The notes below the pieces were generated by a model. It did no database searches. It saw nothing but the letters and a program-made list of their open reading frames with translations, and was not told the DNA's origin. Shown in pieces: positions 1 to 64,000 of a DNA stretch of 64,000 nt; position 1 is the stretch's first letter, and every line of letters starts with the position of its first letter. A program made the position numbers and the translations under genes. The DNA is from an uncultured Gemmatimonadaceae bacterium. GTDB taxonomy: Bacteria > Gemmatimonadota > Gemmatimonadetes > Gemmatimonadales > Gemmatimonadaceae. The DNA lies in NCBI GenBank assembly GCA_963829055.1, contig CAWHHI010000003.1, forward strand, positions 384,001 through 448,000, in the 5' to 3' direction.

Positions 1-313
1 CGGAGGATTCGTGAACTGGGGCGAGCACGCCGAGACGGAGCTCACGATGCTGGCGTCGGGACGCGAAGCGAGCGTGGTCACGCCCTACGGCGGCCTTCGC
101 GTGATGCAGGTGATCCCCATGTCGCGGAATGCCGTGCACGACACGCCGACCGCCGGCGGCTTCCTCGGCATGCGCCTGCGCTTCGGCGATGTCGATGTGA
201 TTCCCGAGATCGGCGTCTACTACGATCGCTCCGCACTCGACCTGCGCCGCACGAACTACATCGTCGTCCCAGGCGTGAGCTTCGCACCGCGCAGAGGAAA
301 GCCGGTCGGGTAA
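1..313 (+). CDS. hypothetical protein, 3' part (runs off window start)
   Basis: Open frame to TAA at 313 with genome-typical codons; beta-strand-like C-terminus (GFLGMRLRFG...YIVVPGVSF). Confidence 0.6.
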   Translation, partial: GGFVNWGEHAETELTMLASGREASVVTPYGGLRVMQVIPMSRNAVHDTPTAGGFLGMRLRFGDVDVIPEIGVYYDRSALDLRRTNYIVVPGVSFAPRRGKPVG

Positions 314-392
314 GCCACTGTCAGGTAAGTGGCTTGCATCACCCCGTCCTCGCCTGCTGCTTTCGGTTCAAAGCAATCAGCGGGGAACAACC

Positions 393-1340
393 ATGCCGCG
401 CGCGAAGAAGAAAAAACCCGAGGTCACGCCCGCCTCACGCGGGCTCGACGCCCGACGCCTCGCCACCGCCGCTCCACCCGCGAGTGTCGTCAACGTCGCG
501 GCCGCGATCGAGGAGAACGGTGGCTCCGCCCTCGCGACGTACCGCGACCCACTTGGCGGACACTGGCAGATCCTCGCGGCACTCCCCATCGACCGCGTCG
601 AGCCCACACCCTATCAGCGCGATCTATCCGAGGCACACGTCGACCGGCTGACCGTCGCCATCGACAAGCTCGACCGCTTCCTCGATCCCGTCATCGCCGT
701 CCCCGCCGGCGACGGCAAGTACTGGTCGCCTAACGGGTATCACCGACTCGGCGCCATGAAGCAGCTCGGCGCAAAGTCCATCGTCGCGCTCGTCGTGCCC
801 GAGCCCGAAGTCGCGCATCACATCCTGCTGCTCAACACCGAGAAGGCGCACAACCTCCGCGAGCGCGCGCTCGAAGTGGCGAGGCTGGCCGAAGCGCTGG
901 CGGAGATCGATGATCGTCCTGAGCGCGAGTTCGCGGTGCAGTTCGAGGAGGCGGCGCTCGTCACGCTCGGCTTCTGCTATCAGCAGAACGGTCGATTCGC
1001 CGGCGGCGCTTTCCACCCGGTGCTCAAGCGATGCGACAAGTTCCTGGGCTCCAGGCTGCCGAGGGCGCTCGAGACGCGGCGCGAGCGCGCGGCCAAGCTG
1101 CTCGAGCTGAACGACGCCGTGAACGCCGCGGTGGCGAGCCTCAAGGAGCGCGGGTTCGAGAGTCCGTACCTCAAGGCATTCGTCGTTGCCCGGATCAACC
1201 CGCTTCGCTTTCAGCGGAAGCCCACCGCCGATTTCGACGAGACGATCGACAAGATGATCGGCTCCGCGACGCGGTTCGACGCCACGCGGATCAGGGTGGA
1301 CCAGGTCGCCCGCAGCGGCGGCGCTCCCGAAGAGTCGTGA
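393..1340 (+). CDS. ParB/Srx N-terminal domain protein (stand-alone)
   Basis: 315 aa; LPIDRVEPTPYQRDLS...FLDPVIAV...SPNGYHRLGA matches the ParB-like fold; no parA nearby. Confidence 0.75.
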   Translation: MPRAKKKKPEVTPASRGLDARRLATAAPPASVVNVAAAIEENGGSALATYRDPLGGHWQILAALPIDRVEPTPYQRDLSEAHVDRLTVAIDKLDRFLDPVIAVPAGDGKYWSPNGYHRLGAMKQLGAKSIVALVVPEPEVAHHILLLNTEKAHNLRERALEVARLAEALAEIDDRPEREFAVQFEEAALVTLGFCYQQNGRFAGGAFHPVLKRCDKFLGSRLPRALETRRERAAKLLELNDAVNAAVASLKERGFESPYLKAFVVARINPLRFQRKPTADFDETIDKMIGSATRFDATRIRVDQVARSGGAPEES

Positions 1341-1434
1341 GCGCCGCTTCACTCCGATGCAACTATTGACTTCATTTCGGGTTCACAGCCTCTTACCCGG
1401 ACTTCTCGCCTTACCTGTCTTCCCCGTTCCCAGC

Positions 1435-1980
1435 ATGCGTCGTTTTTTCGTTCCCATCTTTTTCAGTGCTATCGCGAGTACCGCTGCTACCGCGCAGACG
1501 CCGGACTCGACGGCAGCACTTCCCGGAAAATCGGCACTGCAGGGCGTGTACACCGATGCCCAGGCATCCCGCGGCGACAACGAGCACGCATCGAACTGCA
1601 CGTCCTGTCACTCGACGACGAACTACGCTGGCCCCGCTTTCGTGAAGACCTGGGTCGGCCGGACCGCGTTCGACCTGTTCGAGCAGTTGAGGACGACGAT
1701 GCCCGACGACAGCCCGGGCAGCCTGTCGCAGCAGCAGTACGTGGACATCGTCGCCTACATCCTCAAGATCAACGGCTATCCGGCGGGCGCCGATTCGCTG
1801 TCGACGGACCCCGAGGCGTTGCGCCTCATCAGACTCGAGGCGAAGAAGGACTCGCAGACGGCGCGCGTTCCGCACCCGTCGAGCCGTGTATCGGCGAGCG
1901 TGCTCCAAGCCGCAGGCCTTCGCCCGCTGCACCCAATGTATCATGCTCACGCCGTCATGGCGCCAGCGACCACGCGATAG
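1435..1980 (+). CDS. secreted mono-heme cytochrome c
   Basis: Signal peptide; GVYTDAQASRG; CTSCH heme motif; TMP axial Met; IVAYILKINGYPAG. Confidence 0.85.
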   Translation: MRRFFVPIFFSAIASTAATAQTPDSTAALPGKSALQGVYTDAQASRGDNEHASNCTSCHSTTNYAGPAFVKTWVGRTAFDLFEQLRTTMPDDSPGSLSQQQYVDIVAYILKINGYPAGADSLSTDPEALRLIRLEAKKDSQTARVPHPSSRVSASVLQAAGLRPLHPMYHAHAVMAPATTR

Positions 1981-2007
1981 CCGCCAGCTCCTTCTCATTT
2001 CCCCACG

Positions 2008-3495
2008 ATGAAGGACGACGACCGCAACACCCTCGACCGCCGACGCTTTCTCAAGGTCGCCGGCGCACAGACCGGATTGCTCGTCGCGGCCGCACAGGGT
2101 GCGGGGGCGATCGCGCAGCAACAACAGCCGACTCCAGCACCCCGGCGCGCGCCGGCCGTCGTCACGCAGAAGTCGCCCGACATCGCGGTGATCGGTGCAG
2201 GTGCCTTCGGCGGCTGGACCGCGTACCATCTGCGGAAGATGGGCGCGCGCGTCACGCTCGTGGACACGTGGGGCCCAGGCAATTCGCGGTCGACCTCCGG
2301 CGAGGAGACGCGCGGCGTGCGGTCGTCCTACGGCGATCGACCGCACGGAGAACTGTGGGCGCGCTGGGCGACCGAAGCCGCGAAGCGGTGGAAGGCCTGG
2401 GATGAAGAATTCGACCGCACGTCGCAGGAGCGCGTCTTCCACACCACCGGCGACCTCATCTTCCGAAAGGACTGGGAGCCGTTCCTCAAGGACACGCGCA
2501 AGAATTGGGACACGGTCGGCATCAAGTACGAGGTGCTGACGCCTAACGACGTTCGGTCGCAATACCCGGTCATCGATCTCAAGGAGATCGGTGTGATACT
2601 CTACGAGCCGGGTGCGGGCGTGGTGCGTGCGCGCCGAGCGTGCGAGACCGTGGCCGAGGCGTTCAAGCAGCGCGGCGGCGACATCGTCGTCGCGCGAGCG
2701 CAGCCGTCGCTCGCGCAGGGCGATCGCCTGCAGGACATCGCGCTGTCCACCGGTGAGACGCTCAAGGCCGGCCAGTTCGTGTTCGCCTGCGGGCCGTGGC
2801 TCCCGAAGATCTTCCCCGAGTTCCTGCGGACGCGACTCCGCACGCCGATGGGGAACGTCTACTACTACGGCACGCCCATCGGCGACAACCGGTTCGTCGC
2901 GCCGCACATGCCGAGCTTCAACTTCACCGGCATCACCGGGTGGCCGTCGCTGCCTAACGACGCGCGCGGCTTCCGCGTGCGGGTGGGCGGCGGCACGCAG
3001 ACCGACCCCGACACGAGCCAGCGCTGGATCGACCCGAGCAACTTCACTCGGCCGCGCGCGTTTCTCATGGAGCGCTTCCCGCTGCTCATCGACGCGCCGC
3101 TGCTCGAGACGCGCTCCTGCCACTACGAGCTGTCCGTCACGCGCAACTTCTACATCGACACCCACCCCGAGTGGGCGAACGTCTGGATCTGCGGTGGCGG
3201 ATCGGCGGAGGGCTTCAAGTTCGGCCCGATGGTCGGTGACTACACGGCGAAACGCGTGATGGGCATCGCGGGCGACCCGGCGATCGCGAAGGGGTTCCGC
3301 ATCCCGAAGGAAGAGTTCGAGGAGCCGCCGCGCACAGCCGCCGACTCCGCGCGGGTCAAGGCGCGCGCCGACTCCGTCGCGAAGCTGAAGGCCGATTCGG
3401 CCAGGGCAGATTCCGCGAAGCGCGTGATCCCGAACGGTGCGTCATCCACCACCAGGCCCGACGGAGCAGCGAAGAAGCCATCGCTCTTCGAGTGA
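2008..3495 (+). CDS. Tat-exported FAD-dependent oxidoreductase (sarcosine oxidase/DAO family)
   Basis: DRRRFLK Tat motif; VIGAGAFG dinucleotide fold; GGSAEGFKFGP C-terminal motif. Confidence 0.88.
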   Translation: MKDDDRNTLDRRRFLKVAGAQTGLLVAAAQGAGAIAQQQQPTPAPRRAPAVVTQKSPDIAVIGAGAFGGWTAYHLRKMGARVTLVDTWGPGNSRSTSGEETRGVRSSYGDRPHGELWARWATEAAKRWKAWDEEFDRTSQERVFHTTGDLIFRKDWEPFLKDTRKNWDTVGIKYEVLTPNDVRSQYPVIDLKEIGVILYEPGAGVVRARRACETVAEAFKQRGGDIVVARAQPSLAQGDRLQDIALSTGETLKAGQFVFACGPWLPKIFPEFLRTRLRTPMGNVYYYGTPIGDNRFVAPHMPSFNFTGITGWPSLPNDARGFRVRVGGGTQTDPDTSQRWIDPSNFTRPRAFLMERFPLLIDAPLLETRSCHYELSVTRNFYIDTHPEWANVWICGGGSAEGFKFGPMVGDYTAKRVMGIAGDPAIAKGFRIPKEEFEEPPRTAADSARVKARADSVAKLKADSARADSAKRVIPNGASSTTRPDGAAKKPSLFE

Positions 3496-3519
3496 CGTGA
3501 TGCGTGGGCCGATGAAGGC

Positions 3520-4408
3520 GTGAGCGATTCGCCACGACGCTTCGGCCGCGCGCTGCGCCTGAGCGCGCGTAAGCGGCGGATGGAACGCCTGTACGACGTC
3601 ATGTATTTCGGCGGCTGGCCCTCGTGGCTCGCCCGCCCGCTCGGCTTGCAGGGCCGCCTTCGACTCGAGACGCATCAGTTCTCGGTCGACGCCGGTGAAG
3701 GGCCGCCGGTTCCTCCGCTCCGCATCGCATTTGCCTCTGACCTCCACGGCGGTCCCGGCACGCATTCGGCCACGATTCGCCGGGCGTGTCGCCTGTTGGC
3801 CGAGTCGAAGCCTGACCTGCTGCTGTTAGGCGGCGACTTCGTGTCGTTCCACGCCCGCCACGTCGAGGGCGTTCTCGAGGCGATCGACGGCATCGACGCG
3901 CCGTTAGGCAGGCTCGCGGTGCTCGGGAACCATGACCTCATCGCTGACGACGCCTACCTCGTGCGCCGCCTCGCGACGATCGGCGTACGCACGCTCGTGA
4001 ACGAGAACGTGCGGTTGCCGCCGCCGTACGATCGGCTGTGGGTCTGCGGGCTCGACAACACTGAGCAGGGCACCCCGGACGGCCGCGCGCGCGGTCGCGG
4101 GGGCGGATGGCATTCGTCTCATGCTCATGCACTCGCCGGACGGCCTGTCAGCGTTAGGCGACGAGCCGTTCGCCGTCGGGTTCACGGGCCACGTGCACGG
4201 CGGCCAGTTCGTGCTGCCGGGCGGCAAGTCGCTGATCTCCTCCAAGGGCCCGTTCAGCCAGCGCTACCTCTATGGCGGTGTGTTCGAGCTCGGGCCGCCG
4301 GGCCAGCGCATCCTGCTCGTCAGCCGAGGCATCGGCCAGGGCTCGCTGCCGATGCGCTTCAACGCGGACCCGGAAGTCCACGTGTGTGACCTGTCATTCC
4401 GAGCGTAG
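3520..4408 (+). CDS. metallophosphoesterase (YkuE/YaeI-like), frameshift near 4080
   Basis: SDLH, GGDF and LGNHD motifs in one frame; HSPD, GHVHGGQ and SRGIG in the next frame. Confidence 0.85.
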
Positions 4409-4541
4409 TTGTCATTCCGACCGTAGTTGTCATTCCGAGCCGAAGTCGAGGAATCGAGATCGTCTTGGTAGAGGGGCCCGCCAACCGTCAGGATGGTCAT
4501 TCCGGAGCGGCGGTTTGTCATTCCGAGCGTAGCGAGGAATC
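4392..4541. repeat. REP-like TGTCATTCCGAGCG repeat cluster
   Basis: Units at 4392, 4410, 4428, ~4496 and 4516; GAGGAATC motifs. Confidence 0.85.
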
Positions 4542-4603
4542 ATTTGACGTAAGACGTTATCAGTTATGGCGATAGGTACTCCGCTCGGGCCCTCAACCGG
4601 CTC

Positions 4604-4632
4604 TTGTTTTCGGCGTTTGTTCGGTATATTCT
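4604..4632 (+). promoter_or_regulatory. putative sigma70 promoter with TTTC-N7-GTTC box
   Basis: TTGTTT-N17-TATTCT; TTTC(4608)-N7-GTTC(4619) lies between the two hexamers. Confidence 0.3.
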
Positions 4633-4681
4633 GTTTCCCCGCCGTCGCCTGTCGCGTCGGCGCTGACGACGGGAGGTGCCA

Positions 4682-5380
4682 GTGCCGAAGCACGAGTTGG
4701 TGTTGGACGCAGGCGAGTACGCGCCGGTTGCCGACCGCATCACGCTGTTCTACGCCCGCTACCCCACTGGGCGCATCCTCACTCGGCTCATCTCGCGAAC
4801 CCGGTACGAGATCACCGTGCAGGCGTTCGTCTTCCGGTCGGTAAGCGAGGAGCGACCGTCCGCCACCGGTCTCGCGTCCGAACGCATCGGTGACGGCGAC
4901 ATCAACACCGTCGCCTGTCTCGAGAACACCGAGACGTCCGCCATTGGCCGCGCGCTCGCGAACCTCGGTCTCACGGCGTCGTCGCATCGGCCGAGTCGCG
5001 AGGAGATCGACAAGGCGAATCGCGAGCGCGTTCGTCGCGTTTCGGAGCCTGCGCCGGCCCCGCGATCGCCAGTCTCGCCGCGTGGCGGATCGGCGCAGCC
5101 TCCTGCGGAGAAGCCCGCACCACCTTCGCCGAGCCTAACGAGGCGTGCAGCTGGGGTGAGTGCGGCGGGTAGCAACTCGATGCAGCGCCGCGCCGATCGC
5201 GTGATGGACGCGCTCGATCTGCTCGATCAGGCCGAGCGCGCCGGCCTCCCGCACAAGCGCGCGCGGCGACTTCGCGATGCGCTCACCGAGCCGGCGGCGA
5301 GCGTCGTCACCGTCGAGCGTGTGGAGCGGATGATCCGCGCCTGGACCGCCGCCCGTCACGCCACGCATCTGCGCCTGTAA
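4682..5380 (+). CDS. putative Rad52/Sak-like single-strand annealing protein with C-terminal extension
   Basis: GGAGG RBS before GTG; YAPVADRITLFYARYPTGRI and LENTETSAIGRALANLG resemble phage annealase-like proteins; Pro-rich linker. Confidence 0.55.
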   Translation: MPKHELVLDAGEYAPVADRITLFYARYPTGRILTRLISRTRYEITVQAFVFRSVSEERPSATGLASERIGDGDINTVACLENTETSAIGRALANLGLTASSHRPSREEIDKANRERVRRVSEPAPAPRSPVSPRGGSAQPPAEKPAPPSPSLTRRAAGVSAAGSNSMQRRADRVMDALDLLDQAERAGLPHKRARRLRDALTEPAASVVTVERVERMIRAWTAARHATHLRL

Positions 5381-5407
5381 CACCCCGGTGTCAGTAGGAA
5401 GAGAAGG

Positions 5408-5575
5408 TGTCATTCCGAGCGATGCGCGCGGCGAGTCGAGGAGCGTTGTCATTCCGAGCGGCGCCGCGAAGCGGCGCAGTCGAGGAATCGAGTCCCTGCC
5501 GAGTAGAGGGCCCTCTACCCGGACGATCGCGATTCCTCGACTGCGCGCCTGCTCGGCGCTCCGCTCGGAATGACA
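5408..5575. repeat. complete palindromic REP/MITE-like element
   Basis: TGTCATTCCGAGCG...GTCGAGGAATC...GTAGAGGGCCCTCTAC...GATTCCTCGAC...CGCTCGGAATGACA nested inverted repeats. Confidence 0.9.
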
Positions 5576-5601
5576 CTGACAACCAGGCGGAAGCGCGAGC
5601 G

Positions 5602-6402
5602 ATGCGAATCGAGAGGCAGCAGCACGTGGAGAACGCCGAGTCGTGGACCGATCACGAGCTGTTGCAGCGAATGCGCCGCGACGATGCGGTCGCCATCCGG
5701 GAGTTCTACCGGCGTTTCACTCCCGTGCTCTGGAAGGAGGCGCGTCGCGCGCACGTGCAGCCCGCGCTGCGTGACGACCTCGCCATCGACTGTCTGAGCG
5801 ATTCCGCCATTCATCTCATGCAAGCGACCGTCGCCGTTCCGTCGAACCTGACGGGCTATCTCGTCGCCGCGTTCCGCCACCGGCTGGCGAACGATCGCCG
5901 CGCGACGAAGCGCCGTCTCGATGCTGGCGCCGCCGCGGTCTCGTACGGCTTCGACGAGCGGGTCGTGCGCGAGGTCTGCTCCGAGGCATCACTGCGCGCG
6001 AGCGCGGGGCCGGCCGCCGAAGCGCCCCCGCTATCACCCGTGCTCGAGCGGCTGTCGCGCGTCATCGACGCCGGCATCACCGACCAGGAGCGGCAGATCC
6101 TGCGCTGGATCAGCGCGGGCATCCCACAGCGTCTCATCGGTGAATGGTTGGGGATCACGCATAACGCGGCGCGTGTGCGCGTGCTGCGGTTGCGCGATCG
6201 TCTCATCGAGGTCGCGCTTCGATACGACGGCCCGTGGCTGCCCGGCGAGCGAGACGAGTTGTACGCGTTCTTCCGCCGCTGTGGTCTGTCGGAGCGCGCC
6301 CTCCGTGCAAGCCAGGCACGCGAGCAAGGAGCGCCGAGTGGCGGCGCACCGGAACGGAGCCGGCCGCAGGCTGGCCGCAAGTCACCAGAGGAGGACCAGT
6401 GA
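5602..6402 (+). CDS. divergent ECF-type RNA polymerase sigma factor
   Basis: Region 2-like DAVAIREFYRRFTPVL...YLVAAFRHRLANDRR; region 4 HTH ITDQERQIL...IGEWLGITHNAARVRVLRLRDRL. Confidence 0.75.
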   Translation: MRIERQQHVENAESWTDHELLQRMRRDDAVAIREFYRRFTPVLWKEARRAHVQPALRDDLAIDCLSDSAIHLMQATVAVPSNLTGYLVAAFRHRLANDRRATKRRLDAGAAAVSYGFDERVVREVCSEASLRASAGPAAEAPPLSPVLERLSRVIDAGITDQERQILRWISAGIPQRLIGEWLGITHNAARVRVLRLRDRLIEVALRYDGPWLPGERDELYAFFRRCGLSERALRASQAREQGAPSGGAPERSRPQAGRKSPEEDQ

Positions 6403-7142
6403 GATACGACGACACCACGCCCCCCGCGTCCGAGCGCGCCGGTATCGAGCGCGCGAAGGACCTTCTCGTTCGCGTCGCGGGTGACCGCGCCATGGAGCGG
6501 CTCGATCCACTGGACCCGTCGGAGGCCCCGTTTCTCGAGTGGTACGCGCGCGAGGCGCGGTTGACGTTGTCGGCGGCGGACCAGCAGAAGCTCGAAGCCG
6601 GCGCCGATCGGTTCGTGCGTGCCGTGCTCGCTCGCCGCGGCGTCGAGCGGACGCGTGTGCGAGAGGTCGCGGCCGAACCGGAGAGCGCCCCGGCGTGGGA
6701 GGAGGGGACGCTGGCGCAGGTGGTCGCGGCGGCAGCTCGCGTTAGGCACGCACCGGCGCTGGAGCTGTCAGTTGCGGCTGGCGTCGGGCGCGAGCTCTGG
6801 GATGAACCGTGCGAACGCTGGATTCCACTGCCGGACGGCGCGCCGGACGGGCGCTACGTCGCGCTGCGAGTGACGGGCGACAGCATGGTGCCGCTGCTGC
6901 ATGACGGCGACACGATCCTCGTGAAGCTGGGAGATGAGCTCGTGCCTGACGCGGTAGTCGTAGCGCGTGTGCCGGATGGCGGGTACGTGGTGAAGCGAGT
7001 CGGCGGACTCGCGGGCTCGCGGGTAGAGCTGGAGTCGTTCAACCCGGACTATCCACCCATTGTCATCCCGCGCGATCCGTCGCTCGTGTTAGGCACCGTG
7101 CTGCTGCGCTGGTGCTCCCACGGCGATCGCTCGGTGCACTGA
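6399..7142 (+). CDS. LexA/UmuD-type S24 peptidase domain protein with non-HTH N-terminus
   Basis: VAAG cleavage site, GDSM Ser, VVKR Lys and LESFNPDYPPI; GTG start overlaps the sigma stop (GTGA). Confidence 0.85.
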   Translation: MRYDDTTPPASERAGIERAKDLLVRVAGDRAMERLDPLDPSEAPFLEWYAREARLTLSAADQQKLEAGADRFVRAVLARRGVERTRVREVAAEPESAPAWEEGTLAQVVAAAARVRHAPALELSVAAGVGRELWDEPCERWIPLPDGAPDGRYVALRVTGDSMVPLLHDGDTILVKLGDELVPDAVVVARVPDGGYVVKRVGGLAGSRVELESFNPDYPPIVIPRDPSLVLGTVLLRWCSHGDRSVH

Positions 7143-7257
7143 GACGCAGAGCCGAGCCGTCGAGTGACCATCGAGTAACAGGGCGGTGTCACTCCAGACA
7201 GAGGGGAGCGCGTCATTCCGACGCACTCGAGGTGTCCCGAGGTTCTGGAGGATGAAG

Positions 7258-7539
7258 ATGCGTCGCTTCATTGAGCTCGTCATTCGTGTTCGTCGGCTCG
7301 TCGCCCGCACCCCAGGAGGCGAGGCGGTCATCAAGGGACGCGCACAACGGACGACGAAGCGTCGGTTGGGCGGGAGGCTCACGGAATTCTCCTTCCGCCT
7401 CGCCTTCATGATCGACCTCGCGTACGTCGGCATCGGAGCACTTGGCGGCACGGCGGTCGGGCGAGCGCTTCCTGCGGCGCCGCCGCCCAGCGACCGTAGC
7501 GCGATGATCTGCAGCGCCTACCCGACGCCGGGCCGCTGA
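7258..7539 (+). CDS. small hypothetical membrane protein
   Basis: GGAGG RBS; basic N-terminus and hydrophobic segment LAFMIDLAYVGIGALGG. Confidence 0.4.
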   Translation: MRRFIELVIRVRRLVARTPGGEAVIKGRAQRTTKRRLGGRLTEFSFRLAFMIDLAYVGIGALGGTAVGRALPAAPPPSDRSAMICSAYPTPGR

Positions 7540-7545
7540 TGCTCC

Positions 7546-7577
7546 AACGCTCCGCTCGTCGCGACGAGCGGAGCGTT
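7546..7577. terminator. perfect 32-bp palindrome between convergent genes
   Basis: AACGCTCCGCTCGTCG|CGACGAGCGGAGCGTT. Confidence 0.65.
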
Positions 7578-7610
7578 CGTTCATGAAATCAGTGTCGCCG
7601 TTGCGAGGAA

Positions 7611-9959
7611 CTACCGCCGCCACTGATACGCCACCTTCACGAAGAACCCGTCACTCCGCCGCTCGAGATCCGAGAAGCTCGACGGTTCGAGCCCTGCCCG
7701 CGTATCGCCATACCCGAAGAACGCCACCGTGCCCGGAGTCGGCTCGTACGACACCAGCCAGTCCGTCTGCAACGACCCGACGTCGCCGCCTGACACCGGC
7801 GACCCGGTTGATAGAAAGATCTGCTCCCCCGTCGGCGTCCGGAGCCCCGTGGTCCGCTGCGCCTGGTACTGGCTCACCACCCGGAAGAACAACGCCCGCG
7901 TCGGCTGATACTCCACCTTCGCGCGCGGGATGACCGTCCGCGCGTACTCCGACCCGTCGAACGCGCGGTCGAGCTGAGACAGTATCAAGCTCGCCTCGGC
8001 GCGCACACTCTTCGTCGGCCGCGTCGTTAGGGTCCCCGTCGCCCGCCACTCTCGCCCCTCCGACCCCTCGGCGAAAATTGGGACCTCGTTCCGCGCCACC
8101 GTCGCCGTCGCATTGAACTGGCGGAACGTCGGCGTCGTCAACGTCACCGACGCATTGATCAACCCCGCGAGCTGATCGTCGGGCGGCACGTACGGCTCGA
8201 GACCGTCCGGGCCGACGATCGCCAGTCTGCTGTAGGCCTGCTGGTCGAACGTGAAGAAGTTCCGCGACGTGTTGATGGATGCATTCCACCCGCCGCGGAG
8301 CCTGAACATCCCGCTGATCGACTCCTGCCCCTCGTACGCGTCACGCAGCCCGAAGTTGTTGTACAACCAGATCCGCGTCGGGCCGAAGAATGCCGTGATG
8401 TTCTCGAAGCGCGCTCCCGGCTTCCCGTAGTACGAGAACCGGTTGAAGCCGCTCGCGTTGATGATGCCCGTCCGCGGCACGAAGCCCGAGCGGCTCACGA
8501 ACTCCTCACCGAGTCCGCTGAACTTGTAGTTGAAGCCCCAGAGTCGGCCGGTGCGGTCGAGCTCCGCCTTCCATACCGGCGACGTCTTCGCCTCGGACGT
8601 GCCTAACAACAGGGAATCCTTCGTGTACGAACCGCCGACCTGCGTCTCGAAGTAGTACATGCGTCCGAACACGTAGCGGAGATCGGTGGCGACAACGGTG
8701 TTCGTCGTGTCGCCGGCGCGGCGATCCGTCAGCGTCAACGCGATCGTCGAGTTACCACCGAAGTCTCGACGCAGTCGCGCGACGTTGAACAGCGCCTTGT
8801 CGCAGTCCCGCCCGATCTCGACGCCGTTCACGAACCGCGTCGGGCACGACACATCGTCCAGCGCGGAGAGATACGCCACGCTCACCGGGCCAAGCTTGCC
8901 GGTGACCTTCGCGCCCGCGATCGGCCGCGTGATCTGCCGCGTGTAGACGAGCTGGTTCGGCGTGTTGAACAGCTCGATCCCCTCGAGGAAGAACGGCCGC
9001 TTCTCGGCGAAGAACAGGGCGAATCGCTCGTTCACCGTCACCAGACTGGCGTCGGACTCGACCTGCGAGAAGTCGGGCTTCACCGTGCCGTCGAGCGTGA
9101 CGGAGGGCAGCGCGACCTTGAAGTTCACGCCGGCATCGGGATTGATGTCCTCTCGTTCGAACGAGCCCGCCGCGTTCTGCGCGCCGTTCCACTGCGCGGT
9201 GATGAACGGCTGCACCTCGGTGGTGATGCCGCGCTCGATGTTCGCGATCCCCGTCAGCGTCCCCGACTCGCTGAGAAAGCTCGCCGTCGCCCGGCGTGCG
9301 TCGGTCCACGTGTCCTCGAAGCCGGTGGACTGCACGTTTCGCACGACGTTGATCCCCCACGTCTGCGGATCGCCCGCGGGAAATCGGAGACTCTTGAATG
9401 GGATCCGGACCTCGACGACATACCCGCTGTCCGTCAGCTGCCCTTTGGACTCGAAGCGGAAGTCCGGGTTCGCGTCGATGTTGCCGCCGAACATGCTGCC
9501 GGCGCTCGCCGCGCCCTCGGTGCGTACGCCATCACCCTGCGAGCCTAACGGGTTGACGATGAAGAAGTACGCGCGCCGATGATCGTTGAACGTGTCGAGG
9601 TAGATCGTGACGCGGTCCTCGTTCCCGAGCTTGTCGCGGTCGGCGACGGTGGCGCGGATCGACCCCGGATTCTTCGCGTTCGCGATGATGGCGAAATAAA
9701 TCGCATCCTGCGAATAAAAAACCCGCGTCTCGGTGCGGTCCTCGGCAGGACGGTTATCGAGCGGCTGATACTGATGAAAGCCGGTGAGCCTCGCGGCCTG
9801 GGACCATGCTGGGTCGGTGAGCGACCCATCGATGGTGGCGGTCGTGGTCAGCCGCGGAATGGCGACGGCGGGTCGACCAGCTCCATCATAGGACTGACCC
9901 GGCGTGGCAGGACCCTGCGCGCCGGCTATTTGTAGTAGAAGAAAGGCGGTTGCAAACAT
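7611..9959 (-). CDS. DUF5916/CBM9-like domain outer-membrane protein
   Basis: Signal peptide; IDGSLTDPAW; EVRIPFKSLRF; PDFSQVESD; EKRPFFLEG; C-terminal FFVKVAYQWRR. Confidence 0.85.
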   Translation of the reverse strand: MFATAFLLLQIAGAQGPATPGQSYDGAGRPAVAIPRLTTTATIDGSLTDPAWSQAARLTGFHQYQPLDNRPAEDRTETRVFYSQDAIYFAIIANAKNPGSIRATVADRDKLGNEDRVTIYLDTFNDHRRAYFFIVNPLGSQGDGVRTEGAASAGSMFGGNIDANPDFRFESKGQLTDSGYVVEVRIPFKSLRFPAGDPQTWGINVVRNVQSTGFEDTWTDARRATASFLSESGTLTGIANIERGITTEVQPFITAQWNGAQNAAGSFEREDINPDAGVNFKVALPSVTLDGTVKPDFSQVESDASLVTVNERFALFFAEKRPFFLEGIELFNTPNQLVYTRQITRPIAGAKVTGKLGPVSVAYLSALDDVSCPTRFVNGVEIGRDCDKALFNVARLRRDFGGNSTIALTLTDRRAGDTTNTVVATDLRYVFGRMYYFETQVGGSYTKDSLLLGTSEAKTSPVWKAELDRTGRLWGFNYKFSGLGEEFVSRSGFVPRTGIINASGFNRFSYYGKPGARFENITAFFGPTRIWLYNNFGLRDAYEGQESISGMFRLRGGWNASINTSRNFFTFDQQAYSRLAIVGPDGLEPYVPPDDQLAGLINASVTLTTPTFRQFNATATVARNEVPIFAEGSEGREWRATGTLTTRPTKSVRAEASLILSQLDRAFDGSEYARTVIPRAKVEYQPTRALFFRVVSQYQAQRTTGLRTPTGEQIFLSTGSPVSGGDVGSLQTDWLVSYEPTPGTVAFFGYGDTRAGLEPSSFSDLERRSDGFFVKVAYQWRR

Positions 9960-10027
9960 CCGCCCAATCTAGCCACGATGGCCCAGCCCGGCTCACCTAA
10001 ACGGTGTGCGAATGATGTGAGGCGCTC

Positions 10028-10234
10028 GTCATTCCGAGCGGGTCGTCATTCCGAGCGAACGACGTGAGTCGAGGAGTGCCACTCTGGGCGCATCGAGGAA
10101 TCCTTGACGTCCCGATCGAGGGGCCGTCCTCTACCCCGTGAGGCCGAGGATTCCTCGACTCACTTCGTTCGCTCGGAATGACGACGACTGCCGCTCGGAA
10201 TGACACGGCTCGGCACAGTCCGCTCGGAATGACA
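10028..10234. repeat. REP-like GTCATTCCGAGCG/CGCTCGGAATGAC palindromic element
   Basis: Two left units (10028, 10045), internal GAGGAATCC/GGATTCCTC arms, three right units ending 10234. Confidence 0.88.
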
Positions 10235-10651
10235 ATGATCAACCGCGTTCTCGAAGCCTGCCTCTACGCCACCGATCTCGACGCCGCCGAGCGGTTTTAC
10301 GTCGACGTCCTCGGACTCGAGCGGTTCTCGAGCTCGCCCGGCCGCCACGTGTTCTTTCGCTGCGGAGACGGAATGTTTCTCGTCTTCAATCCGCTGAGAA
10401 CGAGCGCGGAAGCATCCAGCGTTGGCGGAGCGGTCGTGCCGACGCATGGCGCGACCGGCCCCGGACACGTGGCGTTCGCCATCCCCGATGCGGACATTCC
10501 AGCATGGCGCGCGAGACTCGATGCCGCTGGCGTCGCGATCGAATCGGAAGTGACCTGGCCGCGCGGCGGTCGCTCGATCTACGTGCGCGACCCCGCCAGC
10601 AACTGCGTGGAGCTGGCGTCGCCAAAGCTCTGGGGATTCCCGGATGAGTGA
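10235..10651 (+). CDS. VOC/glyoxalase family protein
   Basis: LEACLYATDLDAAERFY; GPGHVAF; GGRSIYVRDPASNCVEL. Confidence 0.88.
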   Translation: MINRVLEACLYATDLDAAERFYVDVLGLERFSSSPGRHVFFRCGDGMFLVFNPLRTSAEASSVGGAVVPTHGATGPGHVAFAIPDADIPAWRARLDAAGVAIESEVTWPRGGRSIYVRDPASNCVELASPKLWGFPDE

Positions 10652-10669
10652 CCACGGAATTGGTCGCTC

Positions 10670-10895
10670 CTAGTCTTTCTTCTTGTCCGGCTTCCGCTTG
10701 TCGATCACCGAGCCGCCTGACGCCTGATCGCCCCAGCCCGCGTCGCCACGAGTGCCACTGCTCTCGGTGTCTGCCGTCATGTCGGGCTCGACATTCTGCG
10801 TCGTCGACGCGCTGCTCCTGCCCAAACCCACTGGTTCCGTGGGCGCCGTGTCCCTTCTTATCCGCGCTGTCGTTGTCGGTGCGCCGTTCCGCCAT
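10670..10895 (-). CDS. small hydrophilic hypothetical protein, probably frameshifted
   Basis: MAERRTDNDSADKKGHG... continues in another frame as ...GDAGWGDQASGGSVIDKRKPDKKKD. Confidence 0.35.
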
Positions 10896-11018
10896 CTGTG
10901 CCTCGCTGAAATGAGAGACGTCGCCATGAAGCACACGCCGTACCGAACAGCCACGCGACTTCCCTCTGTCGGCGACACCGCCGACGCTGCTATTGTCGCA
11001 AGCACCGGTCGCTGACCG

Positions 11019-11510
11019 TTGCCGTCACTGCTCGCCGTCGATGTTGGCGTCCGCACCGGACTCGCGGTGTATCGCGATGACGGCCGCCTCATCTGGTATC
11101 GCTCGCGGAATTTCGGCGCCGCCGCCCGACTCAAGCGCGCCATTCCCGCGCTGCTGCACGAAGCGTTCGACCCTGAATACGTCGTGCTCGAAGGAGGCGG
11201 ACCACTCGCGGACCACTGGGCGACGGCGTCAGAGAAACACGGCTCGCATGTCAGGCGCGTGAGCGCTGAGGAATGGCGCTCCGCCTTCCTGCTCCCGCGC
11301 GATCAGCGCTCCGGCGAGCAGGCCAAGCGCGTCGCCGACGGCCTCGCGCGCCGCGTCGTCGAGTGGTCCGACGCCGCCCGCCCTACCTCGCTCCGCCACG
11401 ATGCGGCGGAGGCGATCCTGATCGGGCTCTGGGGCGTGATCGACGTGGGCTGGCTACCCGGTGTGCCAAGAGCGTTAGGCGGCGCGCCGCTACCCCAGCG
11501 GAAGCCGTAG
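11019..11510 (+). CDS. RuvC-like (RNase H fold) nuclease
   Basis: LLAVDVG, VVLE, VSAEEWR and HDAAEAILIG reproduce the RuvC D-E-D spacing. Confidence 0.6.
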   Translation: MPSLLAVDVGVRTGLAVYRDDGRLIWYRSRNFGAAARLKRAIPALLHEAFDPEYVVLEGGGPLADHWATASEKHGSHVRRVSAEEWRSAFLLPRDQRSGEQAKRVADGLARRVVEWSDAARPTSLRHDAAEAILIGLWGVIDVGWLPGVPRALGGAPLPQRKP

Positions 11511-12881
11511 CCGAGCGCGAACGCCCGGGCGATCCTCGCGGTTCTCCAGCGCCAACACACCCCCGTGCGCTTCGGCGATCTGCCGGCTGAGCGCGAGCCC
11601 GATTCCCGTCCCGTTAGGCTTCGTCGTGAAGAACGGCACGAACAGGTTCGCCGTGTCGGAGAGCCCCGGCCCTTCGTCCTCGACCGTCACGACGACCGCG
11701 GCATCGTCGCTGGCCCACGATACCTTCACGCCGCCTCCGGTATCCAACGCGGCATCGACTGCGTTGCGCACGATGTTGATGAGAAGCTGATCGAGCTGAT
11801 CCCGGTCGGCGAGAATCGACGTCGGCGGTCCGGGACACAGCACAACGGGCATTCGCTCCTCGAGCTCCACGGCGCGCCTCACCCACGCGTCGACGTCGAC
11901 GGCGCGGCGGATCGGCTTCGGCAGCTGCGCGAGTCTCGCGTACGCCTGGAGAAATCGGCTCAGCGATCCCGATCGCCCTTCGATCACATCGAGCCCATGC
12001 AGTGCCTCCTGTTCCCAGTCCGCGGATCGTGGCTCGCGCTTGAGTACACGCTGCAAGCTCCGCGCGATGGACTTGATGGGCGCGAGCGAGTTGTTGATCT
12101 CGTGGCTCAATACGCGCACGATGCGCTGCCACGCGAGTCGCTCCTCCTCGCGCAGGACGTGACTCACGTCGGTGAGGACGAGCAGCCGATGCGGCAAGCC
12201 GTCCTGGCGAAACGCGCGCCGCCGCACTTCCCACCGCGTATTCCGCCCATCGTGCGCCATCTCCAGCGTGCGTGGCGCGTCGTCCCGCAGGTAGACGTCG
12301 AGGCCTAACGTTTCCGCGCCGCGCCCGAGCAGCCGCTCGAGCGGCTGACCGAGGAGGCGTTCGCCTTCCCGGTTCACGAGCCGGAGCGTGCCGTCCGCGT
12401 CGAACGCGAAAATGGCCGAGTCGATCTCGCCTATGACCGTCCGCAGCAGCGCCGTCGCTTCCATCGCGCCAAACCGCTGCGCCTGGAGCGTATTGCCGAG
12501 CGCGTTGATCTCGGCCACGGCGACGCCTAACGCATCATTCTCGTCGGCGCCAGCGCCGCGCACGGAGTAGTCGCCTTCGCGCAGCCCGGACAGCAGGTTG
12601 GATAGTGTCTGGAGCGGCCGGATGACCCGCTCCCGCGCGAGCGCGGCCGCACCAAGCCAGGCGACGATGACGAGAACGGTGAGCGTCCATCGTACTTCGA
12701 TGCCATGCTCACCGGTCCACAACCAGATGAGCGAGATGGTGACTGCCGGAAGCCCGCCGCCGAGAACGATCAGGGGAATTCTCGATTCCAGCGCAACGCG
12801 CCCGGACTCCCGCTGGGGTCGCTGAGTCCCCAGTCCCGAATCCCCAGTCCCCAGTGGGTCCGTCCCGGTTTCAGAGTCCAT
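11490..12881 (-). CDS. sensor histidine kinase (NtrY-like)
   Basis: Two TM helices, PAS-like region, LSHEINNSL, NIVRNA, DEGPG and GTGIGL boxes. Confidence 0.92.
   Translation of the reverse strand: MDSETGTDPLGTGDSGLGTQRPQRESGRVALESRIPLIVLGGGLPAVTISLIWLWTGEHGIEVRWTLTVLVIVAWLGAAALARERVIRPLQTLSNLLSGLREGDYSVRGAGADENDALGVAVAEINALGNTLQAQRFGAMEATALLRTVIGEIDSAIFAFDADGTLRLVNREGERLLGQPLERLLGRGAETLGLDVYLRDDAPRTLEMAHDGRNTRWEVRRRAFRQDGLPHRLLVLTDVSHVLREEERLAWQRIVRVLSHEINNSLAPIKSIARSLQRVLKREPRSADWEQEALHGLDVIEGRSGSLSRFLQAYARLAQLPKPIRRAVDVDAWVRRAVELEERMPVVLCPGPPTSILADRDQLDQLLINIVRNAVDAALDTGGGVKVSWASDDAAVVVTVEDEGPGLSDTANLFVPFFTTKPNGTGIGLALSRQIAEAHGGVLALENREDRPGVRARLRLPLG
12825..12855 (+). repeat. CCCCAGT heptamer array inside kinase 5' end
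   Basis: AGTCCCCAGTCCCGAATCCCCAGTCCCCAGT. Confidence 0.75.
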
Positions 12882-14250
12882 GCTGCTGGATCCGGCGGTA
12901 CAGCGCACTCCGGCTCATGCCTAACGCTTCGGCCGCCTGGACCACGTTCCCGCCACTCCGCGCGAGCGCCTGTTGAATGAGATACTTCTCGGCGTCATCC
13001 ATCGTCATCGCCGCGATGTCGGACGCGCCTGACGGCGCCGCACCGCGGAGACCGAGGTCGTCGCTCGTGATGAGCCCCCCGCGTGCCATGAGGATCGATC
13101 GCTCGACCGCATGCTGCAGCTCGCGCACGTTTCCCGGCCAGCCGTGCGCCTGCATCGCGGCGGTGGCCCCATCATCGAAGCCGTGAATCGTCTTGCGGTA
13201 ACGCGCGGCGTATTCGCCGAGGAAGTGCGTGGCGAGGCGAGGAATGTCTTCGCGCCGGTCGCGGAGCGGGGGCAGGCGGATCTCGACCGTGTTCAGTCGG
13301 TAGAGCAGATCCTCGCGAAACCGCCCGGCGGCGATCTCGGCGCGGATGTCCGCGTTCGTGGCGGCGAGCACGCGCACGTCGGCGCGCAGTGTGCGGGACG
13401 AGCCGACGCGCTGGAACTCGCCCGTCTGCAGCACGCGCAGCAGCTTCGCCTGAAGCTTCGGCGCCATGTTCGCGATCTCGTCGAGGAAGAGCGTGCCGCC
13501 ATCGGCGAGCTCGAAGCATCCGACGCGGTCGGCCTTCGCGTCCGTGAACGCGCCTTTCACGTGGCCAAAGAGCTCGCTCTCCGCCACACCCTCGGACAGT
13601 CCGCCGGCGTTCACGGTGATGAGCGGCCGCGACGCGCGGTTCGAGGCGGCGTGCAACTGCTGCGCGACGACCTCCTTGCCGGTGCCGTGCTCGCCCGTGA
13701 TGAGGACGTTCGCGTCGGACGCCGCCACCCGGTCGATGAGCTCGAGCACGGACTGCATTGCGCGTGAGCCCGCGATGAGCGCTGGAACGTTAGGCGCGAG
13801 GCGCCGGTTCTCGGTTGCCAGCCGCTCGTTCGCGCGCCGCGCGCGCGACAGCTCGATCTGGGTGCGGAGGATCGCAACGAGGCGCTCGTCATCCCACGGC
13901 TTCTCGATGTAGTCCGCAGCGCCGCGCCGCATGGCTTCGACGGCGCCCTGCACGCTGCCGTACGCCGTCATGACGATGATCGGCAGCGTCGCGTCGAGCG
14001 CGCGCACGCGGGCCAGCACGTCGAGCCCTTCACGTCCCGACGTCGTGTCGCGGGCGTAGTTGAGATCCATGATGACGGCGTCGAGCGTGTTCGATTCGAC
14101 GGCCTTCAGAATCTCGACCGGCCGCGCCGCCTGCACGATGCGGTATCCCTCTTCCTTGAGCATGAGCCGCAGCGCGTCCAGCACGGCAGGCTGGTCATCG
14201 GCGATCAGTACTTCGGGACTGGGGGCTGGGGACTGGGGACTGGGCGGCAT
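12871..14250 (-). CDS. sigma-54-dependent response regulator (NtrC family)
   Basis: REC domain; [31 protein letters not shown]; Fis HTH. Confidence 0.95.
14215..14244 (-). repeat. GGGGACT heptamer array (left arm)
   Basis: GGGACTGGGGGCTGGGGACTGGGGACTGGG. Confidence 0.8.
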
Positions 14251-14353
14251 CTCTGCAATGAATTGGACTCAGTGCGCGATGTACGGATGCCGCACGTCTA
14301 TGAAACGTGGGCAGCTTCCTCGTCGTCCAACACGAGTCAGTCGACGAGTGGCC

Positions 14354-14884
14354 ATGGGAATCCGCAGTTACCAGGATCTCGACGTGTGGAAGCTGAGTGT
14401 CGAGCTGGCAGTGCAGGCCGATCTGCTCGCGGACGTCCTCGTTTCCGTGCGCCGTTATGCGATGGCAAACCAGCTACTCCGAGCCTCCCTATCCGTACCG
14501 TCGAATATTGCCGAAGGCAACGGCAGAGTGCACCGGGCAGAGTACGCGCATCACGTTTCGATGGCGCGCGGCTCGCTCTACGAGGTGCAATCGGTGCTGT
14601 ACGTCGCAATGCGCGCGAACCGCTTGACCGAAGCGCAATGCGCGGAGTCGCTGAAGCTGATCAACTCCATAGGGAGAATGCTGACAAGGCTTCTGCGCGC
14701 ACTCTACCGGAAACCGCCTAGCGACTCGCGGCGAGTAGCGACTCGTGTTCCCGGACGCGCAGCGCTGTTCCCAGTCCCCAGTCCCCAATCCCCAGTCCCC
14801 GCTATTCTCCTCTCAGCGCTCCCAGTAGATCGGTTCGCGCGGCGCGGCGGGCCGGGATCCAACTCGCGAGTGCCGCCACGGTGA
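14354..14884 (+). CDS. four helix bundle protein (23S rRNA IVP/Avd-like family)
   Basis: IRSYQDLDVWK, QLLRASLSVPSNIAEGNGR and ARGSLYEV motifs; the 3' end reads through the repeat and is uncertain. Confidence 0.88.
   Translation: MGIRSYQDLDVWKLSVELAVQADLLADVLVSVRRYAMANQLLRASLSVPSNIAEGNGRVHRAEYAHHVSMARGSLYEVQSVLYVAMRANRLTEAQCAESLKLINSIGRMLTRLLRALYRKPPSDSRRVATRVPGRAALFPVPSPQSPVPAILLSALPVDRFARRGGPGSNSRVPPR
14770..14800 (+). repeat. CCCCAGT heptamer array (right arm)
   Basis: CCCAGTCCCCAGTCCCCAATCCCCAGTCCCC. Confidence 0.8.
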
Positions 14885-17201
14885 TGAGAATGGCCGATAC
14901 GCTGACGAGTGTTGGTACGTGAATCGGGCCGACGCCGAACAGCATACTCCGAATCGCGCGTCCGACCAGAACGGCGCCCACGAGCCCGACGCCAACGCCC
15001 GCGAGCGTCAGCCGCACACCCTGCCCCACCACCAGGCGCCGCACGTCCCGCCCCTGCGCCCCGAGCGCAAGCCGAATTCCGATCTCATGCCGCCGCTCGG
15101 CCACCGAATACGCGATGAGCCCGTAGACGCCCACGGTCGCGAGCACCAACGCCATGAGCGCGAACACCCCGATCATCGACCCGCTCAGGCGCTGCGCGAG
15201 GATCGACTTCGACACCTGCTCCTGCATCGTCGAGATGTCGTACACTGGAATCGTGGCGTCCACACTCCGCACCGCTTCACGCACCGCTCCGGTCATCGCC
15301 GCGGCGTCACCTGCCGAGCGAACGACCATCGTCATGCCGCCGTCAGAGTGCTGGGCGAAGGGAAGGAACAACGTCGGCTGCACCGGCTCGTTGAGCGCGT
15401 CGTGCCGCACGTCGCCGACGACGCCCACGATCGTCGTCTCCTGGTCCGATCCGCCTAACCGGATGACGCGCCCTGTGACGTCACGATCGCCCGGGAAAAA
15501 CGTGCGCGCCCACGACTCCGATACGATGGCGACCTTCGGCGCGTCCGCCTTGTCGCGTGCGTCGAACTCGCGTCCCGCCTTGACCGGGATGCCGAGCGCG
15601 CGGAAGTAGTCCGGCGTCACTCGCTCCCATCGAGACGTGGGTCCCTGGCCGTCCGCGGGCTCGGGGCGCCCGATGAGATGGAAGTTCGACGTGTTCGACG
15701 ATCCGCTCAGCGGCAGTGCGCCGGCCGCGCCCGCAGCCTCGACGCCCGGCGTTGCCCGCAGCCGATTCAGCACGTCGTCGTAGAACCGCACCATCGCCTC
15801 ACGCGACTGGTAACGCGGCCCGGCCAGCGTTAGGCGAGATACCAGCACGCCTCCGGGCGAGAAGCCGGGCGGAACGGCCTCGAGTCGGGCGAGACTCGTC
15901 AGCAGGAGGCCAGCGCCCGAGAGCAATACAACGGCCAACGAGACTTCGGCGACGACGAGTCCCCGCTGCGTCCGGTTCCGCCGCGCCGAACCCGATCCGC
16001 GAACTCCCGTTGCGAGCGACTCGCGCACGCCGCCGCGCGCGAGCCGGAGCGCAGGGACGATCCCGGCGATGACACCGGTCAGCACCGCGAGTACGATCGT
16101 GAACGCGAGCGAACGACCGCTCACCTGGATCGACAGCCACGGCGGAAGCGGAATCGGCACGATGGATCTGAGCAGCCGCACTTCCCAGAGCGACAGCAGA
16201 ACACCCAGCACGGCACCACCCAGCGCCAGCACCACGCTCTCGGTGAGCAGCTGGCGCGTTAGGCGCCAGGTCGACGCGCCGAGCGCCTTGCGCACCGCGA
16301 CCTCGCGCTCCCGTCCCGAGGCGCGGGCGAGCAAGAGATTCGCGACGTTCGCGCAGGCGATGAGCAGCACGAAGCCGACGGCGGCAAGGAACGTGTAGAG
16401 GATCGTGGGTGCCTGCCCCACCAACACCTCCCGGATCGGCCGGGCGTTCGCGCGCCAGCCCGTGTTCGACCCCGGGTACGTCTGCTCGAGCCGCTTCGCT
16501 ACCGCATTGAGCTCGGCTTTCCCCTTCTCCACCGTCGCGCCTAACGCTAGACGTCCCACGGCGCGAACGAACCGGCTGCCGCGCTGCAACGCTTGGGAGT
16601 CCACCGCGAACGGCGACCACGCCTCCGCGTCCGGCGGATAGGCGAATCCCTTGGGCATGACGCCCACCACCGTGTACTGCCAGCCGTTCAGCAGCAGTTG
16701 ACGTCCGACGACGGCAGAATCCGCCGCGAACCGCCGCCGCCAGTACGCATCGCTCAACACTATTACGCGATCCCGCCCCGGGGTCTCTTCTTCAGGCAGG
16801 AACGCTCGACCGAGTTGCGGCCGAACGCCGAACACGCGGAAGTAGTTCGTGGAAACGCGCACGCCGTTCACGCGCTCCGCGCGCTCGTCACCGGCGACGT
16901 TGTACGTCGCGTGACGCACGATCGCGATCTCCTCGAACGCGCGCGCGTCCGCCCGCCATTGCAGAACGTCGGGATACGCGACGCTCGACCCCGTGAGCCC
17001 CTGCGCCTTGTTCTCGCTCTCGATCGACACGATGCGCTCTGGCGCGTCGAACGGCGGCTGCGTGAGCAGCACGGAGTCGATGACGCTGAAGATTGCGGTG
17101 TTCACGCTGATCCCGAGCGCCAGCGTGGCCAGGGCAGTGATCGTGAACGTGCGACTGCGCGCGAGCGCACGCAGAGCGAAGCGAATGTCGTTGATCACCA
17201 T
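14802..17201 (-). CDS. ADOP-type duplicated ABC transporter permease (MacB/FtsX)
   Basis: 799 aa; [37 protein letters not shown] and WIPARRA. Confidence 0.93.
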   Translation of the reverse strand: MVINDIRFALRALARSRTFTITALATLALGISVNTAIFSVIDSVLLTQPPFDAPERIVSIESENKAQGLTGSSVAYPDVLQWRADARAFEEIAIVRHATYNVAGDERAERVNGVRVSTNYFRVFGVRPQLGRAFLPEEETPGRDRVIVLSDAYWRRRFAADSAVVGRQLLLNGWQYTVVGVMPKGFAYPPDAEAWSPFAVDSQALQRGSRFVRAVGRLALGATVEKGKAELNAVAKRLEQTYPGSNTGWRANARPIREVLVGQAPTILYTFLAAVGFVLLIACANVANLLLARASGREREVAVRKALGASTWRLTRQLLTESVVLALGGAVLGVLLSLWEVRLLRSIVPIPLPPWLSIQVSGRSLAFTIVLAVLTGVIAGIVPALRLARGGVRESLATGVRGSGSARRNRTQRGLVVAEVSLAVVLLSGAGLLLTSLARLEAVPPGFSPGGVLVSRLTLAGPRYQSREAMVRFYDDVLNRLRATPGVEAAGAAGALPLSGSSNTSNFHLIGRPEPADGQGPTSRWERVTPDYFRALGIPVKAGREFDARDKADAPKVAIVSESWARTFFPGDRDVTGRVIRLGGSDQETTIVGVVGDVRHDALNEPVQPTLFLPFAQHSDGGMTMVVRSAGDAAAMTGAVREAVRSVDATIPVYDISTMQEQVSKSILAQRLSGSMIGVFALMALVLATVGVYGLIAYSVAERRHEIGIRLALGAQGRDVRRLVVGQGVRLTLAGVGVGLVGAVLVGRAIRSMLFGVGPIHVPTLVSVSAILITVAALASWIPARRAARTDLLGALRGE

Positions 17202-17260
17202 AGTCGTGTCAGAGAAGAACTCGCTGCAGCCCGGTTTCCTCGTTCTGGTTCCCGTCGTTT

Positions 17261-17294
17261 TTCCGCCTTCCTCCGTCCTCCTTCCTCCTTCCTC
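17261..17294 (+). repeat. TTCCTCC-type heptamer array
   Basis: TTCCGCC TTCCTCC GTCCTCC TTCCTCC TTCCTC between the two permeases. Confidence 0.6.
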
Positions 17295-19713
17295 TATGAG
17301 TCGCGCAACGCGATGACTGGATCGACGGCCGCCGCCCGCCGCGCCGGGAGCCAGCTGCCGAGCAACGCGACAGCCGCGAGAATCACCGCCACCAGGCTGA
17401 ACGTCAGCGGGTCGGTCGGACTCACCTCGTGGAGCAGCGTCGCAAGGCTGCTCGTCATCGCCAGCGACCCCGCCGTGCCTATCGCGATGCCCAGGGTGGC
17501 GAGCACCAGCCCACGACGCAGAATGCGCCTAACGACATCACCCTGCTGCGCGCCAAGCGCCATGCGGATGCCGATCTCGTGCGTCCGCTGACTCACGGTG
17601 TAGGACATCACACCGTAGATCCCGATCACCGCCAGCAGCAGCGCGATACCGGCGAACACGCTCAACATCCCGGCCGTGAGCCGCTGCGGAGACAGCGATG
17701 ACGACAGCATGCGCTCGAGCGTGAGCACGTTGCCCGCGGCGAGCGCAGGGTCGATCGAGCCGATGACCTTCTGCAGGTCGATGGCGCTGGCGGCCGGGTC
17801 GCCTGCCGTTCGCACGACGAGCGTCATCGTGCTCCATGGCACCTGCGTGCACCGGGATGTATACGATCGGCGCCAGCGGCTCACGACCGACGTTCGGATT
17901 GTGCCGGGCGTCGCCGACGACGCCGACGATCGTCGTTAGGCTCATCGAGTCCGCTAGCGTCGAGATCCGCTTGCCGATCGCGTCCTGGCCCGGCCAGTAC
18001 CGCCGCGCGAACGCCTCGCTGACGATGGCGACGTTCGGACTCGTCTTGTCGTCATGGCGGTCGAACTCGCGACCACGCTTCACCGGGATACCGAGCGTCG
18101 CGAAGAACCCATCCGAGACGACCCGCAGACGTTCCCGGTGCGCGGGATCCCCGCGCTGCGGCTTCGGTTCGCCTTCCAGGATGAACCGCGTCGAGTTGTC
18201 CTGCCAGTCTGGTGGCGGGGAGCTCGTCATCGCGGCACGTACGACGCCCGGTCGCTCGCGCACGCGGTCCAGCAGCGTCGTGTAGAACGCGGCCATCTTC
18301 GCATCGGTCTCGTACCGCGCGCCCGGCAAGCGTGAGCTGCAGCGTGAGCGCTTGCTTGACAGTGTATCCCTGGTCGGTCTCGATGAGGCCGACGAAGCTT
18401 CGCACCATGAGACCAGTGCCCACGAGCAGCACGAGCGCCAGCGCGACTTCGGCGACGACGAGCGCGCTCCGCAGCCGCTGGCGTCCGCCGGTCCCCGTCG
18501 ACGTACGTCCACTGTCCTTGAGCGCCTGCTGCGGATCCGCACGTGACGCGATGATCGCCGGGATGAGTCCGACCACAACCGCCGTCGCGACCGAGACGAG
18601 CGCCGTGAACACGAGCGCATCGCCGCTCACCGCGATGCGCGTCCACCCGGGATTGAACCGCACCAGCTCCGCCGGGAGCGCGCCCCGCATGAGACGCACG
18701 CCCCACAACGCGAGCAGCGCGCCGAGTGCGCCACCAATGGAGGCGATGACCATGCTCTCAGCCAGCATCTGGCGTATGAGATCGCCGCGGGTGGCGCCTA
18801 ACGCCACCCGCACCGCGAGCTCGCGGCCGCGCGTCGTCGCGCGAGCGAGCAACAGGTTGGCAACGTTCGCGCATCCGATCAGCAGCACGAACGCGACGGA
18901 TGCGAGCATCACCACCATGTACGGACGCGAGTGCCGTCCGTAGAACACCTGCGCCGGCGGCCACCCGCATGCCCCACTTCGCGTTCTTGTCCGGATACTG
19001 CATCTCCAGCCGCTTCGCGATCGTCGTCGCCTCGGCCCGCGCGTCGCGCGAGCGTCGCGGTTGGGCGCAGCCGCGCGATCGCGCCTACCCAGCGGCCATC
19101 GCGATCAGCAGCGACGCTACCCTCGAGCGCGAGCGGCTTCCACAGCTCCGCACCAGGCGGGAAGATGAAGTCGTCACCCATCACGCCGACGATCGTGTGC
19201 GGCGTTCCGTTCAACTGTACGGTGCGACCGATGACGGCCGGGTCGCTACCGAACCGACGCTTCCACAGCGGATGGCTGAGAATCACGCGATCAGTGTTGC
19301 CTTCCAGCCCTTCGTCGTGCCGTGAACGCCCGCCCGAGTACCGGGGCTTCTCCCAGCGTGCTGAAGAATCCGGGCGATACTCGAAATCCCGTGACGCTCT
19401 CGGGCTCGTCGATGCCAGTCATGTTCACGTCCCACCACGCGAACGCCGCGACCTGCTCGAGCGTGCGCGTCTGGCGCGTCCAGTCCACGAGATTCGCCGG
19501 CGCGATCCGGTCGAAGTCGGGATCATCGGGATTTCGCGGTGAGACCTCGGCCAGCATCACGAGGCCGTCGCTGTTCGGAGTCGGTACGGGCGCGATGACG
19601 ATGGCCCGCATGGCCGTGTAGACGGTGGTGTTCGCGCCAATACCGATCGCGAGGCAGGCAACGGCGGCCAGCGTCCATGTCGGATTTTTTGCGAGCGTTC
19701 GAAGTGCGTACAT
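17294..19713 (-). CDS. second ADOP-type ABC permease, several frameshifts
   Basis: Collinear fragments 19291-19713, 18909-19286, 18052-18948, 17538-18620 and 17294-17884 carry [11 protein letters not shown] and [11 protein letters not shown]. Confidence 0.85.
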
Positions 19714-19720
19714 CGGCACC

Positions 19721-19973
19721 GGGGACTGGGGACTCGGGACTGGGAAACGCGTAATTCCGATATCGATCGCGTTCACCAACCGCGTTCGTTCACTCACCCG
19801 TTAGGCGAGCCCAGTGCCACCACCGCCCGATTCCATAACGCATGCTCGCCGCGTGACTTAGCCATCCACCCGACACCCTGCGAGGGTTCGAGTCCTCCCG
19901 ACTCCGGGACACGCACCATCCCAATGTCGGGATCGCGCGCCGTTATCCCCAGTCCCCAGTCCCAGTCCGTCCC
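19721..19973. repeat. inverted pair of GGGGACT/CCCCAGT arrays around ~200 bp non-coding DNA
   Basis: G-rich arm 19721-19746, C-rich arm 19946-19973. Confidence 0.7.
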
Positions 19974-19974
19974 G

Positions 19975-20667
19975 CTATGGCAGAAACCGATACCCTGTTT
20001 TCCAGACGGTAGTGATGTGCCGCGGCGACGCCGGATTCGGCTCGAGCTTCCGGCGAAGCTCGGCGATGTGCGTATCGATCGTCCGGCTCACCACTGATGC
20101 ATGATAGCCCCACACCGTCTTCAACAGCTCGGCGCGCGAGACCACCTGCCCCGGCCGCTGCACGAGCGCGAGCAACAGTTCGTACTCCTTGGGCGAGAGC
20201 TCCACCGGACGCCCGTTGCGCCTCACTACGCGCGCCACCGGCTGGATCTCGATATCGCCGAACCGTGACGCGTCCGCGGCCTGGCCTTTCACCCCCGTCG
20301 AGGGCGCCGCGCGTCGAAGCACCGCCTCCACCCGCGCCACCAGCTCCAGCACGCCGAACGGCTTCGTCACGTAATCGTCCGCGCCGAGCCGGAACCCCGT
20401 GACCTTGTCCGCCTCCTCGCCGCGCGCGGTGAGAATCAGCACCGGCACCTGCGAGCCGTCCTCCCGGACCGCGCGCAGCACGCGATACCCATCCATTCCC
20501 GGCAACATCAAGTCGAGGATGATCAGGTCGGGCGACACGGTCCGCGCTTCGCGCAGCCCCGACGGGCCGTCGCTCGCCACGACCACCTCGTAGGACGCGA
20601 TCTCGAGACTGTTGCGGAGCCCGAACGCGAGATCGGCGTTGTCTTCGACGATCAGAATCCGTTTCAT
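19975..20667 (-). CDS. OmpR-family response regulator
   Basis: ILIVEDN, LDLMLPG, GADDYVTKPF, winged helix SRTIDTHIAELRRKLE. Confidence 0.95.
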   Translation of the reverse strand: MKRILIVEDNADLAFGLRNSLEIASYEVVVASDGPSGLREARTVSPDLIILDLMLPGMDGYRVLRAVREDGSQVPVLILTARGEEADKVTGFRLGADDYVTKPFGVLELVARVEAVLRRAAPSTGVKGQAADASRFGDIEIQPVARVVRRNGRPVELSPKEYELLLALVQRPGQVVSRAELLKTVWGYHASVVSRTIDTHIAELRRKLEPNPASPRHITTVWKTGYRFLP

Positions 20668-20685
20668 GACAGCATCATCGCAAAG

Positions 20686-22410
20686 TCATCCCAACAACGA
20701 ATGCGCCCGCGCCCGTACCCGCGTGTACGGTGAGGAATCCTTCTCGCGCGCGTCGCCCGGCTGACCACCCGCCACGGCGGCCTGCAGCGTCACCACGAAG
20801 CTCGCACCGCCGCCCGGGGCGTCATGTACGGTCACGGTGCCACCCTGCGCAGTGACGAGCTCACGCACGACAGCCAGCCCGATGCCGTTGCCGGAAATTC
20901 CCGCTTCCACCGCGTGATCGAGGCGGCGGAACGGCTCCCAGATGCGTGCCTTGTCACGGGTGGGAATGCCCGTCCCCTGATCGTCGACCCACACCTGTAC
21001 GCGGCCGTCGGCAGCCACGCGCGTTCCGGCGGTGATCGTCTGTCCGGCAGGTCCGTACTTCACCGCGTTGTCCAACAGATTGAGCAACACCTGACGCAGC
21101 GCGTCACGATCGCCAAGCGCGACGACGTCACCGCCGTGCGCCGTGCGCACCGTCGCGCCCCGCGCGGCAGCGAGCGGCGCGAAGCTCTCGACGACCTCGT
21201 CGACCAACACCGTCAGGTCGAGCGACTCCAGCGACACCCGCGGCGCCAGTCGCTCGGCCCGGGAGAATTGCAGGATGTTCTCGACCAGATGCGAGAGCCG
21301 CCGCGCCTCCTGGTCGATGATCGCCACCGACCGCTGGCGCTCGTCGTCACTCCGTACCCAGCCGAGTCGCAGCATCTCGGCGAACATGCGGATCTGCGCG
21401 AGTGGCGTCCGCAACTCGTGCGACACGCCCGACACCAGCTCGCTCTTGACCCGTGCCAGTTGCCGCTCGCGGTGTAGCTGCAACAACGAGACGATGACGA
21501 GCCCCGCGCTGAGCGTGATGAGCGCGAGCACGAATTGCGACCGGTTCCACGTCCAGTTGCCGATGGCCACCCGCGACGCGAACGCCGGCCGCATGGCCAC
21601 GCGCACGGCGAAGCCCGTGAACGCGCCGGTCATGCCTAACGTCGCAGCCGGCCGCAACGCCTTCGTGACCCCCGAGCGGAACACGAGGCGATCGCCGGCG
21701 CCGGTAACGCTCAGCGCGAGCGCGGAGTCCACGGGCATCGCGGTCGATGCCGTCGGGGGAAGCAGCGCGCGCGATGCGAGCACCGCCGGGAATACGGCGC
21801 GGCCCGCGGACGCGACGTCGAACGCATACCCGTACGCGTTCCGCGGCGCGCCCGTGCTATCCATCTCAGCACCGCCGGCGAGCATGTAGGCGATCGCCAT
21901 CGTTCCGTCACCGGGCAGGCGCGCGATGACCGGGTCGCCGATCACTGCGCCCTCGGCGATGCCAGCGCGGATTCTTCCGAGTACCACCTCGCCAGTGTTC
22001 CCCGCCGGCGGTTCTGGCATCTCGTCCCCCACGGCCCCGATTACCACGTTTCCGCCCGCGATGTCCACGGCGAACGTGAAGCGAACGTCGGGTACCGCCA
22101 CGCATCCGCAGCGACGCGCGCTACGAATACCCTCGGCAACGAGGAGGGACGGTGCCGTCGCCGTGGTGTGTCCGGCCGCGAAGGAAACGGTTGGCGCGAG
22201 AACGCGCCGAGCGGCGCGCTCCAGTTCCGCGTTGGCCTCCCGCGCGAACGTCCACGCCGCGAACCGCGCATGTGAGAGCAGCGCCCGCTGCGCCGCGGAC
22301 TCCTGCGCACACACGGCGTAGTAGACCTGATAGGCGGCGACCGACGCGGCGGTGAACGTGCACACCACGACCGCTATCGTCGCCCGCGACCGGCGGATGC
22401 CTGCAAGCAC
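20686..22410 (-). CDS. membrane sensor histidine kinase (start uncertain)
   Basis: VSHELRTPL, NLLDNAVKY, DQGTGI and GIGL. Confidence 0.9.
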   Translation of the reverse strand: MLAGIRRSRATIAVVVCTFTAASVAAYQVYYAVCAQESAAQRALLSHARFAAWTFAREANAELERAARRVLAPTVSFAAGHTTATAPSLLVAEGIRSARRCGCVAVPDVRFTFAVDIAGGNVVIGAVGDEMPEPPAGNTGEVVLGRIRAGIAEGAVIGDPVIARLPGDGTMAIAYMLAGGAEMDSTGAPRNAYGYAFDVASAGRAVFPAVLASRALLPPTASTAMPVDSALALSVTGAGDRLVFRSGVTKALRPAATLGMTGAFTGFAVRVAMRPAFASRVAIGNWTWNRSQFVLALITLSAGLVIVSLLQLHRERQLARVKSELVSGVSHELRTPLAQIRMFAEMLRLGWVRSDDERQRSVAIIDQEARRLSHLVENILQFSRAERLAPRVSLESLDLTVLVDEVVESFAPLAAARGATVRTAHGGDVVALGDRDALRQVLLNLLDNAVKYGPAGQTITAGTRVAADGRVQVWVDDQGTGIPTRDKARIWEPFRRLDHAVEAGISGNGIGLAVVRELVTAQGGTVTVHDAPGGGASFVVTLQAAVAGGQPGDAREKDSSPYTRVRARAHSLLG

Positions 22411-22513
22411 AGGGCGAGTGGTTGAGGTCCGGACGCCTCCGCGACGTCACCGCCGCCTGGCGCCCCGATCGGCAATGTACAGCGAGTTACGGCTGGATGC
22501 GGACTACCACGGA

Positions 22514-24772
22514 CTACATGCGCACCCGGTGACGGGGGATGGCGTCGTGGGGAACCGCGATCATGGAGGCCCGCGGCGTCACCGACGGCCCGCCATCGAC
22601 CACGACCGGCGCCTCGATCGGTAAGGTAAGTGTGAAGATCGACCCGCGGCCAACATCGCTTCGCGCCGTGAGGTCACCGTTCATCGCGCGAGCGAGATGG
22701 CGACTGATCGCGAGACCGAGCCCGGTGCCTTCCGTCGTACGCGTCAGGTCCATCTCCACGCGGGTGAACGGCTCGAAGATCGACTCGAGCTTCTCGGGCG
22801 GAATGCCGTGCCCGGTGTCGCTCACGCGGACCTCCACGTGGCCGTCCCGGAGATCGCTCGCCAGCCCAACCCGACCGCCCGGCGCCGTGTACTTGATCGC
22901 GTTCGAGAGCAGGTTGAGCACGATCTGCTCCACCCGCGCACGGTTGCTGTAGGCCATGAGCTCGACGGCGGCGGGGTTGTAGATGTACGTGAGGTTCCGC
23001 GCCCTGAGCTGCGGCGCGATCAGCGCCTCGAGACTGCCTAACGTCTCGTGCACCGGCATCGGACCGAGGTCGATGTCGGCGGGCACGCCGTGCTCGAGCC
23101 GCGAGAGATCCAGCAGGTCCTCGATGATCCCGAGGAGATGGCGCTGGCTGCGACGGATGCGCCCGAGCTGCTCGCGCTGCATGTCGCTCACCGGTCCGCT
23201 GATGCCGAGCTCCAGCAGCTCCGTGTATCCCGCAATGGCGTTGAGCGGCGTCCGCAGCTCGTGCGACATCATCGCCAGAAACTCCGTCTTCGCACGATTC
23301 GCCGCCTCGGCGTCCGCGCGCGCCGATTGCTCGGCCGCGAAGAGCCGCGCGCGTTCGAGCGCCTGCGCGCACTGCTGGCCGAGCGTGCGGGTAAACGTGA
23401 CATCGTTCTCGTCGAACCCGCGACTGCTGTTGAAGCTGAAGCTCAGCGACCCGAGCGGCTTCCCGTCGACGACCATTGGGGTCACGATCATCGCGCGCAC
23501 GTTCACGCGCTCGAGGACGCTGGAGAGATCCGGATATCGGCTGGCGATCTCGGCGGATGACGCGAGCAACACCGGCTCGGTGCCGCGTACCGCATCGGCG
23601 AGCGGCACGCGGCTGGTCACCGGAAAGCGACGCCACGCGTCGGCGACGTCGGCTGGCAATCCGCTTACCGCCATGAGATCGAGCATCACCGCGTCCGGCG
23701 TCAGCACCGCGATCTCGCTCCCCGTCGCGCCGAGCGCCGGGAGGCCTTCGGATACGATCACGCGCGCGACCGCGATAGGCGTCAACGCACTCGAGAGCGC
23801 CTCTGCCGTGCGCCGCAGACGACCTGCGCGATCGGCGGCACGCTCCGCCACCGCCCGCGCCGACTCGGCGCGCACCAGCAATTCGTTGCGCTCGGCGTCG
23901 GTCTTTCGTACCACCGAAGCCGCACGCATGACGAGCAGGAGGAATGTGATCACGACCGCGCCGACGAACGCGCTGACGCCGCCCTCGCGACTTACCCAGT
24001 TCGTGTCGCTCGCGAGCAGCCATAACGCGCCCAATCCGATCGGCACAATGAGCGCGGCAGGAATGAGGCGCCTCACCATCGCACCGCTTGGATCGGCGAC
24101 TGCGATGTACGAGACAGCGCCCTGGCTCGGCCGAACGAACAGGATCCCGACGCTCAGAATGCAGAGCATGATGGCCGTGAGCAGCGCCATGCCCGTTCGC
24201 GGCCCGAAGCTGTACAACCCGCGCACGCCGTACATGTAGCCCACGATCGCGATGAACGCGATCACCGCGCCGACCGCACTCAGCCCTTCCGACGGTCGGC
24301 GGTCCCGCTCGGTCTTCACATCCAGGAGGAGCAGCGCCAGCCCGTCGACCATCATCACGACCGCCGAGTTGATCGCCGGACGTCCCGGTGATGTCCCCTC
24401 CCATCCCTTCACGCTGTTTCCGAACAGCAGCAGATCAATGCCGAGGTCGACAGTGAGTGCGCGCTCGATCACGAACAGAGTACCTAACACCGTGAGCGCG
24501 GCTGCGAGCCAAAGTGTCACGGTGTTGAACCGCGCGTCCCGCTCGGCGCGAACAGCGGTCAGGACCGCCAGGCCGCCCAGAATGGCGGCGACGGCGGTAT
24601 TGGGGATCGTCGGGATCAGCCCGGGAATGATCGTCCGGAGCGCGTCGATGTCGCGCCACCAGCCGATCAGCACGAGAACGCCGATGACCGCCGACAACAG
24701 GCCGGCGACGATCGATACCAGTTCGAAGGCGGCGACCGCGCGTAACGGACGCTGTGCTGGCACTGATTTCAT
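22514..24772 (-). CDS. multi-TM GAF sensor histidine kinase
   Basis: Multiple TM helices, GAF domain, MSHELRTPLNAI, NLLSNAIKY and GTGLGL. Confidence 0.92.
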   Translation of the reverse strand: MKSVPAQRPLRAVAAFELVSIVAGLLSAVIGVLVLIGWWRDIDALRTIIPGLIPTIPNTAVAAILGGLAVLTAVRAERDARFNTVTLWLAAALTVLGTLFVIERALTVDLGIDLLLFGNSVKGWEGTSPGRPAINSAVVMMVDGLALLLLDVKTERDRRPSEGLSAVGAVIAFIAIVGYMYGVRGLYSFGPRTGMALLTAIMLCILSVGILFVRPSQGAVSYIAVADPSGAMVRRLIPAALIVPIGLGALWLLASDTNWVSREGGVSAFVGAVVITFLLLVMRAASVVRKTDAERNELLVRAESARAVAERAADRAGRLRRTAEALSSALTPIAVARVIVSEGLPALGATGSEIAVLTPDAVMLDLMAVSGLPADVADAWRRFPVTSRVPLADAVRGTEPVLLASSAEIASRYPDLSSVLERVNVRAMIVTPMVVDGKPLGSLSFSFNSSRGFDENDVTFTRTLGQQCAQALERARLFAAEQSARADAEAANRAKTEFLAMMSHELRTPLNAIAGYTELLELGISGPVSDMQREQLGRIRRSQRHLLGIIEDLLDLSRLEHGVPADIDLGPMPVHETLGSLEALIAPQLRARNLTYIYNPAAVELMAYSNRARVEQIVLNLLSNAIKYTAPGGRVGLASDLRDGHVEVRVSDTGHGIPPEKLESIFEPFTRVEMDLTRTTEGTGLGLAISRHLARAMNGDLTARSDVGRGSIFTLTLPIEAPVVVDGGPSVTPRASMIAVPHDAIPRHRVRM

Positions 24773-25386
24773 GAGCGGCCGAGCTCTTCCCCATGCCGAG
24801 AGCGGACGCCTCGGTCTGCCAACAGTCGTCACATCGGTGAGAGCGCGCAAGGCACGTAACCGGGAGCCCAATGTTTGCGGACCCCGTGTGCGATAAGCGT
24901 GACACTGCGCACACTGCGATTGTCACGGATCGCATGATTCTTTGGTAAAACGCTTCACCGTCGGTCGGCGTCACACATCACAACACATCACAGGGCGCGG
25001 CAAACCAGTTTTCCGCCCCAGTCGGGCGAGAGTGGACTGATGGGCATCACGTTCCACCCTGACTTTGCACTGCGGCGAGCAGCGCGGTCGATCACGGCGT
25101 GGTGAGCGGAATCCCTGCATCCCAACGTTGATTCTGCGCGGATCGGATCCGGGCTTTCGTCGCGGGTCGGCTCGCTGCAGCACGTCGGGTCATCGATAGG
25201 TCGATTTACCCACGCGCCGCAGTCGGTGTCGTCGCGATCATAGTCATAGATCGCGGCCGGTCTCGGGGAGCTCCCGACACTCCGCGCGCCAGTCCACCGC
25301 ACGAACTCCTCACAAGCCGCGGCTGACTTCCGTTCGAACGCTGAGTCACCCGCTGCAAATCGTCGGACGCCAATCGGAGCCTCGTC

Positions 25387-26335
25387 ATGAGTCACGCTCT
25401 TTCCCATCGCGCGCACGCTGCCTCGCGCCGCGGTATCGCTATCGTCGCCGTCGCCGCTCTGTCCCTGCCAATTCACACCGTCTCGGCCCAATTCGGTGGG
25501 CTCGTGAAGAAGGCCCGCGACAAGGCCGTCGAGCAGCAGATCGAGAAGCGCGTCCCTGGCGCGTCCGCGTCGAATCCCGGTGCGCCTCCAAAGTTCGATG
25601 ACGTAACCGTCGAGCTCACGGCCGATCGCGTCGGACAGATTCTTCGCGGTTTCGCGGCCGGCCGCGCGATTCTCGACGGCACGAATGGCGGCGCGAGCCG
25701 CGCATCACTCGTCGCCCGCCGCGATGAGGCAAGCCGCAAGCGAGAGGCACTCAACGACGCGAACATGAAGGCGTTCAACGCCTACACCAACAAGCGCGAC
25801 GAGAGCCAGCGCTGCCGCAGCGACGCCATGTACAAGTCGCGCGAACAGCGTCAGAAAGGTGAGGAAGAACGAAACAAGCAGATGGCGTCTAAAGCGATGA
25901 ACGACCCGGCGTTCCGCGACAAGGCGATTAGCCATCGGTCAGAAGATGGCTGCCGCGCAACAGCGCGGTGACACGGCGGAACTCCGTCGCCTCGGCGCGG
26001 AGTTGGGGATTGAGCAGTACGATCCGAAGCCGGATACGCTCGCTGCCGACAAGGCGTGCGGACGCGAGCCCGCCAAGCCCGCGGCCATGGTGGAGGTGGA
26101 GCAGCTCGACGCGCAGATGAACACGCTGAGCGATCAGATCCGCCAGCTCGAGGAGAAGTCGGCCGCGACTGAACAGAAAGAGAGTGGGCTCAACGAGCGC
26201 CAGTTCTTCATGGCCCGCGAGCGCATCGAGGCGTACCTCTCCGCGATGAAGTACAAGTCGCAGCCGCGTGGCTTCAGCGGTCCGGAGCTCGAGGCGTTAG
26301 GCGCCCGGCGTGCCGATCTCGAGAAGGTGATGTAA
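25387..26335 (+). CDS. secreted helical hypothetical protein, frameshift near 25935
   Basis: Signal peptide ending AQFGGLVKKARDK; continues in ORF 25946-26335. Confidence 0.65.
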
Positions 26336-27316
26336 TGCCCTTCGGGGCCGTGTACCGAGCCACTCGCGTTGCGGCGATCGCCCTCGTGGCCGTCGCCGCA
26401 ACGCCGCCGCGGACGGAGCCAGGTCTCCTGTCCCGCGGCGGGCTCCACGTCTTCGCTCCCACCCTCGGCGCTCTCGGTGTGGACCGGACGCGCCTGGCGT
26501 GAGTGGTGGCGCTCGGATGCGGCTCCGGATCGATGGACCGCGCCGCATAACGCGATCGCTGACGCCATTCAGTGGAAGCGGGCGGCCGACGGCGTCGAGT
26601 GGGGAGAGCTCCGCCTCGCCGGCGCCGGAGAGGCCCGCCGTCTCCGCGCAGTCGCGGTGCGCATTGACCCGCACCTGGTGCGGCTCCGCCTCGACACCGC
26701 GTTCACTGCGGGCGGCGAGCGCGCCGCCTGGACGGTCGAGGGCGCGCGCGCCGATGCGATTGTCGCCGTGAACGTCGGTCAGTTCATCCGGACGCTGCCG
26801 TGGGGCTGGGTCGTGCTTGACGGGCGGGAGTTCCTCGCGCCCGGCCGCGGCCCGCTGTCCACCGCGGTCGTTGTCGACTCGTCAGGCGGCGTTCGCTGGA
26901 TCGGCCCGGACGGGCTCGCGGATCCAGCCGTTAGGCGCGGCGTCGCCGCGGCGTTCCAATCGTACCCGACGCTGCTCACGGCCAACGGCGACGTGCCGGA
27001 CGCGCTCCGATCCCCCGGACGCGGCATCGATGTCGAGCACCGGGACGCGCGACTCGGCATTGGCGCCCTCGCCGACGGACGCCTGCTCATCGTCCTCACC
27101 CGCTTCGATGCGTTCGGCGAATCGTTAGGCTCGATCCCGTTCGGCCCGACGATCCCCGAATTCGCGGCCCTGATGGGCGCCCTCGGCGCCCGACAAGCCG
27201 TGGCGCTCGACGGCGGCATCTCCGGCCAGATGCTGGTGCGCGAACAGAATGGCACCACTCACGCCTGGCGCGGCATGCGCCGCGTCCCGATGGCGCTGGT
27301 CGCGCTCCCCCGCTGA
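26335..27316 (+). CDS. phosphodiester glycosidase (NAGPA) family protein, probable frameshift near 26410
   Basis: VAVNVGQF, HRDARLGIG and AVALDGGISGQM; signal peptide from ATG 26335 is in a different frame. Confidence 0.75.
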
Positions 27317-27322
27317 GTCCTT

Positions 27323-27448
27323 CGTCGTGTCGTCGTGTCGTCGTGTCGTCGTGTCGTCGTGTCGTCGTGTCGCCGTGTCGCCGTGTCGCCGTGTCGCTGA
27401 TGGCTGATGGCTGATGGCTGATGGCTGATGGCTGATGGCTGATGGCTG
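27323..27448. repeat. compound tandem repeat (CGTCGTGT)6(CGCCGTGT)3(GCTGATG)7
   Basis: Read directly; fills the gap between convergent genes. Confidence 0.95.
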
Positions 27449-27452
27449 TTTC

Positions 27453-28812
27453 CTAGTACTTCAGCAGATAGTTGTCCACTTCCCAGCGAGTGACTTGTGT
27501 GATGTAATCGCGCCACTCCTGCCGCTTCGCCTCGATGAAGTTCGTCGCGATGTGCGGGCCTAACGCGGCAGTGATCACGTCGTCCTTCTCCAGCTCGTCC
27601 AGCGCCTCGTTCAGGTCGTGCGGGAGATCGTCGATCCGCAGCCGCCGCTTCTCGCGGAAGCTCATATCCCAGATGTTCGTGTTCACCGGCTCACGGTGGT
27701 CCGCCGCCGTCTCCACCCCGTCGATCCCCGCCGCCAGCATCACCGCGAGCGCCAGATAGGGATTCGCCGCCGGGTCGGGCATCCGCAGCTCGACTCGCGT
27801 GCCGAGTCCGCGCCGGTCCGGCACGCGGATGAGCGGCGACCGGTTCCGCATCGACCACGCGACGTTCACCGGCGCCTCGTACCCCGGCACCAACCGCTTG
27901 TACGAGTTCACGAGCGGATTCGTCACCGCGCACATGCCGCGCGCGTGACGCAGAAGCCCGCCGATGTAGTGCAGCGCCACGGGTGACAGCTGCCACTCGG
28001 CTTGTGGCTCCCAGAACGCGTTCTGGTCTCCACGGAAGAGCGACTGGTGCGTGTGCATCCCGCTGCCGTTCTGTCCGAAGATCGGCTTCGGCATGAACGA
28101 CGCGACGCAGCCCGAACTGCCGCGCCACGTGCTTCACCACGAACCGGAACGTCGCGATGTTGTCCGCCGTCTTGAGCGCGTCGGCGTACCGGAAGTCGAT
28201 CTCGTGCTGGCCGTGTGCGACCTCGTGGTGCGCCGCCTCGACCTCGAAGCCCATCTGCTCGAGAACGTCCACCATCGCCCGCCGCGCATCCTCGCCGAGA
28301 TCTGCCGGCGCGAGGTCGAAATAGCCGCCGACGTCGTTGGTGATCGTCGCCGCCTCGCCCTCGGCACCTGGCTTGAACATGAAGAACTCGGCTTCCATCC
28401 CCGCGTTCATCGTGTAGCCCATCTCCGAGGCACGCGCGATCTGCCGCTTGAGCGCCGCCCGTGGGTCACCGTCGAACGGCTGCCCGTCCGGCCGGTTGAT
28501 GTCACAGATGACCCGCGCGACGCGATTCTCGGCGTCACCCCACGGGAACAGCTGAAACGTCGAGAGGTCGGGCGCGAGCAACATGTCCGACTCCTCGATG
28601 CGCACGAACCCTTCGATCGACGACCCATCGAACATGATGTCCCCGTCGAGCGCCTTCTCGAACTGCGACGCGGGCAGCTCGACGTTCTTGTTCACGCCGA
28701 GAATGTCGGTGAACTGCAGACGAAGGAATCGCACGTTGTTCTCGCGCGCGAGCACGAGGATGTCGGCCTTCGTCGCGCCATTCAGGTCGCGCAGCGGTGA
28801 GCGATGTGTCAA
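27453..28812 (-). CDS. glnA: glutamine synthetase type I, frameshift near 28105
   Basis: [56 protein letters not shown] and [12 protein letters not shown]. Confidence 0.95.
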
Positions 28813-29015
28813 CTGGGGACTGGGGACTGGGGACTGGGGACTCGTCTAACGACTCAATACTGAATGACTGACTCAATACTGAATGACTGATGGACTCGTG
28901 ACTGATGACTGACTGATTGTGCGCGCCGCTCTCACAGCGCAAGCCCTCCCAGTCCCCAGTCCCCAGTCCCCAGTTCCCGATTCCCGATTCCCGATTCCCG
29001 ATTCCCGATTCCCGA
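28812..29015. repeat. heptamer repeat complex: (ACTGGGG)4, GACTGA-type repeats, (CCCCAGT)4, (TTCCCGA)6
   Basis: Read directly in the divergent glnA/CBS intergenic region. Confidence 0.92.
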
Positions 29016-29065
29016 CAACTGGCCCATCCCTTGCCCCCTGCTCGTCGCTCTACTCCGGGGGATCC

Positions 29066-29509
29066 ATGAAAGCGCGCGAAATCATGTCCAGGAACCCGAC
29101 GTGCGTGACACCAGATACGCCGCTCGTCGACGCAGCACGACTCATGAAAGACGAGAACATCGGCGTGGTCCCTGTTGTCGAGTCGTCAGACTCACGCCGC
29201 CTCGTCGGCGTCCTCACCGACCGCGACATTGCCATCCGCGCTGTCGCTGAAGGTCGAGACGGAGCCACGACGTCCGTCGGCCACGTCATGACATCCGACG
29301 TTCGCACCAGCGCGCCTGACGACTCGGTGAACGACGTGATGGCGCTGATGGGAAGCGAACAGGTTCGGCGTATCCCCATCGTCGACGATCGCGGCGACTT
29401 GGTCGGCATCATCGCGCAGGCCGACATCGTTCTCGAAGGCGAGGACAACAAGAAGGCCGAAGAGACAATCGAGAAGATCTCCGAGCCAAGCGGCAAGCAT
29501 TCACAGTAG
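29066..29509 (+). CDS. CBS domain pair protein
   Basis: AREIMSRNPTCV, LVGVLTDRDIAIR, VRRIPIVD and LVGIIAQADI. Confidence 0.92.
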   Translation: MKAREIMSRNPTCVTPDTPLVDAARLMKDENIGVVPVVESSDSRRLVGVLTDRDIAIRAVAEGRDGATTSVGHVMTSDVRTSAPDDSVNDVMALMGSEQVRRIPIVDDRGDLVGIIAQADIVLEGEDNKKAEETIEKISEPSGKHSQ

Positions 29510-29603
29510 CACAGCGCAGAGTCGCCACGGACGTTCGGACGACGAACCACGACCGGCATTTCGCGCGGTACGAAGTTCGTCGTCCGTCGTTAACTTTGGG
29601 CGC

Positions 29604-30401
29604 ATGTCCTCTGCACCCACCGCCAAAGTCTGCCCGAACTGCTCTGCGGCAACGACCGGCCGCTACTGCGCCGAATGCGGCGCCGCTGTCACCGACGCGA
29701 TCTGCGCCGGATGCCGCTCGCTCCTCTCACCCGGCGCGAAGTTCTGCCACCGCTGCGGCACCGCAGTCGGAACACGACCCGTCGGAACCGCCGAGCCACG
29801 CATCACGGCATCCGCCCTCCCGTGGGCAGTCGCCGCGATCGCGATGCTCGCACTCGTCGCACTCGTCGCCGGACAGCGCTTCGGCGGAACCCGGGTCGCA
29901 TCAGCGCCGGCGCTCCCTTCGGCTGACGGCGGAGCCGGCGCGAGCGCGCCAACCCCCGAAGGCGGCCGCGCACCTGACATCTCCAATCTGTCGCCACGAG
30001 AGCGCGCTGATCGCCTCTACGACCGCGTGATGCGCCTCAGCTCGGAGGGGAAGACCGACAGCGTGCAGTTCTTCTCGCCGATGGCCCTCTCGGTCTACCA
30101 GAGCCTCGGCCCGCTGGATGCGGATCTCCGCTACGACTTCGGCCGGGTCGCCGAGGTTGCTGGCGCCGCCGGCATCGCTCGCGCGCAGGCCGACACCATC
30201 CTCGCTGCGGATTCGACTCACCTCCTGGGTCTCGTGCTCGGCGTCCGCGCCTCGCAGCTCACCGGTGATTCGGCCGCCGCGCGCGGTTTCGCTCGTCGGC
30301 TCCTCGCCGCGGAGCCGACGGAATCCGCGAAGCGACTCCCCGAATACGAACGCCACCAGGGTGACATCCTCGAGGCACTCGCGGAGGCTCGGCGGAAGTA
30401 A
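29604..30401 (+). CDS. double zinc-ribbon membrane protein
   Basis: CPNC, CAECG, CAGC and CHRCG; one TM helix; helical C-terminus. Confidence 0.82.
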   Translation: MSSAPTAKVCPNCSAATTGRYCAECGAAVTDAICAGCRSLLSPGAKFCHRCGTAVGTRPVGTAEPRITASALPWAVAAIAMLALVALVAGQRFGGTRVASAPALPSADGGAGASAPTPEGGRAPDISNLSPRERADRLYDRVMRLSSEGKTDSVQFFSPMALSVYQSLGPLDADLRYDFGRVAEVAGAAGIARAQADTILAADSTHLLGLVLGVRASQLTGDSAAARGFARRLLAAEPTESAKRLPEYERHQGDILEALAEARRK

Positions 30402-30466
30402 TCCGCCTCGCCGCCTTCGCGTCACACCGCCTCACCGAGGCCCTTCTCTCGAATCCGCTTTCCGCA

Positions 30467-31297
30467 ATGAAGATCCACGTCGCCCACAGCCCCGACTCCG
30501 ACGACGCGTTCATGTTCTACGCGCTCGCCGACGGGTTGATCGATACCGAAGGACTCGAATACGTCCACGAGCTCCAGGACATCGAATCGCTCAACCAGCG
30601 CGCCATGCGCGGCGAGCTCGAAGTCACGGCGGTGTCCATACATGCTTACGCGTACCTCAGCGATCGCTACGCCCTGCTCCCGCACGGTGCATCCATGGGT
30701 GATCGCTATGGACCTCGGCTGGTTGGCCGCTCACCGGCGAGTCGCGCCGACGTGAAGGGAAAACGGGTCGCGATCCCGGGACCACTCACCAGCGCGTACC
30801 TCGCCCTCAGGCTCTACGAGCCGGATTTTCACCCTGTCCCGACGCCATTCGACGAGATCGAGGACCGCGTCGCTGATGGGGATGTCGATCTCGGACTCCT
30901 CATCCACGAAGGCCAGCTCACCTTCGCCGAACGCGGGCTTCACCTCGTCGTCGATCTGGGCGAATGGTGGTTCTCTGAGACCGGATTGCCCCTCCCACTC
31001 GGCGGCAACGTTGTGCGGAAGGACCTCGGAGCAGACCTGACGAAGAAGATATCCAAGCACCTTCGAGCCAGCATAGCGTATGGATTGGAACACAGGACGA
31101 AGGCTCTCGATCACGCCATGCAGTATGCACGCGGCCTCGACCGCTCGAAGGCGGACACCTTCGTCGGCATGTACGTCAATGACTGGACGCTCGACTACGG
31201 CCAGCGTGGACGTGATGCGGTACGGTTGTTCTTGGAACGGGGCGTTGCCGCAGGCGTCATCGGCCGCAACGTTACCATCGAGTTCGTAGACGATTGA
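30467..31297 (+). CDS. mqnD: 1,4-dihydroxy-6-naphthoate synthase (futalosine pathway)
   Basis: AHSPDSDDAFMFYAL, DIESLN, LLIHEGQLT, DLGEWW...GLPLPLGG and MYVN. Confidence 0.9.
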   Translation: MKIHVAHSPDSDDAFMFYALADGLIDTEGLEYVHELQDIESLNQRAMRGELEVTAVSIHAYAYLSDRYALLPHGASMGDRYGPRLVGRSPASRADVKGKRVAIPGPLTSAYLALRLYEPDFHPVPTPFDEIEDRVADGDVDLGLLIHEGQLTFAERGLHLVVDLGEWWFSETGLPLPLGGNVVRKDLGADLTKKISKHLRASIAYGLEHRTKALDHAMQYARGLDRSKADTFVGMYVNDWTLDYGQRGRDAVRLFLERGVAAGVIGRNVTIEFVDD

Positions 31298-31366
31298 TTC
31301 TGGCTGAGCCCGGTGAGCTTACCATATTGCGGGACACGGTGTTGCGGCCCGACATTCGAGTGAGGG

Positions 31367-34300
31367 TTGCACGCGGCCGTAATCAGGCGTCACCGCTATG
31401 CGGCCTCAGCGCTCCACTCGTGCGGCCCAGGCCGCTGCTCGTCGTCCCGGCTCGTCGGTAGATCCGTGTCGCCACCGCGTCGCTCCAACCTCGCGCTCGA
31501 GAACGCCCATCGCAGTGGTGGGTCAGCCAGGCATCCCCTGGTGTCCGTCGCCGCCATTGGCGACTACCTCGCGGAAGGCGCGATCACGGTCAACGCGCGC
31601 GGCGCCGTCACGTACGCCAACCGCGTCGCCACCGGCCTTCTCGGCCTGCGGGCCGAGTCCCTGCTCGGCCGGGATGTGCTCTCACTTGCCGGGCCCACTC
31701 ACGGCGACGCCACCTCGCAGTTTGCGCGTGCGCTCAGCGAAGTTCTGGAGCGCGGACTCGAGCAGATCCTGACGGTCAACGACACGGACGCCGCGCCCGT
31801 GTTCAACGTCGACTACTGCCGGCTGCTGCCCATCGCCGACGGCGGCGCGTTGATCCTCCTCGGCGAGACCATGTCGCCGAGTGTCTCCGAGCAGCTGTCC
31901 CGGGCGCGAGCCCTGGCCGAGATCCTCCAGAGCATCAACCAGTCGCTCGAGGTCGAGCGCGTTCTGCAGCTTCTCGCCAAGCATTCGGCCGAGCTGCTCG
32001 CGGGCGGCGCCGCTCATGTGCTGCTGCTCGAAGACGATGACCTACGACCCGCCGCCTCGTTCGGAACGAGCGGCGGCGCAGTCGGAGGACTACGGGAATC
32101 GGATCAGGCGTTGGCTGCCGAGGCGGTTCGAGCGCGGCGCGCGGTGCGCGCCGACGATCTCGACGCGACCACGCACGAACGCGCCGCTGCGACCGCCGTG
32201 GAGCCGCAGCAGCGCGGCCGCATTGGCGCGGTCGCTGCGCCTCTGCAGATCGGCGGACGGCCGATCGGCGCGGTCGTGGTCATCAACAAGCCCGAGCGGC
32301 AGTTCTCGGAACACGAAGAGCAGCTGCTCATCACACTCGCCACGCACGGCGCGATAGCGCTCGAGAACGCGAAGCTGTACCGCGCCGCGGCACAGACCGC
32401 GCGCCACGCGGGCATCCTCGCGGCAACCGCGCGCACACTGACCTTCAACGTCTCAGCGGAAACCCTCTACGCGGGCCTCGCACGGCTCGTGACGGAGTCA
32501 CTGCGAGCGGACGGCTTCAGTATTCACGCGGCGGACGCCGCGTACGAGCAGGTGACGCTGCTGCACAGCCAGGGCAGCGGCGCCGAGGCGCCTAACGCGA
32601 ACGTCGAGATCTTCTGGGATACGCCGGCAGGAACTACCATGCGATCCGGCGCGCCTCTGTTCGTGGGCGACGTGTCTGCCGACGCGTCCGCGCAGCCGGA
32701 CCCCGGCGCCCGCGACGATGCGACCGCGCGCACCACGCGCGGCTCCATGGCGGTCCTGCCGCTCATCATCGAAGGACGCCCGCGCGGCGTTCTCACGCTG
32801 CGGTTCCGGCACCCGCGTGACTTCGACGATCGCGAGCGCACGCTGCTCGTCGATTTCTCCACCGCCGTCGCCGTGGCCATGCGCAACGCCTCGCTCGTTG
32901 GAGACCTCGAGCGGCGTGCTACGCGACTCTCGGCCGTCGCGAAGGTGCAGCTCGCAATGTCACGCACCGAGCTCCACGACGTCTACGCCGAGATCTATCG
33001 CGCGGTCGCGTCCTCGGTGTCGAACGCCACGTGCTTCGCGCTGGTCCTCGCCGATCAGAGCGCGTCGCTCTTCCGACCACAGCTCATCGTGGTCGACGGC
33101 ATCGTGACGTGGTCACCCGCGCTGCCCGCAGTGCCACTCACCGAGTGCGCCGCGTCGATCGCGCTGCGCACCGGCCAGACCGTCGTCTCGAATCAACCGG
33201 TGCGGTCGTGGGGCGCGCTCGTTCCGGGGACCGCCGCGACGCTCGCGTCGCAGCTGGTGTCGGAGATCGCCATCCCGATGGTGCATGGCGATCACACGCT
33301 CGGCGTCCTGATCGTACAGTCGGAAAAGCGCGGGGCGTTCAGCGACGAAGACCTCGAGCTCCTCTCCATCATCGCTCGTCAGGCAGGCGTCGCCATCGAG
33401 AACGCCCGCCTGTTCGAGTTGCAGCGCGCCGAGCGCGAGATGGCGGAAGCGGCAGCACGCGTCGCGCGCATCGCCCTGTCGAGCACGACTGCCGCGGACG
33501 CCGCCGCGGCCATCCTCGACGTGGTCGGCGACGTGGTGTCGCTCGCGGGCGCCGCGATCGGCCTCCTGCACCGAGACGACTCCGTCGTCTACGTGAGCGC
33601 CACCGGCAGCTCGCATTCGGCGGTCGGCAGACGCGTGCCGCTCGTCGCGAGTGTCGCCCGTGACGTGTTGCCGTCACAGGCCGACCGCCCGACCGGAGAC
33701 GCCGCCGCGGCGCCTAACGAGCAACGAGAGGAACCGCGCGACGAGGAGCTCTCCCGCGGCGGCGTGGTGTTGCCGCTGGCCGCCAAGAACCGAATGCTCG
33801 GCGTCCTCACAGCGGCCGCGCGGCCTGGCAGCACCCTGCCCCAGGCCGACATCGACGCGCTCCGCCGGCTCGCGTCCTCGATCGCGCTCGCCATCGACGT
33901 CCAGCTGCTCGGAGAAGGTGAGCGACATCGGCGTGAGCGAGAGCGCATGCTGGCGACGGCCCTGGCGACGATGGACCAGCCAGTGTTCGTGCTCGCGCTC
34001 GACCGGCGCGTGCTGTACGCGAACGACGCCGCTGTTCGCGAGTACGGCTATAGTCTCGACGAGCTCACCACGATGTCGGTGGACGTGTTCGTTGCCTCCG
34101 CGGTGCCCATTCGCGCCAGCGACGACCTCTCGCGCACGCCGGCGAACGTCGTCATCGCCGAACACGTGCACCGCCGGCGAGACGGGTCACAGTTCCCGGC
34201 CACGGTCGCGCTCAGCTTCATCCGACAGGACAACGGAGCGCCGATCGGGCAAGTGCTCAGCGTCCGCAACCTGACCGATGAGCGTCGTATCGCCGAGCAG

Positions 34301-35011
34301 TTACGTCAGAGCGAGAAGCTCGCCGCGTTAGGCGAGCTCGTCGCTGGCGTCGCGCACGAGCTGAACAACCCGCTTGCCGGCATCTCGGCCTTCGCCCAGC
34401 TCCTGCTCGAGGAAGAGCTGGACGCAGATCAGCGCGAGTCGGCGCGCCTGATCAAGCGCGAGGCCGACCGCGCCGTGGGCGTGATCCGCGACCTGCTGCT
34501 GTTCTCGAGGAAGACCGGGCCGAGCGTCGGGCCAGTGGACCTGAATGCGCTCGTGCAGTTCACGCTGCGCCTGCGAGCCTACAGTTTGCGGTCCTCGGGT
34601 GTCGAGGTCGAGACGAACCTCGACCCGTCCCTTCCCGAGCTCTCGGGCGATGATCAGAAGCTGCAGCAGGTGATCCTCAACCTGATCGTCAACGCCGAAT
34701 ACGCCATGCGGCGAACGCCGACGAAGCGTCTCGTGATCCGGACGGCCTGGGAGGGGGATACGGTCGTCACCGAGGTGTCGGACACCGGAACCGGGATGTC
34801 CGAGGAGACGCTCCAGCGGGTGTTCGAACCGTTCTTCACGACCAAACCAGCTGGCGACGGAACCGGGTTAGGGCTCAGCGTGAGTTACGGCATCGTCGAG
34901 GCCCACGGAGGAATCATCACCGTCGAGAGTGCGCCTGGACGGGGGACGAGCTTTCGCATCGTCCTGCCGGTGCCCCGCGCCCACTCGGAATCCCGCGGCC
35001 GATCCGCGTGA
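31367..35011 (+). CDS. cytoplasmic PAS/multi-GAF histidine kinase (true start probably downstream)
   Basis: Repeated GAF ends (AIALENA, GVAIENA); QSEKLAALGELVAGVAHELNNPL; FEPFFTTK. Confidence 0.92.
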   Translation: MHAAVIRRHRYAASALHSCGPGRCSSSRLVGRSVSPPRRSNLALENAHRSGGSARHPLVSVAAIGDYLAEGAITVNARGAVTYANRVATGLLGLRAESLLGRDVLSLAGPTHGDATSQFARALSEVLERGLEQILTVNDTDAAPVFNVDYCRLLPIADGGALILLGETMSPSVSEQLSRARALAEILQSINQSLEVERVLQLLAKHSAELLAGGAAHVLLLEDDDLRPAASFGTSGGAVGGLRESDQALAAEAVRARRAVRADDLDATTHERAAATAVEPQQRGRIGAVAAPLQIGGRPIGAVVVINKPERQFSEHEEQLLITLATHGAIALENAKLYRAAAQTARHAGILAATARTLTFNVSAETLYAGLARLVTESLRADGFSIHAADAAYEQVTLLHSQGSGAEAPNANVEIFWDTPAGTTMRSGAPLFVGDVSADASAQPDPGARDDATARTTRGSMAVLPLIIEGRPRGVLTLRFRHPRDFDDRERTLLVDFSTAVAVAMRNASLVGDLERRATRLSAVAKVQLAMSRTELHDVYAEIYRAVASSVSNATCFALVLADQSASLFRPQLIVVDGIVTWSPALPAVPLTECAASIALRTGQTVVSNQPVRSWGALVPGTAATLASQLVSEIAIPMVHGDHTLGVLIVQSEKRGAFSDEDLELLSIIARQAGVAIENARLFELQRAEREMAEAAARVARIALSSTTAADAAAAILDVVGDVVSLAGAAIGLLHRDDSVVYVSATGSSHSAVGRRVPLVASVARDVLPSQADRPTGDAAAAPNEQREEPRDEELSRGGVVLPLAAKNRMLGVLTAAARPGSTLPQADIDALRRLASSIALAIDVQLLGEGERHRRERERMLATALATMDQPVFVLALDRRVLYANDAAVREYGYSLDELTTMSVDVFVASAVPIRASDDLSRTPANVVIAEHVHRRRDGSQFPATVALSFIRQDNGAPIGQVLSVRNLTDERRIAEQLRQSEKLAALGELVAGVAHELNNPLAGISAFAQLLLEEELDADQRESARLIKREADRAVGVIRDLLLFSRKTGPSVGPVDLNALVQFTLRLRAYSLRSSGVEVETNLDPSLPELSGDDQKLQQVILNLIVNAEYAMRRTPTKRLVIRTAWEGDTVVTEVSDTGTGMSEETLQRVFEPFFTTKPAGDGTGLGLSVSYGIVEAHGGIITVESAPGRGTSFRIVLPVPRAHSESRGRSA

Positions 35012-36114
35012 CGCCGAAGATACCGACACCGCCGAATGGCGGGTTGACCAATCGCGTCATCGGAGACGGTGGCCCGTGGCGTGTCCTCATCGTCGATGAC
35101 GAAGAGACCATTCGGCTCGCGCTCTCCAAGTTCCTGCGCACGCGTGGGTACAACGTACAGACGGCCGAATCCGGCGCCGCCGCGCTCGATCTGCTCCAGC
35201 GCGGGAAGTACGTGCTGATGCTCTGCGACGTGCGCATGCCGGGCCTGAGTGGAGTCGACTTGGTGCCGCGCGCCCTCGCCATCGATCCCGAGCTCGCGAT
35301 CGTGATGTTGACCGCGGTCAACGACGCCCCGACGGCCGCCGAGGTCCTGTCGGCCGGCGCGATGGACTACCTGATGAAGCCCATCGAGCTGACCGATCTG
35401 CAACAGGCCCTCGAGCGCGTGCTCCATCGGCGGGGCCTCTCGATCGAGCAACGGAACGTCGAACGCCTCATCCGCGAGGAGGTCGCGCTTCGCACGGCCG
35501 AGTTGGAGCGCGAAAAGCTCGCGCTCCGCGCCCTCAGCATCGATGTCGTCGAGGCACTCATCAACGCGCTCGAGGCGAGGGATGTATACCTGCGTGGCCA
35601 CTCACAGAGAGTCGCACACCTCGCCGCGGCCATCGCGCAGGACATGGGGCTCGACGCGGATACGGTCGAAGAGATTCGCCTGGCCGGCCGGCTCCACGAC
35701 GTCGGGAAGATCGGCATTCGCGAGTCCGTGTTGAACAAGCCCGGGCCGCTGACTACGGAGGAGTTCGACCACGTCCGCACGCACGTTCGTATTGGGGTCG
35801 ACATCCTCACGCCACTCCGTCACCTCGGACAGGCCGTGCTGTACGTGCACGACCATCACGAGCATTGGGATGGCGGCGGCTACCCACGGGGTCTTGCGGG
35901 CGAGAACATTTCGCTCGGCGGGCGCATTCTGTGCGCTGCCGACGCGTTCGACGCCCTGACGTCGCTGCGCTCCTATCGCGGCGCGTTGACCCCCGAGGCG
36001 ACGATCGATTACCTCGCCGCACACAGCGGTGGCTTGATCGATCCCTCGGTGTTCGACGTGCTGGCCACTGTCGTCCGTCGTGGCCGCGCCCTCGTCTTCA
36101 TCGACGACGTCTGA
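35008..36114 (+). CDS. response regulator with HD-GYP phosphodiesterase domain
   Basis: REC domain; HSQRV, LHDVGKIG and HHEHWDGGGYP; overlaps the kinase stop. Confidence 0.93.
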   Translation: MTPKIPTPPNGGLTNRVIGDGGPWRVLIVDDEETIRLALSKFLRTRGYNVQTAESGAAALDLLQRGKYVLMLCDVRMPGLSGVDLVPRALAIDPELAIVMLTAVNDAPTAAEVLSAGAMDYLMKPIELTDLQQALERVLHRRGLSIEQRNVERLIREEVALRTAELEREKLALRALSIDVVEALINALEARDVYLRGHSQRVAHLAAAIAQDMGLDADTVEEIRLAGRLHDVGKIGIRESVLNKPGPLTTEEFDHVRTHVRIGVDILTPLRHLGQAVLYVHDHHEHWDGGGYPRGLAGENISLGGRILCAADAFDALTSLRSYRGALTPEATIDYLAAHSGGLIDPSVFDVLATVVRRGRALVFIDDV

Positions 36115-36221
36115 TCGCCCGACGCCCGACGCGGTTCAGCGGTCCAACGATCGATAGGACGCACCGCGCCGGATGTGTCGTATTCCCATCGATTTCCGCC
36201 TGACCGACGTATTAAGCAGAC

Positions 36222-37667
36222 ATGTCTCTTTACCGTTTTTCCCTCGCCATCGCTGCGCTTGCAGCGTCCGCGTTCCAGAGTCACGCTCAGGCGCGCGACA
36301 TTCGTACGGGTACACCGTCCGACACCATCCGCCTCGCGATCGACGAGGCGGTTTCGCGCGCCGTTCGTCAGAGCGACGAAACGCGCCTGTCCTCGGCCCA
36401 GGTCGAGGTCACGGAAGCCCAGATCACGACTGCCCGCGCCGCCGGTCTGCCACAGATCCGGATCAACGGAGCCTACACACAGGTCATAGAAAACGCCCGC
36501 GCCAACATCGTCGGGTCCGTGTTCGCCCAGGCTTTCACGTACAACTCGAACGCGAACATCTCGCAGACGATCTTCCAGGGCGGCCGCATTTTCGCAAGCA
36601 CGCGGGCAGCTGCGGATGCTCGCCGGGCGGCCCGGTTCGACCAGGCCAATGTTCAGGCCCGCGTCTCGGTTGATATTCAGCGCGCCTACTTCCTGGCACT
36701 GCTGAGCGATCGCCTGTACGAGATCCAGATCCGCAACCTCGCCCTCGCCGATGAGCGACTCAAGCAGGTCGAGCGTCTGGCGGCTGGTGGCCGTGCCGCA
36801 CGCTATGACGTGCTCCGCGCTCGCGTGGAGCGCACGAACCTCGAGCCGGGCCTCATTCAGGCGCGCAGCGATCGCGATCTCGCGCTGCTCGAGGTAAAAC
36901 GGATCCTGAACCTTCCGGTCAAGCAGCCGCTCGTCCTGACGAGCGCGCTCGACCCAGAAGGGCTGCAGACCTTTATCGCGACGGTCGCCAACGACTCGAC
37001 AGCCGACCCGCTCCGCGCGTCGGTCCGCGCCGCCGAATCGATCGTCGAAGCCCGCGGCGAAGGCATTCGCGTGGCCCGCGCCGACCTGATGCCTACCGTG
37101 TCCGCGTTCTTTCAGACCGGCTACCTGGCTCTTCCGTCGAGCAACGGGTTGCCGACAAACTGGGGACAGGCCGGGTCGACGATCTGCCCGCCCGGCTCAG
37201 CACCCAACCGTATCTGTCAGAACAACGGCTGGTTCCCCGACCGGAACTTTGGTGTACAGATTTCCTGGGCGCTATTCGACGGGTTCCGCGCGAAAGGAAA
37301 CATCGACCTCGCGCAAGCCAACCGGCGAGTCGCCGAGCTGCAGCTGTCCCAGGAGCGGGAGGCGGTCGAGGTGGAACGTGCGCAGGCTCGTGCCGAATTC
37401 GCGCGCGCTCGGTCCGCGTATGACGCACAACACGACAACGCGCGTGAGGCAGAAGAGGCCTACCGCCTTGCCGCGTTGCGATTCGAGCGCGGTCTGGACA
37501 CCCAGCTCGATGCGTCGGCGGTGCAATTGCAACTCCTCGTCGCGAAAACGAACGAGGCCCGCTCCATCTTCGACCTCTACATCGCGGCTGCAGATCTCGC
37601 GCGCGCACGTGGACTTCCCGTCCCGCTACCGCCTACGCGTCCCGTAACCGCTCCTCCTTCTCGCTGA
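36222..37667 (+). CDS. TolC family outer-membrane efflux protein
   Basis: Signal peptide, OEP-type repeats, first gene of the efflux operon. Confidence 0.88.
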   Translation: MSLYRFSLAIAALAASAFQSHAQARDIRTGTPSDTIRLAIDEAVSRAVRQSDETRLSSAQVEVTEAQITTARAAGLPQIRINGAYTQVIENARANIVGSVFAQAFTYNSNANISQTIFQGGRIFASTRAAADARRAARFDQANVQARVSVDIQRAYFLALLSDRLYEIQIRNLALADERLKQVERLAAGGRAARYDVLRARVERTNLEPGLIQARSDRDLALLEVKRILNLPVKQPLVLTSALDPEGLQTFIATVANDSTADPLRASVRAAESIVEARGEGIRVARADLMPTVSAFFQTGYLALPSSNGLPTNWGQAGSTICPPGSAPNRICQNNGWFPDRNFGVQISWALFDGFRAKGNIDLAQANRRVAELQLSQEREAVEVERAQARAEFARARSAYDAQHDNAREAEEAYRLAALRFERGLDTQLDASAVQLQLLVAKTNEARSIFDLYIAAADLARARGLPVPLPPTRPVTAPPSR

Positions 37668-37685
37668 TCTCTGCTCACATCGCTT

Positions 37686-38930
37686 GTGTCGATAGCATCG
37701 CTCCTGCGTTCGCCCGCCGTGATCGTCGCGGCCACCGCTCTTGTCGTTACCGCGTGCTCGAAGGAGGCCGGAGACGGAACTCCCGCGTCCGCCGCAGCCG
37801 CTACTACCAAGTCCGACCGCGGTGGTGAGAAAGGCGGCGCACCTGGCGCTGCCGGCGCGCGGCGTACGAACTCCATCATTCTCGCGGCGAGCGACGTCAA
37901 GACGGTCGATCGTGGTACCATCGAGGCCGGCGTCTCGATCTCGGGCGATCTCAAGGCGATCGAAGAAGCCGTGGTCCGTGCCCGCCTCGAGGGTGACCTC
38001 GTGGGTGTCTACGTCCGCGAAGGTGACCGCGTCACCTCGGGCCAGCTGCTCGCGAAGTTCGAAGACAGCGAGCAGGAGAGCAACCATACGTCCGCAATCG
38101 CCGACCGCGAATCGGCACAGAGCGACCTCGAGACAGCCAAGTGGAACGCCGAGCAGGCCGACCAGCTGTTCAAGGCTGGCGCTATTGCCGAGCGCGATCT
38201 GCGCACCGCGCAACAGACGTTCGCCGCGAGCCGAGCTCGGCTCGCGGCTGCCGAGGCGCGGGTTCGCGCGACGATGTCGTTGTTGAGCGACACGCGCGCG
38301 GTCGCGCCCACCACCGGGGTCGTCGCCAGGCGCGGTGTCGAGAACGGTGAGCACGTCGCGCGCGGGGCAGAGATGTTCACGGTCGTTCGTTCGGATGTCC
38401 TCGAGCTCGGGGCTGCCGTGCCAGCACGTCAGGCGGGCGAGATCAAGGTCGGACAGCGCGTACACTTCGCCGCCGGCGGGCGGGACTTCGAGGGGCGCGT
38501 CGCGCGGATCAGCCCCACCATCGATCCCACGAACCGGTCCATCACCGTCTACATGCAGGTGCCTAACGTCGGCGGGGTGCTCAAGGCGAACTCGTTCTCC
38601 ACGGGTCGCATCGTCTCGCGCACCGTCGATGGCGCGATCGTCATTCCTAACGCGGCGATCCGTCAGGCCCAGGGCAACGACAAGCCGTTCGTCTACCGCC
38701 TCGACGCGACCGACGCGCTCGAGCGCGCGCCGGTCAGCGTCGGCATCGTGGACGAGAGCCAGGCGATCGCCGAGATCGTCGAAGGCCTCAAACCCGGCGA
38801 CCGCATCATCGTCGGCAACGTCGGCACGCTCGGCGCCGGTATGAAGGTGACCATCGCCGGCGGCGGCGAAGGCGCGAACGGGGAACGCGGAGCCGGCACG
38901 CGACGGCCCGGTGCTCCACCAGGACCCTAA
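37686..38930 (+). CDS. RND efflux periplasmic adaptor (MFP)
   Basis: Lipobox VTAC; VREGDRVTSGQLLA; APTTGVV; GLKPGDRII. Confidence 0.92.
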   Translation: MSIASLLRSPAVIVAATALVVTACSKEAGDGTPASAAAATTKSDRGGEKGGAPGAAGARRTNSIILAASDVKTVDRGTIEAGVSISGDLKAIEEAVVRARLEGDLVGVYVREGDRVTSGQLLAKFEDSEQESNHTSAIADRESAQSDLETAKWNAEQADQLFKAGAIAERDLRTAQQTFAASRARLAAAEARVRATMSLLSDTRAVAPTTGVVARRGVENGEHVARGAEMFTVVRSDVLELGAAVPARQAGEIKVGQRVHFAAGGRDFEGRVARISPTIDPTNRSITVYMQVPNVGGVLKANSFSTGRIVSRTVDGAIVIPNAAIRQAQGNDKPFVYRLDATDALERAPVSVGIVDESQAIAEIVEGLKPGDRIIVGNVGTLGAGMKVTIAGGGEGANGERGAGTRRPGAPPGP

Positions 38931-38952
38931 CGAGCAGCCGCGCAGCCGCCGG

Positions 38953-38980
38953 TTCCCGCTTCCCAGTTCCCTGTTCCCGG
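38953..38980 (+). repeat. TTCCCNN heptamer array
   Basis: TTCCCGC TTCCCAG TTCCCTG TTCCCGG. Confidence 0.6.
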
Positions 38981-38989
38981 TCTCACTCG

Positions 38990-41900
38990 ATGTTCCTGTC
39001 AGATATCTCGATCCGTCGCCCGGTGTTCGCGACCATGATGATGGTCACGCTCGTCGTGCTCGGCATCGTTGCCTATCAGCGCCTCTCGCTCGACGAATAC
39101 CCCGACGTCACGTACCCGGTCATCATCGTCCAGACGAGCTACCCGGGGACATCGCCCGAAGTGATGGAGCGCCAGATTTCGCGCCCCATCGAGCAGGCCG
39201 TGAACACCGTCCAGGGCGTCTACGAAGTGAGCTCGACTTCGCTCGAAGGCATCTCGATCGTGCGCCTGCAGTTCAACCTCGGCGCGGACGTGAAGGGTGC
39301 GCAACAGGACGTCCAGGCGAAGGTGTCCGGGATCCGAAGGCAGCTTCCGCCGGATATCGACGAGCCAGTTGTTAGGCACTTCGACCCGAACGATAGTCCG
39401 ATCATCTCCATCGCGGCGCAGAGCACCGAGCGCCCGTTGCGCGAGATCACGGACATGGCCGACGAGACGATCGTCACGCGTCTCCAGGCCGTGCCCGGTG
39501 TCGGCGCGGTCAATCGCACCGGAGGCAGCGAGCGCGTCATCCGCGTGCAGCTCGACCCGTCAGCGCTCAACTCCTATCGCGTGAGCCCGCAGCAGGTGAT
39601 GCAGGCGCTGCAGCGTGAGAATCAGGAGGTCCCCGCCGGTCGCGTCGACTACGGCGACATCGAGCGCCTGGTTCGCGTCACCGGCCGCATCGTCGAGCCG
39701 CGCCAGTTCGCGAACATCGTCGTCGCCGTTCGCAACAACGTCCCGATTCGCATCTCGGACGTCGGCACCGTGATCGACGGCGAGGCCGACAAGCGCACCG
39801 CCGCCGAGATCGATCGCAACCCGGCCGTCTCGATCGAGATCCTCAAGATCTCGGGCGCGAACACGGTCGACGTGGCGGACTCGGTCCGCGCGGCGGTCGC
39901 CGATCTCTCGCGTCAGCTTCCGAGCGACGTGACGCTGCGCGTGACACGCGACGACTCCAGGCGCATCCGCGAATCGCTCGCCGACGTGCAGATGAGCCTC
40001 GTGCTCGGCGCCGTCCTCACGATCGCGATCATCTATCTCTTCCTGAACTCGTGGCGTTCCACCGTCATCACCGGGCTGGCGCTGCCGATCAGTATCATCT
40101 CGTCGTTCTTCATCATGTGGGTGATGGACTTCACCATCAACACGATGACGCTGCTCGCGCTTTCACTTGCGATCGGCCTCCTCATCGACGACGCCATCGT
40201 CGTCCGTGAGAACATCGTGCGTCACATGGAAATGGGGAAAGACCACTACACCGCGGCGCGCGACGGAACGTCCGAGATCGGGCTCGCCGTGTTCTCCACG
40301 ACACTCGCCGTCGTGGCCGTGTTCGTTCCGGTCGCCTTCATGGGCGGCATCATCGGAAAGATCTTCTTCCAGTTCGGCGTCACCGTCGCGTTCGCCGTGC
40401 TGGTGTCGTTGTTCGTGTCGTTCACACTCGACCCCATGCTCTCGAGCGTGTGGTACGACCCGGACGTCGAGCACGGTGCGAAGGCCGATGGAGCGCACGG
40501 CGAAACGGGTGGCGCGCCGCGTCGCGTCCGATCACCCATTCGCCGCGGCGCCATCGCGTTCAACAACTGGTTCGAACGCATGTCCGACAAGTACCCGACG
40601 ATGCTGCACTGGGCGTTGGGCCACCGCCTGTTGGTCATGGTCGTGTCCATCGCCCTGATCGTCGCGGCTGGCATCATCATCCCGCGACTCGGCTTCACGT
40701 GGATGCCCGACCCGAACGGCGATGACTTCTCCGTGGGCGTTCGTACGCCACCCGGATCGACGCTCGACTACACGCTCGCCAAGGGTCGCGAAGTCAGCGA
40801 CTTCCTCAAGTCACAACCGGAAGTCGAATACACGTACCTGACGGTTGGCGGCGGATTCCGCGGCACGCCTAACCAGGGATCCATCAACGTCCAGCTGCGC
40901 GCTGGACACGAACGCACGCTCACCGAGATCCAGACGGAGCTGCGCGGGAGGCTGCGGCAGGTGACGGGCATCGTTCCGACCATCAATCCGCCACAGAGCA
41001 TTTTCGGCGGCCGCGGACAGCCAATCCGCGTGAACATCCAGGGGCCGGAACAGTCGCGCCTCAAGATCGCTGCCGGGCGTGTGTACGAAGCCATGAAGCA
41101 GATCCCCGGCGTGGCCGAGCCGAATTCGAGCGACCAGGGCGACATTCCCCAGTTGGACGTCACCGTCGACCGGCAGCAGGCGTGGGCAGCTGGCCTCGGC
41201 ATCAATGCGATCGGGACAACGTTGCAGCCGCTGTTCTCGGGAACGCGGGCGACGCGTTGGGAAGACCCACAGGGCTACCAGCACGACGTCATCGTGGTCT
41301 ATCCCGACTCGCTGCGAAAAACGGCGGCCGATGTGGCGAACATCCCCATCGCCACCTCCAACATTGATCCGACCACCGGTCAGCCCACCATCGTCCCGCT
41401 CTCGCAGGTCGCCGAGGTTCGCAGCGGCGTCGGACCGCAGCAGATCGAGCGTCGGCAGCTCGAGCGACAGATCAACATCTCCGCCGGCGTCATTCCCGGG
41501 AATCCGCTGGGCGACGTTGCCGCTGCGGTGAAGGCGTCGATCGACTCACTGAACCTGCCGCCGGGATATCACGCCGTCTTTACCGGCGACGTCCAGAACC
41601 TGAATGACACGAAGGGCTACGTCGCGGAAGCCCTCATTCTCGCGGTGGTCTTCATCTACCTCATTCTCGCGTCGCTCTTCGGATCGTTCCTGCAGCCGCT
41701 CGCGATCATGCTCGCGCTGCCGCTGAGCTTCATCGGCGTCGCGCTGGCACTGCTCCTCACGCGCGGTAACATGAACGTGATGTCCATGATCGGTATCATC
41801 ATGCTCATGGGCCTCGTGACGAAGAACGGTATTCTGCTCGTCGACTTCACGAATCAGGAGCGCGAGCACGGACGCGAACGCGAGTCGGCGATCCTCACGG

Positions 41901-42181
41901 CCGCGCGCACCCGTCTTCGCCCGATCATCATGACCACGTTCGCTATGGTGTTCGGCATGATTCCGCTCGCACTGGCCATTGGCGCGGGAGCGGAACAGCG
42001 TGCCCCAATGGCGCGTGCGGTCATCGGTGGCTTGATCACTTCGACGTTCCTCACGTTGTTCGTCGTCCCCGTGATGTACACGCTCCTCGACGACACCGCG
42101 GCATGGGTGCTGAGCCGACGGCGCTCTCCACACAGGCCGACCGCCGAACCGCCGGTCACCGACCCTGCGTTCGGTGATTGA
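38990..42181 (+). CDS. RND efflux permease (AcrB/AcrD/AcrF family)
   Basis: ISIRRPVFA, GLLIDDAIVVRENI, KNGILLVDF and RLRPIIMT. Confidence 0.95.
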   Translation: MFLSDISIRRPVFATMMMVTLVVLGIVAYQRLSLDEYPDVTYPVIIVQTSYPGTSPEVMERQISRPIEQAVNTVQGVYEVSSTSLEGISIVRLQFNLGADVKGAQQDVQAKVSGIRRQLPPDIDEPVVRHFDPNDSPIISIAAQSTERPLREITDMADETIVTRLQAVPGVGAVNRTGGSERVIRVQLDPSALNSYRVSPQQVMQALQRENQEVPAGRVDYGDIERLVRVTGRIVEPRQFANIVVAVRNNVPIRISDVGTVIDGEADKRTAAEIDRNPAVSIEILKISGANTVDVADSVRAAVADLSRQLPSDVTLRVTRDDSRRIRESLADVQMSLVLGAVLTIAIIYLFLNSWRSTVITGLALPISIISSFFIMWVMDFTINTMTLLALSLAIGLLIDDAIVVRENIVRHMEMGKDHYTAARDGTSEIGLAVFSTTLAVVAVFVPVAFMGGIIGKIFFQFGVTVAFAVLVSLFVSFTLDPMLSSVWYDPDVEHGAKADGAHGETGGAPRRVRSPIRRGAIAFNNWFERMSDKYPTMLHWALGHRLLVMVVSIALIVAAGIIIPRLGFTWMPDPNGDDFSVGVRTPPGSTLDYTLAKGREVSDFLKSQPEVEYTYLTVGGGFRGTPNQGSINVQLRAGHERTLTEIQTELRGRLRQVTGIVPTINPPQSIFGGRGQPIRVNIQGPEQSRLKIAAGRVYEAMKQIPGVAEPNSSDQGDIPQLDVTVDRQQAWAAGLGINAIGTTLQPLFSGTRATRWEDPQGYQHDVIVVYPDSLRKTAADVANIPIATSNIDPTTGQPTIVPLSQVAEVRSGVGPQQIERRQLERQINISAGVIPGNPLGDVAAAVKASIDSLNLPPGYHAVFTGDVQNLNDTKGYVAEALILAVVFIYLILASLFGSFLQPLAIMLALPLSFIGVALALLLTRGNMNVMSMIGIIMLMGLVTKNGILLVDFTNQEREHGRERESAILTAARTRLRPIIMTTFAMVFGMIPLALAIGAGAEQRAPMARAVIGGLITSTFLTLFVVPVMYTLLDDTAAWVLSRRRSPHRPTAEPPVTDPAFGD

Positions 42182-42382
42182 GACGATCATTCGCGACCTC
42201 GTTATGTCGCTCGTTGTGTTGCAGGTCGCTTGACTCCACGACATTGCCATTGTACTAGGGTGACGTGAAGTGGCGCGCGTTTTCGCGCTCACTTGAAAAA
42301 CGCGAAGGGGCTCGTGCGTGCACCTTTCCCGTTCGGCTTTCCCCCTGGATCGAACCGGACGGCAATCTCACAGGAGGCGGTC

Positions 42383-43062
42383 ATGCCGCGCGGTGACGAG
42401 TTGGAACGTGAGTTCAAGTTTTCCGATCGGGATGACGAGTCCGACGACTTGGGCTATGGGGGCGGGGGAAGTTCGTTCGAAGAAGACGATGACGAGGACG
42501 GCGGCTGGGTACTGAACCAGCGCGACGAAAGCCTCTGGGACGACGCCGACGAGTCTGATGGAGACGAAGACGAGGAGGCCGAGACCGGCGCCGGAGCGGC
42601 CGGTGGCGGCGAGAAGACGACGAAGAAGAAGAGGAAGTTTTTCCTCGACCTGGCAGACCTGGACGTCCGCGACGCACGCCGGCTGCGCCGGGAGCGTCCG
42701 CTGCCAGCCCGGCGCCTGCGGCTGCGCCCAGCCCTGCGGTTGCACCAGCCGCCGCGGTGAGCGCACCAGCGGCAAAGGCCGCACAATCAAAGGCTCCGAC
42801 GAAGCAGCCGGCCGCGAAGCAGGCTCCCGCGAAGAAGGCCGCGGCAAAGTCGGGCGCCAAGACCGAGCCGGCACGGCCGACGGCCAAGAAGGCGACGAAG
42901 GTCGCCGCGAAAAAGGCTGGCGCCGCGAAGGGTAAGAAAACCGCGGCGAAGCGCCCGGCCTCTCAGGGCGCCAAGAAGTCGGCGAGCAAGAAAGCGCCAG
43001 CAAAGAAGGCGGCGAAGTCCAGCGGGGGACGCACTGCGGGACGCGCCGCGAAGAAGAAGTAG
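42383..43062 (+). CDS. acidic/AT-hook-like/histone H1-like protein, 1-nt frameshift near 42611
   Basis: AGGAGG RBS; D/E-rich N-terminus; the frame from 42613 is open through PRPGRPGRPRR to PAKKAA repeats. Confidence 0.7.
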
Positions 43063-43214
43063 GTCGGCAGCGCTCTCGCCGGCGCTCGGGTTCGGGCGCC
43101 GGACTGTTGGATACGACCGCGGGTGCTGCCGGCTTGGGCCGGCGCCCCGCGGTCTCGTCTTCTCGCTGAGAAAGCGTTCGCCGCCACCGTCGTTTCCATT
43201 TCACTCGTCGGACC

Positions 43215-44838
43215 ATGCTGTCCACCGATTCTTTGGAACGTCAGCTCATCGATGCGGTCCCCGTCAGCATCTACGCGTTCGATCTCGATGCTCACGTCAC
43301 GAGCATCCATCTCGCGGCCGCACGATTCGGGGAAGACACTGGGCTCGCGACCCAGGCCACCGCGGACGAGACCCGCGGACGTCCCGTGTGGGACGCAATG
43401 CAGGGACGTCTCTCGCGCGAACAGGTCGAGCACGGCATGCACCTGCTCCGCACCGGACGCGCCCCGGTCGTTCGGTGGGAGTTGAATCCGGCATCACACG
43501 ATCGCCGCACGCTCCTGGCCCAGATGACGCCTCTGCACGACGAGTCACACGCCGTGACCGGGTTCGTCATCTCCACCGTCGATATCACGTCCGTCGAACG
43601 TGCCCGCGAGGCGTCGATCGAGTCCGGCATCGCCCTCGCACGCGCGATCGATGTCGACCATGCGCTGCTGGAGGCCGCGCAGCAGCTTCGGCAACACGTT
43701 CGTCCGGATCTCATTGTGATGGCGCTTGGCGGCGAAGACGGTGCGGGCCCAAAGGTCGCGTACGAGAATGGCGCCGACGCTGAGAACCACATACTCGAGC
43801 GACGCTTCGCGGAGTCGTGGCGTAGCCGCGCTGAGTGATGGAGATGTTCACACGACTCGCGGCGACTCGACGGTCGAGCTCACCGTTTCGATGATCGGAT
43901 CAGCTGGACCGCTCGGTGTCATCACCATCATCAGCGACGATATCGAGTCGCCCGATCGACTCGCGGACGCGCAGCGCTTCGTCGCAGCGGTCGCCGCGCA
44001 GACGGCCGCCGCCGTCGAGCGTTCACGTCACATTCGCCGTTCCGGCCATCGACGTCGTAGTGAGGCCATTGGCGAGATCGCGGCCGGCGTCTCGCAGGAG
44101 TTGCGCAACCCGATATTCGGTATCTCCTCCGCGGCCCAGTTGCTTCGATTCCGCGCCCGTGAAGACCCCGTGATGGAGAAGAACGTTGGGAGGATTCTCC
44201 GCGAGGTCGAGCGCCTCAATCGAATGGTCGGCACTCTCGGCGAGCTTGGCCGACCCATCGCACTCAACCTGTCGACGCACGACCCGGACGCCGTGTGGGA
44301 TGACGTGCTGCAATCGGAACGCGGGCGCCTCGAAAGCCGAGCGCTCGCGGTGCAACGGACCAGACCCGAGTCCGGTGCGGCGATTGTGCTGGACGCTGAG
44401 CAACTCGCCCAGGCATTCAGAAACATTCTCTCGAATGCCGTCGATGCCGCACCCGAGGCGACTGACATCAGTCTGGAATCGGTTGTGGTTCCCAACGGGG
44501 GTTGGCGCTGCCGGCTGACGAATGGTGGGCCACCCATTGCACCTGAAACGCTGCCGCGCGTGTTCGAGTTGTTCCTTTCCACAAAGCCGGGAAGCACCGG
44601 CGTAGGCCTCGCGCTCGCGCAGCGGATCGTCGAAGAGCACGACGGAACGATTGCTATCCAGAGTAGCCGAGACGCGGGGACTACTGTGTCTGTCAGCCTG
44701 CCCGAGCACCCCTCGTATCGCGTCTCTGCCGTAATTATGTTGGCATCATGGCTGAATCTCCTGTCGCAATGCTCCGTGCCCACTCCCGGCACGCCCCCTG
44801 GAACGCGCGAGGACTCGCTGCCCACGTCACCGCGTTAG
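43215..44838 (+). CDS. PAS/GAF sensor kinase-like protein, frameshift near 43825
   Basis: PAS-like N-terminus; AAGVSQELRNPI (Q in place of the phospho-His); NILSNAV; STGVGL. Confidence 0.8.
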
Positions 44839-45296
44839 TCGACGCGGCCGGCATGCGGCCCACGAATGCCTCCGCGCGCGCGGCCCCGAGTGCGCGGGCC
44901 GTTCGCTTCTACGTATCCAACGGGCTGCTAGACCGCCCCGAGGGGACTGGTACGGCGGCGACCTACAACTATCGCCACCTCCTGCAGCTCCTCGCCATCA
45001 AGATCCGCCAGCGCGAAGGTCAGACGCTGGAAGTCATCAAGCGAGAGATGAGAGAGAGCACGGGCGACCAGCTCGAGCGACGCATCGCGCAGTCGCTCGC
45101 GCCTGCGCTCGGCGTTCGCGCCGATGCCGCGGTCGCGCAGGACGATCAGCGGACGTTCGCCTGGCGTCGCATTCCCGTCGCCGACGGCATCGAGATCCAC
45201 GTGCGCGACGATTCGGCCGCGTCCAGCGAAGACGCGCTCATCGCAATGCGCGAAGCGGTCCGCGCTGCGTTGGGACGCGCGGACATCCGAGGCTGA
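44748..45296 (+). CDS. MerR-family HTH regulator
   Basis: SARAVRFYVSNGLLDRP...YNYRHLLQLLAIK...GQTLEVIK. Confidence 0.8.
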   Translation: MAESPVAMLRAHSRHAPWNARGLAAHVTALVDAAGMRPTNASARAAPSARAVRFYVSNGLLDRPEGTGTAATYNYRHLLQLLAIKIRQREGQTLEVIKREMRESTGDQLERRIAQSLAPALGVRADAAVAQDDQRTFAWRRIPVADGIEIHVRDDSAASSEDALIAMREAVRAALGRADIRG

Positions 45297-45297
45297 G

Positions 45298-46593
45298 TCA
45301 CAACACGCGCTGAAACGCGTTCGCTCCCCACTCGAGCAGCTTCTCGGTCCACGACCGTTGCTCGAACTCGGCCAGCTTGATCTCCTTGGCGTACCGAAGG
45401 TCCGCCATGAAAAGAGAGTCGAGGGTCGAGCCCACGCCTTCGTCGAGCGACGCAATGTTCGACTCGTTGTTGAACACGAGCGATCGATTGTCGAAGTTCA
45501 GCGAGCCGACGGTGGACCATACGCCGTCCACGACGAACGTTTTCGCGTGCATCATCGTCGGCCCATACTCGTACACACGAACGCCACCCTTCAGTAGCTC
45601 AGGATAGCGCGCACGCCCGGCGTACACGGTGGTCTTCACATCGCTCTTGTCTCCAGCCGTCAGCACTCGCACATCCACACCGCGTTTGGCCGCGCGGATC
45701 AGAAGCGCCCGAAAGTCGTCGTCGGGCACGAAGTAGGAATTTGAGATGTAGAGCGTTCGGCGCGCGGCACTGATCGAGAGCGCCAGGAAGCGCTCGGCGG
45801 GCGTACTGCCGATGGTCGGTACAGAATGAAGCACGCCGGCTGACACGGCACCGACCTCTGCGAACGATGCCGGCGGGAAGAACACATCCCCGGTGATGAG
45901 CTCGCCCTTGGCCTCTGCCCACCCCGACGCGAACGTCGCCTGCAACTGTGCGACGGCGGGTCCCTCGAAGCGAGCGTTCGATTCCCGCCACTGGTCTTCG
46001 GATTTGCCGTCGCCAAGCCAGTAGTCGGCAAGCCCGAATCCGCCGGTGTAGGCGACTCGACCATCGACCACGACCACGCGTACGTGGGACCGCTGCGCAG
46101 CCTTGTGCAGCGAGTACCAGTGGAGTGGCCGGAGCCACGCCACCTCGACTCCCGACTTCTCGAGATCATCGGCCCACTTGCCTCGCAATCCCTGCGAGCC
46201 GAATGCATCCAGGAGAAGCAGCACTCGCACTTTCGCGCGCGCCCGCTCTGCTAACAACTTCGCCATTGTATCGGCAACGGCACCGGGCTTCGAGAAGTAC
46301 ATCTGCACCGTGACCGTCTGGCGCGCGGAGCGAATGTCTCCCCACAACCGCGGATACGCCGCTCCGTTCGCGAGCACCTCGATCTTGTTCCCCGGCTCCA
46401 TGTGCAGGCCCGTGAACAGCTCGAGGGTGTGACTGAACAGCGAATCACGCACGCCTGGAAACCGCGTGTCGCCGACGGCAAGAACTCGCGTCACCGGCGA
46501 CCCACGCGTCACCGTGAGCACACCGATCAGCGCGAACGCGAGTAGAACCAGGACCGCGACCACGACCGAAATTCTCTTTACCGCTCGGAGCAT
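45298..46593 (-). CDS. cls: cardiolipin synthase/phospholipase D
   Basis: RSHVRVVVVDG (variant) and MHAKTFVVDG HKD motifs; GSLNFDNRS. Confidence 0.85.
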   Translation of the reverse strand: MLRAVKRISVVVAVLVLLAFALIGVLTVTRGSPVTRVLAVGDTRFPGVRDSLFSHTLELFTGLHMEPGNKIEVLANGAAYPRLWGDIRSARQTVTVQMYFSKPGAVADTMAKLLAERARAKVRVLLLLDAFGSQGLRGKWADDLEKSGVEVAWLRPLHWYSLHKAAQRSHVRVVVVDGRVAYTGGFGLADYWLGDGKSEDQWRESNARFEGPAVAQLQATFASGWAEAKGELITGDVFFPPASFAEVGAVSAGVLHSVPTIGSTPAERFLALSISAARRTLYISNSYFVPDDDFRALLIRAAKRGVDVRVLTAGDKSDVKTTVYAGRARYPELLKGGVRVYEYGPTMMHAKTFVVDGVWSTVGSLNFDNRSLVFNNESNIASLDEGVGSTLDSLFMADLRYAKEIKLAEFEQRSWTEKLLEWGANAFQRVL

Positions 46594-46708
46594 TGGAACC
46601 ACCAGAGATCATCGACGATTGTACCCTCTGGAATGTCGCAAATGCAGAGGTCGTTCCACATTCTCGTGATCGGTTCCCTGTTGAACGTTCTCACTGTGGT
46701 CGCCATCA

Positions 46709-47440
46709 ATGTCTCAGACAAAATCTGAACTCTCGCTCGAAGGCAAAGTCGCCGTGCTCACCGGCGTGTCGCGTCAGGGCCAGGTGGGCGAGACCGTGGC
46801 TCAGTCGCTTGCGGAGCGCGGCGTCTCAGTCGTTCTCATCGACCGCACAGGCGTGGAGGCCGAGGCCCGAGCCAGGGAGATTCGCGACCGCGGTCATCGC
46901 GCGCTGGCGGTCAACGCGGATCTTACGGACGCATCACAGCTCGACGCGGTCGCGCGTGTTGTGAAGAACGAGTTCGGCGGCGTGGACGCGCTCGTGAACA
47001 TCGCCGGCGGCTTCAGCATGTCTGGAAAGGTGTCGGACAGCGACCCTGGCGCGTGGTCGCGTCAACTCGGCATTGGTCTCACGACGGCGTACCTGACGAC
47101 ACGTGCGTTTCTTCCCCTCGTTCGAGAGCGGCGCGGCGCGGTGCTTTTCTTTGCAGCCGCGGCTGCCCTACCCGGGGGCCGCATCGCGGAAATGTCCGCG
47201 TATGCAGTCTCCAAGGCCGGCGTCATCACGCTCATGCGGGCGGTGGCGCAGGAAGAACGACAGACGGGCGTCCGATCCAACGCGCTCGCGCCGACTGCGA
47301 TTCGTACGGCCGCAAACCTTGAGTCTATGGACGCGTCGACGCGATACGTCGAGCGCGAGGAAGTGGCGGATGCGGTACTATTTCTCTGCTTTTCCGACGC
47401 CGCTCGCTCGATAACCGGGCAAGTCATCCAGCTCGGCTAA
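46709..47440 (+). CDS. SDR family oxidoreductase
   Basis: VAVLTG, DALVNIAGG and YAVSK catalytic motif. Confidence 0.9.
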   Translation: MSQTKSELSLEGKVAVLTGVSRQGQVGETVAQSLAERGVSVVLIDRTGVEAEARAREIRDRGHRALAVNADLTDASQLDAVARVVKNEFGGVDALVNIAGGFSMSGKVSDSDPGAWSRQLGIGLTTAYLTTRAFLPLVRERRGAVLFFAAAAALPGGRIAEMSAYAVSKAGVITLMRAVAQEERQTGVRSNALAPTAIRTAANLESMDASTRYVEREEVADAVLFLCFSDAARSITGQVIQLG

Positions 47441-47482
47441 GCGTACGTGCTCGGCCCAATGCTCGACAGTCTTATGCCATAT

Positions 47483-47574
47483 TAGCGCCATAAAGGCGCT
47501 ATGTGACACGTCTGCGACAGTTCTGCTGAGCGATTGGCTCGATGGTAGGGCTTGAACGACAAATGTGAGACGTC
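47483..47574. promoter_or_regulatory. inverted repeat and direct repeat upstream of the replication initiator gene
   Basis: TAGCGCC-ATAAA-GGCGCTA (47483-47501); ATGTGA(C/G)ACGTC at 47501 and 47563. Confidence 0.4.
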
Positions 47575-47615
47575 GCCCCTAGCCGCCCGGCATTCGCTAC
47601 AGTACGCTACGCGGC

Positions 47616-48467
47616 ATGAGCCTCGCTGCGCATCGGCGAACCGCCACGCGCACGATCGTCCTCGACCGCTCGCTCGAGGCACTCCCGGTTTTCCGCCTGA
47701 GCGACTCGGCCGATGATTCGGCGGTGATTTACGCTCCTGAATCGGGAGGACGCTGGCGCGTCCTCCCGACGCCCGGCGACCGCGTCCCCGGCACGTTCGA
47801 CCAGGACGTCTACGTCGAGCTGCTTCGTCGCTACCACGAAGCGAACTGCCCCGATGACGGTGTCATCACGTTCACGCTTCACGCATTTCTTCGGGCGATC
47901 GGCCGGCGCGTAGACGGCCGTACGTACGAACAGCTTCGCGCGGCACTGAGCCGACTCGAACGCACAGCGCTCGAATCGAGCGGGGTCTACTTCGATGCGC
48001 TCACATCGGCGCGGCTCGATGGCCGATTCACGATCCTCAACTCCATCGCCATCGAGCGCCGCCGCTCGACTGACCGCGATCAACTCGCCCTCTTCCCCAC
48101 GATATCTGCATCCGAGCCCGGGGACGCGCGCGTTACCATCGCCCCCGCCATCCGCTCGAACATTGCCGCCGGCCACACCGTGACGTTGTCGGCCGCGCGC
48201 TACCTCGAGCTCTCGTCTCCGGTCGCGCGACGGCTCTATCGTCTGCTCGAGGTCGCACGAGAGGATGGCACGGTGACTTGGCGCATCGCGCTGGATAAGC
48301 TCGCCGAACAATTGCCCCTGGCACAGCGTTATCCATCGCACCTGCAGCGGGTCCTACAACCCGCGCATCAGATGCTGTTGGCAGCCGGCCTCGCTCGCGA
48401 CATCGTATTCCGACAACAGCGACGTGACTGGTTCGTCGACTACGTGCTGGCGTCGCGATTGGTGTAG
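47616..48467 (+). CDS. plasmid-type replication initiator protein A (RPA/TrfA-like)
   Basis: EALPVFRLS, PGTFDQDVY, FTLHAFLRAIGR..DGRTYEQLRAALSRL and LSSPVARRLYRLL. Confidence 0.72.
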   Translation: MSLAAHRRTATRTIVLDRSLEALPVFRLSDSADDSAVIYAPESGGRWRVLPTPGDRVPGTFDQDVYVELLRRYHEANCPDDGVITFTLHAFLRAIGRRVDGRTYEQLRAALSRLERTALESSGVYFDALTSARLDGRFTILNSIAIERRRSTDRDQLALFPTISASEPGDARVTIAPAIRSNIAAGHTVTLSAARYLELSSPVARRLYRLLEVAREDGTVTWRIALDKLAEQLPLAQRYPSHLQRVLQPAHQMLLAAGLARDIVFRQQRRDWFVDYVLASRLV

Positions 48468-48544
48468 GACCTGCGACTCATGCTACATCTCACTTGAGTT
48501 GAAGGCGTCGATTCGCCTCAATCCAAACTCGACCGGGAGATTCC

Positions 48545-48739
48545 ATGGCAACGAAGCTCGACAAGACGATCAAACGCGAGATCGAGATGGATGGTCAGGC
48601 CTACATGGTCACGATCTCTCCCGATGGCGTTAAGCTCACGCAGAAGGGCTTTCGGAAGGGGCGAGAGATGTCGTGGCGCGCGCTCTGGGCCGGTGGAAGT
48701 GAGGAAGGCTCCGGCGGAACGGGCGGCAACACGGAGTGA
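48545..48739 (+). CDS. small hypothetical protein
   Basis: GGGAG RBS; ATKLDKTIKREIEMDG...VTISPDGVKLTQKGFRKG. Confidence 0.75.
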   Translation: MATKLDKTIKREIEMDGQAYMVTISPDGVKLTQKGFRKGREMSWRALWAGGSEEGSGGTGGNTE

Positions 48740-48837
48740 CGCACGCCGCTTGCGTACCGTCCGGGTCAGGGAGACGAGGAACTCATCCTCGCGCTGCGCG
48801 TATCTTAGGTATCTACACTCGTTAAGCCGAGCTATTC

Positions 48838-50421
48838 ATGAAACGCAACCGTACTGCTCTCCTCGTCGGCATTGTTGCCGCCCCGCTGCTCGTTGGTGGA
48901 TTCGTCGTTCAGGAGCGCGCAACCGCCGACGGCGCTCGGCTCTTTGGCCAAGTGCTGGACCTCGTCTCTTCTCGCTTCGTTGACACCGTCGACGCGGCGT
49001 CGCTGTACGAGAAGGCCGCACGCGGCCTCGTAGGGCAACTGCAGGATCCCTACAGCGAACTGATGTCGCCGTCGCAGCTTCGCTCGTTCAACAGCAACAC
49101 GGGCGGACGCTACGGTGGACTCGGCATGTCTATCGAGGAGCAGCAGGGGAAAGGCATCACCGTCGCGAAGGTTTTTCACAACACTCCGGCCGAACGTGCC
49201 GGCATTCGTGAAGGCGACGTGATTGTTCTCGTCGATACGGTCTCGACGCGCGGCTGGACGTCCAAGAAGACCGCTGACGCGCTGACGGGTTCGCCCGGCA
49301 CGAAGGTCAACGTCGGCTTCTCGCGTCCCGGCGTCGCTGCGCCGATCAAGGTGGAGTTCACCCGCGCGGTTATTCGCGTACCCGCAGTGCCGTACGAGAT
49401 CACGTTCGACGGAAAGGTCGGCTACATCCCGCTCGAGCAGTTCAATGAGAACGCGACGTCCGAGCTCGTCGAGAGCGTCAAACGGCTGCAGAACGAAGGC
49501 GCACGTGGCATCGTGCTCGACCTTCGCAGCAATCCCGGCGGCTTCCTCGACCAAGCGCTCTCCATCAGCAACCTGTTCCTTCGTCAGGGGCAGGAGATCG
49601 CGAGCGTCCGCGGCCGCAACACCGAGCCGCAGATGTACTTCGCGCGCGAGAAGCCAATGGCGCCGGACGTCCCACTGGTCATCCTCACGAATCAGTACAC
49701 GGCGTCAGCGTCCGAAATCGTCGCCGGCGCGTTGCAGGACCATGACCGCGCGGTGATCGTCGGCAACACGTCGTTCGGAAAGGGACTCGTGCAGACGCTG
49801 TTCAACCTCGACGGCGGCTGGGCGCTCAAGATGACAACGGCCAAGTGGTATACGCCGAGTGGCCGCTCGATTCAGAAGGAGCGGAAGCTCACGCCCGACG
49901 GCCAGTTCGTCGAAGTGCATCCCGACTCGCTCGAGTCTGATTCGGCGCGCAAGGCACGTCCGCAGTTCAAGTCCGACGGCGGCCGCGTGGTCTACGGCGG
50001 CGGTGCGGTGACGCCGGATCTTCTCGTGCAGGCCGACACGCTCACCACGGCCGAGCAGGATTTCCGTAAGGCGATGGCGCCGAAATCCCAGGAGTATTAC
50101 GTCGCACTCTACGACCTCGCGTACGAGCTCAAGGCTCAGGTGAAGCCGGACTTCGTCGTGAAGCCCGAGTGGCGGAACGATTTCCTTGGACGACTCGAGA
50201 AAGCGGGCGTGAAGGTCGATCGCAAACAGTGGGACGCTGCCACCTCGCTCATCGATCGTGACCTCGAGTTGCGCGTTGCTCGTTCGGCGTTCGGTGACTC
50301 GACTGTTCGTCGCCGCACACTGGACGAAGACCCGCAGCTGCGGAAGGCGATCGAGATCATCCAGCGCGGGCAGTCACAGAAGGATCTGTTCGCCCTCGTC
50401 GCGTCGAGGTCGCAGCGATAG
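48838..50421 (+). CDS. ctpA: S41 carboxy-terminal processing protease
   Basis: PDZ domain; LDLRSNPGG, TASASEIVAGALQD, SFGKGLVQ and YTPSGRSI. Confidence 0.92.
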   Translation: MKRNRTALLVGIVAAPLLVGGFVVQERATADGARLFGQVLDLVSSRFVDTVDAASLYEKAARGLVGQLQDPYSELMSPSQLRSFNSNTGGRYGGLGMSIEEQQGKGITVAKVFHNTPAERAGIREGDVIVLVDTVSTRGWTSKKTADALTGSPGTKVNVGFSRPGVAAPIKVEFTRAVIRVPAVPYEITFDGKVGYIPLEQFNENATSELVESVKRLQNEGARGIVLDLRSNPGGFLDQALSISNLFLRQGQEIASVRGRNTEPQMYFAREKPMAPDVPLVILTNQYTASASEIVAGALQDHDRAVIVGNTSFGKGLVQTLFNLDGGWALKMTTAKWYTPSGRSIQKERKLTPDGQFVEVHPDSLESDSARKARPQFKSDGGRVVYGGGAVTPDLLVQADTLTTAEQDFRKAMAPKSQEYYVALYDLAYELKAQVKPDFVVKPEWRNDFLGRLEKAGVKVDRKQWDAATSLIDRDLELRVARSAFGDSTVRRRTLDEDPQLRKAIEIIQRGQSQKDLFALVASRSQR

Positions 50422-50430
50422 CTTTCCTGC

Positions 50431-51522
50431 ATGACGAGACAGGCTTTTAGCGCCGCCACGACTCTCGTCGTGGCGGCGTTTGCGTATGGGTGTCACTCGG
50501 CCCCGAATCCTGCACCGGCCCCTGCCGGCGCCGCTCCCACCGCCGCAGCCCGCGTCGACGCGGAGCCGGGCGAGTCGCACCTGGTGAACATCCGCCGTCT
50601 TACGAACGGCGGAGAGAACGCTGAGGCGTACTTCAGCCGCGACGGCCAGTGGCTGACGTTCCAGTCTACGCGCGAGGGACGGACGTGCGATCAGCAGTAC
50701 GTAATGCGCACGGACGGTTCAGGGCTTCGCCGCATCTCCAACGGAGATGGTAAGACGACCTGCGGGTATTTCTTCGACGGGGATCGACAGCTCCTCTTCG
50801 CATCCACACACGCGCACGGCGCAGCGTGTCCTGCGCGACCTGACGCGTCACAGGGATACGTCTGGGGACTCGACAAGTTCGACATCTACACGACGGATCG
50901 CGATGGCTCGAAGCTTCGTCGCCTGACGAACTACGACGTGTACACCGCGGAGGGGACGCTGTCGCCCGACGGACGGACGGTCGTGTTCACGTCGCTGAAG
51001 GATGGCGATCTGGACATCTACACGATGAACATCGACGGCTCGCACATCCGGCGCCTAACGACGGCACCGGGCTACGACGGCGGACCGTTCTTCTCTCCGG
51101 ACGGGAAGCGCATCGTCTATCGCGCCTACCATCCGACGGATTCCGTTGAGCTGCGCACGTATCGCGACTTGCTGCGTCAGGAAATGGTGCGGCCGAACAA
51201 GATGGAGATCTGGGTCATGAACGCCGACGGCTCCGATCAGCGTCAGGTGACGAACCTGGGGGGAGCCAACTTCGCGCCATTCTTCACGCCGGACGGTCGG
51301 CGCATCATCTTCTCGTCGAATCACAAGAACCCACGCAGCCGCAATTTCGATCTGTACCTCGTGAATCCGGATGGGACAGGGCTCGAACAGGTCACGACGA
51401 ACCCGGACTTCGACGGCTTCCCGCAATTCAGCCCGGACGGCAGGGAGATCGTTTGGGCGTCCAACCGCTTCGACGCAAAACCCGGTGAGACGAACATCTT
51501 CATCGCGGATTGGAAGAACTAG
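50431..51522 (+). CDS. TolB-like PD40 beta-propeller lipoprotein
   Basis: Lipobox AYGC; GGENAEAYFS; repeated FSPDG. Confidence 0.88.
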   Translation: MTRQAFSAATTLVVAAFAYGCHSAPNPAPAPAGAAPTAAARVDAEPGESHLVNIRRLTNGGENAEAYFSRDGQWLTFQSTREGRTCDQQYVMRTDGSGLRRISNGDGKTTCGYFFDGDRQLLFASTHAHGAACPARPDASQGYVWGLDKFDIYTTDRDGSKLRRLTNYDVYTAEGTLSPDGRTVVFTSLKDGDLDIYTMNIDGSHIRRLTTAPGYDGGPFFSPDGKRIVYRAYHPTDSVELRTYRDLLRQEMVRPNKMEIWVMNADGSDQRQVTNLGGANFAPFFTPDGRRIIFSSNHKNPRSRNFDLYLVNPDGTGLEQVTTNPDFDGFPQFSPDGREIVWASNRFDAKPGETNIFIADWKN

Positions 51523-51543
51523 GTCACCAGCGAAGGAGTCACC

Positions 51544-52659
51544 ATGATCGGTATGATCTTATTCGCTATCCTCGCCGCTTTCGGCCTGACCGTTTTCGCG
51601 GCAGCCGTGAAGATCATCGGACAGGCCGAGGTCATGGTCATAGAGCGACTCGGTCGCTTTCACCGTGTCGGCCGATCGGGGTTGAACCTGTTGATCCCGT
51701 TCGTCGAACGCCCGCGTCCGATCGATGTCCGATACGTCGAAGCAGACGTTTCGGGGATGAAACGCATCACCTCGGGAACAACGTCTCGCATCGATCTGCG
51801 CGAGCAGGTGCTGAACTTTCCGAGTCAGCCCGTCATCACGAAGGACAACGTCACCATCGATATCGACGCGGTGCTGTACTACCGTATCGCCGATCCGCAG
51901 AAGGCGACCTACGCCGTCCAGAACCTTCCGTACGCGCTCGAGACCCTAACGCGAACGACGCTGCGCAACATCGTCGGCGAAATGGAGCTCGATCAGACGC
52001 TCGCGAGCCGCGATCAGATCAACAGGCGCATGCGCGAAGTCATCGAGGAAGCGTCCATCGGGTGGGGCGTCGACGTGACGCGCGTCGAGCTCCAGGCCAT
52101 CGAGCCGCCGCGCGACATCCAACAGTCGATGGAACTGCAGATGCGGGCGGAACGAGAGCGCCGCGCAGCGGTCACGAACGCCGAAGCCGGGAAACGCGCG
52201 GCGATCCTCGAGGCCGAGGGCCTCCGCGAATCGCAGGTCCGCAAGGCGGAGGGCGAGAAGGAAGCCGCGATCCTGCGCGCGGAGGGTTTGGCGACCGCGC
52301 GACTCGCCATGGCGCAGGCGGAAGCTGAAGCCATCCAGCGGATCACGGCGTCGCTGCCCGAGGGTCAGGCGGCGATGTACTTGCTTGGGCTCAAGTACCT
52401 GGAAGCGCTGCCGGCAGTAACGCAGGGCAAGGGAACGACGATCTTTCTCCCCGCCGAGGCCTCGGGCGTCATGGGCGCGCTTGGCGGTATGCGCGAGCTG
52501 CTCAAGGCAACTGCCGGGACCGGGGGCGCCGTTGGCGGCCCGAATCAGGCTGCGTACACACCGCCCGCCGCGCGACCGGCTTTCAAGTCGCTGGCCGACG
52601 GTACATCGGGCTCGACGATCGCCGGCTCGAGCCCATCCGGTTCCTCGGACAACAGCTAG
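51544..52659 (+). CDS. SPFH/band-7 (QmcA-like) protein
   Basis: IERLGRF, QPVITKDNV, WGVDVTRVE and QMRAERERRA. Confidence 0.92.
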   Translation: MIGMILFAILAAFGLTVFAAAVKIIGQAEVMVIERLGRFHRVGRSGLNLLIPFVERPRPIDVRYVEADVSGMKRITSGTTSRIDLREQVLNFPSQPVITKDNVTIDIDAVLYYRIADPQKATYAVQNLPYALETLTRTTLRNIVGEMELDQTLASRDQINRRMREVIEEASIGWGVDVTRVELQAIEPPRDIQQSMELQMRAERERRAAVTNAEAGKRAAILEAEGLRESQVRKAEGEKEAAILRAEGLATARLAMAQAEAEAIQRITASLPEGQAAMYLLGLKYLEALPAVTQGKGTTIFLPAEASGVMGALGGMRELLKATAGTGGAVGGPNQAAYTPPAARPAFKSLADGTSGSTIAGSSPSGSSDNS

Positions 52660-52669
52660 GAGTCATGAC

Positions 52670-52894
52670 TTGGCCAAGGTGATCACCCGCGAACGCGCTG
52701 AGCGGATCGCGCGGGCGCACGCCTGTGAGCATTGCAAGGAGTACAGCTTCAAGAAGCTTGTCGTGAAGCCGGCGACCGACGCGAACAAAGCCGAATTCAA
52801 CGAGACATGGCACGCCGTGCGAATCTGCGGCGTGTGCGGCTCGCACGAGGAAATCGGCATCGATGGCGAGGGAGATATCGTGTACGTCGCGTGA
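52670..52894 (+). CDS. small zinc-finger protein
   Basis: AGGAG RBS then TTG; CEHC...CGVC. Confidence 0.7.
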   Translation: MAKVITRERAERIARAHACEHCKEYSFKKLVVKPATDANKAEFNETWHAVRICGVCGSHEEIGIDGEGDIVYVA

Positions 52895-52917
52895 GGCTGC
52901 AGCCGCGACGCCGTCCG

Positions 52918-53658
52918 TCAGGGCCACGGCATCTTTTTGGAGTACGGTGTTCCGAACAGCGCGCTGAGGAGCGGATCTGGATCTTCGAGGCGCGCCACGA
53001 CGTCGATCAGATCGCCGCTAAGGACAGGTCGGTCGAACGTGCTGTAGCGGCGATAGCCGTGACAGAAGCACAGCGGCCCGCGACGTGAAAGGCGTCCGAG
53101 CAGAATGTCCGGGATCCCGACCCAGGACGACACGAAGAAATTGCTGAGCGTTCGCGGCCACATCGCGTCGTCGTTCACGATGCCTCTCGGCATTGATCCG
53201 TGCTTCCCCCACTGCACGTCGATCGAGACGGTTCCGCGGCCACGCCAGTCTGCGTGGAGCACCTTCCCGTGCCAGTACGTCCAAATGTCTGTTGGCGCCT
53301 GAGTCGAGTCATAGCCGACCCACACGATCTCTTCGTCTGTCGCTTTCGTGAACGGGATCCAGGCGCCGTGAACGTCGTCGCGCCAGAGCAGGTAGTAACC
53401 GATGATTGGTCGGTTTGGATGGACGACTGCCACGACGCGCTCGAGCCGGAACCATTCGTCACGTTGCAGGTACAACACAGGCGCTAGTGCATGGGCTATG
53501 TGGACCGCTGGGTCGTCAGATGGGAGTGCCGAGGCGATCGCGGTTGGCCGAGTGGGGATGTGCGCTCTGGGGCCGCATCCGGCGAGCAGGGCTGATGTGA
53601 CCAGCGCACAGGCTGGAAGCGGTAACCGCAAGGCGTATGTATGCCTAGATTTGCGCAT
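52918..53658 (-). CDS. hypothetical lipoprotein
   Basis: Lipobox LAGC; Trp-rich domain. Confidence 0.7.
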   Translation of the reverse strand: MRKSRHTYALRLPLPACALVTSALLAGCGPRAHIPTRPTAIASALPSDDPAVHIAHALAPVLYLQRDEWFRLERVVAVVHPNRPIIGYYLLWRDDVHGAWIPFTKATDEEIVWVGYDSTQAPTDIWTYWHGKVLHADWRGRGTVSIDVQWGKHGSMPRGIVNDDAMWPRTLSNFFVSSWVGIPDILLGRLSRRGPLCFCHGYRRYSTFDRPVLSGDLIDVVARLEDPDPLLSALFGTPYSKKMPWP

Positions 53659-53731
53659 TTAGATGGTTACTTTTCGGTAGTGAGACACTCTCGGTTGAGG
53701 GTTTCTCGCGGTTCACCATCGGGGAGGGAGC

Positions 53732-53941
53732 ATGAGAAAGCCACGTCCGAACACGTATAACCCCGCCCAGGCACTTCATCTCATCTCGAGCGATCGTAGC
53801 GGCCGACCGCTCAGTTGTCCATCGTGCTCTGGCCCGATCGAACGCGATCCTACGCACACGCCTCCGCCGCCTCGTTCGCAAGTGACGCTCCGCTGTCGCA
53901 ATTGTGGCCGCTTCGCGCGATACATCGCGGGAGCCGCATAA
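53732..53941 (+). CDS. small zinc-finger protein
   Basis: GGAGGGAG RBS; CPSC...CRNC. Confidence 0.6.
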   Translation: MRKPRPNTYNPAQALHLISSDRSGRPLSCPSCSGPIERDPTHTPPPPRSQVTLRCRNCGRFARYIAGAA

Positions 53942-54134
53942 AGCGCTGTCGTTCAATCGTTAAGCTAGAGCTCGTCGTCGTAAGTAGTGCATATTTCCTG
54001 CTTTTGGGGCCTGTCGATCTGCGTACATCCGTTTATTTTGGATGTACGGGTCTTGATCTGGTGGTCGCACCGCTCAGGGTGACCGGCAAGATCCGGGTCA
54101 CAGTTAGCCCCAGTACGGGACGAGGAAAGGTTTC

Positions 54135-54344
54135 ATGTCACGCATCAATGGCGTAGTGAAGTGGTTCAACGACGCGAAAGGATTCGGCTTCATTTCGCGC
54201 GACGGCGGCCCCGACGTGTTTGTCCACTTCAGCGCGATCCAAGGGTCCGGATTCAAGTCGCTGGCCGAGGGCGATCGAGTCGAGTTCGAGATCGTCCAGG
54301 GTCAGAAGGGTCCACAGGCGGCTGACGTCGTAAAGACGGCCTGA
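54135..54344 (+). CDS. cspA: cold-shock protein
   Basis: [24 protein letters not shown] and GQKGPQA. Confidence 0.96.
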
Positions 54345-54358
54345 CCTCCTTCCCGATG

Positions 54359-54403
54359 AACGAAAGAGCGCCCCGGCATGCAATGCCGGGGCGCTCTTTC
54401 GTT
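54359..54403. terminator. bidirectional intrinsic terminator
   Basis: 21-bp stem AACGAAAGAGCGCCCCGGCAT-GCA-ATGCCGGGGCGCTCTTTCGTT. Confidence 0.85.
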
Positions 54404-54457
54404 TGGACCTTCTCTATGCTGTCGTCTCGTTGGCAGCTTCCGCCAACGTTGCCCACG

Positions 54458-54733
54458 TCACGCGGCAAAGATCTCGAGCTGGCGGAGGTCTCCGTCGCTC
54501 GTGCCCGTTGCTGGGTCGCTGCAGGCCCCGAGCAGATGCGCGGTCTGGTGGTACAATCGGAGTGTCTGCACTGGCGCGATCATCGCGCGACCGCCGCGGC
54601 GTGCTATGAGCAGTGCTTCCTCTCGCACCTGGCGCGGCAATGCGCGCGCAAGTGGATGGTGAAGCAGCTCCATGATTCGCTGGGCGTCGCGAGCCAGCAG
54701 CGCAGTGCAAAGGGTATCCAAAAACGCCAGCAC
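54458..54733 (-). CDS. small hypothetical protein ending in QLEIF
   Basis: GGAG RBS before GTG; AT-rich promoter-like stretch upstream; ends near the terminator. Confidence 0.55.
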   Translation of the reverse strand: MLAFLDTLCTALLARDAQRIMELLHHPLARALPRQVREEALLIARRGGRAMIAPVQTLRLYHQTAHLLGACSDPATGTSDGDLRQLEIFAA

Positions 54734-54836
54734 GGAGACTCCGTCGTATTTGGTGTTATATACACATTGTAACTAATACCCATGACGGTCAACCCTGTTC
54801 CCCGTAACAGGACAGACATTTTTCGCCCGGGGCACG

Positions 54837-54878
54837 GCTGAGCACCACCGGCGCGTTAACGCGCCGGTGGTGCTCAGC
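54837..54878. terminator. perfect 42-bp palindrome downstream of nrtR
   Basis: GCTGAGCACCACCGGCGCGTT|AACGCGCCGGTGGTGCTCAGC. Confidence 0.55.
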
Positions 54879-54906
54879 TCGATTCCCTCAGTTATTGGAG
54901 GGGCTC

Positions 54907-55612
54907 CTAGCCTGAAAGCAGATCGAAGCGGACCCCACGACGCTGATTCCTGCGCCGTCGAGGGGCGTAGCGGAACAGCTGGGCCGGGCGGCCACGCCCC
55001 TCGCTCCGCCACTCGTCTGTCGGCTCCACAAGCCACGCGGCCTGCAGGGCGCGTCGGAAGCTCGCCTTGTGAAGGCGACGCCCCAACAGCAGCTCATAGG
55101 TCTGCTGCAGCTCACTGAGCGTGAACGTTGGTGGCAGCAGACGAAACGCGATCGGAGCTTGGTCGAGCCGCAGGCGAATCGTCTCCAGGGCAGCATCGAG
55201 GAGCGCGCGCTGACGAGGCGTTATGCGTCGGCACATCCGCGAGCGCGAACCAACCACTCTCTTCGCCGTTCGGCAACGAGCTTCCTTGAGGCACCACGCC
55301 GACGTACGCGACGGACAAATCTGTTTCAGTCGGATGACGGCGCCCATCACCAAATGCGCCAACCTGCTCGAGCCACGTGGGCTCGACCTCAGCCGCTTCG
55401 GTAGCGATGCGTCGCGCCGCATCGATCATTGATTCATCTACCCGCGGCTCGTCGTGCGGCACCCACCAACGCTCACGCGCGCGCGCCTCGTCCGCTCGGA
55501 TGAGCAACACCGCGAGCTGCTTGCCTCGCGGCGTGAGAAGAACGACATCCACGGAGAATGTCGTGCGCCGCGGAACGGGTCGCGCAGCGGTGGCCTGAGG
55601 GCGTTCGCGCAT
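54907..55612 (-). CDS. nrtR: Nudix-related transcriptional regulator, frameshift near 55225
   Basis: SVDVVLLT, WLEQVGAFGD; C-terminal wHTH FTLSELQQTYE...KASFRR...GRPAQLFRY. Confidence 0.85.
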
Positions 55613-55621
55613 CGTGCGCGA

Positions 55622-55649
55622 ATTAGTCACGAAAGGAGACTAATGTCAA
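55622..55649 (-). promoter_or_regulatory. nrtR promoter with overlapping palindromic operator
   Basis: Minus-strand TTGACA at 55644-55649; ATTAGTC-N9-GACTAAT at 55622-55644. Confidence 0.6.
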
Positions 55650-55800
55650 GGCCTCGCGAATTTTGTCACGGTTCGACACCAACTCAGAGACACGTCGGCT
55701 CGCGCGCTTATTGTAGGTCGGTCGCGAGACACCGTCAACGTCTCGTTATGATCCGGACGCGATGCACGTTCGCATCCGATCTGCATCTCGCGTGTCACGC

Positions 55801-57650
55801 TCACATCTCGAGATCGCTGCGCGTCGCGTCACGGCGCTCACCTCCACCGAATGATGCAAATGGCGGAAGACTTATCGGCAACGTGCCCGTGATCGCACTC
55901 GAGCCCAGCAGCGCGCGCGCTGCTGCCTGCTGCGAGACTTGGCTCGGACCCCACGCGATCATGTACGACGACACAGACGGTGTCTGTTGCAGCAGATACG
56001 GCGTGCCGAACGACACGAGCACCAGGCGCCGACTGCTTCGCATTCCAAGCTTGGCAATGAAATCGACGAACGCACGAGGCGCACCGGCCGTGGCGGTCGT
56101 CGAACTGATATTCACGTACGATCCGACGAGCACGACGTCGGACGAATCAGCAGCTGCTAGCAGTCGCTGAAAATCTGGAGCGACGTCGTCCGAGCTGACG
56201 AATTCGGTTCGCAAGCGAATCGTATGCACGTCGCATTTCCGCGGTGAACGCGACACCGGCGCCGAGATCGGTACGACGCGCGTACGTGATCGAGAGGACG
56301 CGCGTTGATCGCCGAGTGGAAAGCGGCACAGTTCGCATCGAATCGTTCACGAGCACTAGTCCGCGCTCGGCCACGCGCCGCGCAACCGCGGCATGAGTCG
56401 TATCGCCAACGATAGCGCGAACCGAATCGAGATTCACGAGGCGGGCGCGGTCGAGACCGAAGTGCCGCTTCCATCTCGAGCAGTCGTGCCACCGACGCGT
56501 CGATTCTCGATTCGGGATACCGACCTTCGCTGCACGGCAGCAACAACCGCGTCGATCGTCCCCGTCACGTCTGACGGCATGAGTAGCACATCCGCTCCCG
56601 CGGCGACCGCGCGCCGTGCGGCTTCAGCGGCGCCGAACTGGCGCAGCACACCAGCCATATCCATGGCGTCAGTGATCAACACACCGCCGTATCCGAGCGA
56701 GTCCCGGAGAAGTCCGGTGAGCACGCGCGGTGACAGCGTGGCAGGCACGCCGCTGCTGTCGAGGGCCGGCAGAATGCCATGATACGTCATGATCGCGCCG
56801 ATGCCCGCCGAGATCGCGGCGCGAAACGGTACGAGCTCTACCGAGTCGAGTCTCGCCCTACTGGCTGTAACCGTCGATAGCTCGAGATGGGAGTTCGTCT
56901 CGGTGTCTCCGTGACCGGGAAAATGCTTTCCCGTCGCGAGCATCCCGTGCTCCTGGACACCACGCACGAGCGCGGCACCAAGACGTGCGGTCAGCCGAGG
57001 GTCTTCGCTGAACGAGCGCGCGCCAATGACCGGGTTGGCCGGGTTGTTATTGACATCGAGTACCGGCCCAAAGCTGACGTGGATCCCGAGCGCCCTCCCC
57101 TCGAGCGCCGTAACACGACCGACGTCATACGCCAGCGTCGTGTCACGCGCTGCGCCGAGCGCCATCTGCAACGGGAAGACAGTCGCTCCGCCAAGATCGA
57201 TCGCGTTCGGCACAAAGTATCCACCGCGTACGCGAAAGCCGACTCCTGTCTCGAAGTCGGCGCTGAACAGTAGCGGGACGCGAGCCATGCGCTGAAGCGC
57301 ATTGATCTTCGTCGCAATGTCGAGTGGAGATCCCACCGACACGATGAAGCCGCCTACCTGCTCCTGCACGACGAGTCGCTCGAGCTGCGTCCACGATGGC
57401 GCGTCCGTTGCCGCATAGTCCCCAAGCATGAACGGCCACACCATCTGCGCCACCTTCTGTCGCAGCGACATCGTCGCGAGCACTGAGTCGGTCCACGCCG
57501 ACCGCTTCACCGATCGAGCATTGCCGGCGGCCACTGCACCAGAATGTTGGTGCGCGGGACGATGACGATGCACAAGCGGCCGCAAACACGCCGATTGTCG
57601 CGACCACAACGCGTGTCGACGCACTCCACCGCGCGTGACGACGCGGCCGC
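55801..57650 (-). CDS. glycoside hydrolase family 3 (beta-N-acetylglucosaminidase-like), several frameshifts, start uncertain
   Basis: SADFETG, PVLDVNNNPANPVIGARSF, KHFPGHGDT and ITDAMDM; GH3 C-domain SFGTPY. Confidence 0.88.
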
Positions 57651-57654
57651 GCCG

Positions 57655-57933
57655 CTACCACTGAATCGTTCCTTTCTTCGTCGTGTCGACGTCCTCGCCC
57701 ATTCCGCTCTTGAAGAGAAACGCCGTCATGTTGTTCGTGAGGAACGCGCGGGCTTGTGGATCCATCACATTGAGGCCGTAATGGTTGATCAGCATTGTCT
57801 GTTGCTTCAACCATTCGCTCCAACATTGCTGACAGATCTCCTGCACCACGCGTGCGCCGATCTTGCCGGGAAATGGAGGGCGTTCGAAGCCACTGCGCGT
57901 CTGTCCGCAGCGCGAGCAAGTCACGTCGGGCAT
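57655..57933 (-). CDS. yggX: Fe(II)-trafficking/oxidative damage protection protein
   Basis: PPFPGKIGARV...CWSEWLKQQTMLINHYGL. Confidence 0.88.
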   Translation of the reverse strand: MPDVTCSRCGQTRSGFERPPFPGKIGARVVQEICQQCWSEWLKQQTMLINHYGLNVMDPQARAFLTNNMTAFLFKSGMGEDVDTTKKGTIQW

Positions 57934-58148
57934 AAACTCTGGAGTCGAGGCGGTACGGGTCGATCTTTCGCGATGCCCGCTATGGCGAATCGATGGCGAT
58001 CATCGAAGGCATCGGTGTGCCCCGAAACGTAAAGTGCCGAGCGACTCACACCCAGTGGCGGAGATCGCTCGGCACTCTGCTTTCGCGGTTCGTCTTGCTG
58101 CTTTCGTCACGCACGCAGGTTCGCCGAGCGCGACGGTGTTCGCATTCG

Positions 58149-58911
58149 TTATGCGCGCCCTGTGCTGCGGGCGTACTGCACCTTCGCCAGGCCAATGAGC
58201 GACAGGATTCGGATGTAGAACCAACCTACATCGAACTCATACCATTTCGCTTTGAACTTCGCGGAGTGCGGGTCGGCGTGATGGTTGTTGTGCAGCTCTT
58301 CGCCGCCGAGCCAGATCGCGATCGGTGAGATGTTTCGGCTCTCGTCCTTGACCTCGAAGTTGCGGTAGCCGAGCGCGTGACCGACTCCATTGATGATTCC
58401 GGCCGCCCAGAACGGAATCCAGATCATCTGAACACCCCACACGATGGGGCCGACGAAGAAGCCAAAGAGATACAGATCGGCCACGAGCATCAGCGAGGAT
58501 GCCGACCCAGTTGAGACGGCTCAACAGCGCGCGCTCGATCCAGTCGTTGGGCGTTCCCTTGCCGTACTTTTCGAGGACGCCCGGTTGGCGGACGGCGGCG
58601 CGGTAGTAGAAGGCACCTTTGAGTACGATGTTTCGAAGCCCCTCGACGAGCGGGCTGTGCGGATCACCTTCTCGGTCCGCGAAAGCATGGTGCTTTCGAT
58701 GACATGCGACCCACTCCTTGGTGACGATCGCTGTGGACAGCCACAGCCAGATGCGCATTGGGAACGCCGCGAGAAAATGAAATTTGACGCTGCGATGAGT
58801 CTGTGCCCGATGTAGAAAGAGCGTCACGCAGACGTTCGTGAGGTGGCCGGCTACAATGATGAACACAATCGGTTTCCACCACGCCGTTCCCCAACTTCCA
58901 AAATCTGGCAT
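58149..58911 (-). CDS. acyl-lipid delta-9 fatty acid desaturase, frameshift near 58495
   Basis: His boxes HRAQTH, HRKHH and GEELHNNHH. Confidence 0.9.
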
Positions 58912-59106
58912 CGCGTCGTTTCTCCGTCCCGGTTTCGATCTGCCCCGTCGCAACGAGCACTCGACGATGAGGTCCGGCGCACGAGGGCGCCGGGAAATGA
59001 ACCCTCAATGTACAAAGCACCTTCCGCTCTTGACAACCACGACCGCACACTGGTTTCTGGCGTTGGGGCTTGCTCGGCGCTACTGGGCTACATACCGTCA
59101 CCAACA

Positions 59107-60213
59107 ATGACGAGACGAGGCAGCCAGGAGATCGCTACGGAGCAGCGCGCCACCGCCGCCGGCACCGAGCGGTTCCAGCGGCGGTTCGGCGAGCAGTTCG
59201 TCGAAGACTTCTTCCGCCCCCTCGGCGGCGGGCTCGTCGCTTCGTCGATTGGGATCGGTACATACCTCGGCGAGTGCGATGATGCTGACGACGTCACCTA
59301 CGCTGCTGCTATACGCGCCGCTCTCGAGAACGGCATCAACATCATCGATTCGTCAGTCAACTACCGCTGCCAACGGTCCGAGAGAACCGTAGGACTGGTA
59401 CTTCGCGACGCCCTCGCTGACGGAATCGTCAAACGCGATGAGGTGATCGTGTGTACGAAGGGCGGCTACATCCCGCTCGACTCGTCAGCGCCGTCAACGC
59501 GCGATGAGTATCTGTCGTATCTCCAGCGCACGTTCATCGACACGGGTATCGTGTCCGCGGACGACGTCGTGGGCGGCGGCCATGCACTTTCGCCATCGTT
59601 CCTCGCACACCAGATCCAACTCAGCCAGACGAATCTCGGTGTGCGCACGCTGGACGTGTATTACCTGCACAACCCCGAACAGCAACTCGATTCAGTACAG
59701 CCCGCGCGGTTCCGAACGATCCTCCGACGGGCGTTCGCGTTGCTCGAGGAGCGCGTCGCGAGCGGAGACATCGGATGCTACGGATGCGCAACGTGGAACG
59801 GATTGCGCACGGCGCCGGACGCGCGCGGACATCTCGACCTCGCTGAGCTCGTGGGCATCGCTCGCGATGTTGGCGGCGAGGATCATCATTTCCGCATCGT
59901 ACAGATGCCGGTGAACCTGGCGATGTCAGAAGCGGTGCGGACGCCGACGCAGCGGCTCGGCACTCGGCGCGTCGTACCACCGTTACAGGCAGCGACGGAA
60001 CTTGGCCTCTCGGTTGTTGCCAGTGCGACACTCATGCAGGCGCGTCTCACCACCGACCTGCCTGCCGCGTTGCGCGATACATTCCCCGCGCTCGCGACCG
60101 ATGCCCAGCGCGCAATCGCGTTCGTGCGGTCGCTTCCCGGCGTGAGCTCGGCGTTGGTGGGGATGCGCTCTCTGGATCACGTCAGCGAGAACATCGCCGC
60201 GGCATCCCGGTGA
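59107..60213 (+). CDS. aldo/keto reductase
   Basis: SSIGIGTYLG, GINIIDSSVNYR, VCTKGG, DVYYLHNPE and ALVGM. Confidence 0.9.
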   Translation: MTRRGSQEIATEQRATAAGTERFQRRFGEQFVEDFFRPLGGGLVASSIGIGTYLGECDDADDVTYAAAIRAALENGINIIDSSVNYRCQRSERTVGLVLRDALADGIVKRDEVIVCTKGGYIPLDSSAPSTRDEYLSYLQRTFIDTGIVSADDVVGGGHALSPSFLAHQIQLSQTNLGVRTLDVYYLHNPEQQLDSVQPARFRTILRRAFALLEERVASGDIGCYGCATWNGLRTAPDARGHLDLAELVGIARDVGGEDHHFRIVQMPVNLAMSEAVRTPTQRLGTRRVVPPLQAATELGLSVVASATLMQARLTTDLPAALRDTFPALATDAQRAIAFVRSLPGVSSALVGMRSLDHVSENIAAASR

Positions 60214-60559
60214 GCGACGGCGATGCGTCGTCCTGACGGCGTCGGGTTGCCGTGCGTGCGAGTCGCACGCCGCGTCAGGCAGAGTGTGATCGGCGAGGGA
60301 GAGGCCTTTCACCGGACGTCCCCGGATGGCGATCGCGGTGAGAAGGCCGATCTCCACTCGCCTGCACAATTCACGCAATGATCACGCGCGCGTTGCACTG
60401 GCGTGAAAGTTGGCGATTGTTGCGAATCACGCAATACGCTGACAACTCATTCCGAACAATTCGCGAAAATATTCTGCCGTCGATTTCGGTCGCTCCGATC
60501 GCTCTGACTGCCCCGATGTCGATCGACATTGTCGCATCACCTCGGCGATTCTCCAGCTC

Positions 60560-61579
60560 GTGAGCGACGAATCATCCCGACCCTCGCATCATCGCGCGGG
60601 CGGCGGCTTTCGCAACCCGTGGCCTGGCGGTACGCCGCGCGGACTCGGCGGCGTACTGCGCTGGATGTTCTACGATCGCGTCGTTCATCCCCGCGAGAAG
60701 GATCCTCCACGATCAGCATTTCCGCTGGTTCAGTCGTCGTTCTTCTCGCCGCGCGCGCTCGCGAAGACGTTGGGCGCGACGTGGGTTGGTCATTCCACGG
60801 TGCTCGTTCAACTCGGCGCGACGAACATACTGACGGACCCCATGTGGTCCGAGCGCGCGTCACCCGTGTCGTTCGCTGGGCCACGCCGCGTCGTTCCGGC
60901 CGCCGTGTCACTCGACGCGTTGCCTCCGCTCGATCTCGTTCTGCTCTCACACAATCATTACGACCACCTCGATGAGGTCACCGTTCGGGCGCTGGTCGCA
61001 CGTAACCCCGAGGCAACGTGGGTCGTGCCGCTCGGCGTCGCGGCATTCGTTAGGGCAGGCGGCGCGCACAACATCGTTGAGCTCGATTGGTGGCAGGTGA
61101 TGCGGACCGGCGAAGTCGAGGTGACGTGCACGCCGGCGCAACATTTCAGCGGACGAAGCATCAACGACCGGGATCTCACGTTGTGGTGTTCATGGAGCGT
61201 GAGGTCCCACGATCTCGCGCTGTACTTCGGCGGTGATAGCGCGTACCACCCCGAGTACCCCGCGATTGCGTCCCGATGCGGGCCGTTCGATGCCGTGTTG
61301 CTCCCGATCGGCGCGTATGAGCCACGATGGTTCATGCGAGCGGTGCACATGAACGCGCAGGAAGCCGTTCGCAGCTATCGTGACCTGGTTGCCGGCACAT
61401 CTCGCGACCGGCGGACCATCATGGTCCCGATCCACTGGGGAACGTTCAAGCTGACGGACGAGCCCCTCGATGAGCCACCCGCGAAACTTCTCGAGGCGTG
61501 GGACGACGCGGGGCTGTCGAGGGACGATCTCTGGCTGCTCCGGCACGGGGAGTCGCGCCATGTCACAATCGGAGCGTGA
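60560..61579 (+). CDS. MBL-fold metallo-hydrolase (NAPE-PLD/RomA-like)
   Basis: WVGHST, SHNHYDHLD, PAQHFSGR, LPIGAYEPRW and PIHWGTF. Confidence 0.92.
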   Translation: MSDESSRPSHHRAGGGFRNPWPGGTPRGLGGVLRWMFYDRVVHPREKDPPRSAFPLVQSSFFSPRALAKTLGATWVGHSTVLVQLGATNILTDPMWSERASPVSFAGPRRVVPAAVSLDALPPLDLVLLSHNHYDHLDEVTVRALVARNPEATWVVPLGVAAFVRAGGAHNIVELDWWQVMRTGEVEVTCTPAQHFSGRSINDRDLTLWCSWSVRSHDLALYFGGDSAYHPEYPAIASRCGPFDAVLLPIGAYEPRWFMRAVHMNAQEAVRSYRDLVAGTSRDRRTIMVPIHWGTFKLTDEPLDEPPAKLLEAWDDAGLSRDDLWLLRHGESRHVTIGA

Positions 61580-61645
61580 TCAGGGCTCGCGGTGGACTGG
61601 TCCGCCGTTCAACTTCCCGATCCCATTCTGCCGATACGGTTAGGC

Positions 61646-62232
61646 ATGACCATCGCGACTCAGAAGGCGCTGGTGCCTTCGCTGGCATCGATTGCCTTGA
61701 TCCTTGCGTGCCCCGACGCAATTGCCGGGCAGTCGTTGAGCACACGCCCGGCGTCTGTCGCGTTGACGGTGGTGGTGCCCCCACGCGCGCCGCCCGTGCT
61801 GGTGGAGCAGTGACGGATGGGAGTGCGACCGTCCTCGGTCGCACGTCCACCGCGGTCGATCTCGAAACGATGGTAGGGCTCGGAGATCACCTGACATCCC
61901 GGATCGAGGTCCGGCTCGGAGCCGCGTGGACCACGGATTCCGCGCGCGTGTGGGTACGAAGCCGAAACGGCACGTTCGAGCAACTTCTCAGCAACACAAT
62001 GATCGTGGCGCTCGACGCGCCACTCGCGCGTTCGGTCGTGCGGTCGCCGTTGCATTTCCGTGTCGAGTCGGCTCGGCCCCTCGCGTTGCCGTCGCTGTCG
62101 ATTCCGGTCGAGTACCGCCTGACTGTCGGCACCGGAGACGAAATCGCGGTGTGGACCTTTCCGACGGTCATCCGATTCGATTCGACCCCACCTAACGTTG
62201 ACTTCGGATCGCCGTCGCCATCTAGTCGTTAG
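61646..62232 (+). CDS. secreted hypothetical protein, probable frameshift near 61790
   Basis: Signal peptide from ATG 61646; beta-rich continuation in the adjacent frame. Confidence 0.45.
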
Positions 62233-63929
62233 GCTCGACGGGCGGTCGCACAGCCGCCGGCGGCGGCGGGTGTCGCCTTCCCCGGTAGCACGCGGCGCAC
62301 GACGATGCGAAGTGGCGTGCTCTCGCGCTCGAGGCGCGGCGTCGCGGTAGCGGGTGCGGAGACCAGCTCGAACTGACCGGTGGCGAGGAACTCCTCGAGC
62401 AAGACGCGAACTGGAACGTCGCGGCGGCTGGACATCCGAACGAAGAAGCGCCCGCGCGAGTCGGTCACCACGGCCGAGCCACCGATTTCGACGGTTGCGC
62501 CGTCCACTGGAGTAGACGCTTCATTCACGACCGTCCCCTCGACGATATAGCGCTCGAACTTGATCTCCACAGCGTGGCCGCCCCCGCCGAGCACGTCGCC
62601 CGCGTAGAAGAACGTGCTTGCCGATCCAGTGTAGTTCACCCGACCGTCGGGCATCACGAAGCTGGCAGCGTTCACGCGATAGCCGCCGATCGGGACGCGC
62701 ACGTTCAGCGCGATCGTCTGCACGAAGGGCTGCGTGGGACGATATGGTGTGTGAACGACCTGGTAGTCCACACCGACCGACGCCAGCCCTGACGCCATCG
62801 CTCCGCCGAACGAGACGGACGTGCGGCCATTGGCATATGTCAGTACCTGCAGCACCGATAGTCGCGGTGAGAGGAACTCGCGAACGTGCAGCACAGGCGT
62901 GGTGGAACGGGCCGGTGCCGGCGACCACACGCGCAACAGGTAGAAATCGGCTTGCAGCCAGCTCGCGACGTCGCGAGCTGCCGTGAAGTACGAGCTCACA
63001 CTCCGCGTCCCGGGCGTGCGTGAATCGAAGATGCCGGCCGCGAGGTTCGCGCCGATGAATCGCGCCGATCCGAACGCCTGGTTCAGCATCGCGCGATCTG
63101 GAGCGTTAGGCAGCGTGGAGTCCTGGCGGAAGTGCTGACGGCCAGCTCCGAAGGAGAAGCCGGGTGCTGGCCGAACCGTGACCACGATGTTCTCGCGGTC
63201 TGCCTCGCTCTGTGCCGGAGTAGGCACTCCGGTTCGACGGAACCGATCACTCATGCTGACGTATGCCGCTCGCACGTCCAGCCTTTCATGCCTGATCGCC
63301 ATGCTCGCCGATCCGTACGGCTTGTTCCCGCCGACGCCACCGGTCGCGCCGGCTTCGAAGCCGCTGGGCGACTCCCACTTGATGCCCCCGAGAACGGTCT
63401 GGCGCGACGAGAACAGCGCGTGCGTCGTTAGGCGTAGCGTGGGTGATAGCAGACGCTCTGCCTGGACGACACCGATCACCTTGTCCTGATGGAGCGCGTT
63501 GACGAACGGCGCCGGCGTCGCGACCGCGCTCGTACCGGCGAACGCATACAGCGACGACCGTCGAGTCGCCCGGCGAAGCCCGGCACCTTGCGCTAGAATC
63601 GCGTGCGAACCTCCGAATACGTCGGTCGCGAAACGGACGGCAATCGCGTCGTTGCCGAGGCGCAACGTATCGCGCCCGAGCCGCTGTTTGAGGAACGCAC
63701 TGAAGCGAAACCCGCCGAGATAGCCGAGCCCGAGGTTCCCTTCGAACCCTTCGCCCCAAACGTTGAGTGCACCGCCATACCCCTGATACAACGAAGAGCC
63801 ACCACCCTGCACTTCGAAGACCTGCGCGCGCACGACGGTCGGCACTGCCACCATGGACGCTGCGACAACCAGCGTCCGTGACCAACGCTTGGTCGCCGAG
63901 ACGACGGTAAGTGGCGCAGTGACGTTCAC
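62229..63929 (-). CDS. outer-membrane beta-barrel-like protein with carboxypeptidase-regulatory-like domain
   Basis: Signal peptide; alternating beta strands; VEGTVVNEASTPVDGATV...TDSRGRF. Confidence 0.7.
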   Translation of the reverse strand: MNVTAPLTVVSATKRWSRTLVVAASMVAVPTVVRAQVFEVQGGGSSLYQGYGGALNVWGEGFEGNLGLGYLGGFRFSAFLKQRLGRDTLRLGNDAIAVRFATDVFGGSHAILAQGAGLRRATRRSSLYAFAGTSAVATPAPFVNALHQDKVIGVVQAERLLSPTLRLTTHALFSSRQTVLGGIKWESPSGFEAGATGGVGGNKPYGSASMAIRHERLDVRAAYVSMSDRFRRTGVPTPAQSEADRENIVVTVRPAPGFSFGAGRQHFRQDSTLPNAPDRAMLNQAFGSARFIGANLAAGIFDSRTPGTRSVSSYFTAARDVASWLQADFYLLRVWSPAPARSTTPVLHVREFLSPRLSVLQVLTYANGRTSVSFGGAMASGLASVGVDYQVVHTPYRPTQPFVQTIALNVRVPIGGYRVNAASFVMPDGRVNYTGSASTFFYAGDVLGGGGHAVEIKFERYIVEGTVVNEASTPVDGATVEIGGSAVVTDSRGRFFVRMSSRRDVPVRVLLEEFLATGQFELVSAPATATPRLERESTPLRIVVRRVLPGKATPAAAGGCATARRA

Positions 63930-64000
63930 TGCGTGACCGCGCGAATGTTGAGGATACCTGTGTACGCACCTGGAGTGAGCACGCGACCCACGAGATCCAG
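63926..64000 (-). CDS. C-terminus of pilin/spore-coat-U-like protein (partial)
   Basis: ...LDLVGRVLTPGAYTGILNIRAVTQ*; the stop overlaps the next GTG. Confidence 0.45.
   Translation of the reverse strand: MDLVGRVLTPGAYTGILNIRAVTQ

Follow-up and report, generated by a model that had tools for sequence, protein, structure and literature searches.

We found that a non-palindromic octamer, GCCTAACG, occurs 5,004 times in the genome of a soil-dwelling Gemmatimonadaceae bacterium (G000), and we tentatively read it, with somewhat less than even confidence, as a putative DNA uptake-type signal that accumulated by molecular drive and would form a third uptake-sequence system. The copies lie on all 20 contigs and are split evenly between the strands (2,457 plus, 2,547 minus), while motif-masked Markov models of order 2-4 expect only 18-55. 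In addition to this abundance, we observed short-range repulsion between copies, identity of the word with the crossover end of integron attC sites, and competence genes with an orphan FimT-like pilin in the same genome, all of which are newly seen here.

Abundance and placement of the word

The window, i.e. the whole 64-kb stretch analysed, contains 35 exact copies of GCCTAACG/CGTTAGGC, 18 on the plus and 17 on the minus strand (Table 1). A preliminary description had counted 35 copies by eye, and every coordinate was exact on recount; its "about 15 more" CCTAAC cores were also correct, as the window holds 50 cores, exactly 15 beyond the 35. Dinucleotide shuffles of the window (n = 100) gave a mean of 0.99 copies and a maximum of 4. 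The intragenic placement described earlier was likewise found, with 34 of the 35 copies within ORFs in the four frames that had been named; at the 35th, at 62227, the stop codons (TAG/TAA) of two convergent genes overlap. Frameshifts in the assembly make some of these frame assignments approximate. An Rfam scan of the window returned no match.

Table 1 Copies of the word and related features in the window (P-N, L-G, L-T and V-R denote the reading frame of the copy)
Coordinates	Strand	Feature
728..63433	.	Whole set: 35 dispersed copies with unrelated flanks, out of 5,004 in the genome
728..735	+	Codons TCG CCT AAC GGG (S-P-N-G), ORF 393-1340
2541..2548	+	P-N, FAD oxidoreductase 2008-3495
2952..2959	+	P-N, FAD oxidoreductase 2008-3495
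3902..3909	-	L-G (TTA GGC), ORF 3520-4389
4152..4159	-	Ambiguous, V-R or L-G (two overlapping gene calls)
5133..5140	+	L-T (CTA ACG)
6740..6747	-	V-R (GTT AGG), peptidase S24 ORF
9543..9550	+	L-G, minus-strand gene 7611-9959
11473..11480	-	L-G
11612..11619	-	P-N, histidine kinase 11490-12908
12303..12310	+	L-G, histidine kinase 11490-12908
12525..12532	+	L-G, histidine kinase 11490-12908
12919..12926	+	L-G, sigma-54 regulator 12871-14250
13788..13795	-	P-N, sigma-54 regulator 12871-14250
15828..15835	-	L-T, MacB/FtsX permease 14802-17201
16257..16264	-	L-T, MacB/FtsX permease 14802-17201
16539..16546	+	L-G, MacB/FtsX permease 14802-17201
17527..17534	+	V-R, FtsX piece (frameshifted assembly)
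17934..17941	-	L-T (approximate)
18796..18803	+	L-G, FtsX piece
19799..19806	-	P-N (approximate)
21634..21641	+	L-G, histidine kinase 20686-22410
23036..23043	+	L-G, GAF histidine kinase 22514-24871
26295..26302	-	L-G
26929..26936	-	V-R, NAGPA-family ORF
27123..27130	-	L-G, same NAGPA-family ORF as 26929
27558..27565	+	L-G, glutamine synthetase
32590..32597	+	P-N, multi-GAF kinase 31367-35011
33712..33719	+	P-N, multi-GAF kinase 31367-35011
34326..34333	-	L-G, multi-GAF kinase 31367-35011
38561..38568	+	P-N, HlyD-family gene
38569..62226	.	Motif-poor stretch: 1 perfect copy and 8 variant cores, GC 0.63-0.64
47616-48467		RepA-like ORF inside the motif-poor stretch
51053..51060	+	L-T; only perfect copy in 38569-62226
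62227..62234	-	Overlapping stops (TAG on +, TAA on -), convergent ORFs 61498-62232 and 62229-63929
63104..63111	-	P-N
63426..63433	-	L-T

Across the genome, 5,321 confident genes hold 2,973 copies compared with 127 under synonymous shuffling, and the enrichment over synonymous nulls is 23-48 times. The copies supply 70% of the TTA codons, and no shift in tripeptide content was visible. According to our own gene calls, genes make up 75% of bases and contain 65% of the copies, gene edges 9% and the remaining sequence 26%; the copies are not enriched in genes, and their number follows sequence length. There is no replichore polarity, with 1,218 of 2,348 copies (52%) on the G-rich strand. The functional consensus is about N-C-[C/A]-TAAC-R, with a strong preference for G at either end. 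One-base variants at first looked depleted, but this effect disappeared under the masked Markov null, and short periodicity was dropped as an explanation, as the periodicity analysis gave only a 3-bp signal plus weak 200-280 bp terms.

Depletion in rRNA genes and new DNA is mixed. Both 16S genes contain zero cores, three foreign-looking contig ends have nearly no copies and copy density climbs with the codon nativeness of genes from 0.45 to 0.69 per kb, while megaplasmids and phages are dense; native DNA also has copy-free gaps of 9-15 kb. The motif-free contig ends in G000, as well as one dense contig in another genome (G325), resemble chimeras or mis-bins.

Origin and spacing of the sites

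In a congener at 79% identity, 28 of 55 sites are conserved, compared with 26 of 447 (6%) TA-containing non-motif 8-mers. This conservation above background and the synonymous nulls support the earlier proposal of selection or biased gain at the DNA level. Sites arise via substitution rather than insertion: indels at sites (0/55, 2/70 and 2/58) show no excess over a background of 1-4%, and the flanks of the copies are unrelated to one another. Non-conserved sites usually differ at two or more positions. Local mutation shielding was not seen near the sites, where four-fold site identity is 0.51-0.57 against a gene mean of 0.55, a comparison of low power near saturation.

The copies repel each other below about 300 bp, with a pair correlation of 0.17-0.49 below 200 bp and about 1 for control 8-mers. 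The same estimator gave 0.46-0.66 at 50-400 bp for 700 Pasteurellaceae USS, whose repulsion reaches roughly 800 bp, and about 1, i.e. no repulsion, for a small sample of 119 HIP1 sites. Repulsion is slight in Chthoniobacterales, where there is a mild dip at 50-150 bp and, below 50 bp, clustering on the same strand. Inverted pairs at 40-160 bp are depleted, and those closer than 50 bp number 30 in G000 against 162 expected, whereas the USS benchmark is 146 against 38; the terminator-type excess of close inverted pairs, a hallmark of DUS and USS, was not found for the word. According to Mora et al., two USS within 100 bp give no extra uptake (PMC7811141).

Distribution in two phyla, plasmids and phages

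The word is present in 6/6 congeners. Its distribution is patchy in Gemmatimonadales and graded over both phyla, with 66 and about 4,000 copies within one genus; the richest genomes have one copy per 0.7-1.6 kb. It is not confined to one family, since it recurs in Chthoniobacterales (Verrucomicrobiota), and lineage dialects exist, such as GCCTAACGA in Chthoniobacterales (97%). The RpoC tree left out 4 of 20 rows, whose translations were in the wrong frame, and 9 of 30 genomes were without an RpoC match in the quick search behind it. Named megaplasmids of a cultured species have the word at full density, 29 and 32 copies per 50 kb. Tailed phages contain 7.7-21 copies per 10 kb on both strands (reversed control 0-4), at or above the host levels of 6.4-14. 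Among the 120 stretches listed in the first viral scan, most were chance occurrences or phages with a strand bias, and at least one clear case on both strands measured 10 kb or more.

Competence machinery and a candidate receptor

G000 carries type IV pilus genes including pilM-Q and minor pilins, ComEA, ComEC, DprA with its motif, and the orphan FimT-like pilin. ComEC and a ComEA-like protein are each found in 5/5 genomes, and the ComEA-like gene lies upstream of pilB in Gemmatimonadaceae. PilB, ComEA, PilW and FimT were rejected as readers in that their presence does not track the word: competence genes extend across the family, motif-poor kin equally (PilB in 27/30, PilW in 28/30 and FimT in 45/49 genomes), and motif-rich genomes do not cluster in the PilB and PilW trees. 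The ComP family PF16732 gave 0/5 matches, with control genomes also blank.

The FimT-like pilin has a C-terminal GRVR and a FimU-like GspH/FimT fold (best match FimU 4ipu, E 6e-5). It resembles FimT of Legionella pneumophila, a DNA receptor, in being an orphan minor pilin gene with this fold and an arginine-rich C-terminal GRxR, which is the DNA-binding motif of the Legionella protein (PMC8897410). In contrast, the candidate occurs also in motif-poor kin, and any sequence specificity of it is putative. A FimT query in 10 Chthoniobacterales gave no match. Alignment column 34 is R at 9/9 motif-rich and 3/43 motif-poor loci (77 loci, with 22 unclassified and 3 motif-poor ones too short), the nine representing only two clades. 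The R is also found in motif-poor G265 and is absent from intermediate G019 and G020, in a pattern check that could not score G304, G240 and G297. This residue is at most a weak lead.

The word is the crossover end of attC sites

The integron attC core consensus is GTTRRRY at R' and RYYYAAC at R'', and the word matches it. Read as c-GTTAGGC, it is the R' end of 20/21 and 7/9 folded attC sites in two motif-poor kin, where the enriched variant GCCTAACA is the R'' end; an assignment of the word itself to R'' was discarded after cassette orientation showed R'. At loci of Acidobacteriota, Capsulimonadaceae, Phycisphaeraceae and Verrucomicrobiia, attC-like repeats terminate in the identical 8-mer, the attC ends of Chthoniobacterales read CTAACGAG, resembling their dialect of the word, and the roughly ten attC sites near intI in G000 itself end in the word or a one-base variant. 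The preliminary description had missed this identity as well as the sharing with a second phylum. Unlike attC sites, whose R''-L''-L'-R' hairpin spans about 55-140 bp and follows a cassette ORF, the dispersed copies are lone intragenic cores without L boxes, hairpin or cassette ORF.

Discussion

The word has much in common with USS (AAGTGCGGT, Pasteurellaceae) and DUS (GCCGTCTGAA, Neisseriaceae, ComP receptor): thousands of non-palindromic, strand-unbiased copies, an origin by point mutation, dialects, few copies in 16S genes and foreign-looking contig ends, competence genes of the type IV pilus and, for Pasteurellaceae USS, short-range repulsion. It differs in being only 8 bp long, without terminator pairs or a visible shift in tripeptide content, common to two phyla and dense in megaplasmids and phages. 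We suspect that the type IV competence pilus has a component at its surface with a preference for word-bearing DNA, the orphan FimT-like minor pilin being the best candidate. Word-bearing fragments would enter via ComEA/ComEC, be loaded by DprA and recombine more frequently, and therefore word-creating point mutations would spread and word-breaking ones would be reversed, mostly at synonymous positions, as the observed pattern suggests. The repulsion would arise because a second copy in one fragment adds little. From the distribution, the sequence bias may have arisen on several occasions within Gemmatimonadales and independently in Chthoniobacterales, and convergence on this word may stem from its being the conserved cassette crossover end. 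Several observations speak against the uptake reading: competence genes are equally common in motif-poor kin, close inverted pairs show no excess, repulsion is weak in Chthoniobacterales and shorter than that of USS, and the phage densities fit a surface receptor only through long prophage residence. Moreover, its presence in a second phylum makes the word ill suited to marking self DNA and speaks against a tag that is purely species-specific.

The word might instead be bound inside the cell by a protein (a nucleoid organiser, an anti-silencer or a defence self-licensing factor) that acts over a few hundred bases. Each new site would then bring a small gain if no other lies close by, the gene would spread by horizontal transfer, and phages and megaplasmids would have adopted the word to gain in the same way. 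The preliminary description had listed a nucleoid protein, and this option gains from the both-strand phage densities; the full-density megaplasmids, the patchy, graded spread over two phyla and inside one genus, the same-strand clusters in Chthoniobacterales and the lack of terminator pairs also favour it. This is the main rival, which we rate as less likely than the uptake reading. Given the native gaps, the word cannot be needed for strict protection; a comparison of the G000 proteome with 852 kb (about 27%) of G322 gave no conspicuous DNA-binding protein common to both; and the repulsion resembles that of real USS. A modification site, also suggested earlier, has lost ground, and we give little weight to the HIP1-like account in which the word is marked by a methyltransferase and then generated and preserved through methyl-directed repair. 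In shape, being asymmetric over 6-7 bp with a penultimate A and an invariant TAAC, the word fits the MmeI/BREX-type target style, an Eco57I/MmeI-like enzyme with an SNF2 helicase is located at C8:73.5-78.3 kb of G000, and such a process would act on phage DNA too. However, the Eco57I-like enzyme is found in 45/46 Gemmatimonadales, rich and poor alike, and in 0/8 motif-rich Chthoniobacterales; no C5 or N6/N4 methyltransferase family matched in G000 and G304 (PF00145, none in G000, G304 and G014; PF01555, none in G000 and G304), so that none of these three families is coextensive with the word. The four-fold site identity, at its low power, and the absence of repulsion in the 119 HIP1 sites also stand against it. 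HIP1 (GCGATCGC, cyanobacteria) is an octamer of similar abundance, mostly intragenic and conserved beyond background, but the word is not a palindrome and shows repulsion. Two HIP1 studies leave its function open (PMC5861425, PMC4390886).

It is similarly improbable, in our view, that the 7-8 bp core is created or kept up at near-cognate chromosomal sites by the integron integrase, or by a host factor that processes attC, through abortive strand exchange and conversion. The identities of the word and GCCTAACA with the R' and R'' ends, the likeness of CTAACGAG to the dialect, the multiple differences at non-conserved sites and the integron richness of both orders fit this account. Nevertheless, word abundance does not follow intI, which is present in 14/20 motif-rich and 19/26 motif-poor Gemmatimonadales and in 9/11 and 8/14 Chthoniobacterales, respectively, and has no match in the densest genome of each order (G014, G322). 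In addition, the frequent attC core GTCTAACG shows no enrichment (24 copies, ratio about 1), neither indels nor an attC-like excess of inverted pairs is seen, and the repulsion is left unexplained. Thus, no gene among the integrase, the three methyltransferase families, PilB, PilW and FimT tracks the word. The earlier contrast with Chi, KOPS and HIP1 was borne out: Chi, KOPS and AIMS are also non-palindromic over-represented octamers, but the word has no replication polarity and far higher enrichment. A sequencing or assembly artefact, a codon-usage by-product or a mobile-element footprint has a negligible probability. The G000 assembly does have many frameshift-like errors, but the word occurs in every congener, in numerous assemblies made independently and on named plasmids of isolates, and short-read contigs of 4 studies match window positions 1-20,000 at about 99%, with no site hit among the 40 of 1,815 differences listed; the excess over synonymous nulls, the unrelated flanks and the lack of insertions relative to orthologs argue against the other two.

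In the mostly open-access papers searched, the word is not described. HIP1 has been without a function for decades. The word is a third hyper-abundant word, graded and with independent origins in two phyla, and the rich and poor members of one genus, word-bearing phages and plasmids of a cultured species make drive versus function directly testable; in practice, it is usable as a binning marker. So far, uptake sequences have been reported from just two bacterial families (PMC7811141, PMC1939737). A bolder version of the uptake reading, which we consider improbable, is that two unrelated groups of abundant soil bacteria repeatedly evolved an uptake preference for the attC crossover end and harvest cassettes across phyla by natural transformation, the copies in their chromosomes, megaplasmids and phages being a by-product of molecular drive. 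Transformation is known to feed cassettes to integrases (PMC12614218). If this version is true, the uptake tag targets foreign mobile genes rather than kin, and a causal attC link would tie natural transformation to cross-phylum cassette capture in soil.

Abundance, coding effect and conservation of the octamer

All 35 copies of the octamer GCCTAACG that the preliminary description had counted in the window were recovered in place, compared with an average of 0.99 in shuffles. Its suspected excess holds across the genome containing the window (G000; 7.78 Mb, ~66.5% GC), where we found 5,004 copies, 48-80 per 100 kb on each contig, versus 18-55 expected from motif-masked Markov models; CCTAA is the top 5-mer (z 101). 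The suggestion that the octamer forces rare codons was also borne out: the 5,321 confident genes from our own gene caller contain 2,973 copies, compared with 127 after within-gene synonymous shuffling, and the octamer holds 70% of their TTA codons. It is used at 59% of X-P-N-[ADEGV] sites in the confident genes, and stops lie within it in 174 of 683 TAA (25%) and 133 of 1,385 TAG (10%) cases. The octamer is a real feature and is strongly maintained. Genes for an FtsX permease, glutamine synthetase, comEA-pilB and a methyltransferase are split across frames, which points to indel errors in the G000 assembly.

We aligned G000 by codons with 141 genes of a congener (79% nucleotide identity), 163 genes of a motif-poor genome and 140 genes from another motif-rich genus. 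There was no gap excess at octamer sites, with gaps in 0/55, 2/70 and 2/58, respectively. The octamer was intact at 28 of 55 orthologous sites in the congener, while TA-containing non-motif 8-mers, used as a control, were identical in just 26 of 447; for the other motif-rich genus the count was 6 of 58. Tripeptide counts of G000 match those of the motif-poor genome. Since conservation far exceeds that of the control 8-mers and the tripeptides are unshifted, the octamer is introduced chiefly by choice among synonymous codons and is actively retained. Synonymous identity adjoining the sites equals the gene mean.

Variants, spacing and local density

The enriched variants are ACCTAACG (827 copies), GCATAACG (583), GCCTAACA (435) and CCCTAACG (428); most core changes occur at background counts, and the sequences flanking copies are unrelated. 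The octamer shows no GC-skew polarity (1,218/2,348) and a small transcription bias (1,498 sense versus 1,767 antisense). Its copies repel each other in all orientations: over consecutive bins of 50 bp the pair correlation is 0.17, 0.23, 0.37, 0.49, 0.69, 0.78 and 0.88, versus values near or above 1 for six control 8-mers. This repulsion is common to ACCTAACG, GCATAACG, GCCTAACA, CCCTAACG and GCCTAACC and absent for GCCTGACG, GCCGAACG and GCCCAACG.

With the same estimator, the pair correlation of the Pasteurellaceae uptake sequence (USS) was 0.46-0.66 at 50-400 bp, recovering by ~1 kb (65 of 79 loci, with 6 overlaps and 8 loci that were unclear or from outside the family set aside; 700 sites once terminator pairs were collapsed), and that of the cyanobacterial octamer HIP1 was ~1 (119 sites, 13 loci). 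Repulsion like that of USS is seen in G000, a congener, the genome G304 and two named plasmids; in these, however, its range is shorter and the terminator pairs of USS are lacking. USS are described as arising via point mutation, as scarce in rRNA and new DNA, and a second USS within 100 bp as not raising uptake (PMC7811141). DUS spacing is described as matching conversion tract length (PMC2397512), and about half of uptake sequences are placed in predicted terminators (10.1101/2025.10.24.684340).

In G000, the CCTAAC core is absent from both 16S genes, three contig ends with foreign-looking genes, as judged from translations, are almost free of the octamer, and its density climbs from 24% to 42% of opportunities as codon nativeness increases. 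These ends, together with a motif-dense contig (C114) in the otherwise motif-poor genome G325, suggest chimeric joins and mis-binning. A 23.6-kb motif-poor stretch of the window also has lower GC, and polA-, mnmE- and upp-like genes, read from translations, lie further along its contig; the stretch may be an origin region or a recently replaced segment. G000 has a second repeat family, TCGGAATGA (767 copies; shape GTCATTCC...GGAAT), which looks intergenic and is similar to the NTS/SRM hairpins that Ssn nucleases cut (PMC11893778).

Locations of individual features in the window and in G000 contigs
Feature	Location	Strand	Remark
ORF without Pfam match, then Peptidase S24 (LexA-like) ORF	window 5407-7142		S24 ORF 6234-7142
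Frame-split gene regions	window 17294-19797, 27453-28812; G000 C12:492-495 kb, C8:73-78 kb
Motif-poor stretch	window 38569-62226
Replication initiator A (PF10134) ORF	window 47616-48467	+	inside motif-poor stretch
Octamer copy	window 62227-62234		also supplies the overlapping stops (TAG/TAA) of a convergent gene pair
Motif-free, foreign-looking contig ends	G000 C6:5-55 kb, C6:598-623 kb, C11:1-42 kb
Eco57I/MmeI-like methyltransferase, then SNF2-type helicase (L404)	G000 C8:73551-78317
Terminator-like hairpin	G000 C18:97494-97548		single; both arms end in the octamer
Shortened attC	G000 C20:163143		perfectly palindromic

Taxonomic distribution

Among 40 relatives, all six congeners carry 2,501-5,112 copies, one other genus 6,360, eight genomes 173-605 and 25 genomes 3-65. 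At least 150 copies were found in 16 of 300 genomes across the phylum: 11 of 70 in the family and, in a second family, 5 of 125, all from one genus, with 0/3 in a third family and 0/102 outside the order. Within one genus, counts were 66, 3,896 and 4,141. These tallies include four unpublished genomes, on which no claim rests. In a PilB tree of 27 genomes, motif-rich members are spread over at least four clades, with motif-poor genomes in between. The octamer also occurs in two named plasmid records of Gemmatirosa kalamazoonensis (strain KBS708), at 29 and 32 per 50 kb, and G precedes all 73 cores.

Scanning all species genomes for three copies gave at least 127 stretches; among the matches listed were CRISPR, tandem and attC arrays as well as copies scattered on both strands in Gemmatimonadaceae and in Chthoniobacterales/Verrucomicrobiae. 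In the latter group, three genomes contain 2,595-5,186 copies; two further candidates were dropped. In Chthoniobacterales, 16 of 151 genomes have at least 150 copies. The dialect there is GCCTAACGA (97%), and its copies show a slight deficit at 50-150 bp and cluster on the same strand below 50 bp.

Candidate readers and alternative explanations

A possible, if doubtful, explanation is that the octamer is bound inside the cell and that phages have copied it. Tailed phages carry 31 copies in 17 kb, 15 in 7.1 kb, 43 in 41 kb and 35 in 45.6 kb; for a Mu-like provirus the count is 26 in 25.5 kb. These loci were selected for carrying a pair of copies, and 12 of 50 had at least four. In the phages L230, L242, L243 and L263, numerous CCTAAC cores are confined to a single strand and often precede GT, probably a codon-usage effect with no relation to the both-strand pattern. 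Integrase-linked writing of the octamer is improbable, as is its creation or maintenance by methyl-directed repair, and any further explanation has a very slim chance. The presence of the methyltransferases tested does not track the octamer. The L404 methyltransferase, which in relatives is ~1,070 aa long, is followed by the SNF2-type helicase; this conserved system is present in 45 of the 46 Gemmatimonadales examined, nearly always once. PMC1939737 describes mismatch-load patterns, and PMC5861425 and PMC4390886 describe periodicity and methyltransferases for HIP1.

The few copies in motif-poor kin are located in integron arrays, where folded attC sites, with cassette ORFs set on the + strand and the usual attC consensus and box order, end in c-GTTAGGC in 20/21 and 7/9 cases in two genomes and mostly start GCCTAAC-a. 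The attC-like repeats of several other soil phyla end in the same 8-mer, and the attC sites of Chthoniobacterales in CTAACGAG; an 8-base match by chance in two phyla is unlikely. G000 has intI and about ten attC sites. Because intI does not follow the abundance of the octamer and the common attC core GTCTAACG is not enriched in G000, the integrase is an unlikely reader. Tyrosine recombinases gave just three matches (XerC-, XerD- and IntI-like) across 7.8 Mb, a very low number given the genome size (86% complete). Cassette clusters are named as possible transformation substrates (PMC4889954), and transformation as supplying attC cassettes to integrases (PMC12614218).

Among the genes of G000 are pilM-Q and minor pilins, PilB with ComEA upstream, ComEC, DprA and an orphan FimT-like pilin with a FimU-like fold and the C-terminus SRLGRVRR, which resembles the DNA receptor FimT of Legionella (PMC8897410). 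Since motif-poor kin also have these genes and the pilin, any specificity must lie in residues, leaving a sole, weak residue lead for a reader. A partial cross-phylum protein comparison gave no reader candidate. Two Chthoniobacterales ComEA-like proteins (L397 and L398, ~310 aa) have an extra N-terminal domain that, by eye, resembles a staphylococcal-nuclease fold. The octamer shows neither the terminator pairs nor the confinement to one family that served as criteria for uptake sequences, and its membership of the class is not established; in most measurable respects it nevertheless behaves like an uptake sequence, and we tentatively explain it by uptake drive.
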